From NCBI GenBank assembly GCA_047495785.1, contig JBLDXI010000009.1, forward strand, positions 2,852,001 through 2,916,000: a stretch of 64,000 bases of DNA, read 5' to 3'. The DNA comes from Lepidodermella squamata (taxonomy: Eukaryota; Animalia; Gastrotricha). Under the pieces are notes generated by a model. The model did not search any database. It saw nothing but the letters and a program-made list of their open reading frames with translations, and was not told the DNA's origin. Both the position numbers and the translations under genes were made by a program. Numbering within the stretch: position 1 is the stretch's first letter; every line of letters begins with the position of its first letter. Below are positions 1-64,000 of this stretch, in pieces.

Positions 1-1028
1 AACCCCCCAAAAGTAGGTATTTTCGGAAGGTCAAACATTCATTCTACTCAATTTTTTCTCCAAATGTTTTGCACCATCGTATTCAGCGTAACAAGTTGTA
101 ACATGCAACATATGTCGGAATCACGGTGGTTTTCTTCCGTTTCTTGGAATGGAAACGTTCCTCGCCTGATGGAGTGTCCCATCGATTCCATGTTTGGTAC
201 AAATGCGGCCCCCGGGATAGGCTTTCTAGCAAAACAAACCTCGTCCCACTCGGATTCTCCATCGGTTAGCCCTGGGTTGAAAATAATAGTTTTGGCTGAT
301 TTTATCAGTTTTTCGAGCCAACTTGGCGCCGAACTCTTATCGCCCGCGTTTCTGTATAATTACTTCCATTTAATCATGCCTATATTGAGCTGGCCCAGTG
401 GCTAGGTTACTTCGCATTCACACTGAAATTAAATCTTCATTTTGACACAAAAGAAGTCCAAACCACTTTGGGAAATAACAAAAACCAGAATTCTTTCAGT
501 ATACATGGCTCCTAGAAAAGGAATTAAAAGTAAAAAAAAATTTAAAAAAAAATAAAATAAAAACACTCACCGGGATGCCGGTCAACCCGCACCTCCTCGT
601 TCCGACTCAATGCGGACCAACATTGCCATCCGGCTCGTGCCATTACTCTATGCCTTAAACGCGCATTAAGCTGTGTCGGTATTATCGAATTTCCACCGTC
701 ACACGTAGTTTTTTTCGATCGATCGCGAAGGTGAAAACCTATGAATAATTCAGTCATTTTATTTACTGTCCTTCACAGGTTGCCTCTTGGGTAACGAAAA
801 AATAGAAAATTAAGAGAAAATAAGGACCGAGGCAAAAATCCAAAGAAATCTATTCAAAATACCGATAATTACCGAACCATTTCAATCGGTTTTATCCGGT
901 TTTATTCTGAAAAATTGAAAATTGGTTTCTGAGGAGCCTTAAATTAAAGTTTGCTAACTTATGAAAATTAAAATTTTCCAAGCAAATTTTCACATTTTTA
1001 AAATAAATTGTCTGTCATTTTTTTTCAG

Positions 1029-4000
1029 ATTTTCACACGCATGATTTTGTCGATTCCGATGTGAAGCCCGATACCGAGTACGCATACGCCATTGAAGCTT
1101 GCACCACAGTCGGCTGCAACATGAGCAGGTGGCGCCATGTAAAGACCCTCGCCCCGCCCCCGGACATGTACTCAGCCCCCTCTGTTTCTAACGTCAACTC
1201 AACCTCAGCAACAATCCACTGGGTTAAACCAGTTTCGAACCGGGCTACAACCTCTCTGGGCAGTGGGCATTTCCTGAGAAGCGCGGCGACGGGTGACGTG
1301 ATCGGTTATCGCATCGCTGTGAATGGGACGGAATATCCGAAATTAATACCGGCCGAAGAGACATTTTACGTACTGAACGAACTAAGACCGTTCCATTTCT
1401 ACTCAGTCGCTATAGCGGCTTGCGTGAATAAACCGTCATGGGACTCGAACCGCGACGACCCGGACGAAGATCTCGAGCAATTTTTCAAGGAAAATTTCGA
1501 CCAATCCGGCAATCACACTGTTGTTCTATCGAAAGTTCAAGAAATCGTCTCGAGTCGAAGCGGGGCTCTATGCGGGGCCTACTCCCGGCCGGCTACTATT
1601 CAAACGGAAGAGGCCCTACCGAAAAATCTAGCCCCGCCCAGGCCTGTTGCGATCAGTTCGTCCGCGATTGATATTCAATGGCGGGAGCCTGAGGAAACGA
1701 ACGGTTTCATCCTAGAGTACGTTCTCTACCGGAATAACTCGGCGATTTCCTACTGCGATTCCTGCTTCAGTTACATCGATTACGATTTGGAGCCTGCTAC
1801 GGCGTATTCTTACCATCTAACCGCGAGAAATAGCATTGGAACAATTACATCGAGTGAGGCGAATGTGACTACGTTTTTCTCATCGCCGGACGGAATGCCG
1901 CCGCCTAAGGTTAAATCGCTAAGCCCCACCACGGTTCTGGCTACGTGGGAGAAGCCGGTAAAACCGAATGGGGATATCAAAAATTACACGATTTACCTAA
2001 ATTCCACCGAAATCGGGTACACCGGGTTGGAACATCACGCTTATATCACGAATTTAGAACCGGCTACTACCTACGATTTTTGCGTTGAGGTTTGCACCCA
2101 GGTCGGGTGTAAGCGAAGCGCCCAGTCGCAGCTGAAAACCCTGGCCGCACCCCCGCAGGGCATGGACCCGCCTAGTTTAATCGCCCTGGCCGACGGGGCT
2201 GGCCAGCACAGCGGCGTTCGAATTTCGTGGTCCCCGCCTCGCCACCTTAACGGAGATTTGAAGGAGTACCACTTAGAGCGGCGAAAATTGTCAGAGCAGC
2301 GGCTTAGATCCGGGGAAATGCAAACTGTAGTCGGCCCCCCGGTTTTGGTATACAACGGGACTAACATGTTGTACCTAGACCAGGCAGCACCCGGGTCGTT
2401 GGACGCGTTTTCGATCTACGAGTACAGGGTGACTGCAGTCAACTCAGCGGGCCGAGCTTCGTCCGAATGGCAGTACGGCCGCGTTCAAACCGAACAAGGC
2501 GTGCCGGACCTGGTTAAACAGCCCGTGGTTATCTCAGTCACGGCGACCTCAGCCGTAGTCAAAATCTTACCACCCGAACGCTTGAACGGTTACGTAACCG
2601 AATATCGGTTATTTTTGAATGGAATTATCGCGGAGCAACGGAATTCCCCCACCGATGTTTTGCTGACTAACCTAAAACCAGCCTCAGCCTATTTGATTCA
2701 TATCGAGGTTTGTACCGTGGTAGGGTGTGCGTCGAGCCCGCCGTCCGGGTTGAAAACCCCGGACGCTGCCCCGTCGAATCTTCGCCCGCCAATTGTCGAT
2801 GTTCACAATTTGACGTATATCGTCATAAGTTGGGAATTACCGGGTTTACCGAACGGTAATATTACCAGTCATACCGTTGTGTTGTCCACGAATTGCAAAC
2901 CGCCTAAGGTTGAGCAGGAGGACTCGGAAAATAATAGATTCCGGCAGCCGTTATCGCCGTTATGCCGGCCTTACTCGAAAACAGTTGCGGTTGTTACGAA
3001 CCCGGACGAGGCGCTGGAGACGGCTTTAACCGATTTGTTGCCATTCACTCGTTATACGACCGTGGTTAGGATGGTTAACACCTATGGCTATACCGCGACT
3101 AGTCCTAATGTCAGTTTTGTGACTCCTCCGAGTGAACCGAAGTTTTTGAAGCCGCCGTATGTTATTGAAGACCCGCATGGTGGCAAGATTCGAATTGCTT
3201 GGAATGATTCGTTTTCGTTGAATTCGCCACTTCAACATTTCACGCTGTCGATCAACGATCAACCGGCTTATGAAGGAACTGGGCTGTCGACAACTGTTTT
3301 CATGGAAAAAGACGTAGCTGGTAAATTTAAATTTAATTTGAAATTGATCAAAAAATTTTTCATAAATTCAATTTTTTCAGAAAATTTAGCATAATTTCAA
3401 TTTTGTTTTATTTTTCCTAGCCTTCTCAATGTCGATAACAGCTGTTACTGAAAATGGAATCGCCGAGTCTCCTACGGTAGATTTCAAGGTCGCTTCAAGT
3501 AAGTTGAAATCTTTAAATTTTTCTGGGATTATAACAAATGCTCAGAAATTTCAAAAAAATTGGTAGACTAAAAATAGGTTTTCGTATGATCTCAATTTTC
3601 TATTATCTTGCCTAACGATAGATCTCATTATTACGCGTATTTTGCGCTGTCGTCGATTAGTTTACGAGCTATAGTTCGGCCTGCAGAGCCGATATCGATT
3701 CCATTATCGATTTTACAAATCATTGATTTTTCCGATCTCAGAAGTCTTGGATGCCAAAATTAAAAATTTTCTACATACCTTGGGGTTGAGGGTACCATCT
3801 AAATTGAAAAATGGGTGCTTTCATACATATTTTTTTCATTAAATTTAAGCTGAAAACATTAGGGAAATGCCAGATGACTAGTTTTCGGTTTATGAAAAAG
3901 AAAAACGGGGTTCCGAAGGCGAAGTCAATTTTTTCCGCATGAAAATGGTTATTGGGGAAGTGCAAGGGCCCAAAAATCGAGCTTCGTAGAAACCCGAAAC

Positions 4001-5476
4001 TCGAAATTTCATAACCCTAACCTTAATCCTGAACCCCAACCAAACCCTAAACCTAACCCTAACCCGAACCCGAACCCTGGCACCTAACCCTAACCCCTAA
4101 CCCCAATTCCTAATCACAGTTTGGCTGAAAAACACAATTTTATGAAAAAAAATATGTATGAAAGTTAATTTTGTCATACATAAATATGTATGAAAGTTTT
4201 CGTTGAAAAATTTCAGGGTCCTCAGGGTATCAATATCGGTCAAAAAAGCCGAAATCTCAAAGAATTGAAAATATTTAAATTTAGTATGAGAACTTCAATT
4301 TTAGTACTGCAACATGTTTAGACCCGGCAAAAAGACTTGAGTGCATTTTAATTTGATAATTGATTTTTGTATTAATTTTTTAAATTTAAAATTAAATTAA
4401 ATTTTTTAATGACAACAGAGCAGCGATATGCTTTTTTTGTCGTTTCGCTATGATTTCGTATCATCTATAGCTGCTCTTTTCATTGCACATTATTTTGCTT
4501 TATTTCAGACGATAAAAATGCTAATATTTTCTCATTGTTTTTAGAGCGGAAAGATCTGTCCCTTGTTTCGGATCAATATAACACCACGATGAAAGTATCA
4601 CTGATGAGTGAAGCGAATATGGGCATTTTCGAGCGACCTTGGTTCGTAATTGCAATCTCGATAATCGGCCTATTCTGCGGCGCCGGGCTCCTGGTCTGCG
4701 CCTGTCGTCGGTGCTGCGTCGAATCCGAGAAAAAACGCCGGTTACTAGCCGAAGCCGAACAGCTAGCAATCACAGCCTCACCCACAACGCCCGCATTCAA
4801 CACCAACACAAATCAGCGAAGCATGAAAAAAGGCGACGATTTAGCCAGCCAATTTTCAACAACGGCCCGTAGTAGTAAGTACGTGCGGCAACGGGCGCCG
4901 TTAATTACCGAAAGCCGGCCGCATTCGATCTCGAGTTCAAAGCGAGCGGCGACGAAAAAACGCCCGCCCAAGCCACCGCCGACTCAAAATTCGGATGATG
5001 TGACTAAACAATTTTTTTCACTACCGCACAACAGGCATGATGCCGCGATTTTGTCGCCTGGTTGCTTGTCGGAGGGCGTGGCGCAGGGTGACCAGAGTAG
5101 ACCTATTATTGTGCCCCCCGCCGGGGTGATTTTAGAACACGAAGCCCCGTCGCCACCACCCTCGATCGCTTCGTTGCACATCGAAGTTTCCGGGCCAACT
5201 GCGACGGGGGTCAATTACGGCGCGGCGCCGTTCCAGTTCGATGACTCACCGTGCGGCCTTGACTACGTCAATGACCGCCAAAAGGCGGCGACGTTGAAGA
5301 AAAAATCGCGAAAATCTGACGATTCTGCATCGATAAGCAGTGATAAATTTTTCCAGATTTGGGCGACTTCTTCGACGAATTTCGGCGCTGGGCATGCGGC
5401 TAGTAAAGGTTTCGTAAATATTGTTTCCTCCGATGACGAAGACGATGACGGCGCTTATGAAATGCCGCTGAGATGA
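1029..5476 (+). CDS. USH2A: Usherin-like fibronectin type III repeat single-pass membrane protein, 3' part (5' exons lie outside the window)
   Basis: Exons 1029-3320, 3421-3498 and 4509(or 4545)-5476 join in frame through phase-1 GT-AG introns. Tandem FN3 repeats carry usherin-type (A/V)CTxxGC motifs (ACTTVGC, VCTQVGC, VCTVVGC). TM segment FERPWFVIAISIIGLFCGAGLLVC is followed by a low-complexity cytoplasmic tail. Confidence 0.8.
3575..3760 (+). repeat. Degenerate dispersed repeat, copy 1
   Basis: ATCTCAATTTTCTATTATCTTGCCTAACGATAGATCTCATTATTACGCGT...TGCAGAGCCGA...GTCTTGGA aligns by eye to the reverse complement of about 41030-41200. Boundaries are approximate. Confidence 0.55.
4012..4115 (+). 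repeat. Degenerate telomere-like (CCCTAA)n tract inside an intronic inverted-repeat element
   Basis: taaccctaaccttaatcctgaaccccaaccaaaccctaaacctaaccctaacccgaacccgaaccc... The tract is flanked by inverted CTTTCATACATATTTTTTTCAT (3818-3839) and ATGAAAAAAAATATGTATGAAAG (4142-4164). Confidence 0.75.
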
Positions 5477-6225
5477 AATCTCAAATTATAATAAAAAAAC
5501 ACTTTTTTTTTTAATTTTCACTTGAAAAGTGCTGCTCACTCTCTGTGATTTTTTTACCACCTTTTTGCATGCCATAATTTATAACCCTAAATTTTGAAAT
5601 GATCTTCCTTAATATATAAAATCGATCTCGATTATTGTTTTATTGTGATATAAATGTCTAGTCTGCGTAATGGTGCCTGAGATATTATTATTAATAAATT
5701 AATTAAAATTGGAAAATAAAAATTTGCTTTTCAAAAATGTGTTGCTTTTATTACTCGGCTATTTCGGGTTTGTACCTTGCGCAAAGTCGGCTATCGCATG
5801 ACCAAGTTTTCAGCTCTAATTATAGCTCTTCATTGAAAGCTCGCAAGCCAATCGATTAATTGGGCTGAAGAGTCACCTGGAAGCGCCACCATAAAAGAAG
5901 AGATGAGCTGGATCAGGGAACGCTATTGCTAATAGCCATTGAGTAACGTGGTGCTTTTTCAGCTAATATCTATTACTATAGAGGATTTCGCGTTCGCAGA
6001 AAATTCGAAAGAGACGTGAATTTTTTAACGAGGTCCCACTTGCTGATATTTTGCTATGCCTACGTACTTTTAGTGTGAACATTTATATTTTCGAGAAAAT
6101 GTAATGGGAGCTTCGAATGCGGCGTCCTATATAGTACGTCTCATGACCTCAACTGCAAAAATATTGAACCGAGTCCACATTATGAAGGATCAAAAAAATT
6201 GAGTATTGGCGGCAAGACGAAGGCG

Positions 6226-6603
6226 TTATTTATTCGAAATTCCTGAATGTTTTACAGAAAAATGCAACTCAGCTCGACGACGATTTTGTGTTGCTGATGA
6301 GTCGATAGGTGACATGGAGGAATGCACGTCCACGTCGCAAATGCACCACCGCCACTGTTGTAGCATAGCTTCGTTGAGCTCGCAATTTCGGTCGATCAAA
6401 GAAGGGCGATATCTGCACATCAATTTAATGTGACAAATTGCTGCTGGGCAATGTTCCGTGATTAAATCAGACTCTTCTTCGACAAAAAGACGAGCCGGCC
6501 AGTTTCCAGCCAGCCTTGCAAAGCAGGGAATGACGCTTGGAAGAAAGAAAAAGCACGGTAGGAAAAAGAAGGACATTTTTGCTAGTTTTCCAAAGAGTGG
6601 CAT
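6226..6603 (-). CDS. Small secreted cysteine-rich protein, family member 1
   Basis: Hydrophobic N-terminus, then C...C-x4-C-x5-C-x10-C-x12-CxC. Shares GNWPAR and WRWCxCD with 10235-10615 and 8583-8948. The start may be the second ATG at 6576. Confidence 0.8.
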   Translation of the reverse strand: MPLFGKLAKMSFFFLPCFFFLPSVIPCFARLAGNWPARLFVEEESDLITEHCPAAICHIKLMCRYRPSLIDRNCELNEAMLQQWRWCICDVDVHSSMSPIDSSATQNRRRAELHFSVKHSGISNK

Positions 6604-7018
6604 GATTAAGCTGGAATTTTTGAATTTTATGATTTGCTCATATGATTATTTTACGCTAGTGAGGTCGTCGCCGGTCACACGAGCATGAACACATCCCAGA
6701 CACACCCTGGTTCAGGATAGGGTGTCTTCACGAATTTATACTCAACGTAAATAACGCACAAAATTTTTTGGTTCGATTCGTTTCACAGATCACCTGACTT
6801 GTACTTATTTTCGCGCTCGAGTTAGCCGTCAACAAGTCTTGTTTATACCCACTGTCCATTCGGCCTGATATCAGATTCTAGCTGGGCATGTCCCCGTCCG
6901 CTTTTATATTCACTCAAACAGAAATCGAAGAGCGTGGAACGAGGTCAAGACATTTTTTATTACACCCGCTATTAAAATTTATTCACATGACAATTTTAAA
7001 GCAGATGAGAGTTGTTTT

Positions 7019-7321
7019 TCACTCATTAACAGGTGAAACTGCGTTATTATAATTGTTTTCGTCGTATTCTTGGTCCGTTTCGATTACTTCGATTTGGCTC
7101 GGATTGAACTTGCGGCACACGCACCAGATATCGAACCCAGCCAGAAATGACCTGTTCAACTTACAGAGATGCTGATCGGTTGGTTCAAGATCAGGCGCAC
7201 TGCATAGCCGGCGAAGTTCGCAAATCCGTCTATCGCATTGGCGTGGTGTTGATTTTGGCGTTATCCAACAGGCGTGAGCAAGATTGAGGAAAAGAAGCGC
7301 AGTAAAAGTTAAGACTATCAT
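7019..7321 (-). CDS. Small secreted cysteine-rich protein, family member 2
   Basis: Signal peptide MIVLTFTALLFLNLAHA|C, then C-x4-C-x5-C-x12-C-x13-CxC and an acidic tail. Confidence 0.8.
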   Translation of the reverse strand: MIVLTFTALLFLNLAHACWITPKSTPRQCDRRICELRRLCSAPDLEPTDQHLCKLNRSFLAGFDIWCVCRKFNPSQIEVIETDQEYDENNYNNAVSPVNE

Positions 7322-8582
7322 TTTTTTAAATTCCTTTAAAACGCTCTTTTGAATGCAATGTCTCCTTGCCAGCTTCAGGTTTCAGAGCTATGAAATCGGA
7401 TAGCAGCAATTATAGCAGACATGGTGATGTTATTTCTTGATAGCTCTTTGCGGCGCCTTTAAATGAATGACTTTTGATCGCGTTTTTTAAGCGTAGTAAA
7501 CATAGCACTAAAGAATGCAACAAGCTTGATTCAATTACATCAGAGTTTGTTGATGGCGTATTGCCGCTAGAGTGACTAATTAGTTGAAATGTCTAATAAG
7601 ATGCGATGCCAAGACTTGAACGTGGAAAACAGCGATCTTACTCGCCGGTTTTTTGAACAACAAAATGGGACTAAAAATATGTCTATGACGCACTTGAAGA
7701 CGTCAATATGACGAAAATCGACGCTTCATTATAGCAACGGTTGCCAGGTAAAATTTCTAAATTCCAGCCATTGCGTCGTAGGAAAAAGGAGTGTGACCTT
7801 TTTCATCAGACAAATGTCTTCATCCGAAAACCTAAAATGCTATTCTTAAAACATACGGAAATGTTCATTTCAATCACTTAAGATAAGACCTAGGGCTAGA
7901 ATAAGTGACATGCCCTTCTATAGTCCTAAAAGCTCGCTTTGAAAAAGAAATTATTATTTTTACTATATCATCCAGATATAATTTTTACTCGAGATCAAGT
8001 TTCACTGAGCCGCGTAGCAAATCAAGAGGGGACACAATGACCGTGGAGCGGTAATTAATTCGGCAAATGGTAATTTACTTTGGGAATATTCTTGGGCTAG
8101 AAAAACTTCTTAAAATGAAGCTTTCGAACAGTATGGATTCCTTTTTTACGTTACAGGTCGTCATTTTGAAGTCCCGATTCTGCTCACTCGTGGGTTTGCC
8201 GCAGAAAATGCCTGGTTCTGGAATCGAACAGGGCTGCGGCTCGAATCAAAATAACTGAATTTTCAGTTTCCTAGGCTTGGCAATTGGGCAGGGATGATCG
8301 GCAAAGTTTGACTTCAGGCTAATGTCAGTTATTCCAAGTCACATTTCTGGTTGCCAAGGACATTGGTCAATTGGAACAAGTTTTTTTGGAAAAGGTTGCA
8401 CGAGAAATCCTGAGCTGTATTGAGAACTTTTCTTACGAGAAATATTTCTGATAACTATAAAATGGAGTCGGACTTTCCGCAGTTTTAAAGGATTCTGGAG
8501 CTTTCTTTTATTGAATTGTTCATAAAAATATAAATAACCACTTTTTACAATAAATATTGATTGACACGTCAGCTTTATACAT

Positions 8583-8948
8583 TTATTGCAGCCCATTTTC
8601 GAACAATATTTTTCGCGGTTTCCAAGCTTCCAATTGCCGTAGTAGCTCAGTAGACGGTTGGACAACTACATCACAAATGCACCAACGCCACCGGTCGAGC
8701 AGATCTTGATTAGCGCTGCAAAGTTGCTCCATTTCGTCGATAAGTTGGCGATTTTTCGTTGAGGCCTGGTACCGGCATTGCAGCTTGATCTCACATATTG
8801 TATTAGGACATTTTTCGACCTCTGACAATGATACTTTATCGCCCCACAGTGGCACCTGGATGCCGCCGTTGAGCTTCAATCTACAACCAACATTTTCATC
8901 GAACATAGATACAACTACAAGCAGAGGAAGAAACCCACAAACTTTCAT
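8583..8948 (-). CDS. Small secreted cysteine-rich protein, family member 3
   Basis: Signal-like N-terminus ending NVG|C, then CPNTICEIKLQCRY...C-x12-CICD. Confidence 0.8.
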   Translation of the reverse strand: MKVCGFLPLLVVVSMFDENVGCRLKLNGGIQVPLWGDKVSLSEVEKCPNTICEIKLQCRYQASTKNRQLIDEMEQLCSANQDLLDRWRWCICDVVVQPSTELLRQLEAWKPRKILFENGLQ

Positions 8949-10234
8949 GGTGTAATAATTTTTGCTCCAAGAGTAAATGAAATGCGGGTGCTAGTTTCAC
9001 AGATAAAACTAGGAGATTAAGTAGCAAGCCGTGGCAATTTTCGTCATGCATCAATGACATCTCTTCGTTCCGCGAGCTGAAAATAAGAGTAAATTCCTCA
9101 CCTTGGCCAATTAACTAAACAGACATACAAATTTGAGATTTACAACCTTAATAATCAGTTGGCACGTTAAACCAAAACATTTGGACATCAAAAAGTATAA
9201 TATAGCGTTATTATCATTATTACCCTGACTGGTAATGAGTTGACAATTATCGGGACATTATGTCCGCAAAGACGTCTATATAAAAATGAAGTACTTATTA
9301 ATTTGACACGTGTTTTATTTTTGTTGCTACACATGAACGATTTTTCATCCCCCATCCCACATATAACCATCCATGTGAATGAAAATTAGCGGAGTGGACC
9401 TTTCAATTATCTCTGTTTTCATAGCATCATCATAATTTAAAGTCATGTGGCTCACAGGATTCGAGGTAATTTTTTGAGTTTTTGGGTAGCAGAACACCCA
9501 ACAACAACTCCCAGCCAGATCTAGACTACTCGATGTATTTCAAAATGTAGAGCAACTTAGCAAAAGTCCTAGATGTTTCCCCTTGAGTGACCACGTCTCC
9601 ATCGGGACAGCGGTGAGTTAGAACCCTGTCCGTCCTCGCTTGGCGTACTGCTTGTCCTAATTACACCCTGAAAACTTCTCATCGAAACGATGACATTTTG
9701 GATTACTGCTCAGCAGTATAATATTTTTCAGTTCAATGCAGTCCACATTATTTCACCCATCTATGCAATTGCTGATAAAATGCGGGCTGAGGTCGTTAAA
9801 GAATCACTAGCCGCCTGGGTACAAGGCTATCTATTTCGCCGTTCCAAATTCAATTCGACTATGGGTGATTTTTGTAATCAGAAGCTCCGAAACCCCGAAA
9901 TCACCCTTCTGTAGCTCCTTGCCTCAGATTAAAGAAATAAATCCTTCTTATATGAAATAAGCTAGGAATGTCCAGGCTGAAAATATTTTATTTTATAGAT
10001 CACGGCTGCGTCCCTTTTGAAGGTTTTGACTGAAAATCACCGAGAATTGCTACGTTATTTCTTTGAATTTTTCATCAAGTGCGAAAACTCAGAAAATTCA
10101 GAAAATTAGTTTCAACCGCATTGGGCATGCAGGCTATCGAAAAATATCCAATTTTTCATATCGCTTATTTATTTCTCAGTGATCGACATTTGAAATTGCG
10201 GAAAATCGATGAAAACAGAAGCTTTAATACCAAA

Positions 10235-10615
10235 TTAATTCAAATTTCTCTTGGAATGATGAAGCATAGCTCGATCGCTGAGTTTCTTCTGCACTTCCGG
10301 CTCGCTCTCAGCGTCTAGCTTCGAAAAAATCGAGTCCACTGAAACGTCGCAAACACGCCACCGCCATTGCTCAATCAATTCGCTGTTAAGATTGCAGTTC
10401 TGATCGATTAGTCCAGCAGTATGGCCAGATCGAATCGACGGGCGGTATCTGCAGAGCAGTTTTATACTGCAAATAGCAGGCGGGCATCGTTCTGTAATCT
10501 GCGGCTCATCTTCTTCGACGAACATTCGAGCCGGCCAGTTGCCCAATTTTGTATTGCAAGCTTCCAAAACAGTAATACTGATTATCGCAAAATTAAGAAC
10601 GATCGAATTCAGCAT
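10235..10615 (-). CDS. Small secreted cysteine-rich protein, family member 4 (one Cys replaced by Arg)
   Basis: Signal peptide ending VLEA|C, then CPPAICSIKLLCRYRPS...WRWRVCD. Close paralog of 6226-6603. Confidence 0.8.
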   Translation of the reverse strand: MLNSIVLNFAIISITVLEACNTKLGNWPARMFVEEDEPQITERCPPAICSIKLLCRYRPSIRSGHTAGLIDQNCNLNSELIEQWRWRVCDVSVDSIFSKLDAESEPEVQKKLSDRAMLHHSKRNLN

Positions 10616-11521
10616 GTTTATTCTGAATAAATCGGTAAGTTATATGAGAAATAGACGACAAATGTAGCATGGTATTTATAGGCGACGTGTGGGTCTTGCA
10701 CTGTCAGAAAATTTATCGCAACTCATGTGCCGGATCATTGACTTCGCACTAGCACAACACGACCTTGCTAGTTGTGAAAGATCGAATAAGCGGACTCGTG
10801 ACACGCATGAAGGCACTACTGATAGCCACGACACCTTGCTAATACCCTCGATAGACTATAAAACGCATTTGCACCTCCCATTTGATGGGATTAATTTAGA
10901 TTGGATCATCAGGCGTGTCTAAATGCAGACGCGGTAATTTGCCTAAATGACAGAAGTTGCTGATTTAATCAACGTTTTTGGGTTCGATTAATCAACGTCA
11001 TTTGTATTGAAAGAGTCGCTCAATTGCATGCTTGATCATAACATCTGCTTAGGTGTCTCAATTGAATCACCCGAGCGATAATGTCATCCGATCGCATTCT
11101 AAAAATATAGCTAAACTTTCCAGCTCCACCTTTCTGCTTTTGTGCGTTTTTATGAAGATGTGGCAGTTAATTATCCACGGTTGCCAAGTTTTATTATTTA
11201 TGAACATTTTATCAAAAAAATCAAAGGTGCGATCGTAACGTCAAACTGTCCGTTGAAATAACATGAAAGGCAAGGTACAAGAAAAACGTTTTTCTTGCCA
11301 GAGATGATATTAGAATAGTCAAGTGACGTGACTGGCGAATTGTAATAACTTGTCTATTCGATTGATTTTGTTGATGAAAGTTCGAAGTCAAGAAATATCG
11401 ATGTCCACATTTTATACTGGCGCGAAAGCAAGTGAATTGTCTCAACCTAATGGATGCTGGATCATTATCTCGTACCGTTATTAATCGATCGAGAACTTGG
11501 CATCTTTCCACTCTCGTATTA

Positions 11522-12440
11522 CAGTGGGTTACCATAATGTTTCGTACACCCCACAAAAACCGTGTTTTTCATCCCCAATGAAATCTCTTCAGCCTATATC
11601 AATGAGGCACATAAATTATTACTAATAATTTTGTTATGAGCAGTTTGAGCTCAAGAACTCGGCAATCGGAGTGAAGGATAGGTCAGGGCATCTATCGATT
11701 CGTCAACCGATTGACGCTGATTTCAGGTATTGATTGATGAAATATTAGCGAATATTAGGATGATCCTGAATTTCCAGAGCAGCAAAGCTCATGCCTTCTA
11801 ATTAAACAGACATCGCTGATTAATAATCCGAAAGCAGAATTCGAATACGAATTTCGACTGCAAAGTTATCGGGTGATTTCTGATTTATCGATTGATTGAG
11901 CTTTACGATATTGGCAAAATCAGTGAATATTTCAGAGGAGGAATTGTATATTCGCACAGATTTTGAACTGCTTGGTTATTTCAAGGTCCTAGAAGCTCAT
12001 TAGTAACTCTTCCTCAGGAAAATGTCATCATTAGGGCCATATCGATCAGTTATCGGTAAATTAACGGAATCGATATATCAGAAATAACCCGATAACTTTG
12101 CAGTCGAAATTCGTATTCGAATTCTGCTTTCAGATTATTAATCAGCGATGTCTGTTTAATTAGAAAGGCATGAGCTTTGCTGCTCTGGAAATTCAGGATC
12201 ATCCTAATATTCGCTAATATTTCATCAATCAATACCTGAAATCAGTGTCAATCGGTTGACGAATCGATAGATGCCCTGACCTATCCTTCACTCCGATTGC
12301 CGAGTTCTTGAGCTCAAACTGCTCATAACAAAATTATTAGTAATAATTTATGTGCCTCATTGATATAGGCTGAAGAGATTTCATTGGGGATGAAAAACAC
12401 GGTTTTTGTGGGGTGTACGAAACATTATGGTCACCCAGTG
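11522..12440. mobile_element. Non-autonomous Tc1/mariner-type foldback element with about 372-bp TIRs
   Basis: 11522-11893 is a near-perfect reverse complement of 12068-12440. The left end starts CAGTG, TA flanks both sides (11520-11521 and 12441-12442), and there is no transposase. Confidence 0.9.
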
Positions 12441-12526
12441 TATATATATTCGATATATGTTAGTTGGAAGTTGGAAGTTGTTCGACGCGATTTCTATAGG
12501 CCATGATCTATCTTGATCATACTTGA

Positions 12527-13322
12527 TGGGTATAAAGAATAGAGTTACCTGCTAAGAACATGTTTTCTGAATCCAAACACGGACCCAAGTTGCCGTTATT
12601 TCATCTCGTCGCGAAGGCACCCTGGTGTAAAGGCTCGCAGCACTTTTTTACCCCTTTTTGCTTCGCTTTGTTTTGATTATCGAGTCATCATTGCTCCTTC
12701 TTATTCATTCACGAGAGGCATATAACATATTATTAATAATAATTAATTTTGAGTATAATGAATGGTCATCGTTTTGGGTGATGACAATGTTTTCGAAAAA
12801 ATGTCACGGTGTGCGATTTCTTACATTTGTTCGCCCACCGCTTAGCAAGTTTGATTGCGTCAAAACGGCGACTGCGTCTCGGTTCTGATCCTCGCGCGAT
12901 GTTGAGCCAGAGCTGAAGAAACAGCAGCGGATGGATTTTCATTTCTCTCGCTAAAAAGCAGACACCCAGACGTTTGTGATCTACTTCCGCCGCTTTTAAG
13001 CGACGCCTACTTGCATCTGCTAACCAGCGATTACAGTATGGGGTCAATTTAAAGCGAAACTGCTGTCTGATTTTGCATTAAAGATATTTTTCATCCGCTT
13101 ATTTGGTGGGTATAGAGAATAGAGTTACCTGCTAACAACATGTTTTCTGAATCCATACACGGACCCAAGTTGCTAAAACTCCGACACTCAGACGTTTGTG
13201 ATCTACTTCCACCGTCTTTTAATCGACGCCCACTTGCATCTGCTAACCTGCGATTACCGTAAGGGGTCAATTTAAAGCGAAACAGCTATCTGATTTTGCA
13301 TTAAAGATATTTTTCATCCGCT
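12527..13322 (+). repeat. Local duplication of upstream sequence of the first GPCR (A-B-A'-B')
   Basis: A 12527-12593 matches A' 13107-13173. B 12961-13099 matches B' 13183-13322, which ends just before the ATG at 13327. B is also similar to about 20140-20260 upstream of the second GPCR. Confidence 0.85.
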
Positions 13323-13326
13323 AACG

Positions 13327-15624
13327 ATGCAACTAGCATTTTTGCAATTCTCGGCATTTCTTGCCTATTTCACTGTACACCCAGCTCATGCCCAGAAGAC
13401 CAAGTTGGAAATGTTTTTTGGTTACACCTCAATTCAAGCTCTCGATGCTCCTGGTGACATCTGCCCGCATGTTCAAAAACTAATGATCGAAATCGTAAAC
13501 CAAAGGGATGACATCTTGCCGGGCTACGAATTGGTTGACTCTACTCAGGACGAAGGACCAGGAAGTTTTTTCCTAGCTCAGCGGGTGATTGACTTCTACA
13601 GGAAGCCGACAAATGGCTCGATTAAATCGCCAGTTGTTTTTGCAGGAGGGTATACTGCAGGATGCAAATCTCTTTCTCAAATTCTACACTACACAAATTT
13701 GGTCAGCGTTTCACCGGTCTGTCTATCACCAATATTTACAGCTAACCGCGGGGTGTATCCGAATCTGTATCGAACGCGTTTGTCAGGCGAGGCTGTCGCC
13801 CTGTCAAGGGTAAACTTCATCAAGAGAATAGGCAAATGGCAGAAGACTGCGATACTGGTGAATGCCGGTGTTACGATTCTCAACTTTTACGTTGCTTCCT
13901 ACTTCTATGATTTGGCTGTTAAAAACGGCGTGAAAGTCGTTCATTACGATACTGCCTTTGACTTGACTGAAGACTTGATTATCGGATTGAAGAATTCAGG
14001 TGCACGGGTTATAGTATATGAAGTTGCTGACTTAATAAGCGTTGCATTGTTTCAATGCAAATGCTTCAGCTATGGTTTGACCGGGCCGCGATATGTTTTG
14101 ATCATGGCCGGGTTAAGTTACGTAAATCCAAATCTTAGACCGGATATTCTCGCCCCGGGCTGTACCAAGTCGATCATCATGGAGCAACATCGCTACACTG
14201 TTTACATCGGATCAATATGGACAAGTCTCGGGGTTGAAAGTACTAGAAAAACCAGTCTAGGCTACGACACCAAGCAATTCGACGAACTGTTGGAGAAAGC
14301 TGTACCCAATGCGCGGAGCATGTCTGTATATGGAAGGCGATACCATTGCCACGATCAGCTCCTTCAGGCCATTCTAACGCTAGACGGCACTGAGAAGATT
14401 CTAAACGCGAAGAATATGTCCCTAAAGGATTACGACAGCTATCCGGACGTAGTCATGGATGCCGCTAATAAGAGTGCTGCTTCCGTCAAGTTCGCCGGCT
14501 TCACGCGGGGTGTTATCGAGTATTCGCCTAGACTTGAACAGGACGCTGAGCCTCAGTATATCTTTCAATGGATACCAGAGGAAAATAGGACGCGGATAAA
14601 CTACGAAATTACCCTACCTCCGAACAAAAGCTTCGACGATCTCGCGAGCTATGTAATTCGCAGCGTTGAACCCTACGTTTGGTACACGGAGACTAAAGAT
14701 CCTCCAGCCGATTGGACAGGTGAAGCAAGTGAGGTAATCCGAGTCCCGGATGGCTTCCTTATATTTGCATGCGTCATCAGCGGAATAGCAACCTTGTCTC
14801 AACTGATATCTTTGAAGTTCAAGATGGAATTTGAAAAGGTCATCTTTACCTTTGCTTGCATGTTACTCAACGCAGCTTCAATCATTTTCGCATTGAATGC
14901 TGATTCGGCAGCGGCTTGCAATTTGAAATACATCTTCCTTGCTATCGGAGGAACCGTCGTTCATTTAGTTCTCTATCGTAAACTGGCGCTGTACGCGACG
15001 AGGAGCAGGCAGCTCGTCACTGGTGCATTCTACCATACTAGATTGTTCTCCGCGAAATCGACGAAATCGGCATTTCCCATCAAGTCACCAACTCCAACAG
15101 TCATGGTGATGACCGCAGGCTCTAAGCGGTTGAAAGTATTGGTCGCTAATTTCGCAACCGTGCTTGTCTTCATTGCGAGTGTGTCAACGTTAACTGCTTG
15201 GCTTGCCATAAATCCTATGGAATTGCGCATTAAGAGCATCCCTAGCGAATACGATGTGGAACGTGACATCTTACGCCAGTTTTATGTCGAAGTATGCGAG
15301 GGTAGTGAAGTCGGCGACACCAAATACATGATGGCGCTGGCAGTGATCGACCTAATTCCTGCGGCAGCGGCAGCTCTGCTTTCCATAGCGATTTCTAAGG
15401 CTGCAGATCCCGAAATTAAGCTATATCGCATGGCCTCGCTCATCAACCTGCCGCTACTCATCGCGGCGATTTTCATCATTTTAGCGTCCACTAATAATCA
15501 TGTAACCCAGCAAATCGTTGCATCCATCACTTGTTTGAACATTTCCGGCTTCGCAAGCGTTTTCGTACTATTCTCCGATAAATCTGCGATAATCATACGT
15601 CGACTGATTGAAAATAGGAAGTGA
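13327..15624 (+). CDS. Class C GPCR, GABA-B receptor-like (Venus flytrap + 7TM), intronless, paralog A
   Basis: Signal peptide, VNQRDDILPGYEL, YPNLYRT and GLTGPRYV motifs of the ANF/VFT domain, and seven hydrophobic segments. No Cys-rich domain; short C-tail. Confidence 0.88.
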   Translation: MQLAFLQFSAFLAYFTVHPAHAQKTKLEMFFGYTSIQALDAPGDICPHVQKLMIEIVNQRDDILPGYELVDSTQDEGPGSFFLAQRVIDFYRKPTNGSIKSPVVFAGGYTAGCKSLSQILHYTNLVSVSPVCLSPIFTANRGVYPNLYRTRLSGEAVALSRVNFIKRIGKWQKTAILVNAGVTILNFYVASYFYDLAVKNGVKVVHYDTAFDLTEDLIIGLKNSGARVIVYEVADLISVALFQCKCFSYGLTGPRYVLIMAGLSYVNPNLRPDILAPGCTKSIIMEQHRYTVYIGSIWTSLGVESTRKTSLGYDTKQFDELLEKAVPNARSMSVYGRRYHCHDQLLQAILTLDGTEKILNAKNMSLKDYDSYPDVVMDAANKSAASVKFAGFTRGVIEYSPRLEQDAEPQYIFQWIPEENRTRINYEITLPPNKSFDDLASYVIRSVEPYVWYTETKDPPADWTGEASEVIRVPDGFLIFACVISGIATLSQLISLKFKMEFEKVIFTFACMLLNAASIIFALNADSAAACNLKYIFLAIGGTVVHLVLYRKLALYATRSRQLVTGAFYHTRLFSAKSTKSAFPIKSPTPTVMVMTAGSKRLKVLVANFATVLVFIASVSTLTAWLAINPMELRIKSIPSEYDVERDILRQFYVEVCEGSEVGDTKYMMALAVIDLIPAAAAALLSIAISKAADPEIKLYRMASLINLPLLIAAIFIILASTNNHVTQQIVASITCLNISGFASVFVLFSDKSAIIIRRLIENRK

Positions 15625-16279
15625 ACTAATATTAATAAAAACAATACCGTAATCCGGCGAAGTCTATAAAAAACTTCAAACATTCTCATCCAAGTCATAA
15701 TAATGAATTTCTATTGTGTTCAAAGTTGTACTGGTGTTCAAAGTTGTATTTTCGAGTGCTCAAAGTTGTACCGGCTACCCTTGCAACTTCGAGCGCATGC
15801 CACGCGAAAACCAATCTATAGAAGGGCGTGCCTTTTTGGCTACTTCTTCAGAAAGGTATAGGCTTGAGTTCGCTAAGTTGGAGCGTGCGGATATCTGCTA
15901 CGGTTATCGCAGGACAACACTTCAAAGTAGGAGGAAATTCAGGCTTTTGCTGTAGGACCGATCCACGCGTCACCGACAGAGATTCGTAAGAAAATGTCAT
16001 CTTCGAAACGTTCCAATGTGTTTGGAAAATTTACCACATCAATAAATTTAACTTCAATTGAACAGTCTCCTGCTATACTTCATTTCCAAGGCGATTCTAA
16101 GTATTCATCGCCAATTACGAACTGGGTGGGGTAAAGTGGGTCGTCACCGACAGAGAAACGTTGTCCAACGTGTTTTTAACAGAATTTTCTAATGAATTTC
16201 CTTGATCAGGTATCACACATTATGGTCCAAATAAGATATCAGAAGAAAGGCTATGCTTGATAGAAATTAGAAGATTTAC

Positions 16280-16754
16280 CTGCACTTGCACAAACGATTT
16301 TGCACAAAAGCATTTGCACAAATGCAGTTGCACAAAATAGTTTGCACAAACTCCATTTTCATATCGGATATCAACATTCATTGCTTAGAAAATCTGCTTA
16401 GAAAATCTGTCTAATGCAAGGGCAGGGCAGTCTTGAGTGATAAAAGCAGAAAAAATGGACATGGCATCATTGATTGATCGATTTCAGCTTCATTTTATCA
16501 ATTCATCATTGCCCTAGATCCGAACGTGAAACTCGCCACCCCTTGTAATTTAAACTCGAATCGGACGCACTAAAATATCTCAGAAAGCAGGGCCCGAAAT
16601 CAGTCTTTGATGCCAATGGGCTCTGTCTTCAATTTGGTATATTCAATTTTCTTATTAAACTTGATTCCGCTTGATAAATAGAGTTCGTGCAAAATATTTT
16701 GTGCAACTGCATTTGTGCAAATGCTTTTGTGCAGAATCGTTTGTGCAAGTACAG
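16280..16754. mobile_element. MITE-like element with about 74-bp inverted arms built of TTGCACAAA subrepeats
   Basis: 16280-16353 is the reverse complement of 16681-16754 with few mismatches, and each arm holds five TGCACA(A)-type units. Confidence 0.8.
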
Positions 16755-17133
16755 ACATCCCAATTATAAATTATTCATTTCCTGATCGAGCGGTCACTGC
16801 CAAGTGATGACCTGCAAAAAATGAGTGTCACCGACAGAGAAAAAATAGGCACCACTAAAATTCCTGGAAACTCCCCTTAATTGGTTTAGCCGGCAACCGG
16901 CACTAATAGGAATTTTTATTATGATTTGAGGTCATAACGATTGATTAAGAGCAGAAACTTTCCCAGAATATGCGACCTGGTCTTCACAAGAATTATTCAA
17001 AACTACCATACACCTTCGGACGGCTAAAAAAACGATAAAAATAGCCAAAAACCAGAAAATCCCGTTCCTGCCGTTCCTGGGTATTTTATACTTATTTTTA
17101 TGGTTTTTCTTGGTAGAGAAATGATAAGGACGA

Positions 17134-17832
17134 GGCTATTCGGACACAGCGAAATGTGTGTCACGCAATGGCTATTCGAACACATTGTGTGCGCGCTTTT
17201 CGCTATTTGAACACACTGTGTAGGCGTGATTGGCTACTTGAACAGCGGTGTGTGCGCGGAAGTGGCTATTCGAACACACCCCTCGAAGTCAAGGAATAAC
17301 GCTAATAGGCTAGCGAGAAGACGGTAATTGAGCGGATTTAAGACGGATTTAGCGTTTTTAGCATAATTTCAAAGACTATCCCTGCTAGTGTCATGTATTC
17401 TTGATTCCACACCTATCCTCACCGCCCGCGCCTCCAGTGGTATCAAGGGGTCTCACCTCGCCGCGCGCTTTTAAGACTGCTGGCAAGCCAAATTGAAATA
17501 AAACCGAGAGCTGACGTCCCGGAGTAAAGTTCGAGCTATCAAATCGCTAATTATCAGCTGCAATCACGCCGCGCAGCAGCATTTTATCGGAATTTAGGCC
17601 AGACTCGATGACCGGGAACCAAAATCAAACAGAGCGGCTTTTATTGCTTTATTGCTGATGCTAATGCGCGCTCAAATTGTGGACCGGGTATTTTCCCGTT
17701 ATGCTGGCATTTCGAATTTTCGAATTTTTGGCATTTTCCGGACTAACAAAAAGTTGTTAAAATCCAGATTTCGGTGATTAGCAGGTGACTTGAGATGCTG
17801 TGTTCAAATAGCCGAATGCGCGCACACACCGC
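17134..17832. repeat. Element with five roughly 31-35-bp tandem units (GGCTATTCGAACACA..GTGTGCGCG) and one inverted unit
   Basis: Tandem units at 17134-17278 and an inverted copy at 17797-17832, resembling asymmetric subterminal repeats of a DNA transposon. Confidence 0.65.
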
Positions 17833-19195
17833 GGATATCCTAAGATGATTTTAGGGGCAATTTCTATTATTTCTTTGTTTTATACTGCTATTTAGGTATA
17901 ACTTCATAGCTTATTTTGCAAATTAGACCTAACTATGTCGCCAGTTAGGATTTAGGGCGTTTTTTTCCAAAATATAAACATATACCATAGAAAATAACTC
18001 CATATTTCACCACAAATTTGCTTTTCACTCGATGGGATGCCTAGAGAAAAAGACTGCATATTGCATAATTCATGAAAAAATGGGAAAATAGAACAGCAAG
18101 TCCGATTAACTCCAAAAATTGATTTTATGACTTCTGGATGATTACATAGCTAATAAAAAACATATTCTGTTAATTTGCTCTTATAAAAATTCAAAAATAC
18201 GGAAAAACGAGGGAAATAAATATTTTTATCTGTCGGCGACGCCTTCCCAGCGCAAACTAGCATTCGTGCCGATGAAATGTTGCCTTTTTGCGATAGTACC
18301 AGCTTCGGGAGATTTAAAAAGTTACTTGCATCGTTCATAGCTGAATGATTGAGTGCGCTGCGACTAATATGAGACAATTTTGTCACCGACAGAGAATTTT
18401 TGAAACTCAATTTTTTACCTCACCTTGTGCAACGCTGATTAATCCCTAGTTTGAGATATTTTGGCTTCTGATAGTTTTGGGTCCCCCGAGTTCAATACAC
18501 CCTAATTGAGTCGTATCAGTTGCAAAGGTTTGACAGTGAAAGGTTTTGAAAGTAATTAGAAAAGCTAAAAAGCCCTCCCTATTTGACACCCCATCTTGCA
18601 GATGACGTAATTCATGTCAAATGAGCGATATGAACCAAACTTTTTTCATTTTTGGATAGCTGAAGTCCTAAGCTTCAAGAAAATATGTGTTTTTGGTAAC
18701 CTAGCCACAGTTTCTATTTCAGTGAAAAGTGTGCCAGCGACGTGGATCGATCCTGTTGTAGCTCAATATCTCGGGCATTGCGGTTTTCACGAGCTGATTC
18801 ACGAGTTGCCAGCAGAATGTATCAGAATCGACTGGGTTTCCGAGGATTAAATCGCCGATACTGAGCGTGATTTCCACCATAAAATAATTCAGTGCAAAGA
18901 TCGTTCCATTGAAAAAAGGAATGGAACAAAAACAATTTGCTAAAAGATTTTTTAAAGTTGATTTTTTAATTACAACAAAATAAATTTAATCAGACGCCAT
19001 GGGTATGAGTGGTTAGGCATTTTGTCCAGATTCCGCGCGGAAAATGGGAAAATAACCAACCATGTGGGAACAGGAATCCTAAACTTGTGTTTCGGGCAAT
19101 AACTCGATTTCAGCCCATGAAAATACAATCGGGCTTCGCCCTCGGGCATTTTCAGCGGGCCGATTCCTCGTATCACATTCGTATCACTACTTTCT

Positions 19196-19417
19196 CCATC
19201 CTAGTCTCGATATGCAGTGTCAAAGTCCAACTACTTGTTGCTGGCTCGGTAGCGGTAGTGGGGCTGGTGGGGTATTGGCGGGTCTGATTTTCTTCATACC
19301 ATACTATTAACCAATTGAAAGAATCTCGTGCTGCCAAACGCCATTGTGATGCTATCATACCGACCATCAAAGCAACAAGTAGTTGGACTTTGAATCCGCA
19401 AATCTGGCCTAAGATGC
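19196..19417. repeat. Small inverted-repeat (MITE-like/hairpin) element
   Basis: Perfect 23-bp inverted core TCAAAGTCCAACTACTTGTTGCT (19220-19242 vs 19371-19393), with degenerate extension on both sides. Confidence 0.65.
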
Positions 19418-19659
19418 CTCTATGGAGGAGATAGAAGATTTTTTACTGATTTTCCAGGATTTTGTACCACCGGACGATAACAGAATTTCATTTGATGTGT
19501 TTTTTCAAGTTTCCGATGCGTGATTCTTGTGCGTGAAAAAGTTGAGTACTGACCTGAAACCTGAACCCTAATTTCGGATCGGCGTGGGGGCTGTGAGGGA
19601 CTTTCGTAGGATTAATTTTGATCCTGATGGAAAAATCCAAATTGAAAGCATCGGATGAA

Positions 19660-19835
19660 CCAGAAAATCCGAGGTGGCGATAGTCGTTTGCCTTAATGCT
19701 GAGGATGCTTTCAACTGAAATATTTAAACGATCTCTGCTACAAACTGATCAACCATGGCTTTCCACCAATCGCAATCTCCCGATTCGTGATTGATAGGAC
19801 CTCCCGAGCAACGCTTCCTTCAGGTTAAAGTGATC
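19660..19835 (+). mobile_element. Decayed non-LTR retrotransposon reverse transcriptase fragment
   Basis: Broken translation AIVVCLNAEDAFN*...NDLCYKLINHGFPP...QVKV resembles the LINE RT segment (LD.eKAFD.V.h..L.yKL...G.p...fL..R...V.v), with stops and frameshifts. Confidence 0.5.
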
Positions 19836-20260
19836 ATTACTCCTTCAAATCGCGCATGGAGAGGCATAGCATAGGAAATTAATTTCGAGCAAAGAATTTC
19901 CCGGATGGCCATCGTTTTAAGTGCTGGGAGTTGGCAATGGCGTATATAGGAAGTTATGGTGTGCGATTTCTTAAATTCTTTCGCCCACTGCGCTCAATTA
20001 GCCAACTCGATTGCGTCAAAATGAAAAAAAGAGTCGTTGGATTTGTTCTGATTATTTATATTGTCTGCGCTTAAGAACTGCAGAAACAGCAGCAGATGCA
20101 ACTTCATCTCGCTCGCTCGTTCCACTCAAGGGATCAACGTCCGCATGTCCTTTTAATCGACACCCACTTGCATCTGCTTGTCTGGGATCAACGTGGGCTC
20201 AATTTAAAGCGAAACTGCCGTCTGATTATGCATCATTGACAATTTTCATTTTTCATCCTG

Positions 20261-22567
20261 ATGATGCAATCGACATTTTTGCAATTTTCTGCATTTCTTG
20301 CCTATCTCACGTTATATCCAGTTCATGCGCAAACTACCAAGCTGGAAATATTCTTTGGTACCACCACCATTCAAGTTCTCGATATTCCTGGTGACATTTG
20401 CCCGCACGTTCAAAAACTGATGTTCGACATGGTCAACAAGAGGGATGACATCTTGCCAGGCTACGAATTGGTTGCCTTTAATCAAGACGAAGGACCAGGA
20501 AGTTTTTTCCTAGCTCAGCGGGTGATTGACTTCTACAGGAAGCCGACTAATGATTCGGTAAAATCGCCCGTTGTTTTTGCAGGAGGGTATACTGCAGGAT
20601 GCAAATCTCTGTCCCAAATGCTCCACCATTCAAATTTGGTCAGCGTTTCGCCGGTCTGTCTATCACCGATATTTACAGCTAACCGCGGAGTGTATCCGAA
20701 TCTGTATCGAACGCGTTTGTCAGGCGAGGCTGTCGCCCTGTCAAGGGTAAACTTCATCAAGAGAATAGGCAAATGGCAGAAGACTGCGATACTGGTGAAT
20801 GCCGGTGTTACGATTCTCAACTTTTACGTTGCTTCCTACTTCTATGATTTGGCTGTCAGAAACGGCCTTAAGGTTGTGCATTACGATGCTGCTTTTGACT
20901 TGACTGACGACTTGATGATCGGATTGAAGAGTTCAGACGCACGCGTGATAGTATATGAAGTTGCTGATTTCACAAGCTCTGCTTTGTTTCTATGCAAATG
21001 CTACAGCTATGGAATAACCGGACCAAGATATGTTTTGATCATGGCCGGGTTGAGCTATTTAGATCCAAATCTCAGACCTGATGCGATCGCCCCGGGCTGT
21101 ACCAAAGCGATCACCATGGAGCAACATCGTTACACAATTTACGTTGGATCGATATGGACAAGTCTCGGGGTTGAAAACACCGGAAAAACAAGGCTTGGCT
21201 TCGACAGCAAACAATTCGATGAACTGTTGGAAAAGGCTGTACCCAATGCGCGGAGCATGTCTGCATATGGAAGGCGATACCATTGTCACGACCAGTTTCT
21301 TCAGGCCATTCTAACGCTAGACGGCACTGAGAAGATTTTAAACGCGAAGAATATGTCCCTAAAGGATTACGACAGCTATCCGGACGTAGTCATGGATGCC
21401 GCTAATAAGAGTGCTGCTTCTGTCAAGTTCGCCGGCTTCACGCGGGGTGTTATCGAGTATTCGCCTAGACTTGAACAGGACGCCGAGCCTCAGTATATCT
21501 TTCAGTGGATACCAGAGGAAAATAGGACGCGGATAAACTATGAAATCACCCTACCGCCGAACAAAAGCTTCGACGATCTCGCGAGCTATGTTATTCGCAG
21601 CGTTGAACCCTACATTTGGTACACGGAGACCAAGGATCCTCCAGCCGATTGGCCAGGTGAAGCAAGTGAGGTAATCCGAGTCCCGGATGGTTTCCTTATA
21701 TTTGCATGCGTCGTCAGCGGAATAGCGACTATCTGCCAACTGATATCTTTGAAGTTCAAGATGGAATTTGAAAAGGTCATCTTTACCTTTGCTTGCATGT
21801 TACTCAACGCAGCTTCAATCATTTTTGCTTTGAATGCTGATTCGGCAGCGGCTTGCAATTTGAAATACATCTTCCTAGCTATCGGAGGAACCGTCGTTCA
21901 TTTGGTTCTCTATCGTAAACTGGCGTTGTACGTGACGAGAAGCAGGCAGCTCGTCACTGGTGCATCCTACCATACTAGATTGTTCTCCGCAAAATCGGCA
22001 AAATCAGCAAAATCGGCATTTCCCAAGTCACCAACTCCAACAGTCATGGTGATGACCACAGGCTCTAAGCGGTTGAAAGTATTGGTCGCTAATTTCGCAA
22101 CCGTGCTCGTCTTCATTGCGAGCGTGTCAACTTTAACTGCTTGGCTTGCCATAAATCCTATGGAATTGCGCATTAAGAATATCCCTAGCGAATACGATGC
22201 GGAAAGTGACATCTTGCACCACTTTTATGTCGAAGTATGCGAGGGTAGTGAAGTCGGCGATGCGAAATACATGATGGCGCTAGCGGTGATCGACCTAATT
22301 CCTGCGGCAGCGGCTGCTTTGCTTTCCATAGCAATTTCTAAAGCTGCAGATCCCGAAATTAAACTGTATCGCATGGCCTCGCTCATCAACCTGCCGTTAC
22401 TCATCGCGGCGATTTTCATCATTTTAGCGTCAACAAAGAACCATGTAACCCAGCTAATCGTTGCATCCATCACTTGTTTGAACATTTCCGGCTTCGCAAG
22501 CGTATTCGTCTTATTCTCGGACAAATCTGCGATAATTATACGTCGATTGATTGAAAATATGAAGTGA
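20261..22567 (+). CDS. Class C GPCR, GABA-B receptor-like, intronless, paralog B
   Basis: Colinear and highly similar to 13327-15624, with the same VFT + 7TM layout. Confidence 0.88.
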   Translation: MMQSTFLQFSAFLAYLTLYPVHAQTTKLEIFFGTTTIQVLDIPGDICPHVQKLMFDMVNKRDDILPGYELVAFNQDEGPGSFFLAQRVIDFYRKPTNDSVKSPVVFAGGYTAGCKSLSQMLHHSNLVSVSPVCLSPIFTANRGVYPNLYRTRLSGEAVALSRVNFIKRIGKWQKTAILVNAGVTILNFYVASYFYDLAVRNGLKVVHYDAAFDLTDDLMIGLKSSDARVIVYEVADFTSSALFLCKCYSYGITGPRYVLIMAGLSYLDPNLRPDAIAPGCTKAITMEQHRYTIYVGSIWTSLGVENTGKTRLGFDSKQFDELLEKAVPNARSMSAYGRRYHCHDQFLQAILTLDGTEKILNAKNMSLKDYDSYPDVVMDAANKSAASVKFAGFTRGVIEYSPRLEQDAEPQYIFQWIPEENRTRINYEITLPPNKSFDDLASYVIRSVEPYIWYTETKDPPADWPGEASEVIRVPDGFLIFACVVSGIATICQLISLKFKMEFEKVIFTFACMLLNAASIIFALNADSAAACNLKYIFLAIGGTVVHLVLYRKLALYVTRSRQLVTGASYHTRLFSAKSAKSAKSAFPKSPTPTVMVMTTGSKRLKVLVANFATVLVFIASVSTLTAWLAINPMELRIKNIPSEYDAESDILHHFYVEVCEGSEVGDAKYMMALAVIDLIPAAAAALLSIAISKAADPEIKLYRMASLINLPLLIAAIFIILASTKNHVTQLIVASITCLNISGFASVFVLFSDKSAIIIRRLIENMK

Positions 22568-22793
22568 ACTAATTAACATTAATAACGAATTAATTAGTAA
22601 TAGTAATAATAACAATAATATTACTACTAATAGTGTGAAAATTCACTGTCAAGTTGCCAAGAACACTTTTCAGCTGTTATGTACGTTTCTGGCACGCTAT
22701 GCTTACATAGTTTTTTCATAGTTTTTTTTTGTCGAATTCAGTAAACCAAAGACTAATAACGATTAGATGAAGGTACAATTAATGGGCTCAAAT

Positions 22794-25264
22794 TCAAATT
22801 GTATATTTGCGATTCTTCCATATCGGTAGAATACAGGATGCTGACCCGAGGAAAGAGTGTCCCAAACCAAGCAAGGATATTGCCGTTTGCTGATCCGAGA
22901 CATTTGGACCTAGCATTGCTACGATAGCTGCTGAAATTGCTATCATAAAAATAGCGTTGTAAAGCCCGAAAGCCATGAAGTAGTAGTCCCCATACGATTG
23001 CATCTTCAACCTTTTCATCTTGTAGGAAACATAACAGCCGAAAATAGACGGGAGCATTTGGCTACCCAACAAAATCCCAATGCAAATATGAAAACCAGAA
23101 GAAGTGCAAATGACAGCTGCAGTTTGAATAAGAACGTCTTTCTCCTGATCGTAAACGATTTTTGTTAAGCTGGATTCGCATGTTAAACGATCCCAACCAA
23201 GCCAGATTGCCAAGAAAACGGCTATTAAGAAAGAGATTGCGGCAACAATTTTAGCTGTCTCGTGATCTACTTTCTTCCAGTCATCTGCTGTTGATTCTAT
23301 ATTCACAAGTTTCGGTGCTCCCGAAGCTAATCTTATCCTAATCTTGAATCCAACAGATTGAGCCCTTGAAGGTCGAGAAGATGAACTGCTGGCATTAGAA
23401 CTGGAAACTGCTCTGTTATTCTTGCCCAATGGCCTCATTTTATGCCTAGCGAAAAATCGAAATGTTTTGAAAATTCTTGCATAAAATACAGATATGATTG
23501 CTCCAGTTCCGATGGATAACAGAAAAATCCTCGCGGTGAATAGCATTCTTGCCTTGTCGGGACTTTGAGGATTCTCAGAAGAATAAAGAATAGCGGAAAT
23601 ATTCAAAACTAAACTGAAAAATAACCCCAGTGATCTAGTCACTGGATTCGCCATAATTACGTATGGATGCCGTTTTTTCGTCAGAAAGATGACGTATATT
23701 ATGCTTGTAAGCTGAAACACACTTAGCACGGATGATATCGATACGATTGCTATGAATAGCTTCTCAGATACTTGATCTTGCAGTTTGACAAAGACTTTGT
23801 CATCTCTTGGAGGACGGCCGTCTTTAGTCATCCATTCAAATGGCTTCTCGTTCGATCTTTCATTATTGCTTAACACGTATCCGTCAAAATTTGAACTGAC
23901 CGCACTCGGGTTTTGAGTCATTACGTAGATGTACCTGATTCCTGTTTCTCGCCTCCAATAACCGATCACTTGAACATCGTTATCCACCTGGCCTGATGTT
24001 TTGCCATATACCATTTGACCTATCCTCATTCCGGTGACATTTGACTCGAATACCGACTGATTGACGACTTTCATCACAATTTGAGGCGAGGTCCTTGTAT
24101 CCCTTAGTGTTAAGTTATGGTTTTGCTTCAGGATTTTCTCGGCTTTATCCAAAGACATAATTCCATGAAGAACAACATCGTAGCAAAGGTTCCTGTTCTC
24201 ATAATCTGCTATCTTAGTACCATTCATGTATCTATCCAGGATTAACTCAAACTCTGGAATCGAGTGTCCTAATTCCGACCTGAAATCTGGCTTCGGATTA
24301 TCGATGTATAAAGTCTGACCAATCCAGAAGGTGAACTTCATTTGCTCAATAATCATCGCCCTTGTGCAGCCTGCATAGATAATTTCGGGATAGCCAGTGA
24401 AAGGATCAGCGTAGGCCGATATGTTGATAATGAAAACATAACGGGGCCTGTCATACCAGCTTTAAAAGATTCGCAAAGTAGCCGCCTCACGAAAAGTAGA
24501 GGACCCGTGTACATTGCAATAATTCTCATGTCATTCCTCTGCAAGGATTCAATTGTTTCGGATGTGATTTCCAGAACGACGTCAAACCAAGGCACGGCAA
24601 TACCCTGTTCAATCGCGAAGTTTTGAATAGCCAAAGCAGTCGTATAGTCGTTTGCATTTGCTGCGTTCGAAATTATTGCAATCCTGTTCCAGCCACCAAT
24701 TTTCTTCATAAATTGGACGTTCGCCATTGCAGTAACCCGCCCCGTTGAGACCATAAGGTACAGATTAGGGTACAGATTCCGATTGGTTAGGAAAGGAGCA
24801 GCACAATACGCACTAATGTCGACCAAGTTGAAGTGATGCAGGAAAGCTCCTATTGCTTTACAACCGACTGAAAAATTCGGGCCTACAGTGATAGGGGATG
24901 GAATAGTGCTGCTAGTGCTTGATCCGACTTCGAAGCGTCGCCCGTAAGATGTTATCAGGCTTGCTGCTCTAATCCCCGCTGCTTCGTCTTCGAACTGCAT
25001 CCTGATGCGGTAGTCGGGCAGAATGTCGCTTCTGTTGTTGACTGTATCAGCGACAATTTGAGCAGCCGCTCGGCAGGTTTGTCCATTCTTCGGATCATTC
25101 CCTTCAAAATTAGAAATAATTTAGGAGACAACAGTAATATTGAATCTTTCCAAATCGAACTAACCTGTGAAGGGAATCATGTGTAGAAGTTCCATAGTGA
25201 AGGGCTTATCAATGGCCTGCAGGCTTCGGACCGTAGTTGTCAAAGCTACTATCATGGCAAGCAT
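22794..25264 (-). pseudogene. Divergent GABA-B-like class C GPCR, paralog C, with a 1-bp frameshift (pseudogene or assembly error)
   Basis: Exon 1 25264-25165 (MLAMIVALTTTVRSLQA signal), 63-nt GT-AG intron, exon 2 from 25101 (VNNRSDILPDYRI, YPNLY). One extra base in the G4 run at 24443-24446 restores GMTGPRYVFII and joins ORF 22794-24356 (7TM). Confidence 0.8.
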
Positions 25265-27263
25265 TTTTTCGCCGTCTATGTTAGAAAGAAAGATTTTGAA
25301 GAAAATTCGAATATTTCAGAACCAAATACCATTAGACATTGTATGCGACATCATTTTAATCGAGTTAATTAATTCAATCGGTTTAATTAAATTTAAAGCT
25401 CTAATTTACATATACCCCTAGGCCAAGTTTATGTTTTGTTTGGGATATATGTTTACATATTTTATACATAGTGGACAGCTGAGTATCACATTTATTTACG
25501 GTTACAAGACAAACTACACCTGAACTCCACAAGGACAGGACTTTGATAAGTTGCACGAACATTCGAACATATCCTTAGTCTATAAGTCTATCTACTAGGC
25601 TGAAGAAGAATCTCAAAGACTGTTAATTATTATATGTTCGGTTTGTCAACTTATTTCCTCCTCTATGTCCAATATATACACTCATGGATGTTTTCGGCGC
25701 ATTTTCTGTACCATTTGATTAGGTATTTTGATTGGGTTAGCTATTTCTATCGAACGTACGAATTAACGAAGGAATTAGTTCATCTACTGTCTTGTGAGAC
25801 GTGATTTTCTCACGAAAATCATAGAGATCAGATTACGCCTTTTTATCAAGCCATGGACTAATACAATCTGACCTTATGACGATAATTAAAAGTTATATTC
25901 AAGTTCAATCTGCCTATGATATGAGTAAGGAACAAGACAATTGGAAATGAGAGAAAACTGCGAAACAATCTATTCAATCACTAATTTCATTCAATTTTAA
26001 AGGCACAAAAACAATGGTGCAGGATTCAGGACAATTATTTGAACGCTTGAATAATGCCCTGAACAGTTTTAACCTGGACCCTGTCTTTGTCGTCGTGATA
26101 AGCAGCCAGCAGCCTTGTCATTTGGATAGGTGAAGTCACCATCAGTCGATGGGAAAATTGGCCCCTTTTCGGAGCCTGATTCAGTCGCAATCGTCCATTT
26201 TAGATAACCGGGCGCTTTCGATGCGTCAAAAGCTAGCAAATAAGGCTATTGACTGCCGCCGAGGGTCTATTGCCGGTTTTCAGCAACTCAACAGGTTCAG
26301 CAGCTAGCAACTTTTTCCCGTCTTGGCCAACCACGTTGAAGAATGATTCATTTACTCAGCCCCTCCCTCAGTTATCAGTTATGTCTAGGATGGATTGCTT
26401 TCATAAATCACTTAGCAATTAGCAAGTAAAATGCGAATACCATGCCTCGATGTCCAGTTGGCCTCTTTTGTCCATTTCACGTGAATTTGGATGAAACGCC
26501 TATCGAATGAAATTACCTATGCATCTGGAGGTAACATCTATTTTTACGTTTGAGATACCAGACATTTTCGGGCAAGCTAAATTAGTTGATTACGAGGGTT
26601 CATGTTAATCATAATGCGAAATGCGAATAAACAAGTCACATGAAATTCGAACAGGCCTATTGATTGCACATCTTTTCACCTTGCTTCGTCGAGAAAGTGC
26701 GATATCTCTGCCAACATTCTGAACTTCCTTCACCCTTCAAAATTTTGTTATTAGCTCGCCTAAATTCGCTCTTCTCCAAAAATACACTGGCATGTAATTC
26801 GAGTATTTCGCTGAACTCCACTATCAATTATCGAGAGATAGGAATTGGCGTCAGTCAGGTGACGAACACGAGAAATAGAAAGATCAGGGTCAAGTTCATG
26901 CGCTCGCTAATTCATGCGTTGGAAACAGAGATAACGTAATCGCCGTAATGGTACCGACAATAACGAAAAGCTTCCATATGCAAATTGAAACTTAATAAAA
27001 AAAATAATTCAGCTTAGAACAGTTAGACAGTTTGAATGATGGCTTTTTGATAGTTCCAAGTCGCTTTCTCCCGATGTTACGCCAACACCCCTTTTCACTT
27101 GTCACCGGTCTTAAAGTTGAAATTAAGCTTTAATTAAAGCAACGGTAATAAATTGCGGCGGTGAATGAGTACAACTCGAGTGCCATTTACGAACAATAGG
27201 TACATAACTTGTTTTGCATAGTAAAAAACATCATCATCACTCAGCTAGGCTATTCATTCAACA

Positions 27264-30200
27264 ATGATAAAACATTTTGTTAATTTGCTATTATTATTTT
27301 CCGTTTTTTCCGTTGCGTTTATTAAGGCAGACGAGAGTTCTTTTTCAAGTCTCACTGCTGCTATTAAGCTAGACGATGCAGAAAAAGTTGCCCGCATCAT
27401 CAAATCAGACTTTGACGCAGATTTCAACGTTCGAAACTCAACGGATTGGTCACCTCTAGCGTTGGCTTCGTACTACGGCAGCATCAACGTCACAAAAGCC
27501 CTCCTTAAAGAAAATGCAGATTTAAATATTGAAAACGACGTTAAGGAACAACCGCTTCATCTAGCCTGCTTGAAAAATCACGCCGAAATCGTTGATATTT
27601 TGTTGGGAAAAGCCGAGCTTAATGGCGAGTTGGCGCAGCTTCTTAATGCCGAACAAATCACGGGCGAAACTGTGTTATTTTATGCAATTAAATCGATTGC
27701 TGATTCGATTTTAATTACGCAACGACTTGTCGATAAAGGGGCAAAGGTCAACGCGGCAAATCTTCGAAATGTCTCTCCGATTCACGAGGCGATAATGTGC
27801 AGGAAGATGCAAAGAACGAGATTTCTGGTCGAAAATGGTGCGGATATGACTGCGAAGTGCTGCGGCGGTAAATCAGTGTCACATTTAGCCGCACTTTCGA
27901 ACTCGGTTTGGTTCCTGGATGACCCAAATCTAGCCAAGTTTTTCGATAAAAACGCTCTAGATGAGGCTAATCAGCCGCCGATTTGTTCGGCAGCCGAAAG
28001 TGGAGCTGTGGAGTTTTCGAGAAAATTAGTTTCGGACTACGGCGTTTCCCTCGACAGTATTGTATGCACGTATGGCAATGGTTCGGACCTGATAGCCGGC
28101 TCTTTGCTGCACTAGGCCGCGTTTCATTACCAGTTACGCTTCGTTGAATATCTCATGGAAAGTGGGGTGAATACAACAGTAGTTGACGCGACTGGCGGTA
28201 CGGCTCTTCACGCCCTGGCTAGGCAGGTAAATCCGCCTCAAAAATCAATCAGCGACCTTCGATTGATAGTCAACGCTTTGCATAATAAATATTCAAAAAT
28301 TCTGATGATACCAGGCGAGAATTCTCTGTTTAAATTGCGTGATTTCGACGGTCGAGATGCGATTCTAGTCGCGGCTTCAGTTTCGAACGAATATTTCGTG
28401 GAAACTCTGATTAAATCGTGGGAATTTGACATTACGAACTTGCTGGACAAAAACGGCGCTTGTGTGTTTCATTTGGCGAAAACGACAAGTTTTTTGAGGT
28501 TTCTTTTCGGCATTCGAGGTGCGAAATGGATTGTCAACACGAAAACGAACACAACTGGCCAAACGCCGTTGTTAACCGCAATTTTCGAGCGAAAACCAGC
28601 GAATTTTGTGCGCATCCTACTGGAAGAAGGAGCCGATGCGACAATAGAACAACGCGATGGCTTGAACGCTATTTTTGCGGCAATTAAGGTGGGCTATCTG
28701 GAGGCACTCGACGTGTTATTGACTCAGTTACCAGTCAATGGATTTTTGGCGCTGAATGCGAAACTTCCCGGGCGTCCGAATAGTTTCCAATATGCGATTG
28801 CGTGCGGCAACGAGCAGGCAGCTGTTATGATTGCTCGAGCTGTGAAAATGCCAGGATTAATTTCAGGTATGAGCTAATTTAACGATATGCCAAGTTAAAG
28901 CCCTAAATTTAGCGTTCAAGCTCCAGAGAGAGTTCATTGTGAAATTCAATTTTTTTAATTTAAATCAAAATTAAATGGAATTTCAAAATTGAAAATCAAT
29001 TTTCTGCGAGCAGATGAAATATAGACCCATATTAAATTCATACATTTTTATTTTTTTGTTTATTATAGGAGATAAGCTAGTAACAAGTCCGAGTGGATAC
29101 GTCTTACCTGCTCTGCATTATTCAATCCGAACCGGAAATTCCGACCTCCTTAAAGCTTTGGTTACCGACTGCAAAGCCGATTTACGCACCACTGACCACA
29201 GGACAGGGCAAACCAGCCTCCATGAAGCTGTTCAACAAGAAAACTTCGAAATGATTGACATTTTGTTACAAAACGCAGCTGATTTAGCGGCCAAAGATCG
29301 GATGGGAAGAACTCCGGTTCATTACGCAGCGAAATCTTCCAAAATTTTGGAAAAATTGCTGGTAGCTCAGGCCGAGTCGAAACAATTTCTGATAAATCTA
29401 GCCGATAATTATGGAGAAACTGTTCTGCATCGAGCTGTTTCATTCGGCCGACTTGATGCTGTGAATCTGTTACTTTCCAAGTTCAGGGCCGATTGCCGGA
29501 AACTGAACGAAAAAGGCCGATCGCCTCTTCATCTCGCCCATGACCTTGGCTTCGATTTTCTAGTCGATGCCATGGTATCCTTGAACGGGACAAGCTGTGC
29601 TATCGATCAGAAGGATTCCTGCGATAAAGCTTTGAACCTTAACACCTCAGCGGTCATTTGCTCCGAGCTGCCAGAGGTTGCGAATGGAATTGTTAAATTG
29701 AGCCCGCAATGCGTTGAATCTGGCAAAAGAGTTGGAACCTTGCGATGCCTTGAAAACTATTCTCTCATCGGACAGGCTAAAGTTGAATGTGATAAAAATG
29801 GCCGCTGGACTATTTATGGATTTTGCTCACAAGGTAAAAGTTTTAATACTGAATATTTTTTGAAAAAATATCCACATTTTTAGACTGTGAATTTGAGCCT
29901 ATGATTGATAATGGTAAAGTCGGACCAGGGTTGAATTCTTTGTCATCAGTTCGGCCGATTATTTGCGACTCCGGTTTTCGAATCAAAGGAAATAATGTCG
30001 TGACTTGCCAAGCTAACGGCCAATGGACGGAAGCTGGTAGTTGCGTTTTAGCCGAATCTGAAACTATCAACGAGCTGGCTCCAGCTTCGATGCATTTTAT
30101 TAGAAGCAACGAGACAGACTCGGCGCCAATTAGACGGGCTTTACCCAGTAACGAGCCTGGAAGCCGTTACTATGAAGACTGGAAGATTGGAGATATTTTC

Positions 30201-31409
30201 GAAAATTACGAATTTCCGTCGGACGTCGTTGGAATTCTGGTTACAGATACAGTTCCGCAACGTCGCCAAGCTGGGCCACCATTCCTTACAATTGTCACCA
30301 GATCGTGCTCCGTCAATGTGAGAAATTATCATAAAAAATTATTCTAAAACTATATATGTCAAATTTTTCAATTTTTTATTTTTTGCAATTTATTCAATTT
30401 CGAATTTTTAAAATTTAAAATTGGTGCGCATTTTTTTATTAAATTGTGTTCATTTAATTTTTTGATTATTTTATAATATTTTATAGCACTGTGTCGTAAG
30501 GCAACCTGATTGTTAAATTAGGCAGTCCACATTTTTAATACATGTTTATCTCTCTTTAATTTTTAATTTTTTTTAAATCAGGTAATGTCTCGCAGTGATA
30601 TGGCTACGGATGAGTGGGTCCGTAGGGTGAGCGGAAATTCCGACAAATGCACCCCTATAGCCCACGCAGCTTTCAATTCAAAATCCGGCGATATCTACTT
30701 CGTTCTATCAGATGAGCCGAGATCAATCTACGCCGCAAGCTGGAACGACATTGCCAACAACGTTGGAGATAAACCACTAGTTATGTCGCCTCTCTTGAGA
30801 CCGTCTCAAAGCCTGGACCGAAAATTCAGCAGTATTTCAGTTGATGCGGAGAATAATTTACTATTCGCATGCGATTTGTACGGCAAACAGGGCGATGTCA
30901 GTATTTGGCTGTTAATTGCAACCTCGAATGTCTCGCCGTATTACACCCCGAAATTCATGGGTTCGATTCGCCCGACCGGTTTCCAGCCACAGTTCAGTGC
31001 CTTCCATTACCGCCAAGTCATTCCTGGTGAAAGTATCGAGTTGGTAGTCGCGGTGAATGAAGCGAGAAAAGGTGGTAAAATCCTTCTGTACAAGACATCT
31101 TTCGAAAAGTTCATCTCGAGCGAAATCCCGATCCCGGATGCATTCATTCCATTCGGTGAATTGACGAGTTCGGACACAATGCCGCAAGAAATGACATTTG
31201 ATTCGATGGGAAATTTGTTTATAACTGGGCAGGGCAATCCTGTCATTCAAGTTTTCTCATTCACTGGGGAAGATGAGAAGCCTATGAAGCAAACCTGGTC
31301 TTGGTCTGGCGATGGGAACTACGACCGACTAGCTTTAGCTAAAAACGCGACTTCAGGGGAAGCTATCGGGATTTTTGCGAATAAAAAGCGTCTCTCCGTT
31401 TTTGACTGA
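27264..31409 (+). CDS. Signal peptide + ankyrin repeats + two Sushi/CCP domains + propeller-like C-terminus, interrupted by an in-frame TAG
   Basis: Exons 27264-28866, 29069-29833, 29884-30317 and 30582-31409 join in frame. TAG at 28113-28115 sits inside an ankyrin repeat (SLLH*AAFHYQLRFVEYL). Sushi motifs CLENYSLIGQAKVECDKNGRW and CDSGFRIKGNNVVTCQANGQW. Confidence 0.8.
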
Positions 31410-31567
31410 TAAAAATTAATAAATCTAATTTTTGTGCAATTTCTTTCACTTTATTCAACTGTCAAGTGGGTGAAGTGCAAAAATCACTCACGCGTGACAG
31501 AGGTGTGCGATTTATATAAGTGATGAGGCAATAAAATCGTTGAAAAAATCATTTAATTAGCAATTAT

Positions 31568-31819
31568 TCAGCGGCCGTTGTTATTTTTGTTGAAAAGATT
31601 GGCAAACCAGTTGCACTTACATCCTTTTTTCTGTTTGTTGACATTCGCAAAGTGGCAAGTTGGACCGTAAGCGCAGATGCCGAAATGGCCGAATTTGCAC
31701 AGTTCGCTGCAGGTCATGCGTGTCATCTCGTCCGGCAGGTAGCCAGCCACTTGTTGGCTGCTAATAATAAGTGAAATTAAAAGTGTGGAATAAATAATCA
31801 CCAGCAACGACTTCAACAT
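31568..31819 (-). CDS. Secreted CSab-type (defensin/macin-like) peptide precursor
   Basis: Signal peptide MLKSLLVIIYSTLLISLIISSQQVAG, then C-x3-C-x7-C-x5-C-x11-CxC. The C-terminal half is basic and ends in GR-stop. Confidence 0.7.
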   Translation of the reverse strand: MLKSLLVIIYSTLLISLIISSQQVAGYLPDEMTRMTCSELCKFGHFGICAYGPTCHFANVNKQKKGCKCNWFANLFNKNNNGR

Positions 31820-32785
31820 CTCGATAAACGGTGTGGAGCTTTTCAAATTTCAAAAAGCCGGTTTTTTCACACACTCAGGAAATTTACTTGACTCGAGTTG
31901 ATTCAAGATTGTGTTTAAAAAATGACGGGCGTGGTGCGTTTGAGATTTCCGCATGAGAAGGATATTGCGTTTGCGGCTGGGCGTGGTCACATGTTGTATG
32001 CCCAGGTAAGAAGAATAGGTGCTTAATTTTAGACATTTTCAATCTTTTTCGATGAGTGGGATTTGATATCGTTATCCTTTCGGCTTACCCGCGCATTAAC
32101 GTACCAAAAATATCGGAAAATAATAGATGGACTGGGAGTGGACGGAAGTGAGTTCAATCCGATCGAAATTTTCGAACTTGAAAATATTTTCATTCAACCG
32201 CTATTATTAGAAAATGAATCAGAAAAATGTCTCAGGTGAAACAGCGTTATAAAACACACGCGCTTTACTCATTTCCTTTTGCCGGTCAGGTGAAGTGTAG
32301 TGACGCATGCTTTTGATTCGCCGTGGGCATGCACAATTTTCACCTCGCCGCTATAATTTCAAGCTCTGAATATAAATGGTGAGGTGAGAGCTGCTATGCT
32401 TTTTCAATACTCAACGCAGCAGCAATCAATGAAAAGGGCGACACACTTCTCTACTATACAGGCGTGTTTATTGCATGGCTTTTTTCCGCAGTTAAGCCTG
32501 GTGAAATTATAGTGTAATAATATTTTTTGCAGCTGTTGTGCACTCGCACGCGATTGTTAATGAGGATGATGAGAGGGCAAAGTCTTGCTGGTAAAGCTCG
32601 TATTGGTGTGTCATACTATAATACTGGTCAATTTTATTTGAGTAATAGCTTCACCCAGCTCAACTCGCAGAACTCGCAGTAAATTGCTATAACATTGAGG
32701 AATTTTAAATCTCATTAAGCTGGTCTTTTTAATTTCTCAATAATTTTTTTTACATGTTTAGATTTTTCGAATAATTTAGTTATTA

Positions 32786-33640
32786 ATGTCGTCCATCGGT
32801 GCAAGGTCATCGGCTAGAAAAGCTCTAAATCCATCTCGTCGTGAACCTGCTAATTCAATCAAACCTGAGCAGCAAGGCGAGATGGATGACCAAGGCGATG
32901 AATCAGCATCGTCCGAGATGTTATCACAGCCCGAGTCGAATTTCAACGAATCAGCCGAAGTGCCTGTCGATTTAGTCATTGCAAATGCCGATGAAGATGG
33001 CGCCCACAATGAGTCAGAAATTGCCTATCAAGCAGCTGTTAAGCGTGATAGTGAATCGAAAACAAATGGCACGAAACGGGCGTGGAAGAAATGGGATAAG
33101 CCTGAGGAAATCGCGCTAGCTCAGTGTTGGCGGGACCATCATGAACTCATCAAGAAGAACCGGAATGAAGGCTGGGACAGTGTGGCTAGTTCACTGCAAG
33201 CGCTTGGCTACCATCGGTCGAGTAGCCAGTGTTACGAAAAGTACAAAGCTCTTCTTCTGGCTTACAAAGCCGAGACGTCGACTTTCGACCCGAATAGCGC
33301 GAATGGAATTTTGGAAAGCGTGTTGGGCATTCACCAAAATCAGTCATCTACTCAACAAAAACCGAATAACGAATCTTTTATTGTCCACCACGAATCTGAG
33401 CAAGAGGATGAAGAAGAGCCGTTGCCGAAGAAAAAGTCGAGGATCAGCACTTGTTGCAACAGTAATGAATTGCTATGCAAAATTATCGCGTTGCAGGAGA
33501 AGCAAGTCGAGCTACAGAAAAAGCAGATGGAAAATGAGACGCGGCTCGAAGAGAAGCGGTTGGACATGGTTGCCGAGTCTGAAAAGCGGTGGAATAACAC
33601 TCTTCTTGAAATTGTTAAATTGCTCACTAAAAACAACTGA
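32786..33640 (+). CDS. Myb/SANT-like trihelix DNA-binding protein with C-terminal coiled coil
   Basis: WDKPEEIALAQCW...WDSVASSLQALGYHRSSSQCYEKYKALLLAYK, an NLS-like PKKKSR, and a heptad-rich tail. Confidence 0.8.
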   Translation: MSSIGARSSARKALNPSRREPANSIKPEQQGEMDDQGDESASSEMLSQPESNFNESAEVPVDLVIANADEDGAHNESEIAYQAAVKRDSESKTNGTKRAWKKWDKPEEIALAQCWRDHHELIKKNRNEGWDSVASSLQALGYHRSSSQCYEKYKALLLAYKAETSTFDPNSANGILESVLGIHQNQSSTQQKPNNESFIVHHESEQEDEEEPLPKKKSRISTCCNSNELLCKIIALQEKQVELQKKQMENETRLEEKRLDMVAESEKRWNNTLLEIVKLLTKNN

Positions 33641-34200
33641 TAATTAATTGATGTGTAATTTTCAAGTTCAATCATTCGCAAAGAGAAATAAACTAGATTT
33701 TTCCTTTTTTCGGCCTTTTTCGGCATACTCTAATTTCGGGGAAAAATCGACTTATTTACGTGAATGAGGAGACAAAAACATGGGCAAAAACAAATGACCT
33801 TTTAATTATCAACGCTCACCTTAAAATTGACATAATCAAGGTTGAATCCGATTTTTAAACGATTAGGGTCCAAGCTCCAAAATGGAAAAAGTGTTGCACC
33901 ATTGAAAATTGCCCAACGTGGGTCAACCAAGAAAATTTACATATTTTTTTATCAGCGCCCGGCTTTTTAATTAGGAATTAACGAAGCAGGTGTAATTTTT
34001 ATGCAAATTTCGGAATTTCAAGGAAGCGATCAGAGACTGAAAGGAACAAATGTTTAACAATTTCCGCGCCGTTTATAATTTTTTTATACCGAATAATTAC
34101 GATTGTTTTTTTTATAATTTTTAATGAATATCAACCATTGATTAGTCGCGTGTTGAGTGCCATCGGCAGGCTGATTATTGTTATTGCCTCCAAGTCCAAT

Positions 34201-34254
34201 CACGTGGCTTATTTCCGCCGCCAATACAAGCGACAGATCATACGCTCTATAAAA
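34201..34254 (+). promoter_or_regulatory. E-box (CACGTG) and TATA box upstream of PIF-like gene 1
   Basis: CACGTG at 34201-34206 and TATAAAA at 34248-34254. Equivalent E-boxes occur upstream of the other two paralogs. Confidence 0.5.
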
Positions 34255-34318
34255 GCCGAAGCTTAAACGCGTTATTATCATCAATTCTCTTAATTTATTT
34301 CTTCTCGAACATTCGAAA

Positions 34319-35882
34319 ATGGCGTCTAAAATGATGTGCCTCATTTTTGCAGCAATCATCGGCGCTGCTTTTGCGCAGAATGACAACGTTAATGCCAACG
34401 AATTTTGCCAGTCCTGTTCCGGCCGTGCTAACAGCCGCAACTTCTACGCCCACCCAACTGATTGCCATCTATTCTACTCGTGCTTCTTCTACAACGAAAC
34501 CTACGCCGAGGGTCAGCTTCTTCAATGCCCGCCTACTCTCTACTTCCAGCAAAAGTACCAGACCTGCGTCCCCGAGGGCCCAACCCCGTGCCAGGACATC
34601 TGCGCCAACGACACCGTGACAGCCTTGGGCTGTGCCCCAATCCCCGGCAGCTGCAACCAATACATCTGGTGCAGTTTCGGCTCGGAGCTGCTCTGCTGCC
34701 CGCAAGGCACCGCGTTCAACGCCTCGACCTGCCAGTGCGATCTCAGCGAAACGTGCACCGATGTCTGCACCCTAGCTGCCCCGGCCGTTCCCACCTCCGT
34801 CGCCCCGGTCACCTTCAACGACACGTACTGCACCGACCCGTATGGCAACGTGCTCACCGCAATCGCTGGCAACCCGACCTCGTACGGCCAGGTCGATCAG
34901 AACAACAATAACCAGGTCACGGAGCTGCCATGCGCCCCTGGCTCGACCTTCACCCTCGAACAGTGCCGCTGTGACATCAACGTCCCAATCCTTTCCGCGG
35001 CTAGTGGTAACCAGTGCACGTTGTACCTGCCCTTCGACGGTAATGCCAACGATTTGTCTTCGACTAAGCTTGGCACTTTCGTGTATGGTGATGCGACTGT
35101 GGTCACTACGACGTGGGCTCGTGGAACTGGGTCATTCTACACTGGAAATGGCGGTCGTCTTGAAATTCCTGGCACCAAGAACCTCGATCAACTCTCCCAA
35201 GGCTCTTATTGCCTGTTTTACAAGTAATTATTTTCATTTATTTTTCATTAAAATTTAAAATTTTCTATAGCTGTGCAAATAACGCTTGCCCCAATGGTGG
35301 TCTGTTGTCGAACAACAACAACGCAAGCCGAGCTGATTACACTGCCATTCTTGCTTCGGTCGCAAATGCCTTCCAGGCTGATATCAAGACCCACTGGCCG
35401 ACCAATGAGCGCCAAATTCGAAGCAGCCAGGGCCTCGATTTGAATGGCTGGAACCAAGTCTGCGTTACCTACCGCGCCCCAGCTTACCCATATGCTGGTG
35501 AAAGCACCCTCAGCCTATACATCAACAATGTAAGAAAATTTAAATAAATAATTCAAAGTTTAATTAATTTTAAATTTCAATGAATTAAATCGCTCTAAAT
35601 TTTGAATTAAATTTTAATTTATTTTATATATTTCGCAATTTTTGGTTAAAGTTGGCTATTTTTAATGTGAATCAGGAACTGGTTGTTCAAGACGTCTATG
35701 CTAACAACGGCTGGTTGAACATTGCCAACTGCCCGTACACTGTCGGCACCGATCAGTTCTACGGCGATTTCGCTGGCTACATCGACGAAGTCCTGATTTG
35801 CAATCATGCTTTGACCCCGACCGAGGTCACGGCTCATTACACTGGCCAAGATGCTCTGCGCAGTGCTAATTTGATCCCTTGA
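34319..35882 (+). CDS. Secreted PIF-like protein: chitin-binding type 2 (peritrophin-A) domains + LamG/ConA-like domain, copy 1
   Basis: Exons 34319-35223, 35271-35529 and 35676-35882. Chitin-binding motifs HPTDCHLFYSC...CPPTLYF and CPQGTAFN. LamG motifs LYLPFDGNANDLS, GWNQVCVTY, LYINN and FAGYIDEV. Confidence 0.88.
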
Positions 35883-36195
35883 AGCGAGGAAAACTTTGAA
35901 AAAACTTTGAAAACCATTTATGGCTATATTTATTGAGAAAATTTGAATTTTCTCATTTTGAATACGATGAACAATAAATTACCAGTTTAAAGTTGTGAGA
36001 TTTTTCAAATCACAAATTTTATTTCAAAGTATGTATGCAGGGTTTTTTTGGAATTTCGCTGATGATGATTCATCAGCCCAGCACCTTCGTAAAAAAATTG
36101 GAGCAGCCATTGAATTGAGACATAATTTTCGCCCTCGCAGCATCCTCCACACCATCGCCGGTATAAAATAACAGTAAAATCACGGTACCGCATAT

Positions 36196-36456
36196 CTACC
36201 ATTTCAAACACCGGCAAATCGTCGACGCCTTCTTCGCAACTTCGACGCACTTTTCATCGACCAAGCCGCCTCGCAGCCGCAGCGCCCTGGCGCACTGGCT
36301 CAGCTGGGTGCAAGTCGCGCTGTCACAAATCGGCAAATTGCTATCGGCCGCAGCGGTGTTTGCCGTCGGATTACACGCCAAAGTTAGCTGAATAATAACA
36401 ACGCCGAGTAACAAAACGCTAGCCACCAGAAGCCGGAAAACATTAAATCGCCTCAT
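36196..36456 (-). CDS. Small secreted cysteine-rich protein, distant family member 5
   Basis: Signal peptide ending LTLA|C, then C-x4-C-x5-C-x14-C-x10-CxC, the same framework as the 6-10 kb cluster. Confidence 0.7.
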   Translation of the reverse strand: MRRFNVFRLLVASVLLLGVVIIQLTLACNPTANTAAADSNLPICDSATCTQLSQCARALRLRGGLVDEKCVEVAKKASTICRCLKW

Positions 36457-37335
36457 GTTGTTATTGTTGTTAATAATTAATGCGAAATGCGGGAATGGAA
36501 AAAAATTGCAAGATTAAATGTAAATAAAATTATGCAACGACGACGATGATGATGATGGGCCGTGTTTTTTCGTGGCTCTTTTATATACGATCCTAGCCAG
36601 ATTTTTTGACCCGTCTAGACCACGCGGGCGTGGTGGCGCTTTTTCCGCAGTGTAGCGCGCTTATTCACGGTTTTATTGCTCGGCCAGGTGGCCCATCCCC
36701 GAAAAACTCATCATTACACAATTATTATCTTATGTTCACCCACGCAAAATGCCTCCTAATATTAACTATAGCTCCGAAAAATATTTGTGAATGACAGAAA
36801 TTATTTGACTCATTTTCCAAGAATTCTGGAATTTTTATTTGTATAAGTATATAAAATGTCTCACGAATTTTTGAGGGCAGTAAAATATAATTCAATTAAA
36901 TTTACGAGGCTACAAAACTTCCGCTTATTCGCGCCACAACAAGTGCGGTTGAAAATTAGTTATGAATGACCTCGCATCAAATGGCATTTTATTCGACCTC
37001 GAAGCGCCTAAAAACTAATAGGCGCGGTTCGGTTCATTCCGGTATTTACATCGATTTCTGGTATGAGAAAGGCGAGATTGCTTAATTTCCGCCAAATTTG
37101 TAGCACGTCCTCGTCAAAAACCCTTAAATCGGACACCGCTGTATTTTTATGGCAAATTAATAAATTCAAGTACCTATTTTTTTGTAGGATGCGCAATTTT
37201 TTTACCAGTTTTTTTGTCATTTTTTGCCACTTATCTTCTGGTGAAAAAAAGCAAATTTCCCCATTGCTAGTTTTTTTTTAATTGTAGGTAAATATACCAA
37301 TAATATGATATATTATTTTTGCTCGGGAATTTAAC

Positions 37336-37698
37336 ATGCCGCCAATATCTTTCGGAAAAGGCTCAGCTTTGGGCGATGCGACAATCGGCGGTAAACCGAG
37401 GGTTACCTTCTTCCTTCCACCCTCTCCCGATACCGAAATCACCGTAACCGAGAGCGAAGTTGAAAACGGCGACGTGGAAGTGACGAATTCAGATATCATC
37501 AGCGACGAAGTCAGCATCAATATTAGCCATACCGATAGTGATGTTACTTACCAGACTATGGAAGAAAGAGCGATAATTACTGTACAACGTCAGGGTAGTG
37601 CTGAATGCATTTCAAACTACATCATTGCCGTTTGCCTCCTCGCAGGCATTGTTACCTTTCTTGTGTTTCAATTTAGAGCCAATGTCTCAGAGACCTAG
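37336..37698 (+). CDS. Small protein with a C-terminal transmembrane helix (tail-anchored type), paralog 1
   Basis: C-terminus RQGSAECISNYIIAVCLLAGIVTFLVFQFRANV aligns with 46453-46767. Confidence 0.7.
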   Translation: MPPISFGKGSALGDATIGGKPRVTFFLPPSPDTEITVTESEVENGDVEVTNSDIISDEVSINISHTDSDVTYQTMEERAIITVQRQGSAECISNYIIAVCLLAGIVTFLVFQFRANVSET

Positions 37699-38309
37699 TC
37701 GGCAAAAACCATAATTTCAGATTTATTTATTTCATTTGGAGAATTGAAACTTTGAAAATAAAAATCGGCGGATATCAAGAAAATGTTAGCAATTTTTGAA
37801 AACGTGAAAAATCATAAGGTTACTACTTGGATCTTTTGCTTTTGGCATGAGCCAAGTGGCGTGGTTACTTCGAAATCATTTGATTCTCTTATAAGGAATT
37901 ACCGCCCTGGGTTCGAGTCGTCGCCCCGCGATGGCACGAATCCGCACCAAACCCGCCACGCAATCTCATGCTTTTTCTTCAAAAAAAACAAAAATTTATA
38001 TTTTGCGATTTATTTAAAAATTCAAACTCCAGAAAATTAAAAACAAGATATGTATATAGGTTAATTGTTATAGCGTTTTTTAGGATTTTTTTCAGGTAAC
38101 AAAATAATTTAACAATGCTACAAATACGAGCTAAAACTGGGCAAAATCAAAGACTTTAGACACTATATAGGTCTTTAGTCATACAGTCAAGAAAAGAATC
38201 AAAGTCGATACGCATGAAAGCATAGTAGTGAAGTTTTTTGTTTGATTTTCCCAAACTTTTTATAAAAGCAAGAAAAATATATTTAGTAATAAAGCCGTTT
38301 TTTCGGTGG

Positions 38310-39522
38310 TCAAAAAGACTGCGAGGCCAGATCGTCGTCGTCGTTGCCGAGAGAAAACGTCAAATGAGCAGGCTTCAACGTTACAGGCAAGCTTGTTGAC
38401 TTTGTCGGCGTGTCAGAATCGCTCAACTGCTCCTCTTCTTCTTCGAAAAGGCGGCGAACAAGTTTTCGATTGAAACCGTCAGAAAAACTGCGACCGCGGC
38501 GAATCAATCTAAAAAATGGGCGTTAAAATGAATTTTCATCTCGAATTTTCAATAAAAAATCTTACTTGACGGTTTTAGGGCAAGGGCTAGCGAGATCCGA
38601 TACAGCGTTAGGTTCCAAGTTGGTACCAGCATCGTTGATATTCGGCAGACTCGCGTGGATCAACCGCCGCCATCTTCGCTCTTCCTCGCGGAAACGCGCG
38701 TCACGCATAGTCACGTAGCCGTCAGTCGGCTGAGGCGATGCAGTTTTGTCAACAAGATCGAGCCGGTTATTCGCGCGGCAGTACTCGTAAAACGCCTTGT
38801 AGCCACCCTCGAGCAGGTAACATTCAGGGAAATCGAGACGGGGGTAATTCGCGCTGTTTCGGTCGCGATCGGCCTTGCGGAGTTGCTTCATCATCGACGG
38901 AGCGCGTTGGCTGCTGAACTCGCAGTGGAAGACGAGGATCTGGCGACGGTTGTCGGATTTCAGGCACGAGGCGAGGTATTTTTCGAGTTTTTCGTAACTT
39001 GGCACGTTAACGGCGCTTTGAACATGTCCGCCATCGAACTCGTACGGGAACCGGCAGTCGAAAACGGGGCAGCAGGAAGCTTCGCTTTCGAACGTTCCAT
39101 CGAGAAGTTTGACCAGAGTTTCAGGCTGGATTCTCACCGTTGACTCGTAAAATGAGCAGGGAAGTAGGTATTTCTGTAAAAAATTTCAATAAATTAACCA
39201 AAAATTAAAAATAAAATCACTCCATACTTTTGAACCATCAGCGATGAGACCAGAGTCGAAAACGGGACTAGGTTCGGAGCTTGAATTAGGAAGATCATCC
39301 TCAGCTGAAGTCAAACTGAAACAGAAATGAAATAATGTAAAAATAATCAGCTATTAAACGATTATTTTTCGCGTCTTTTTCAATAATAGCACATTTTTCG
39401 AAATTATGTTATTCTTACTTGGTTCTGGAGAGAATTGGTGACAGACCAGTTGACACTAACTTCGAATTGACAGCAATGTTACGAGACTGTGATGAGGTCA
39501 ACAGAAGTTGAGGTGGAGCCAT
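38310..39522 (-). CDS. CDC25: M-phase inducer phosphatase Cdc25/string
   Basis: Exons 39522-39419, 39315-39228, 39173-38566 and 38508-38310. Motifs LIADGSK, DCRFPYEFDGGHV, active site HCEFSSQR, YPRLDFPECYLLEGGYKAF. Confidence 0.93.
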
Positions 39523-41029
39523 CGCAATAAATGAAGGTCACGAATCAATTTTATATTTCAACTCGGAAATTAGAATTGAAACTGTCGTCGATTACTGGCA
39601 GTTAGCGGTGGTCTTTAAATAGCCGACTAGACGTGTTAAAGCATGTAATTTAATAGTGTTTTTAGAATATTTCATTATCTACCAAGACGTGACACTAATT
39701 TGCTAACGATATAACAGGGACGCGATCAAATTGAACATTGTTTATAGAAAAGCGCGCGATTTATTTTATCCTGATTCTTCCCGCCAGACTTCCGTACACA
39801 ACAGTGGACGTTGGAGATTAAGGCTTGAAATATAAAAATAAAGCTAGTCGTGTCGCTATGTGGACAGTCGTGGACATGGAAGTTTAAGCTTTGGAATCGA
39901 ACAATCACATTAGTTGAGTCGCTTTTTAGGTGAAAAATGTTTAGCAACGAAATATGCTACAGGGCCTTTGCAAATCCGAGCTACATCAGATGAAAAAGAG
40001 ACAGACTACTAATTATTATGGAGCGACGGCATTTAGCCAGATTTCGAAGTTTTGCGACGATAATCCGATATTTTACACATAGCAGCTGCGCGCCGGAAAG
40101 GCGTCCTTGAAAACTACGCCTCCCATGACAAGAGTGGTCATCTGCGCGGTCCTGTTTTGGCGCGCGAAGCATGTGTGCGCCCGTGATGACTACATAGCGC
40201 ACCGACCGGCACATGTGCGACCAAGCGAGAGCGTGACCTAGGAGCTCCAGTCGCCTAATTACCGACTAACCAGCTTGGCGCCTCTTTTTCGCCCTGGAGT
40301 TTAGGTAGACGAGGGCCAACTGTAATTCTGATAACATCTGTACACTCAGAAAATTTAAAACACCCTAGGAAAACACAATTCAAAAAATTAATTCACTCAT
40401 CCATAGGGGGTCTAGCTACACTTGAGAGCAGACTGCTTTTTTATATTTTATATCATGATCTTTGTGTTTGACTTGTGATACGTGAAAAATGATAACATAT
40501 ATTTCCCGCCAAACATTATCAGCTTCTCTATATGCTCATTATTTCGGCATCCCACTTTAAAAATGACAAATTTCCTTCAATTTACACCCAAAATGCAGTT
40601 TGATTCCTTTAGGATGGATTATAGCTAACATTGTCACTCCAGAGAAAGCTTTGAATTAACTGAACCGTTCATTGCTTGCGGCCTAGACTTTCAGAACAAT
40701 TCCTTCTTGCCATCACCAAACTTGGAAAAATGGTTACAGTCGTGATATATGTAATATCCAATTTATGCCGATAGAATCCTTATGATCGATTATAAAGGCT
40801 AGGTATCGAAATGGGTCCAAATATTTGCACCGCCAAAAATGAGGTTCCAATAATTCAAACGTCCCGCCACTAAATGTTTCACATTCTTTGCGATTTCGGC
40901 GTTTTCGCTTACTGATCGATACTGATGCCTTCCCTGAATGTTTACTCTGGTCATTTTTTCTCTATGCCTGAACCTTAGGATTTTTTATTTTATTTATCTT
41001 GCGCCCTAAACTACGCTGAAAAATGATCG

Positions 41030-41200
41030 ATGTTAGGTTCCAAGACGGCTGATATCGACAAAATCACAGATTTCGGCTCTGCAAGCTGCAGTATAACTCA
41101 AAAACTGACTGCTCATAGCGAAAAAACGCGTAATATGACGATCTATCGTTTAGGCATGATAACGAAAAAATTGAGATTCCAGAGAAGACCTATACGACCT
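41030..41200 (-). repeat. Degenerate dispersed repeat, copy 2
   Basis: Reverse-complement similarity to about 3575-3760. Confidence 0.55.
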
Positions 41201-41272
41201 TTTCATAAAAAATGTTTTTTATTATTGCGCTTGATCACCGGGAAATGTTAAACTTCAACTTGTTATCACGTT

Positions 41273-44200
41273 TCATTCGTGCAAAAATTCTGCAATTTCC
41301 ATGTGTCCAGCATTGTGCGCCACAAAGTAGGGTGTCTCACCCAGCCGATCAGGCATATGAGCCGCATTTGGCCATTTCTGGTACAAAAACCTGACCACGC
41401 CAAAATGACCAGCCGCCGCAGCCAGGAACAATGCTGTCTGCTCGTCGTTGTTCAGCACCTGCGGCGCTTCAATCATTTTGTCACACAAATACCGAACAAT
41501 TCCGATGTAACCACGCTGAGCGGCTAACATCATCGGCGATAGACCTTCGTGATCCTGTAATTTCAGGGCCAGGTGATATTTATCGCCTAAATAGGCCAGC
41601 ACGCTCAACTGGTCGTTGATAGCGGCGTGGCTAGCAGCAGATCGACCCTCCAAGTCCCTATGCTTAATACCATCAGGGTGCTCTTCATACAAATATTGAA
41701 CAATAACCAAATGTCCCTTCACAGCCGCGTGAATCAAAGCAGTGAAACCTTGGCTGTCTTGATATTCGATAGAATCGGGATAGGCTCGATGTAGAAATTG
41801 CGTGATTTCGAGATTGCCAAGACTTGCGGCCAGCATTAACGGCGACATTCCACTTTCGCTTCGAAGATGCAGCGAACCGGGCGATTGTTCAACAATAAAT
41901 TCCGCAATATTAAGATGGCCATTTTCAACCGCATGCATCAACGCTGTATAGCCGTCCTTATCTTGCCGCGACAGCGCGTCTTGATATTTGTTATACAAAT
42001 TGTGAACCATTGGCAAATGTCCGTTAATCACCGCGATCATAAGAGCCTGCCGGCCTTTGCCGTTTGACAATTTCACGACCTCCGGGCTTTTTTCGTGCAA
42101 AAAATCGACGACTTCAAAGTGGCCATTCTGCGCGGCTAGCATCAGCGCGGTGCAGCCCTGGAAATTTCGCATTGAAATCGACTCTGGGTACTTTGACCAT
42201 AGGTAACTGACTACGGCAAGGTGGCCACAACCAGCTGCGACCATCAACGGCGTTTCGTTGTTATCATTCGTCATTTCGACAGCTTCCGCGTATCGGCTGA
42301 ATAGAAACTGAACGCATTCCAAGTTGCCGTTAGCAGCCGCGTACATCAGCGCCGTCCATTTATGCTTATCCAGCCGCCGAACCCCGAAAACATCTCGTTC
42401 GCATAGGAACTCAAGCGTGGCCATGTGACCGCCTCGAGCCGCTAGCAATAACGCACTTCGCTCCATTTTATCCAGGGTGTTTAACGAATTCGGGAATTCT
42501 TCGTACAAGAAGTTGATTATGTCGAAATTTCCAGCTTGTGAAGCGACCATTAAGGCGGACATTCCGTCACGGTCTGTTGCCTCGATGGCTTCTGGGCACT
42601 TGCTGTGTAGGAATTGAACAATTTCAAGGTGGCCAAATGCTGCGGCTTGCATTAGTGCGTTTCTTTGGTCGATACTTGTTTTGCGAATGGCGGCTTCGTC
42701 ACGGTTTTGCAGAGTGATTACAACCTGAACGTGACCATTCACGGCCGCATGCATCAGAGCTGTGAAGCCTTGCACGTCTTGCCTAAAAATAAATTAAAAA
42801 AAACTGTCTTTTTTCGAGATAGGAAATGTTTTGAAAATTCCTCCTTAAAGAAAATATTAACTAATTAATAATTAATAATTGCGTTAATAAATTTACGATT
42901 CAATTTTTCGACGAATGGATTTTGAGCTAATAAATTTTCAAAAAATTAACAAAAAAAAATATTTCTAAATTTTTGAAAATAATTTTGCTTACTGATCAAT
43001 GGCAGACGAATCTTTTTCGCAAAGGTATTCCACTGTCTCCAAGTGCCCAGCTATTGCAGCAATCATAAGAGGGGTCCGCTCGGCGCCATCAACCATTTTT
43101 AAACAGTTTAATGAAGCCCCAGCGTTGTATTTGAACAACGCCTGGATTAAATCCAGATGCCCGTAATGCGCGGCGATTGATATCGCCGTTGCGCCATCGG
43201 AACTTTGCTGAAGTAGGGTTTCCCATTTTTTGCGAACAATCGCTTCAACCAGATTCACTCGACCGAGACGAGCCGCTAACATCAGCGCATTTTCTCCACG
43301 GGAGTCCAATCGATCAACTGCGATTTTATCGATTTCGCCCTTAATTATACTCTCCAAGACTGGGTTCAATTCTGAAGAAGAATGAGCACTTTTCCTCGCC
43401 AACATAAAATCGCCTCGTAATTTAGAAACTCGGCAAATCAAACGCAGCCGAGCGTTGTAGTATGCCGGCTCATATTCCTCGTCGAATAGATCGCCGAAAA
43501 GGCAGCGTTGTTCAGCGTCAACCTTTCGAAAAACATCCGCGAAATCAACCTTATTCGCAATCGATCTCTGGAGGAATCGATCGATTAACAAATAAGACTT
43601 GTTGACAGCACATCGCGACAAGTCGGCGACTAAATTCGCAATATTCGCCTCGTCTTCTTCCCATTTTGTTAGGTAGAGATGATGGAGAAAATTACGCCCT
43701 GGAACCCGGATTTTCGCAGATTTCTGGCCGCAAATCACGCAAAGGTCGTGCGGGCTAACTTTGCTGAAAACTTTGGATAAAAAGTCGAAATTTTGTTGAA
43801 TGATCGACTCGCAAATGATATTTATCGTCGGCGTTACGCTGCTATTGCTTCGATTCCGACTCGTGACATCGCTCATATCGGAAATTTTCGCCGACCCTGT
43901 GACTAGTCGCAATCGTATAGCCGAGATATCACTGGTTTTCAGAGCCCTTTTCGCGAATTGAACCGCAACGTCGTGAATCAGGCCATGCATCAAATAGCGA
44001 TCGTCCGAATCCCCAGCGTCCTTATCTATCGGTACTAGCAACGCCTTTTTCGCGAATAAATGGCATAAGGCTCGAGCTTTGAGGACGAAACTTCCCTTGA
44101 ATTGGTCACCCTCGAATCCCCACAGAAACGCAGCTTCTTCCGCGTGGATCGGCTCGTTAGGTTCAAAGAACAAAAACGCGTTAAATCCAACCCGTTGGCT

Positions 44201-45807
44201 GACGTCCATTTGCGCTAAACTCGCCTCGAAAAGGGTCTTGATGTACTTGACAATCCGCTCCTGGGGCCTGTCAGAACTACTTCCGGGTAACGCTTCGTTT
44301 GAAATAGTCATGAAAAGAGTGTCCCAGTCGTCGTGGTCGGCGAAACGCGCCGCAATTAGCGTGGCTATAAACGGCGATCCGAAACATCTCGCAGCTAATT
44401 TCGCCAGTTTTTGCTTCGGTAATCGATCACCGAAATGTAACGTCTTTTCAAACATTTCTACCAGCTGATCATCGGTTAGTGGATGGACGGGCTCTTTTTT
44501 GAAAATGCTGCCTGGGAAAGTTTGGAAAATTGAGGCGTCACGCGTCGTTACGCAAATTGGCAAAAGGTTCGTTTGAATTCGAACGAAATTCAATAATTTC
44601 GCGTTTGTCAAATCGTCCAATATTAGTATCGGCCGTCGACGTTGGGCTTGAAAGTAGGCTAAAGTCTCGGCGATTCCGAGAAAACTCGGCACTAATGGGT
44701 CCGCTCGTTTCGCTTTTTCAATAAATCTCGATATGAACGATTTCTGAACTGAAGGAAGGTTGAAATTTGAACAATCGCCTTCATCGCGCCATTCGTAGCA
44801 ATTTATCCATATTGCGAAGTGGATGTTGCATTCTAGCATTAGCGATTCGCTGTTAGCGCGGTTTGTGAAGATTCTTGCGACCATAGTAGTTTTACCGATA
44901 CCAGCCTCTCCGGTCACGATTAACGCGCCCAATTCAGGGTGACCACAAAGGTTTCGAATAAGGCTCAGCAGGCGCAATTCATCTTCAAGGCGGGTGAAAT
45001 ATTTCGTGAATATCGGTGTGTCAACAGCTCGAAATCTTAAGAGGAAACATCTCAGGAATTTTATAAAAAAAATTTAGAAAATTAACCCAAATTTATTTCG
45101 ATCTTTTCGCCGCCTCGAACCTTCAACTTCGTCCGAAACTTCCGTCCCAGTCGTAGGATCAGGGACATGTGCCTTCAGCAGGGCGATCAACTCGCCGTAG
45201 AACTGATCGAATTGACGTTTTTTATCGAAATTAATGAAAGGACCAAGGGTGTCGTCAAATTGTGCGCCCATCACAGGCCAATCGATTGCAGGTGGTCGTT
45301 TTTCCATGGTTGCTACTATCAGGCGGGATTTATGGGCCAGGGCGTACTGAACTTCAAGGCGGCATCGCTCGCTCGTTTCAAACTTTTCATTGAAAAATAC
45401 CAAGACCAAATCAGATAGCTCAATGTCCTAAAATGTAAAAAATTGAAAATTGAAAAAAATTTCGAGATTTTTCTCAAACCTCGCTTTCATTATTTGAATC
45501 TCGATAATCCATCACATAATAGCCTAATTTTGCTAGTAAAATCGCAACCCGAGACACATCGACGGGCCGGTAATGTAAATCATGGCTGAAATAAATTGAC
45601 CCAGCATAACCTGTGTATAAAAATTTAGGAGAAAATATTCTTTGAAAATATTCGATTTTTCTCACCGACTCGGTCGAGCCGTTTTTCAATTTTCGCCAAC
45701 CGTCTCAAAATTTCTTCAAGCGTGACGTAGTGAACCCATTCGCCGTCGTCTGAATCGTCGTCATCAGCATTCTGATTATTATTCGTCCCATTTTCTTCTT
45801 CCTCCAT
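41273..45807 (-). CDS. TIR - NB-ARC (STAND) - ankyrin repeat protein, paralog 1
   Basis: Exons 45807(or 45912)-45666, 45610-45480, 45427-45087, 45035-42993 and 42782-41273 join in frame. TIR motifs IYFSH and LVLVFFNEKFETSERCRLEVQYA. Walker A GEAGIGKTT, Walker B ILILDD, VTTR, CFGSP, MHGLIHD, then a long ankyrin array. Confidence 0.88.
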
Positions 45808-46452
45808 GGTACGCTTCGGGGGTAAAGAGTAAGTGACCCATTTCCGAAAATCAGCAATAGCCCATTTGCTGCCGGAATATGACCCTGATAACCGCCGATC
45901 GCCTCGAGTCATCCCACTAAAAAATTGTGGGCTGATTTACGCGCGAAATAAAACAAAACACAGTGAACAGTATAAAAGAAGAAAACACCGATTGATTTAT
46001 ATCATTTTCGCACCTAATGGCGCCTAAGGCGCGCATTTTTTATTCCATTATTATGTGCGTAAAACGCTCCTAATGAATGTGCACTATATGCGGTGTATAA
46101 AAAAAACTTGCCGGTAAAAACACTCATGTTTAATCAAGAGGTACCAACGCTTAATAATTTAAGTTATTTTGATGGTTCGTTCCGTATTCATTTTTTTGTG
46201 AATTTTTCTTGATTTTTTCTTGATTATTAATTTATTTAAAATTATTTTCGGTGTAATGCACTGCCGTAATAAAAAATGCGAATGAGAACGGAAAAATCGT
46301 AGTAAAATTGCACTTTTATATTGACGTTTAGCCATGTGAGATCAGCTGTCAGCCACCTACATACGCGTGCAAAACCCACCGGCGGGGCTGTGCTACGAAA
46401 TCAGCTAAATCCGTTGGCATCAGCGTAGTTTATTTTATATCGCGTATAAAAT

Positions 46453-46767
46453 ATGAGTCAAATCTGGGTGAAAGCCATGGAATCGGGCCACATTATTACC
46501 ATGCCCGTGCGCGACGATTTTCCAATCAAACCTGCTCAACCTATTCGGCCCCTGTTCGCGACCAGGGACCCGTTGACGATACCACTTCAGCAACAAATCG
46601 AATGTCCCAATTGCGGCATTATCCCTGGTCAACCGGCCGTGGAAGTCGAAGTGAAACGGCAAGGGAATGCCGAGTTTTTCTCCAACTACGCGATTGCGGC
46701 ATGTCTACTGGTTGCTTCATTCATTTTTCTAACATTTCAATTTATAGCCAATGTTATGACTGAATGA
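46453..46767 (+). CDS. Small protein with a C-terminal transmembrane helix, paralog 2
   Basis: RQGNAEFFSNYAIAACLLVASFIFLTFQFIANV; same C-terminal length as 37336-37698; contains one CPNC. Confidence 0.7.
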   Translation: MSQIWVKAMESGHIITMPVRDDFPIKPAQPIRPLFATRDPLTIPLQQQIECPNCGIIPGQPAVEVEVKRQGNAEFFSNYAIAACLLVASFIFLTFQFIANVMTE

Positions 46768-46969
46768 GTCTTGAATCAGCAATAATAAATTAATTTATTT
46801 TCGAGTCTGGCTTTTTCCACTCAAATTAAGTGACCGTAAAAAATAGGTCATTTCCCGCGATAAATTACTTATTCTCATAAATTATTATGTTATCCCTAGT
46901 TTTGATTGCATAGGTGTATCACTTCATTAAAGTTTTCATCGATAAATTAATTAGTTTTCATCAGCTCCT

Positions 46970-48664
46970 TCACGGGATAAGGTTGGCGTTGCGCAGGGCA
47001 GTTTGGCCTTCGTAGTGGGCGCTGACTTCGCTAGCCGACAGGGCGTGCTTGCAGATCAAAACTTCATCGATGAAGCCAGCAAAATCGCCGTAGAACTGGT
47101 CAGTGCCAACGGTGTAAGGGCAGTTGGCGGTGTACAGCCAGCCGTTGTTAGGATTAACGTTTTGAGCAACAAGCCTCTGTTAATTTGGAAAAAATCGATA
47201 TAAATTAATTTTAAATGGCGAAAATATAGCCATAAATTTAGGGCTTTGATTTTGTGATGTCCCATTATTTTCCCAATTTTCTGAAAAATTATTGAAACTT
47301 TCATAAATTCCTAATTTTTAATTAGGGAAGATTTTTTGATAAAAAAATTCGGAAAATTGTTATTTTATATTTATTATAAAATTGGATTGTTTCCCCAAAA
47401 ATTGAACGAAAAATAGAAAAAATTGTTGTAAAAAATTCTTTGCTTACGTTGTTAAGGTAGAGGCTAAGGAAAGTGTCACCAGTGTAAGGATAAGCCGGGG
47501 CCTTGTAGGTCAAGCAAACTTGGTTCCATCCGTTGGTGTTGATGCTTTCGCCACTGCCAATTTGGTTCTCATTGATCGGCCACTGCAGCTTGATGTTGCT
47601 CTGAACCTGGTTCGAGACAGCCGCGATAATCGCAGTGTAGACAGTTCGGTTAACGTTGTTGCTGTTAGACAACAGGCCACCATTAGGGCAGGTACCATTC
47701 GCACAGCTAAATTATTAAAAAAATACTAAATAATTTATAGAAATTATTTTGAAGCTCACCTGAAGAAAAGACAGAAAGAGCCCTGTTCCTTCAGGTCGAA
47801 AGTCTTGGTGCCAGGGATTTCGAGACGACCGCCGTTGCCAGTCGAGAGGGCGCCAGTACCACGAGCCCAGGTGTTGGTAACAACAGCCGCTCCGTTGTAC
47901 AAGAAAGTGGTCAACCGAGTCGATGAGTAGTCAGTCGCGTCGCCGTCGAATGGCAGGTACAACGAGCACTGGTTCTCGCTGGCAGACGACAACACCTCGA
48001 CTGGGGTGTCGCAGCGGCACTGCTCGAGGCTGAAGGTCGAGCCAGGCGCGCATGGCCGGTTCTGGACCTGGTTTTCGTTCTCTTGATCGACAACGCCGTA
48101 TTGGCTCAAGTCGCCGTTGACAATGGTTAGGACATTGCCCCACGAGTCGGTGCAGTGGGTGGCGTTCGAGGTGGGCGGGGCGACCGAGGTTGGGACAGCC
48201 GGGGCGGCGAGCGAGCACTGGTCGACGCAGGTTTCGCTGGTGTCGCACGAGCACGACGATTCGTTGAAGGCAGTGCCTTGCGGGCAGCAGAGCAGCTCGG
48301 TTCCGAACGTGCACCAGACGTATTGGTTGCAGCTGCCTGGAACAGCGGCACAGCCTCGGGTGCTCACGGCGTCATCGGCGCACACGTCCTGGCACGGGGT
48401 CGGGCCCTCGGGCACACAGGCCTGGAACTGCTCGCGGAAGTAGAGACCAGGCGGGCAGTTGCGAATCTGGCCCTCGGCGTAGGTCTCGTTGTAGAAGAAG
48501 CACGAGTAGAACTGGTGGCAATTGGTCGGGTGGGCGTAGTAGTTGCGAGCATTAGCACGGCCGGAACAGGTCAAGCAGAACGCGTTGGCATTCGTATCAA
48601 TATCCTGAGCAAAGGCGGCGCCAAAAATCACGGCAACGATTAGGCTAACGCAGATAACTGCCAT
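46970..48664 (-). CDS. Secreted PIF-like chitin-binding + LamG protein, copy 2
   Basis: Exons 48664-47760, 47706-47448 and 47176-46970, with the same intron positions and phases as copy 1. Confidence 0.88.
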
Positions 48665-49543
48665 TTTCTGTAATAATAGTTGCTAAAATCCGGAATGATG
48701 AATTTCAGCGGTAAAATTGTGATTTTATACGCCAACTTGTGGATTCACCCGGCCAACGCGGCACGAGCTGTTGATTTTAGATTGTCGGCACGTGAACAGA
48801 TCTGTGAGGCGAAGCGCCACGCGTCTATTGAAAGATTCGGAAAAAAACATCCACCTTAACCCTCATCTGGTCCACACGTGCCTAGGAGCAGATTCAAGTT
48901 TTTGTGATGCGTATTAGGTTATTTAGCTGAGCTTTGGTGACTTTAAACGCTTTGACCCAACTTTCAGAGGTCAAGCTATCGAAGAAAAATACCCATGAAC
49001 TTCACGAATTGGTATTTTCTCCGACAATTATGACACCAGGTTTGCAACAAGTCCAAGCTGGAGGAAAAATGTCATTAAATTAAAATAATTAATTTAAATT
49101 AATTTCCCAAGATCAAGGTTAAATTAATTTGCAAAACTGCTGTTTCTCACCTTTCGCGGTGAAACTGTTCAAACGACCCAATTTCGAGACTAACCCGTAA
49201 TCTTCTGATCAATCGCACATTTTCTTCAACTAAATCCCGTAATCGAAAATTTTAAAGTGATTTGGAATCTGTCAACCAATTTTCTTAGAAATAAATTTCC
49301 TCCTAAAATGAGTGTCCCATTTTGACACTACAAAATGACAACTTCGCTCCGAGTTGAACACCTCAGAGCTTAAGTTTACTTCGTTTACTTTGATGTCGTA
49401 GTAGCAACAAAACGTTGTATGTTTTTAATTAAAACCCATCATTTTATTTGCACATTTCGATTTATGGCCAAATTTAATTTTCGATATATTATACTCACCG
49501 GCATTCATTTAAAATGTGTTGCTATTGAATTTTTGCCGCTGAC

Positions 49544-50014
49544 ATGAACGCTTTAAACGCGACTGATTCCAATGCGAATAATGGAAATGGAACAACCCTC
49601 GTTGTCGTACCTTTGAATTCGGGTTTTTCATCGCATGGCGATTTTCGACACCATCATGGCGTCGGCCCTTACGCCGTTGTCGCGATGAACAACGAACAAT
49701 TGACAACTTTCCTACTCAATCGGGCGAGAAGGCAAGCAATTGTTCTGAGCATCATTTCAACTCTGATCAGCGGAATGATTTTCCTGACCATTCCGGCGCT
49801 GATTTTAAGCTTTCGCCCTATTGATCATCCAGCGGCTCGTAAAAGCTATCGAACAGCCATTTATCTTAGCATTGCAGCTATTTTCCTGGGAATGATCACT
49901 GCCATATTGCTTGTGGTTTTTCTAGTCATCATTCCGTCTCAGCAACAAATGAGTGAAATTATGATGAAAAATTCGGAAGAGGCTAAGAAGATGCAAGCTG
50001 CTATCAATGGATGA
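49544..50014 (+). CDS. Dispanin/CD225 (IFITM-like) membrane protein, copy 1
   Basis: Two hydrophobic segments, AIVLSIISTLISGMIFLTIPALILS and AIYLSIAAIFLGMITAILLVVFLVII, separated by a short loop, matching the CD225-like pattern. Confidence 0.65.
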   Translation: MNALNATDSNANNGNGTTLVVVPLNSGFSSHGDFRHHHGVGPYAVVAMNNEQLTTFLLNRARRQAIVLSIISTLISGMIFLTIPALILSFRPIDHPAARKSYRTAIYLSIAAIFLGMITAILLVVFLVIIPSQQQMSEIMMKNSEEAKKMQAAING

Positions 50015-51149
50015 CATTTCATCTCCGACTTGGTTATCACATTGATGGACAATTACTTTTTATATTCTATTTCAAGTCATTGAGAAAACTGGCGTCACTT
50101 GAATAAAAATTAGGGTAAGGTTACCCTAACATGCATAAAAATTTATCAACATTTTTCAAACACTTGTTATTCCTTAATCATGCTGCTCAAAGTTAAAAAA
50201 TTATAAAAATAAAAATCTCTCGACGGTGCCCTAAATTTGCAAAAAAACTTCACTTACTGAACCTAAACTGCATATTCGCTCAATTTGGGCGATTTTGGGC
50301 TACTCAAAAACGGACTAGAATGATGCACGTTTCACGGGCCCTAACAATAGCTCAGAAGAAATTAGGGCAGTTTGAGGAATTTGAATATATTCATGAGATG
50401 TCTTGAAACTAGGACATCGTTAAATTAGTGTCAACAAATAGGCAGTTAGAGCTAATCTAGGATGAATCCAAAGTATTTTTCACGATTTTTCTTGAAACTT
50501 TATCCTCCTAATTGCACATTGCACTTGCATCTGAATTTTTTATTAGCACATCATGAATATTCATATTTTTAAACCTAATAAAATTCCAAATTCTGTCCGA
50601 GTTACACTTTTTAATTTAGCTTTATTCAAACCTCAGCTTGGAGCTAAAATTAGTTCGAGCGCGAGAAATTTTTTATTTTCAACTAAGGCATCGCAACTTC
50701 TGAATTTCACTGTACATGTCTTCCTTTATCAGACAAAAACTAAAATGAGACTTCAAATAACCGACATGAAATTTGCCTAAATTCAAAATTGCCGTTCATC
50801 TCTGCCCAATATCCAAGTCCAGGAGCCTAAAGTTATGCAGTTCTTTATATTCGATACGTGGCTCCAATTGATTCCCGGACCTGAAGTTTTTTGAGGAATC
50901 CATCACTTTGCGAAATCGGGACGTTAAAAAGGGTTCAATACTGTTTGAAAGCTTATTCCTAAACCAAATAACCCTTTGCCGATTCAATATTATCGACTTA
51001 CTTGAATTACTTGAATTACTTGATATTCACGGTCACCTCAATGAGGGAACTTCAAGAAGGAATTCAGTGAAAATTCAGTGAAACTTGGTTCCAAGTGAGA
51101 ACTGTTGTCGGATAATTACAGTCACAGTTTTGGTTGTCGGATGAAATAA

Positions 51150-51802
51150 AGGTCTGCGCACAAACTCGTATGAAAAAATGTGTATGTGATTTGTAATAAG
51201 TTTTTTGCCGGGGTCGTATGTGTTGGCGAAAAAAAATCGCATACAGACCCGTTCACAAAGTGATTTCTTTTCTTCCTGTATGTGATTTTTTTTCTGGCCG
51301 AAGAGGCCGCTGAAAAAAATGACCAACTTCGATGGGGCTCGAACCCCGTCCGCCCGTTGAACAGGCCGGTCAATAGCAACTGCACTATGTTGCCATCGTA
51401 TTTATCTGTCGCTATAAAAAGCCTAATTATTGGTTGCTAATATCTATATAAAAGCTATCCGCGTTTTCTGGGTCAAGTGCGGGCATGAATCATTAATCTT
51501 CGACTTGTTTGTTGACGCATTTATCAATGAATTTTTTGCCTTAAAGCCTAATTTATAGGTCACACACTAAGCTTGACGGCTTAGCCATGTCGATATAATT
51601 ATCGATGTGTGCGAAGTCGTCAAGGGTTCGATTCGACGTGCCGCCATCCCTTTTTTCAGTGGCCTCTTCGGCCAGAAAAAAATCACATACAAGGAGAAAA
51701 GAAATCAGTTTGTGAACGGGGGCTGTATGCTTTTTGCTGTATGTGTATGTGTTTACTCGCATACGCATGAGAAAAAAAAGAAACGAGTCTGTGGGAAGGC
51801 CT
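51150..51802. mobile_element. PIF/Harbinger-type (Tourist-like) non-autonomous element
   Basis: TAA on both sides (51147-51149 and 51803-51805), imperfect termini AGGTCTGCGCACAAACTCG / CGAGTCTGTGGGAAGGCCT, and an internal inverted repeat of about 80 bp (51238-51319 vs 51651-51730). Confidence 0.65.
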
Positions 51803-51975
51803 TAAGAAAATTATCTGATAAAAAAAGTCATTAACTTTATCCTGATGGCGAAGTAGCGAAAAAAACAGCTGTACGTGTTTAATTAAAATTCATCGTTTTT
51901 TGCACATTTCGATTTATTGCCAATTTTGCTATTCGATTCTCACCTGCCCTCATTCGTTGAATTGCTGCTGCTGCC

Positions 51976-52395
51976 ATGATTGCAATAAACACGGCTGGTT
52001 TACAGAAGGTTGACGCAGATTCCAACACCAATACAAATGGGAATGGAACAACACTTGTTGTGGTGCCGTTGAATTCAGGTTTATCATTTCAAGGGGAGGT
52101 TCGAAACCACGGCGTCGGCCCTATCGCCGTTGTCGCGATGACCCATGAACAATTGATAACTTTCTTAAATCAGGCGAGAAAGCAAGCCATCGCGTTGAGC
52201 ATCATTTCAACTCTGATCAGTGGAATGATTTTCCTGACAATTCCGGCACTGATTTTAAGCTTTCGCCCTATTGATCATCCAGCGGCTCGTAAAAGCTATC
52301 GAACAGCCATTTTTCTTAGCAGCGCAGCTATTTTTATGGGAACGATCGCAGCTGTGTTGCTCGTGGTTTTTCTAGTCATCATTCCGTTCCAGTAG
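51976..52395 (+). CDS. Dispanin/CD225 (IFITM-like) membrane protein, copy 2, with tail cut short by TAG
   Basis: Near-identical core to copy 1. TAG at 52393-52395 replaces a Gln codon; the homologous frame continues to TGA near 52464, and the 3' flank is shared with copy 1. Confidence 0.65.
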   Translation: MIAINTAGLQKVDADSNTNTNGNGTTLVVVPLNSGLSFQGEVRNHGVGPIAVVAMTHEQLITFLNQARKQAIALSIISTLISGMIFLTIPALILSFRPIDHPAARKSYRTAIFLSSAAIFMGTIAAVLLVVFLVIIPFQ

Positions 52396-53088
52396 CAAAT
52401 GAGTGCAATGATGATCAAGAATTCAGAAGAGGCTAAGGAGATGCAAGCTGCTTTCAATGGATGATATTTAATTTCCGACTTGGTTATCACATTGATGGAC
52501 AATTACTTTTTATATTCTATTTCAAGTCATTGAGAAAACTGGCGTCACTTGAATAAAAAAGTATTGTTTTTCCAATTTTCTAATTTGACAAGCAATTTTT
52601 AGTCGTAGGATTTGATGGAAAAGCGATATCATAATTATGACTTAAAATTGTCAACATTTCAAGTCATAATTGACAAGCAATGTAGTTTTTAAAGCAAAGC
52701 TTCCCATAAGCAAATTCCCAAAGGCCTAAAATCAGTAAGGTCACGTGACCAACCTTTCTGTAAGAATAATCAATTTGATGGGCTAATGTGAGTGACCTGT
52801 CCCTGTCTGTTCTCGAAACGAAGCCTGAGGTTTTGAAGTAAATGTGTACCTCAATAAAAAACATGGGGTTCCTAATTTTCTTTAGGCCAACATGATTTTT
52901 CTACTAACCTTTTCTTTAAAATCGACAGATGGATATTTTGTTATCATGATCTTTCATCTTTGAGATAAGCACTTGGAGATTGCCTACTTTATCGCTAACG
53001 TTTAAATCTTATGATTTCGTTCTGATAAGAGTACCAGTGATTACCTGAGGTCACTTGACAATACGCGTGATGTACGACAAAGCAAAAA

Positions 53089-53586
53089 ATGCTATTTAAG
53101 AAACGGTCTCAAAAATCGGTTGATTTAGCGTCCACCAGAAGAATGCTAGAAATTCGCAAGCGCCTATCCGATAATGCGTCACGTTTCATGACGATTCCGA
53201 TTCATTCCAATAAGACCAATGCTACCCTTGAACAGCGACGAATCCAGTCGATTTGTTTAGCAGTTGTCTGCAGTTTGACTGGAATGTGGTTTCTGACAAT
53301 ACCAGCTCTCATTTTGGCTTGCCGTCCTATCAATCACCCAAAGGCATCGCAGAGCTATGAAATTTCGAATGTTATCAGCCGAATGGCTTGGTTGATTGGG
53401 CTGTTCACGATTGCTGTGGTGGTAAGTATAGTCTGGGAAACAAATTACGAAGCATTCAATCGACGCCAGCGGGAGTATCGTAATTTGGGCCTCAAGAGAC
53501 AGGCGGAATATGTTCAAGATGCCAGCCTGGGACAAGACAGGATTTTACAAAGTCTTTACGGAAATGGTTCAGCCTCTCTTATTTAA
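53089..53586 (+). CDS. Dispanin/CD225-like membrane protein, divergent copy 3
   Basis: GMWFLTIPALILACRPINHPKASQSY matches GMIFLTIPALILSFRPIDHPAARKSY of copies 1 and 2. Confidence 0.65.
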   Translation: MLFKKRSQKSVDLASTRRMLEIRKRLSDNASRFMTIPIHSNKTNATLEQRRIQSICLAVVCSLTGMWFLTIPALILACRPINHPKASQSYEISNVISRMAWLIGLFTIAVVVSIVWETNYEAFNRRQREYRNLGLKRQAEYVQDASLGQDRILQSLYGNGSASLI

Positions 53587-53622
53587 TCCAAAATTACTTC
53601 ATTTGTAAAATAAAACTGTTAA

Positions 53623-56600
53623 TCAAAGTCTTTTCAATTTGAGAATGATTTCCACTGTTTTTGGATCACTATTGTTAGACTTGATAGTTTTCAGGAGCTC
53701 TTCGACTTCTTTGAAGAAACCGGAGACCTTCAATTCGTCACGGTACCGAAGCGAATCAGCCTCCAGAAGCGTGCAAGCTACCCATAAAGCGTACCTCCGG
53801 GCTCCGACAGGGAGATACTCGCTCAGCAAAGTTTTGTAGAATGAAAATGGCCTGAATTGGAAGTTCTTAAGATCCGGCTTGGATTCGAACCACTTTTCAA
53901 TTTGGTCAGTAAGCTCCAAGCCGATTTTCTCTAATAGTGAGAACATTTTATGAGCCTATTGAGTTATAAAAGGCCAACCAAAAGGCCAACCTTTGTCAAT
54001 GTGAGAATCCTGGCCGACGGCGGAGACTAGAGCATTTATGAAGAACTCAGCCGCGATTACAGGGCGGGGGTCATCTCCTAGATCGACGTCTTCTTGTAGT
54101 CTTAGAAGCATTTCTGCAACGAGATCTTGGCTTGCCACGATCTTTTTCAGCATTTCTTCATCTGCTGACAGAGTCAAAACTAGAACAAGAACTAATTGAT
54201 CGATCTTTCTCGCATGACTTCTTGCGGACAGTGAAGGGGTATCTCGGGAGAACTCTCGCAAAGATGTTATTAGCTTCAAGATCAACTGAAAAAGAGGGCA
54301 GTTTCATCTAATGTATCACAGTGCATAGAAGAGCACAAACCTTGAGACCTTCTCGGATCAAAAATTCGTCGACAAAACGCTTTTCTCGCTCGACCAGCAT
54401 TCGAAGCAGCTCCAAGCTGGAATTAAACACAATAAATCTCAAATTGTATTGCAACTGATAAAACTTGCTGTTTTGAAAGGTGTAGATTGCTCACGATATT
54501 CGGGTAAACTTTCTGAACAGTTTCCTTGTCTACTTGTTCCATTACGAACTCGCAAGCCGACGCGAGGGGAGCTAATAGAGCCGACCAGTCTTTCGAAGAA
54601 ACCAAACGGTTTGCGTGGATGCAAAGAGCTACTATCGTATCATTCGAAGCCGGGCTGGATAGAATGGTCTCGAGGGAGTCAAACGTTTGGTTGTAACATA
54701 GAAAACTGATAATTTCTTCATGCCCATTCAACCACGCATAAGTCACCGGGTAATTGCCATTTTTATCCAATTTAGCGATGCAGTCTTTGTTTTGAGAGTA
54801 GAAAAACTGAACTGCTTTCAGCTGCCCGACCTCAGCAGCATGGCTGACCGGCGTCAAACCACGTTGAGACGGAAGCATCAAAGCCTCTGGGTAAGCGTCG
54901 TAAACGATTTGAAGCATATCAACGTCACCGTGGATGGCAGTGGCAGTCAGAACAGTGAAGCCTGTATCATGATCTGCTTCTTTGATATCTTCTGGCACTT
55001 TTTCTATCAAAAACTCCAGAACAGCCGCATGACCGCCTTTCATAGCCAAAGTGAACGCATTGTCACCATAAGCGTCGCGAAAATGGACGGATTCTTCACA
55101 CTTCTCGAACATGAACTTCACAACGTCCATGTAGCCATTGCCTGCTGTGATCATGAAAGCAGCTCGGCCCTTATTCGTCCGATAATACGCGCCGTCGTAA
55201 TATTGGCTAATCAAGTAAGCGACTGTTTCAAGGTGGCCATTTTCAGCGGCATGGGTTAGTGGGACGTACTCATCGTTGTCTGCCCATGTTATTAGCTCTG
55301 AGCTCAGACTGTGCAAGTACTTGCAGGCTTCAAGTCGACCAGCTCTTGCAGCGTGGCTCAATGCAGACATTCCTTTGAAGTCCTTCAAAGTCAGCAGGAA
55401 ACTGTGCCCTTTCGAATATAGATATTCGAGGGCTGGGACGTGGCCACTACTAGCGGCGACCATCAAAGCTGACACACCTTCATTATCGGTCGAGCTCAGC
55501 AAATCTGGGGCGTATTGGTACAGGAAGTCCAGAACTTTCACATGGCCATTCTTCGCTGCGGCCATCATGCAAGTAGTACCATCTTTAGCCACGAAATAAG
55601 CGGATTCCTGGTATTTTTGATACAGAAATTCAACCACTGCTAGGGCTCCTTTTGCGCAAGCTCGCATGATGGGTGTTACTTCATCATTATCTTTGACTTG
55701 GATAGCCTCTGGATTCTTGCGGTAGAGATACTCAACGATATCGGCAAAGCCCCAACCAGCCGCGGCCATCAGCACCGTCTGGCCATCGCCGTCTCGATAA
55801 TGCAGAGCCTCTGGGTGTTGCTCGGACAGAAACTTGACAACATCGATATGGCCGGTCAAAACAGCCGATACTAACATCATGTAGTGATCGTCTTGATCTT
55901 CCTCTTCACTTTGATGGCTCACCATGCCAGTAATATCAGCTTTGTTGTAGAGGTATTGAACAACATCCAGATGTCCTTTCATTACTGCGAAAGACAGACC
56001 AGAGCCTTTTCGATTCTCCGCAGCTGTTATGTCCATCACTGATTTGTCCTTTTCAGACAAAATCTTCACAACAGCTAGGTGGCCATTAAACGCAGCGTAT
56101 TGGAAGGCCGTCATACCGTCTTTAGCTATTGCGTGGATATCGGAGCCTTTTTTGTTCATTAGGAAATTCACGACCTCAGAATGGCCGTTTCTGGCCGCAG
56201 CCATAAGAGCTGTCATGCCCTTCTCATCCGCTAGAGTCACGGCTTCAGGGAAATGGGGGTAAAGATAGGCAACGATTTTAAGATGGCCACCTGAAGCTGC
56301 ATGCATCAGCGGGGTCCATCCTTTCCCATCCCTCAGCTTGAGACTTGCCGGGTATTTTTCGTAGAGAAACTTGACGATATCAAAATGGCCATTCTTCGCG
56401 GCAGACATGATAGGAAAAAGCTCGTCTTTCCTCGTTGATAATTTTGCTGCCTCAGGGTACTTACCATGGAGGTAAGTCACGATATTGTAGTAACCATTAG
56501 CCGCAGCGAACGCAAGGGGTGTCCAGTCATCGTAAGTTCTGAGACTGATAGCAGCAGGATTCATGCTATGAAGAGCTGTTACCATCAACTCATGGCCGTG

Positions 56601-59414
56601 TTGAGCAGCATACGTCAGGGCAGTGAAGCCATTCCGGTCTTGGATGGCTAGTACTGCAGGATTTTCAGCGTAGACAAAGAGGTATTCAACCACGGGTAAA
56701 TGACCACCGCGAGCTGCTTGCATGATAGCCGTGATTCCCGTCGAATACTCTTGAGCGAATGACGTACAAGGTGTCACTCCATACAGCCGTTGCACAATCT
56801 CGACTTGACCATTCGCCGCTGCTAGCATAAATGCCCGCAGTAAACCAGCCGGTTGCATCCTGGAGTAGTCTAAACAATCTTCAAGGAGGTAAACGAAGAC
56901 CTCTGTATGACCGTGCCTAGCAGCTACTTGCAAGGCACTGTAGACCAAGGCGTCCTTATCCAACTCAGCTTCAGTCGCTGGGTCGATTAAAGACGGATTT
57001 GAGAATTGATGTTTCACCTCGTCAATATCCCCATCAACTGTCGCGGTGATCGCTGGATGGTAGCCAAAATTTTCAATCGCCAACTTCTCAGCCTTGCAAT
57101 CAGCGTATTCAGACCGCCATTTCGGCAGCTTTTCTATGATTTTCAGCCGGTCAACACTGAACAGCGAGTCGTTTTCTTGATCGAAGACTTCAATCAAAAA
57201 ACAGCTGTAGTTGCTATCCGGACTTTTAAAGCACTCATCCAGGTCGAAAGTCGAGATCTTATTTAGAATTTTAACGATCAATCGATATGAATGATTGGTG
57301 CTGAGATTGATGTTCCAACGGCACATGATGTTATCGTGCCACTCTGCCAGGTAAAGGAAGTGGAGAAACGTCCTGCCAGCTGTTTTCAGCGACTTCTGGG
57401 CGCAAAGCTCCGCAAGACCCTTCGGATCGGCTTTATCGATAATTTTTTCGAGAAGATTCCGCCGTTTTTGAAGGACAGTTTCGCTGACAAGGGAAATCAG
57501 CGACTCTTGGCTACTTGCGAACAGGAATGAATCTTCCTCCTCAGCAAACGAAGCCCGACAAGATCCGGATGCTATCTTCATCCGCAGCTCTTCAATGCTG
57601 ATCACATCAAAGAACTTCTTCGCGCTCTGTAACGCGATGGCATAGATCATTTCGTGAACTGCGAAGTAGTCTTCATTGGTCATTGAATAGTCTTCCAGTC
57701 GGACGATAACGCTCTTCCGCTCCAGGACGCGGCAAAGCCCCCTTGCCCGTAATACCCCTCGCTTGAAGTTATCGCCTTCATATCCCCACAGGATTGCTAA
57801 GTCTTCGACGCTAACTGGTTCAGCCGGTTCGAACATTAGGAAAGCAAAGTATAGCTGCCGGAAATTTTTCTCCTTAGTTTCTGTTCTTTTGATGTTGAAT
57901 TCGAACAATTCCGCTACCCTTTGGTGTGGATCTCTGCTGAATGGTTCGTTGAGAATGATTTCGCACTCTTGGTCGTAGAGGAAGCGTTCGGTGTCTTCGA
58001 AGCGAGAAGCTATTAAACTTGCGATGATCGGACTACCAAAACAGCACTTAGCCAGGTAAGTCAGTTGCTTTTGAGTCAGTTTGCCTTCTAGGTTGCAAGT
58101 CGTTTCAAACATGCCGATCAGGTCTTGTTCCTTCATTTCCGGGAGAAGAAACGGCTTACGGAATAGCTTGCTTTGAAAGCATTCCCGAGTGATGACGCAA
58201 CATGCTGTATTTTTGCAGTTTTTCTTGAAGTGTTCGACAATTTTTAGGTTTGAAACATTATCGAGGATGAAAAGAACGCCCTTTTTCAGCTTGCGATAGT
58301 GCGCGGCGATGCCTTCGAGTTCGAAAAATTGAATAGTCGAATACATAGGATCGCTAGAAGCGGCACGTCGGCCGAGGGCGAGTAATTTGTCGATGAAGGC
58401 TCGCTGGGCGACTTCGTTGAACGAGCTAGCGTCGCGCCATTCGAGACAATCGAGCCACAAAGCGACGTGCACGCCGCAGTCACGCGTGAAAAAATCGCTC
58501 TGAGACCGGTCTACTAACAGCCGAGCAATTTGAGTCGTTTTACCACTTCCGCTATCGCCTACAACAGCCATAATTCCTAAATAATTATAAAAAAATTAAA
58601 TTAAAATTCTGTCTTAATAATTAAACTTAATAATTAAATTTTTTACAATTCAATTTAATTAAATAAAAATTAAATAAAAAATTACCTTCCTCTGGACACC
58701 GGCAGGTTTCCCGAATTTCCTCTAAAACTCTGTCTTCAACAATTTTCCGCCGATAATATTTTGCCATTGATGGGACATCCATCGCCATGAGCGATTCAAA
58801 TCGAAAGTTTTTCGGAGGAGGCTGCACCAGAAGTTGGTGGATTCTGTCAACGGCATCTTTGACAAAATCTTCGACAGGGTAATTAGGCGGGAAATCTATC
58901 CATAAATGTTCGGCCAGGTGAAAATTGAGCCATCGACCCCACGATGTTTGATCCATATTAACCGCGAGGAAGCGTTTATTTCGCCGTTCAGCGTAAATTA
59001 CCTCGCTGCCACACAAATCGCTTGCTTTAAATTTTTCGTTGAAAAATAACAGGAAAATATCACACTCGTCTACCGGCTGAAATTAAAAAAAACTCAATTA
59101 GTTCAAAGACAATAGCAATATTGATGGCCTACTTTTTGAAAATATTCTTCAATCTGACGCTCCCGTTTCGGGCTTTTGTCGATTAGCACCTCAAAGTCGT
59201 TTTCTCGAAATTTTTCGGCAATTTCGAAAATTTCTTCCTGCCGAAAATTCGTCGTGTAGCTTAGGTACAGCCGAGGCAGAACTTGTAGTTTTTTCTCGAT
59301 ATGGCGGAATCGCTTAACAACCTCTTCCTTAAGCTCATCTGGCATTAAGGACGGTCGTGGCTCTGGGTTGACAATGCCTGTCAGCAAGCCACCTCGCTCA
59401 TCCATGTCCAACAT
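53623..59414 (-). CDS. TIR - NB-ARC (STAND) - ankyrin repeat protein with extra helical C-terminal region, paralog 2
   Basis: Exons 59414-59133, 59076-58686, 58576-54469, 54416-54341, 54285-53991 and 53930-53623. TIR motifs LYLSY, IFLLFFNEKFKASDLCGSEVIYA and WLNFHLAEHLWIDF. Walker A GDSGSGKTT, Walker B LFILDN, VITR, CFGSP, VHEMI, then roughly 20 ankyrin repeats. Confidence 0.88.
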
Positions 59415-59896
59415 TTAATTGCAGGAATAGTGTCGCTTCGCCACTATAATTGTGGTTTTATTGGGTTAATTATATAGGTTAGACCACTGGACCCTGGATT
59501 ACTTCCAAGCGAACAAAAAGGTCAACTACGTCGCTTGATTCTCGACAGTGACAATTATGCCACGAGAGGAGGCAGGTCAAAACGCCGGTGCATTTTGATT
59601 TTTGTGAGACAGGCCATTCCGGTGCGCATGCCATTCATGTCGTATCAAAGGGTCGCATTTTTTTCGTATTTTTATAACCTGGGTTGCTTGGCGAAAATGT
59701 GCGTCAAACTGCGCTTTCTACAGCGCACTATACACGCTAAATAAAATCGCAAAAAAATAGAACAAAAGCCGTCACCTCAGTGAAATTTAAACTTTAATCC
59801 TAATTTCCTTCAATATCATTTGGAATAAAGATATTTAAATATTCATCTCTCTACTAACTCAGCAAAATAGATTTCAAAATAATCACATGAGTCTCT

Positions 59897-61517
59897 TTAT
59901 GCAGGGATCAAGTTGGCAGCCTTCAGAGCATCTTGGCCGTTGTAGTGAGCTTCAACCTCGCTAGCCGTCAAGGCGTGCTTGCAGATGAGGACTTCGTCGA
60001 TGTAGCCGGAGAAATCGCCATAGACCTGGTCAGTGCCGACGGTGAACGGGCAGTTGGCAACGTTCAACCAGCCGTTGTCGGCAATGATGCTTTGAACGGC
60101 GAGGTTCTGAAAATTTAAAATTTAAATTAAATTCATTTTTCCATTTTTCGAACTCACGTTGTTGATGTAGAGATTCAAGGTGCTGTCGCCGTTGTAGGGG
60201 TAGAACGGAGCCTTGTAGGTCAGGCACACCTGGTTCCAGCCGTTGGTGTTGATGCGCTCCGAGCTGCTGAACTGGCGTTCATTGACCGGCCATTGGGTCT
60301 TCAGGTAGCCTTGAACGGTGTTCGAAATCGAGGCCAAAATCGCGGTGTATGAAGTGTGCTCGGCGTTGTTGTTGTTCGACAACAGACCGCCGTTCGGGCA
60401 AGAGCCATTCACACAGCTAAAAAACAAGAAAAAATGAATTTTAAATTTCGATAGATTTTTAATTCATTTAAAAATTAATCAAAAATTTGAAAAATTTGAT
60501 GAAATTTTAAAATTTTAAAATTCAATAATTTCAAATAAACTTCAAATAAATTTTAAATTTCAAATTGAAATAAATTCAATTTCAATCAAAAATTTTAAAT
60601 TTTTCTTCTTACTTGAAAAACACGCAGAAAGAGCCCTCATTTAGCAAGTCCAAATTTTTGCTGCCAGGAATTTCAACACGGCCACCGTTTCCAGTGAAGA
60701 GGGAGCCAGTACCATGCGCCGAGGTAGTGGTAGTCACAGCAGCGTTGCCGTAGAGGAAAGTGTCGAGCTTGGTCGACGAGAGGTCCTTGGCGCTGCCGTC
60801 GAAAGGCAGGTACAGCGAGCATTGGCTCGAGCTGGCAGATGACACCACCTCGACTGGCGTGTCGCAGCGGCATTGCTCGAGGCTGAAGGTCGAGCCAGGG
60901 GCGCACGGGTGCTCGGAGACTTCATTCTCGTTGTTCAGATCAACAGTGGCGTAGAAGTTCGGGTTGTTGGCGACGGCGGTGAGGACGTTACCGAACGAGT
61001 CGGTGCAGTGCGTGGCGTTGAAGGTGACCGGAGCGACAGAGGTCGGCACGGCCGGGGCGGGGATGGAGCACGAGTCCACGCAGGTCTCGCTGGTGTCGCA
61101 CTGGCAGGTCGTGGCGTTGAAGGCAGTTCCAAGCGGGCAGCAGAGAACCTCCGAGCCGAAGCTGCACCAGACGTATTGGTTGCAGCTGTTAGGGATCGGG
61201 GCACAGCCGTTCGCAGTGATGGTGTCATCGGCGCAGACGTCCTTGCACGGGGTCGGGCCCTCGTGGACGCAGGTCTGGAACTTTTCGTTGAAGTAGAGGC
61301 TGGGCGGGCATTGAAGAAGCTGGCCCTCGGCGTAGGTCTCGTTGTGGAAGAAGCACGAATAGAATTTGTGGCAATCAGTCGGGTGGGCGTAGTAGCTGCG
61401 CGAGTTAGCGCGGCCGGAGCAGGTCAAGCAGAACGCGTTCGCATTCGGGTCAATATTCTGGGCTACAACTGCCACAACGAGCAGAGCAACTACAGCGACG
61501 GTAAACTTAACGGCCAT
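59897..61517 (-). CDS. Secreted PIF-like chitin-binding + LamG protein, copy 3
   Basis: Exons 61517-60613, 60416-60158 and 60106-59897; same structure as copies 1 and 2. Confidence 0.88.
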
Positions 61518-61855
61518 GATAGGTGATTTTATCAAAAAAAAGATGATGAATGATTGAAAAATTATCGCCGTATTTATTGGGCGGCGCGACACGCGTTATT
61601 TCCTGGCACGTGTTTATATTTTGATACTGCCGTCCTTTATCAATGAAAAACATGAAAAATAATTGAAAACATTACGTAATGGGGTTAGGTGTTTTTAACC
61701 CGAAACCGACGAGAGTTCAACAACGTGTCCGTATTTACTCTTGATTTGAAAGATTAAAAAAATAAGTAATTCGAAACTATTTTTATTTTCGCTAATCAAT
61801 GCCTTGCATCCGAGTAAATTAATTTCGCATGATTACCAGTCAGTTGATGTATTAA

Positions 61856-64000
61856 TTATTTGTCGAGGAGGAACTCTACGACCTTCGAGTGGCCAGCAAG
61901 AGCGGCCTGAGCCGCGGCAGTGAGGCCGCTTTTATTCACAAGTTTTGTCGCTTCCTTGAAGGCTGGGTAGAGCAACTCGACAATCTCAGCGTGCCCGCGC
62001 TGAGCAGCCAACATCAGAGGAGTCTCACCTGAAAAAATTGAATTTCATAGAATTTATATACCTATAGGAAAATAAAAAATATAAAAAACCCCTAAATTTA
62101 GGGTCCAGTGTTAAATTGGAGGCTCCATCACTAGCTAGTTTGTCGAGTTTCAAATCTTCAATTGAACCCCAATTTTTTAATAGTGAAGGGTTTATAGCCC
62201 TGGCATGTTAAAATTAGCAATTAGAGTGAAACTCAACCAATAAGAAATAGACTTATTAAACAATTAAGCAAACTTTTCCAATGACTTAATTGAAAATTTT
62301 CCCGACTTTTATAGCCACTATTAGGGCGTGAAATTGAAATTTTAATTAATGATAAGCAGCACGTGATATTGCTGGCACGAGCGCTGACTAAAGCTAAAAA
62401 TATCAATTTATAGAGTCTGGATTTGGGGCGCAGGACCTTATAGCGATCCTTTTTTCAAATTTCTTTGAATTAAATTTGCATAGGTCAATCTTGAATTAGT
62501 AAAAAAGAATTTCCAGATTTAAATATAAAATTACCTGGCTCTGATTGAATTTCGGCAGATTCTGGACAATTTTGATAGAGCACTCGAACCATGTACAATT
62601 GTCCAGCCATCGAAGCGCATGCTAATGGCGTCAAACCCGCAACATTTCGCGTCAAAAGCGCCTCGGGACATTTCCTAGCCAAAAACCGCACAATATCCAA
62701 GTGATTACTCGCAGCGGCGGCCATAACCGGGGTCTGGCCATGTTTCGCCTCTCGCCACTTTGCAACGTCAGGCAGTTTCTCGGTCAAAAATCGCGTCAAC
62801 AGGTGGTCACCCATCGCGGCGGCACACATCAAAGACGTGAAATCTTGCCGATTAGTCTGAGCCGCCGCGTCATGGCATTTCGCCATCAAAAAGCGCACCG
62901 CATCGAGATGACCGGCTTTAGTCGCGATGTGAAGCGGCAGCTCGCCGTCAACATCTTCCTTCCTCGCCGCCTCCGGGTGCACATCGTAAACCCACTCAAC
63001 CGAATCGATGTTACCGTGGAGAGCCGCGAACGACAAAGCTGTCGCTTCGTTCTTATCAAGCGCCTTAACTAAAGTGCCTCGAACATTCCGCTCGTGAATA
63101 AATCTGGCAATATCAGTCTGGCCGATCATTAACGCGAGTTGGATCAGATTCCGCCCGTTCGAATCGACTATTTCATGCAGATCCAAACCGTGGGGGATGA
63201 AATGCTCAAACAAATACCGAACAGCCTCGACATGGCCGTTTTGAACAGTTCGAAGTAGAATTAAGGCGGAGAAGTCTCGGTTGAATTTAACATGTTTCTC
63301 CTCCAGGAAATAACTTGCTATTTCCAGCCGATTTTGGGCAATTGCATGCATTTGAGGCGTGAAGTTGCTATCGTCCTCCAGTTCCATCAAATCAGCGTAC
63401 TTTTCCGAGAGAAATTTGGCAACTTCCAAATGGCCATTTCGACTCGCGTAAGATAACGGGTTCATGTTGTTAAGCGGCTTGTTGCTCGGCGGTTTTTCAG
63501 CTTTGATTTCAGCTAGCAGTTGAACAGCGTTAAGGTGGCCGCATCTCGCCGCACAGGTCAATGTCATTTCGTTGAAATTAGGCCGATTTGCATATTCAGC
63601 CTCAATCGTGTCTAAATCACCGCGCGCACATGCGATAATTAACGGGTCACTTATCGCGGGGTCGAGGGTCAGCGCGAGCCATTTCATTTCTGTGTATAAT
63701 CACGCCGATACGGATGTAGAGCTGAACTCAGCCTCGGAATATACCGGCTTGATTTCAGATAATTTTCCATTGTTTCAAATAATCGGTAGAAAACAGTTTC
63801 ATGGTCGTGATTTTCCAGTTTTAGCATTTCGACAAATTTCGCTGCGCCCAGGCGTCGGCAAATTAACCAAAGCCAGCTTTGGAGGGTTTCGTTTTCGAAT
63901 GGCAAACTATCAAAGGCGACATGAAGTATCGTCCGGCCATTCAATCGATGAATTTTCGTTCCACATAATTCGATTAAATTCTCGTCATTTATATACGTAA
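61856..64000 (-). pseudogene. Third STAND-ankyrin paralog, 3' part only, frameshifted near 63691 (pseudogene or assembly error)
   Basis: LIELCGTKIHRLNGRTILH matches the post-NB-ARC linker of paralogs 1 and 2 (LAELCAQKSLKTAGRTFLH). Ankyrin exon runs to 62535 and the last exon is 62028-61856. The frame changes at the TGTGT run 63691-63695. Confidence 0.75.

What the first reader, a model, noticed from the sequence alone, without database searches (positions are those of the whole stretch)
41273..64000. Animal TIR - NB-ARC - ankyrin receptor family retaining the TIR catalytic-position glutamate
Seen: splicing joins small ORFs that the track lists separately into two complete genes (41273-45807 and 53623-59414). 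Each has a short coiled coil, a TIR domain, an APAF1/plant-type NB-ARC (Walker A/B, (V/I)TR, GxP, MHD-like) and a long ankyrin array. A third paralog runs off the window. Both TIRs keep S-x2-C-x2-E (Glu codons 45355-45353 and 59004-59002) and share a phase-0 intron position. Known: plant TNLs and SARM1 use oligomerisation to switch on a Glu-dependent TIR NADase, whereas familiar animal NB-ARC proteins (APAF1, CED-4, Dark) use a CARD. Inference: this is an intracellular sensor that assembles a resistosome-like TIR enzyme. Non-canonical NB-ARC architectures are known in some invertebrates, so novelty needs a search.
Basis: partly seen in the sequence, partly recalled or inferred. Interest (0 to 1): 0.9.

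Follow-up and report, generated by a model that had tools for sequence, protein, structure and literature searches.

The report
Animal TIR–NB-ARC–ankyrin receptor gene cluster
Two complete genes and part of a third in this small-intron animal genome encode switch proteins built like plant disease-resistance receptors (a TIR head, an NB-ARC ATPase and a long ankyrin-repeat tail); the build is real and rare, but whether the head is an enzyme is still untested.

Summary
Gene 2 (53623-59414, minus strand) is one 1819-aa reading frame. All five of its introns, including one GC-AG intron, are removed exactly in transcript-like contigs of a public run. Gene 1 is a 1388-aa frame on my splice model. 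That model aligns without breaks to an intron-free relative from a metagenome, and the true start is probably 105 nt upstream, at 45912.

The N-terminal domain is a TIR, shown by Pfam TIR_2 matches and by a confident model of a relative (Z 14.8 to SARM1 TIR). The middle is a true NB-ARC: Pfam scores 40.7 bits, the model matches Apaf-1 best, and the Walker A/B, TTR, GxP and MHD-like motifs all align. About 18-22 diverged ankyrin repeats follow.

The family is very rare: about 20 relatives among 1.84 billion representative proteins, all on unnamed metagenome contigs. It forms its own NB-ARC clade.

The Glu-dependent enzyme reading is plausible but unproven. The Glu is invariant, yet the aromatic residue at Glu-4 and the BB-loop glycine are missing. 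If the TIR is active, I expect ADPR or NAD+ depletion rather than cyclic ADPR.

TIR-NB-ARC proteins in animals have been known since 2007 (amphioxus). This scan had already noted the same family elsewhere in this genome. I class it as a new variant of a known kind.

The parts
41273..45912 (-). Gene 1, TIR-NB-ARC-ankyrin. It is 1388 aa counted from the ATG at 45807, and probably 1423 aa counted from the ATG at 45912. Exons: 45912/45807-45666, 45610-45480, 45427-45087, 45035-42993, 42782-41273.
   Evidence: Spliced frame has no internal stop. It aligns collinearly to the intron-free relative P0002. Pfam matches.
45167..45610 (-). Gene 1 TIR domain, split by a phase-0 intron at 45479-45428.
   Evidence: TIR_2 scores 21.8 bits on the second exon alone. 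34% identity to the TIR of P0002, which passes the Pfam threshold and folds as a TIR.
45353..45355 (-). Gene 1 Glu codon at the TIR catalytic position, in helix alpha-C (S-x2-C-x2-E).
   Evidence: Read directly. The column is invariant in all 7 family members that show this region.
43415..45034 (-). Gene 1 NB-ARC module: nucleotide-binding domain, helical domain, winged helix and a second helical domain.
   Evidence: Pfam NB-ARC 40.7 bits. AF2 model with pLDDT 86. Foldseek best match is Apaf-1 at 1.4e-12, followed by NRC2, CED-4 and Dark. Motifs align.
41276..43285 (-). Gene 1 ankyrin array, about 18 repeats, interrupted by the intron at 42992-42783.
   Evidence: Ank_2 at 1.4e-85 and 2.6e-22. 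Repeat cores counted. No DNA-level tandem repeat.
53623..59414 (-). Gene 2, TIR-NB-ARC-ankyrin plus a helical tail, 1819 aa. Exons: 59414-59133, 59076-58686, 58576-54469, 54416-54341, 54285-53991, 53930-53623.
   Evidence: All five introns are removed in contigs of run X1. Single frame. Of the 40 listed differences from those contigs, 30 are synonymous.
58840..59279 (-). Gene 2 TIR domain, split by a phase-0 intron at 59132-59077.
   Evidence: TIR_2 scores 21.7 bits on the second exon alone. Aligned with gene 1 and P0002.
59002..59004 (-). Gene 2 Glu codon at the TIR catalytic position.
   Evidence: Read directly. Invariant column.
56955..58576 (-). Gene 2 NB-ARC-type module. It is below the Pfam NB-ARC threshold.
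   Evidence: 31% identity to gene 1's module, E 4e-83. Walker A, Walker B, ITR, GSP and VHE motifs align with plant and APAF NB-ARC.
54701..56939 (-). Gene 2 ankyrin array, about 22 repeats.
   Evidence: Ank_2 at 3e-109.
53626..54700 (-). Gene 2 C-terminal helical tail across exons 3-6. No confident family match.
   Evidence: Junctions confirmed. Only a weak ZER1-like match, E 0.0024. The relative P0001 has a similar tail.
54417..54468 (-). GC-AG intron of gene 2.
   Evidence: Joint 54416/54469 with ends CT..GC on the plus strand; sequence.
61859..64000 (-). Gene 3, a partial paralog. The pre-ankyrin linker and the ankyrin exons are visible; the 5' part lies beyond the window.
   Evidence: Ank_2 at 3e-46. 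Collinear linker-motif match to gene 2 with E 0.004 and to gene 1 with E 0.13. A further ankyrin exon at 62044-61859.

Best explanation
These are intact genes for cytosolic STAND (NLR-like) switch proteins, and at least gene 2 is transcribed. The domain order is a short conserved helix, a TIR domain, an NB-ARC ATPase module of the Apaf-1/plant-R type, and a long array of diverged ankyrin repeats. Gene 2 adds a helical tail.

Shown here: the gene structures, the three domains, the conserved nucleotide-binding motifs, an invariant Glu at the TIR catalytic position, purifying selection on gene 2, and a separate, very rare NB-ARC clade.

Inferred by analogy with Apaf-1, plant TNLs and bacterial TIR-STAND proteins: the ankyrin array holds the ADP-bound protein closed and binds a ligand. 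Binding allows nucleotide exchange and ring assembly. Assembly brings the N-terminal TIRs into contact.

The most likely output is Glu-dependent cleavage of NAD+. Because no aromatic residue sits four positions before the Glu, I expect plain ADPR and NAD+ depletion rather than a cyclic ADPR isomer. The likely biological role is cell-autonomous defence or regulated cell death.
For: Gene structure and selection:
- Splice junctions confirmed, with the TIR exon joined to the P-loop exon.
- Single frames of 1819 and 1388 aa.
- 30 synonymous against 10 non-synonymous differences from a close relative's transcripts.

TIR:
- Pfam TIR_2 scores 21.7-23.2 bits on half-domains in three homologues.
- Relative P0002 carries a full TIR_2 at 29.9 bits (threshold 28) together with NB-ARC.
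- Its AF2 model has pLDDT 83.7.
- VIA-align gives Z 14.8 and rmsd 2.5 A over 115 residues to SARM1 TIR, and Z 14.3-14.6 to the plant TIRs RPV1, RPS4 and RUN1 and to SPARTA (Foldseek).
- Cys and Glu of S-x2-C-x2-E are invariant in 7 of 7 members that are only 17-47% identical.

NB-ARC:
- Pfam 40.7 bits.
- AF2 model with pLDDT 86 and pTM 0.86.
- Best structural matches are ADP-bound Apaf-1, NRC2, CED-4, Dark, ZAR1 and ROQ1.
- The motif columns align with plant and APAF proteins.

Background from papers: the Glu is required for NAD+ cleavage in every TIR enzyme tested.
Against: - No activity, oligomer or infection response has been measured.
- The Glu-4 position, equivalent to AbTir W204 and SARM1 W638, is R in gene 1 and L in gene 2, and it is never aromatic in the family.
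- No glycine is visible in the beta-B/alpha-B loop, where AbTir G174A is inactive.
- The TIR fold matches scaffold TIRs almost as well (IL-1RAcPb Z 14.1, MyD88 Z 13.6).
- The TIR structure was modelled on a relative, not on the window's own spliced protein.
- Gene 2's ATPase module misses the Pfam NB-ARC threshold.
- I did not test whether gene 1 is transcribed.
Confidence: 0.55

Rival explanations
1. The switch is the same, but the TIR is a scaffold and not an enzyme. Oligomerisation builds a TIR platform that recruits another TIR protein, such as a SARM/TIR-1-like or MyD88-like adaptor, or a kinase cascade. The conserved Glu then serves structure or binding.
For: The model fits the scaffold TIRs IL-1RAcPb, MyD88 and Hydra TRR-2 within 1 Z unit of the enzyme TIRs. 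The family lacks the aromatic residue at Glu-4 and the BB-loop glycine.
Against: Cys and Glu are the only alpha-C residues that stay invariant across very divergent members. According to the 2026 preprint, scaffold-type animal TLR/IL-1R TIRs mostly lack the Glu. The Pfam match is to TIR_2, not to the TLR-type TIR model.
Confidence: 0.2
2. The family has a non-immune role. It could be an Apaf-1-like regulator of developmental or stress-induced cell death, or a component of self/non-self or genetic-conflict systems like the fungal NOD-ankyrin proteins, rather than a pathogen sensor.
For: The closest structural match is Apaf-1. The differences from a close relative are mostly synonymous, so that comparison shows no diversifying selection. 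The ankyrin repeats are not the near-identical, shuffling type.
Against: The genes occur as a multi-copy local cluster, and the scan holds many further notes of the same architecture in this genome. Paralogs are only 29% identical, while the neighbouring chitin-binding genes are 72% identical. The output is a TIR and not a caspase-recruiting domain.
Confidence: 0.15
3. The family descends from a bacterial TIR-NB-ARC defence protein that was acquired by horizontal transfer and then given an ankyrin tail. This concerns origin only and is compatible with any of the mechanisms above.
For: In the ESM Atlas the nearest clusters by language-model features are bacterial TIR_2 and TIR_2-NB-ARC(-TPR) proteins. 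The TIR matches TIR_2, the model that also covers bacterial TIRs.
Against: An exhaustive profile search found no prokaryote-like close relative. Beyond about 20 intron-bearing metagenome relatives, plant, APAF and other NB-ARC proteins all score alike, at E 1e-7 to 1e-3. In the tree the family is its own clade (100/98) and is not nested among the other NB-ARC proteins. One intron position is shared across lineages. The Atlas tool itself warns that such rows are no sign of transfer.
Confidence: 0.1

Closest known systems
Plant TIR-NLRs (TNLs: RPP1, ROQ1, RPS4, RUN1)
   Same: Same order: N-terminal TIR, then NB-ARC with Walker A/B, TTR, GxP and MHD-like motifs, then a C-terminal repeat sensor. 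The alpha-C motif is collinear with the plant S-x-W-C-x-x-E-L motif, including the Ser, Cys and Glu. The structural match to RPV1, RPS4 and RUN1 TIRs is Z 14.2-14.6.
   Different: The sensor is ankyrin repeats, not LRR, and there is no C-JID or post-LRR domain. The Trp at Glu-4 is replaced by R or L. The NB-ARC lies in a separate clade. The host is an animal, so the EDS1-family receivers of the plant TIR signal are not to be assumed here. I did not search for them.
Apaf-1 / CED-4 / Dark (animal NB-ARC apoptosome proteins)
   Same: These are the best structural matches of the ATPase module. Apaf-1 aligns at 1.4e-12 over about 556 columns, which includes the region after the winged helix. Apaf-1 is also the weak best match by sequence in the PDB.
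   Different: The N-terminus is a TIR and not a CARD. The repeats are ankyrin and not WD40. The family is a separate clade from the CARD/WD40 proteins and is multi-copy.
Non-canonical animal NB-ARC proteins, including the amphioxus TIR-NB-ARC (Zmasek et al. 2007, PMC2246300)
   Same: An animal protein with a TIR in place of the CARD, N-terminal to an NB-ARC, already compared with plant R proteins in that paper.
   Different: The C-terminal parts described there are WD40 or TPR repeats, or missing. That paper does not mention ankyrin repeats.
SARM1 / TIR-1
   Same: Best structural match of the TIR (Z 14.8, rmsd 2.5 A over 115 residues). It is an animal TIR with a catalytic Glu whose activity depends on assembly.
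   Different: SARM1 is ARM-SAM-TIR with a C-terminal TIR and no ATPase. It has Trp at Glu-4 and a BB-loop glycine.
Bacterial TIR-STAND proteins (TIR_2-NB-ARC-TPR and similar)
   Same: TIR_2 followed by NB-ARC followed by a repeat array. These are the nearest clusters by language-model features.
   Different: No sequence relative of this kind came closer than the plant or APAF proteins. Their repeats are TPR or WD40. The genes here have introns.
Fungal NOD-ankyrin NLRs (Dyrka et al. 2014, PMC4986451)
   Same: A NOD ATPase with an ankyrin array in place of LRR.
   Different: The fungal examples quoted there are NACHT-ANK, with N-terminal PNP_UDP or sesB-like domains, and often have near-identical repeats. 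Here the NOD is an NB-ARC, the head is a TIR, and the repeats are diverged.

Membership tests
TIR domain superfamily | Flavodoxin-like beta-alpha fold of about 130 residues that TIR profiles recognise | tested here: met
   TIR_2 scores 21.7-23.2 bits on the second half-domain of gene 1, gene 2 and L001. Relative P0002, 34% identical to gene 1 across the domain, scores 29.9 bits against a threshold of 28. Its model gives Z 14.8 to SARM1 TIR. The window's own spliced TIR could not be submitted as one sequence.
Catalytic (NAD+-cleaving) TIRs | Glutamate on helix alpha-C at the catalytic position | tested here: met
   S-x2-C-x2-E is present in both genes. The Glu is invariant in 7 of 7 family members. 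The placement rests on motif collinearity and on the helix predicted at residues 68-79 of the model, not on a residue-level superposition.
Catalytic (NAD+-cleaving) TIRs | Aromatic residue four positions before the Glu (the WxxxE motif), needed for cyclic ADPR products | tested here: not met
   The position is R in gene 1, L in gene 2, L in L001, R in P0002, H in P0007, N in P0010 and L in P0021. Its role is described in the Manik et al. preprint.
Catalytic (NAD+-cleaving) TIRs | Intact BB loop with its conserved glycine | tested here: inconclusive
   There is no Gly between beta-B and alpha-B in gene 1, gene 2, L001 or P0002. The loop alignment to solved TIRs was not made residue by residue.
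Catalytic (NAD+-cleaving) TIRs | Measured NAD+ consumption that is lost in the E-to-A mutant | not testable with these tools
   Needs a biochemical assay.
NB-ARC (AP-ATPase) STAND NTPases | Pfam NB-ARC above threshold, with Walker A, Walker B, RNBS-B (TTR), GLPL and MHD motifs in order | tested here: met
   Gene 1 scores 40.7 bits against 23.5. Its motifs are GIGKTT, LILDD, TTRD, GSPF and MHG. Gene 2 has GSGKTT, FILDN, ITRE, GSPI and VHE. Gene 2 alone is below the Pfam threshold, but it is homologous to gene 1 at E 4e-83.
NB-ARC (AP-ATPase) STAND NTPases | NBD-HD1-WHD fold as in Apaf-1 and plant NLRs | tested here: met
   AF2 model with pLDDT 86. Foldseek matches Apaf-1, NRC2, CED-4, Dark, ZAR1, Sr35, ROQ1 and RPP1 at E 1e-12 to 1e-6.
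NLR in the strict sense (NOD + LRR); plant TNL | C-terminal leucine-rich repeats | tested here: not met
   Only ankyrin families match downstream of the NOD. The proteins are therefore NLR-like in architecture but are neither TNLs nor NLRs in the strict sense.
Apaf-1 / CED-4 family | N-terminal CARD, WD40 sensor, and clustering with the APAF clade | tested here: not met
   There is no CARD or WD40 match. The family is split from the CARD/APAF_C/WD40 proteins with 100/98 support.
Fungal-type NOD-ANK with highly conserved repeats | Near-identical tandem repeats | tested here: not met
   Tandem Repeats Finder reports nothing in either ankyrin array.

The most novel reading that the evidence does not exclude
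This animal lineage runs a private, expanded, resistosome-type immune system. It consists of many TIR-NB-ARC-ankyrin receptors that assemble on sensing a pathogen and fire an enzymatic TIR. The system would have arisen independently of plant TNLs, and it would sit in a group of small-intron invertebrates that earlier readers of this scan took for nematodes, a phylum described as lacking NLRs.
Probability: 0.3. Interest if true: 0.8.

Novelty: new variant of a known kind. Interest (0 to 1): 0.6.

Why it matters
The pairing of a TIR enzyme with an NB-ARC switch is the core of plant TNL immunity and of many bacterial anti-phage systems. In animals it is known only as a scattered curiosity, such as the amphioxus protein.

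Here an animal carries a transcribed, selected, multi-copy family with this pairing and an ankyrin sensor. That gives a tractable case for two questions. Does oligomerisation-gated TIR chemistry operate as an animal receptor output? Was this design invented repeatedly?

The family is also almost invisible to current resources. Its short introns break it into ORFs. Gene 2's ATPase module scores below the Pfam NB-ARC threshold. Only about 20 unnamed metagenome relatives exist. Surveys of animal immune gene sets would therefore miss it.

Tried and rejected
- The word-indexed protein search found only one relative of the NOD (P0001) and only itself for the TIR.
- PDB sequence searches with the TIR profile and with the TIR of P0002 gave nothing at E up to 10. 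The NOD gave only a weak Apaf-1 match, E 0.014.
The two scans that ran, with the TIR motif patterns and with the gene 2 NOD, found no relative.
- I searched 1.8-2.5 kb upstream of five more distant NB-ARC-ankyrin relatives (L003-L007) with a family TIR profile and with Pfam. No TIR or other known N-terminal domain turned up, so the TIR is shown for only part of the wider clade.
- For the gene 1 exon 3/4 junction I considered a phase-1 donor at GAAG|GTTCGA paired with the acceptor TCGAG|. I rejected it for the 51-nt intron 45086-45036, because P0002 and gene 2 keep the residues that the other choice would delete.
- Organism identity stayed unresolved. There is no Rfam match in the window, no nematode SL1 within 3 mismatches, and no usable Atlas hit for a neighbouring gene. 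I cannot confirm 'nematode'.
- The paper searches found no animal TIR-NB-ARC-ankyrin protein.
- The spliced proteins could not be passed to Pfam or to structure prediction as single sequences, so I used exon references and the intron-free relative instead.

Full report
**What is in the sequence.**
On the minus strand between 41.3 and 64 kb, the long ORFs listed fall into three groups. Reading the DNA and translating all three frames showed short introns of 51-210 nt, with GT..AG ends in all but one (a GC..AG intron, below). These introns join the pieces into long frames.

**Gene 2, checked against public reads.**
- Two runs hold this stretch. X2 holds 96% of the sampled words and shows no joints, so it behaves as the source DNA.
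- X1 is labelled with another organism code. Its contigs differ from the window at about 1-5% of positions, and they lack the introns exactly.
- The intervals skipped are 59132-59077, 58685-58577, 54468-54417, 54340-54286 and 53990-53931. All have GT..AG ends on the minus strand except one, which is GC..AG.
- One 482-nt contig joins the second TIR exon to the exon that starts at the P-loop.
- Joining the six exons gives 5460 nt and 1819 aa, with a single terminal stop at 53623.
- Of the 40 differences between X1 and the window that the tool listed, 30 are synonymous in this frame. This includes the three small 3' exons. The whole model is therefore under purifying selection.

**Gene 1, checked by homology.**
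- The reads tool allowed only one call, so I tested gene 1 by homology instead.
- An exhaustive profile search returned P0002, a 501-aa uninterrupted ORF on a metagenome contig.
- The spliced gene 1 N-terminus aligns to P0002 without breaks across three junctions (34% identity over 201 aa, E 4e-36).
- This alignment also decides the ambiguous exon 3/4 junction in favour of the 51-nt intron at 45086-45036.
The in-frame ATG at 45912 is therefore the likelier start.
- Genes 1 and 2 are collinear over their whole length but only 29% identical. They are old paralogs.

**Gene 3.**
Gene 3 shows ankyrin repeats and a further ankyrin exon. It also has a weak but collinear match to the linker motif that precedes the ankyrin array in genes 1 and 2. 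Its 5' half lies outside the window. A note from the neighbouring window (s1-407807) says a TIR is there, which I could not check.

**The TIR domain.**
- Each second TIR exon, taken alone, matches Pfam TIR_2 at 21.7-23.2 bits in gene 1, in gene 2 and in the metagenome relative L001. The matches cover profile positions 48 to about 114 of 122.
- P0002 has the domain in one piece and passes the threshold (29.9 bits against 28). It also carries an NB-ARC.
- I modelled residues 76-215 of P0002 with a family alignment that included the window's exons as rows. The model has pLDDT 83.7 and pTM 0.79, with a beta-alpha-beta topology.
- Foldseek lists SARM1, C. elegans TIR-1, plant RPS4, Hydra TRR-2 and SPARTA TIRs, together with the related CMP N-glycosidases and DNPH1.
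- VIA-align gives Z 14.8 (rmsd 2.5 A over 115 residues) to SARM1 TIR and Z 14.2-14.6 to RPV1, RPS4 and RUN1. IL-1RAcPb (14.1) and MyD88 (13.6) score almost as well.
- So the fold is a TIR, but the fold alone does not separate enzyme from scaffold.

**The catalytic position.**
- In the seven family sequences that cover helix alpha-C, which are only 17-47% identical, the Cys and the Glu of S-x2-C-x2-E are invariant.
- The motif runs collinear with the plant S-x-W-C-x-x-E-L motif. That correspondence is from my own knowledge. It agrees with the helix at model residues 68-79.

**Why the Glu alone does not show enzyme activity.**
- A 2026 preprint reports that most animal TIRs outside the TLR and IL-1R clades keep this Glu, and that several animal TIRs, including human TLR4, make cADPR.
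- Manik et al. found an aromatic residue four positions before the Glu in every TIR that makes a cyclic ADPR product. They also found that BB-loop Gly and Ser mutants of AbTir are inactive.
- In this family the Glu-4 position is R, L, L, R, H, N or L. I see no glycine in the loop after beta-B.
- My reading is that catalysis is plausible. If it occurs, the product should be ADPR with NAD+ depletion, not a cyclic isomer.

**The NB-ARC module.**
- Gene 1 scores 40.7 bits on Pfam NB-ARC, against a threshold of 23.5.
- Gene 2 does not reach the threshold, but its module is 31% identical to gene 1's over 514 aa (E 4e-83).
- In an alignment with relatives, plant CNLs and APAF-like proteins, the Walker A, Walker B, TTR, GxP and MHD-like motifs line up.
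- The AF2 model of gene 1's 540-aa module has pLDDT 86 and pTM 0.86. Its best matches are ADP-bound Apaf-1 (1.4e-12, about 556 aligned columns), then NRC2, CED-4, Dark, ZAR1, Sr35, ROQ1 and RPP1.

**The ankyrin arrays.**
The ankyrin matches are very strong. The arrays hold about 18 and about 22 repeats. They show no DNA-level tandem repetition.

**How common the family is.**
- The profile search of 1.84 billion representative proteins gave 55 matches at E up to 1e-3.
- The first 20 or so are NB-ARC or NB-ARC-ankyrin fragments. Every one I looked up sits on an unnamed ENA metagenome contig.
- These contigs carry animal-type neighbouring genes such as Cys-loop channels, CBM_14 and sushi domains. 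L001 has an intron at the same TIR position as the window's genes.
- Beyond them come plant CNLs, CARD-NB-ARC-WD40 APAF proteins and assorted NB-ARC proteins, at E 1e-7 to 1e-3.
- A maximum-likelihood tree of 43 NB-ARC cores puts the family on one side of a branch with 100/98 support, apart from the plant and APAF clades. Genes 1 and 2 are sisters in it (97/84). The outgroups in this tree were simply the best-scoring matches to the family profile, so it is not a balanced sample.
- A TIR is demonstrable only in the subgroup that contains the window's genes, P0001/L001, P0002, P0007, P0010 and P0021. I found none upstream of five more distant members.

**What is already known.**
- Zmasek et al. 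(2007) described expanded NB-ARC families in amphioxus, sea urchin and Nematostella, with DD, DED or TIR in place of the CARD and TPR in place of WD40. They already compared the amphioxus TIR-NB-ARC with plant R genes.
- Placozoans have 39 NB-ARC genes, with WD40 or TPR repeats. Cnidarians have TIR-NACHT proteins.
- Fungi have NOD-ankyrin NLRs. The same paper states that nematodes and arthropods appear to lack NLRs.
- In five targeted searches I found no paper describing an animal TIR-NB-ARC-ankyrin protein.
- Within this scan the same architecture was noted 23 times in this genome. One copy was followed up with a similar conclusion (s1-384320).

**Origin.**
The ESM Atlas places P0002 nearest to bacterial TIR_2 and TIR_2-NB-ARC-TPR clusters. 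This is a lead towards horizontal transfer. The exhaustive sequence search and the tree give it no support.

**Organism.**
I could not name the organism.

**Verdict.**
A TIR-output STAND switch is well founded, but the enzymatic resistosome is a reasonable, unproven hypothesis with two sequence features against the canonical cyclase chemistry. This is a new variant of a known kind.

Noticed in passing
window 54417-54468 (minus strand): Gene 2 has a GC-AG intron of 52 nt. Transcript-like contigs confirm it, so non-canonical donors are used in this genome.
   Followed up: yes
window 47756-48664 and 60609-61592 (minus strand): Two secreted genes with a CBM_14 (peritrophin-A chitin-binding) domain alternate with the receptor genes. 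They are 72% identical, whereas the flanking receptor paralogs are only 29% identical. Either the duplications differ in age or the receptors evolve much faster.
   Followed up: partly
window 49544-50014, 51976-52395 and 53089-53586 (plus strand): Three tandem small ORFs share a nearly identical hydrophobic stretch. They look like a local family of small membrane proteins between genes 1 and 2.
   Followed up: no
window 27264-30347 (plus strand): ORFs with hydrophobic N-termini that look like signal peptides. Pfam confirmed ankyrin repeats in the first of them (27264-28115). The later ones have ankyrin-like sequence and Cys-rich tails, which I did not test. They look like secreted ankyrin proteins and are unrelated to the NB-ARC genes.
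   Followed up: no
window 13327-15624 and 22794-25000: Class C GPCR-type pieces (ANF_receptor ligand-binding region and 7tm_3) lie on both strands.
   Followed up: no
window 53977 and 54052-54371: The DNA run X2 carries a second haplotype at about 40% depth. It has an 8-nt deletion inside intron 5 and a run of substitutions that X1 shares. The sequenced material is therefore heterozygous or mixed at this locus.
   Followed up: no
L004 3306-3890 (plus strand), just upstream of the NB-ARC-ankyrin ORF P0063: A 195-aa ORF with no Pfam match, helical-looking by eye (not predicted), sits where the TIR would be. The wider NB-ARC-ankyrin clade may use other, unrecognised N-terminal domains.
   Followed up: partly
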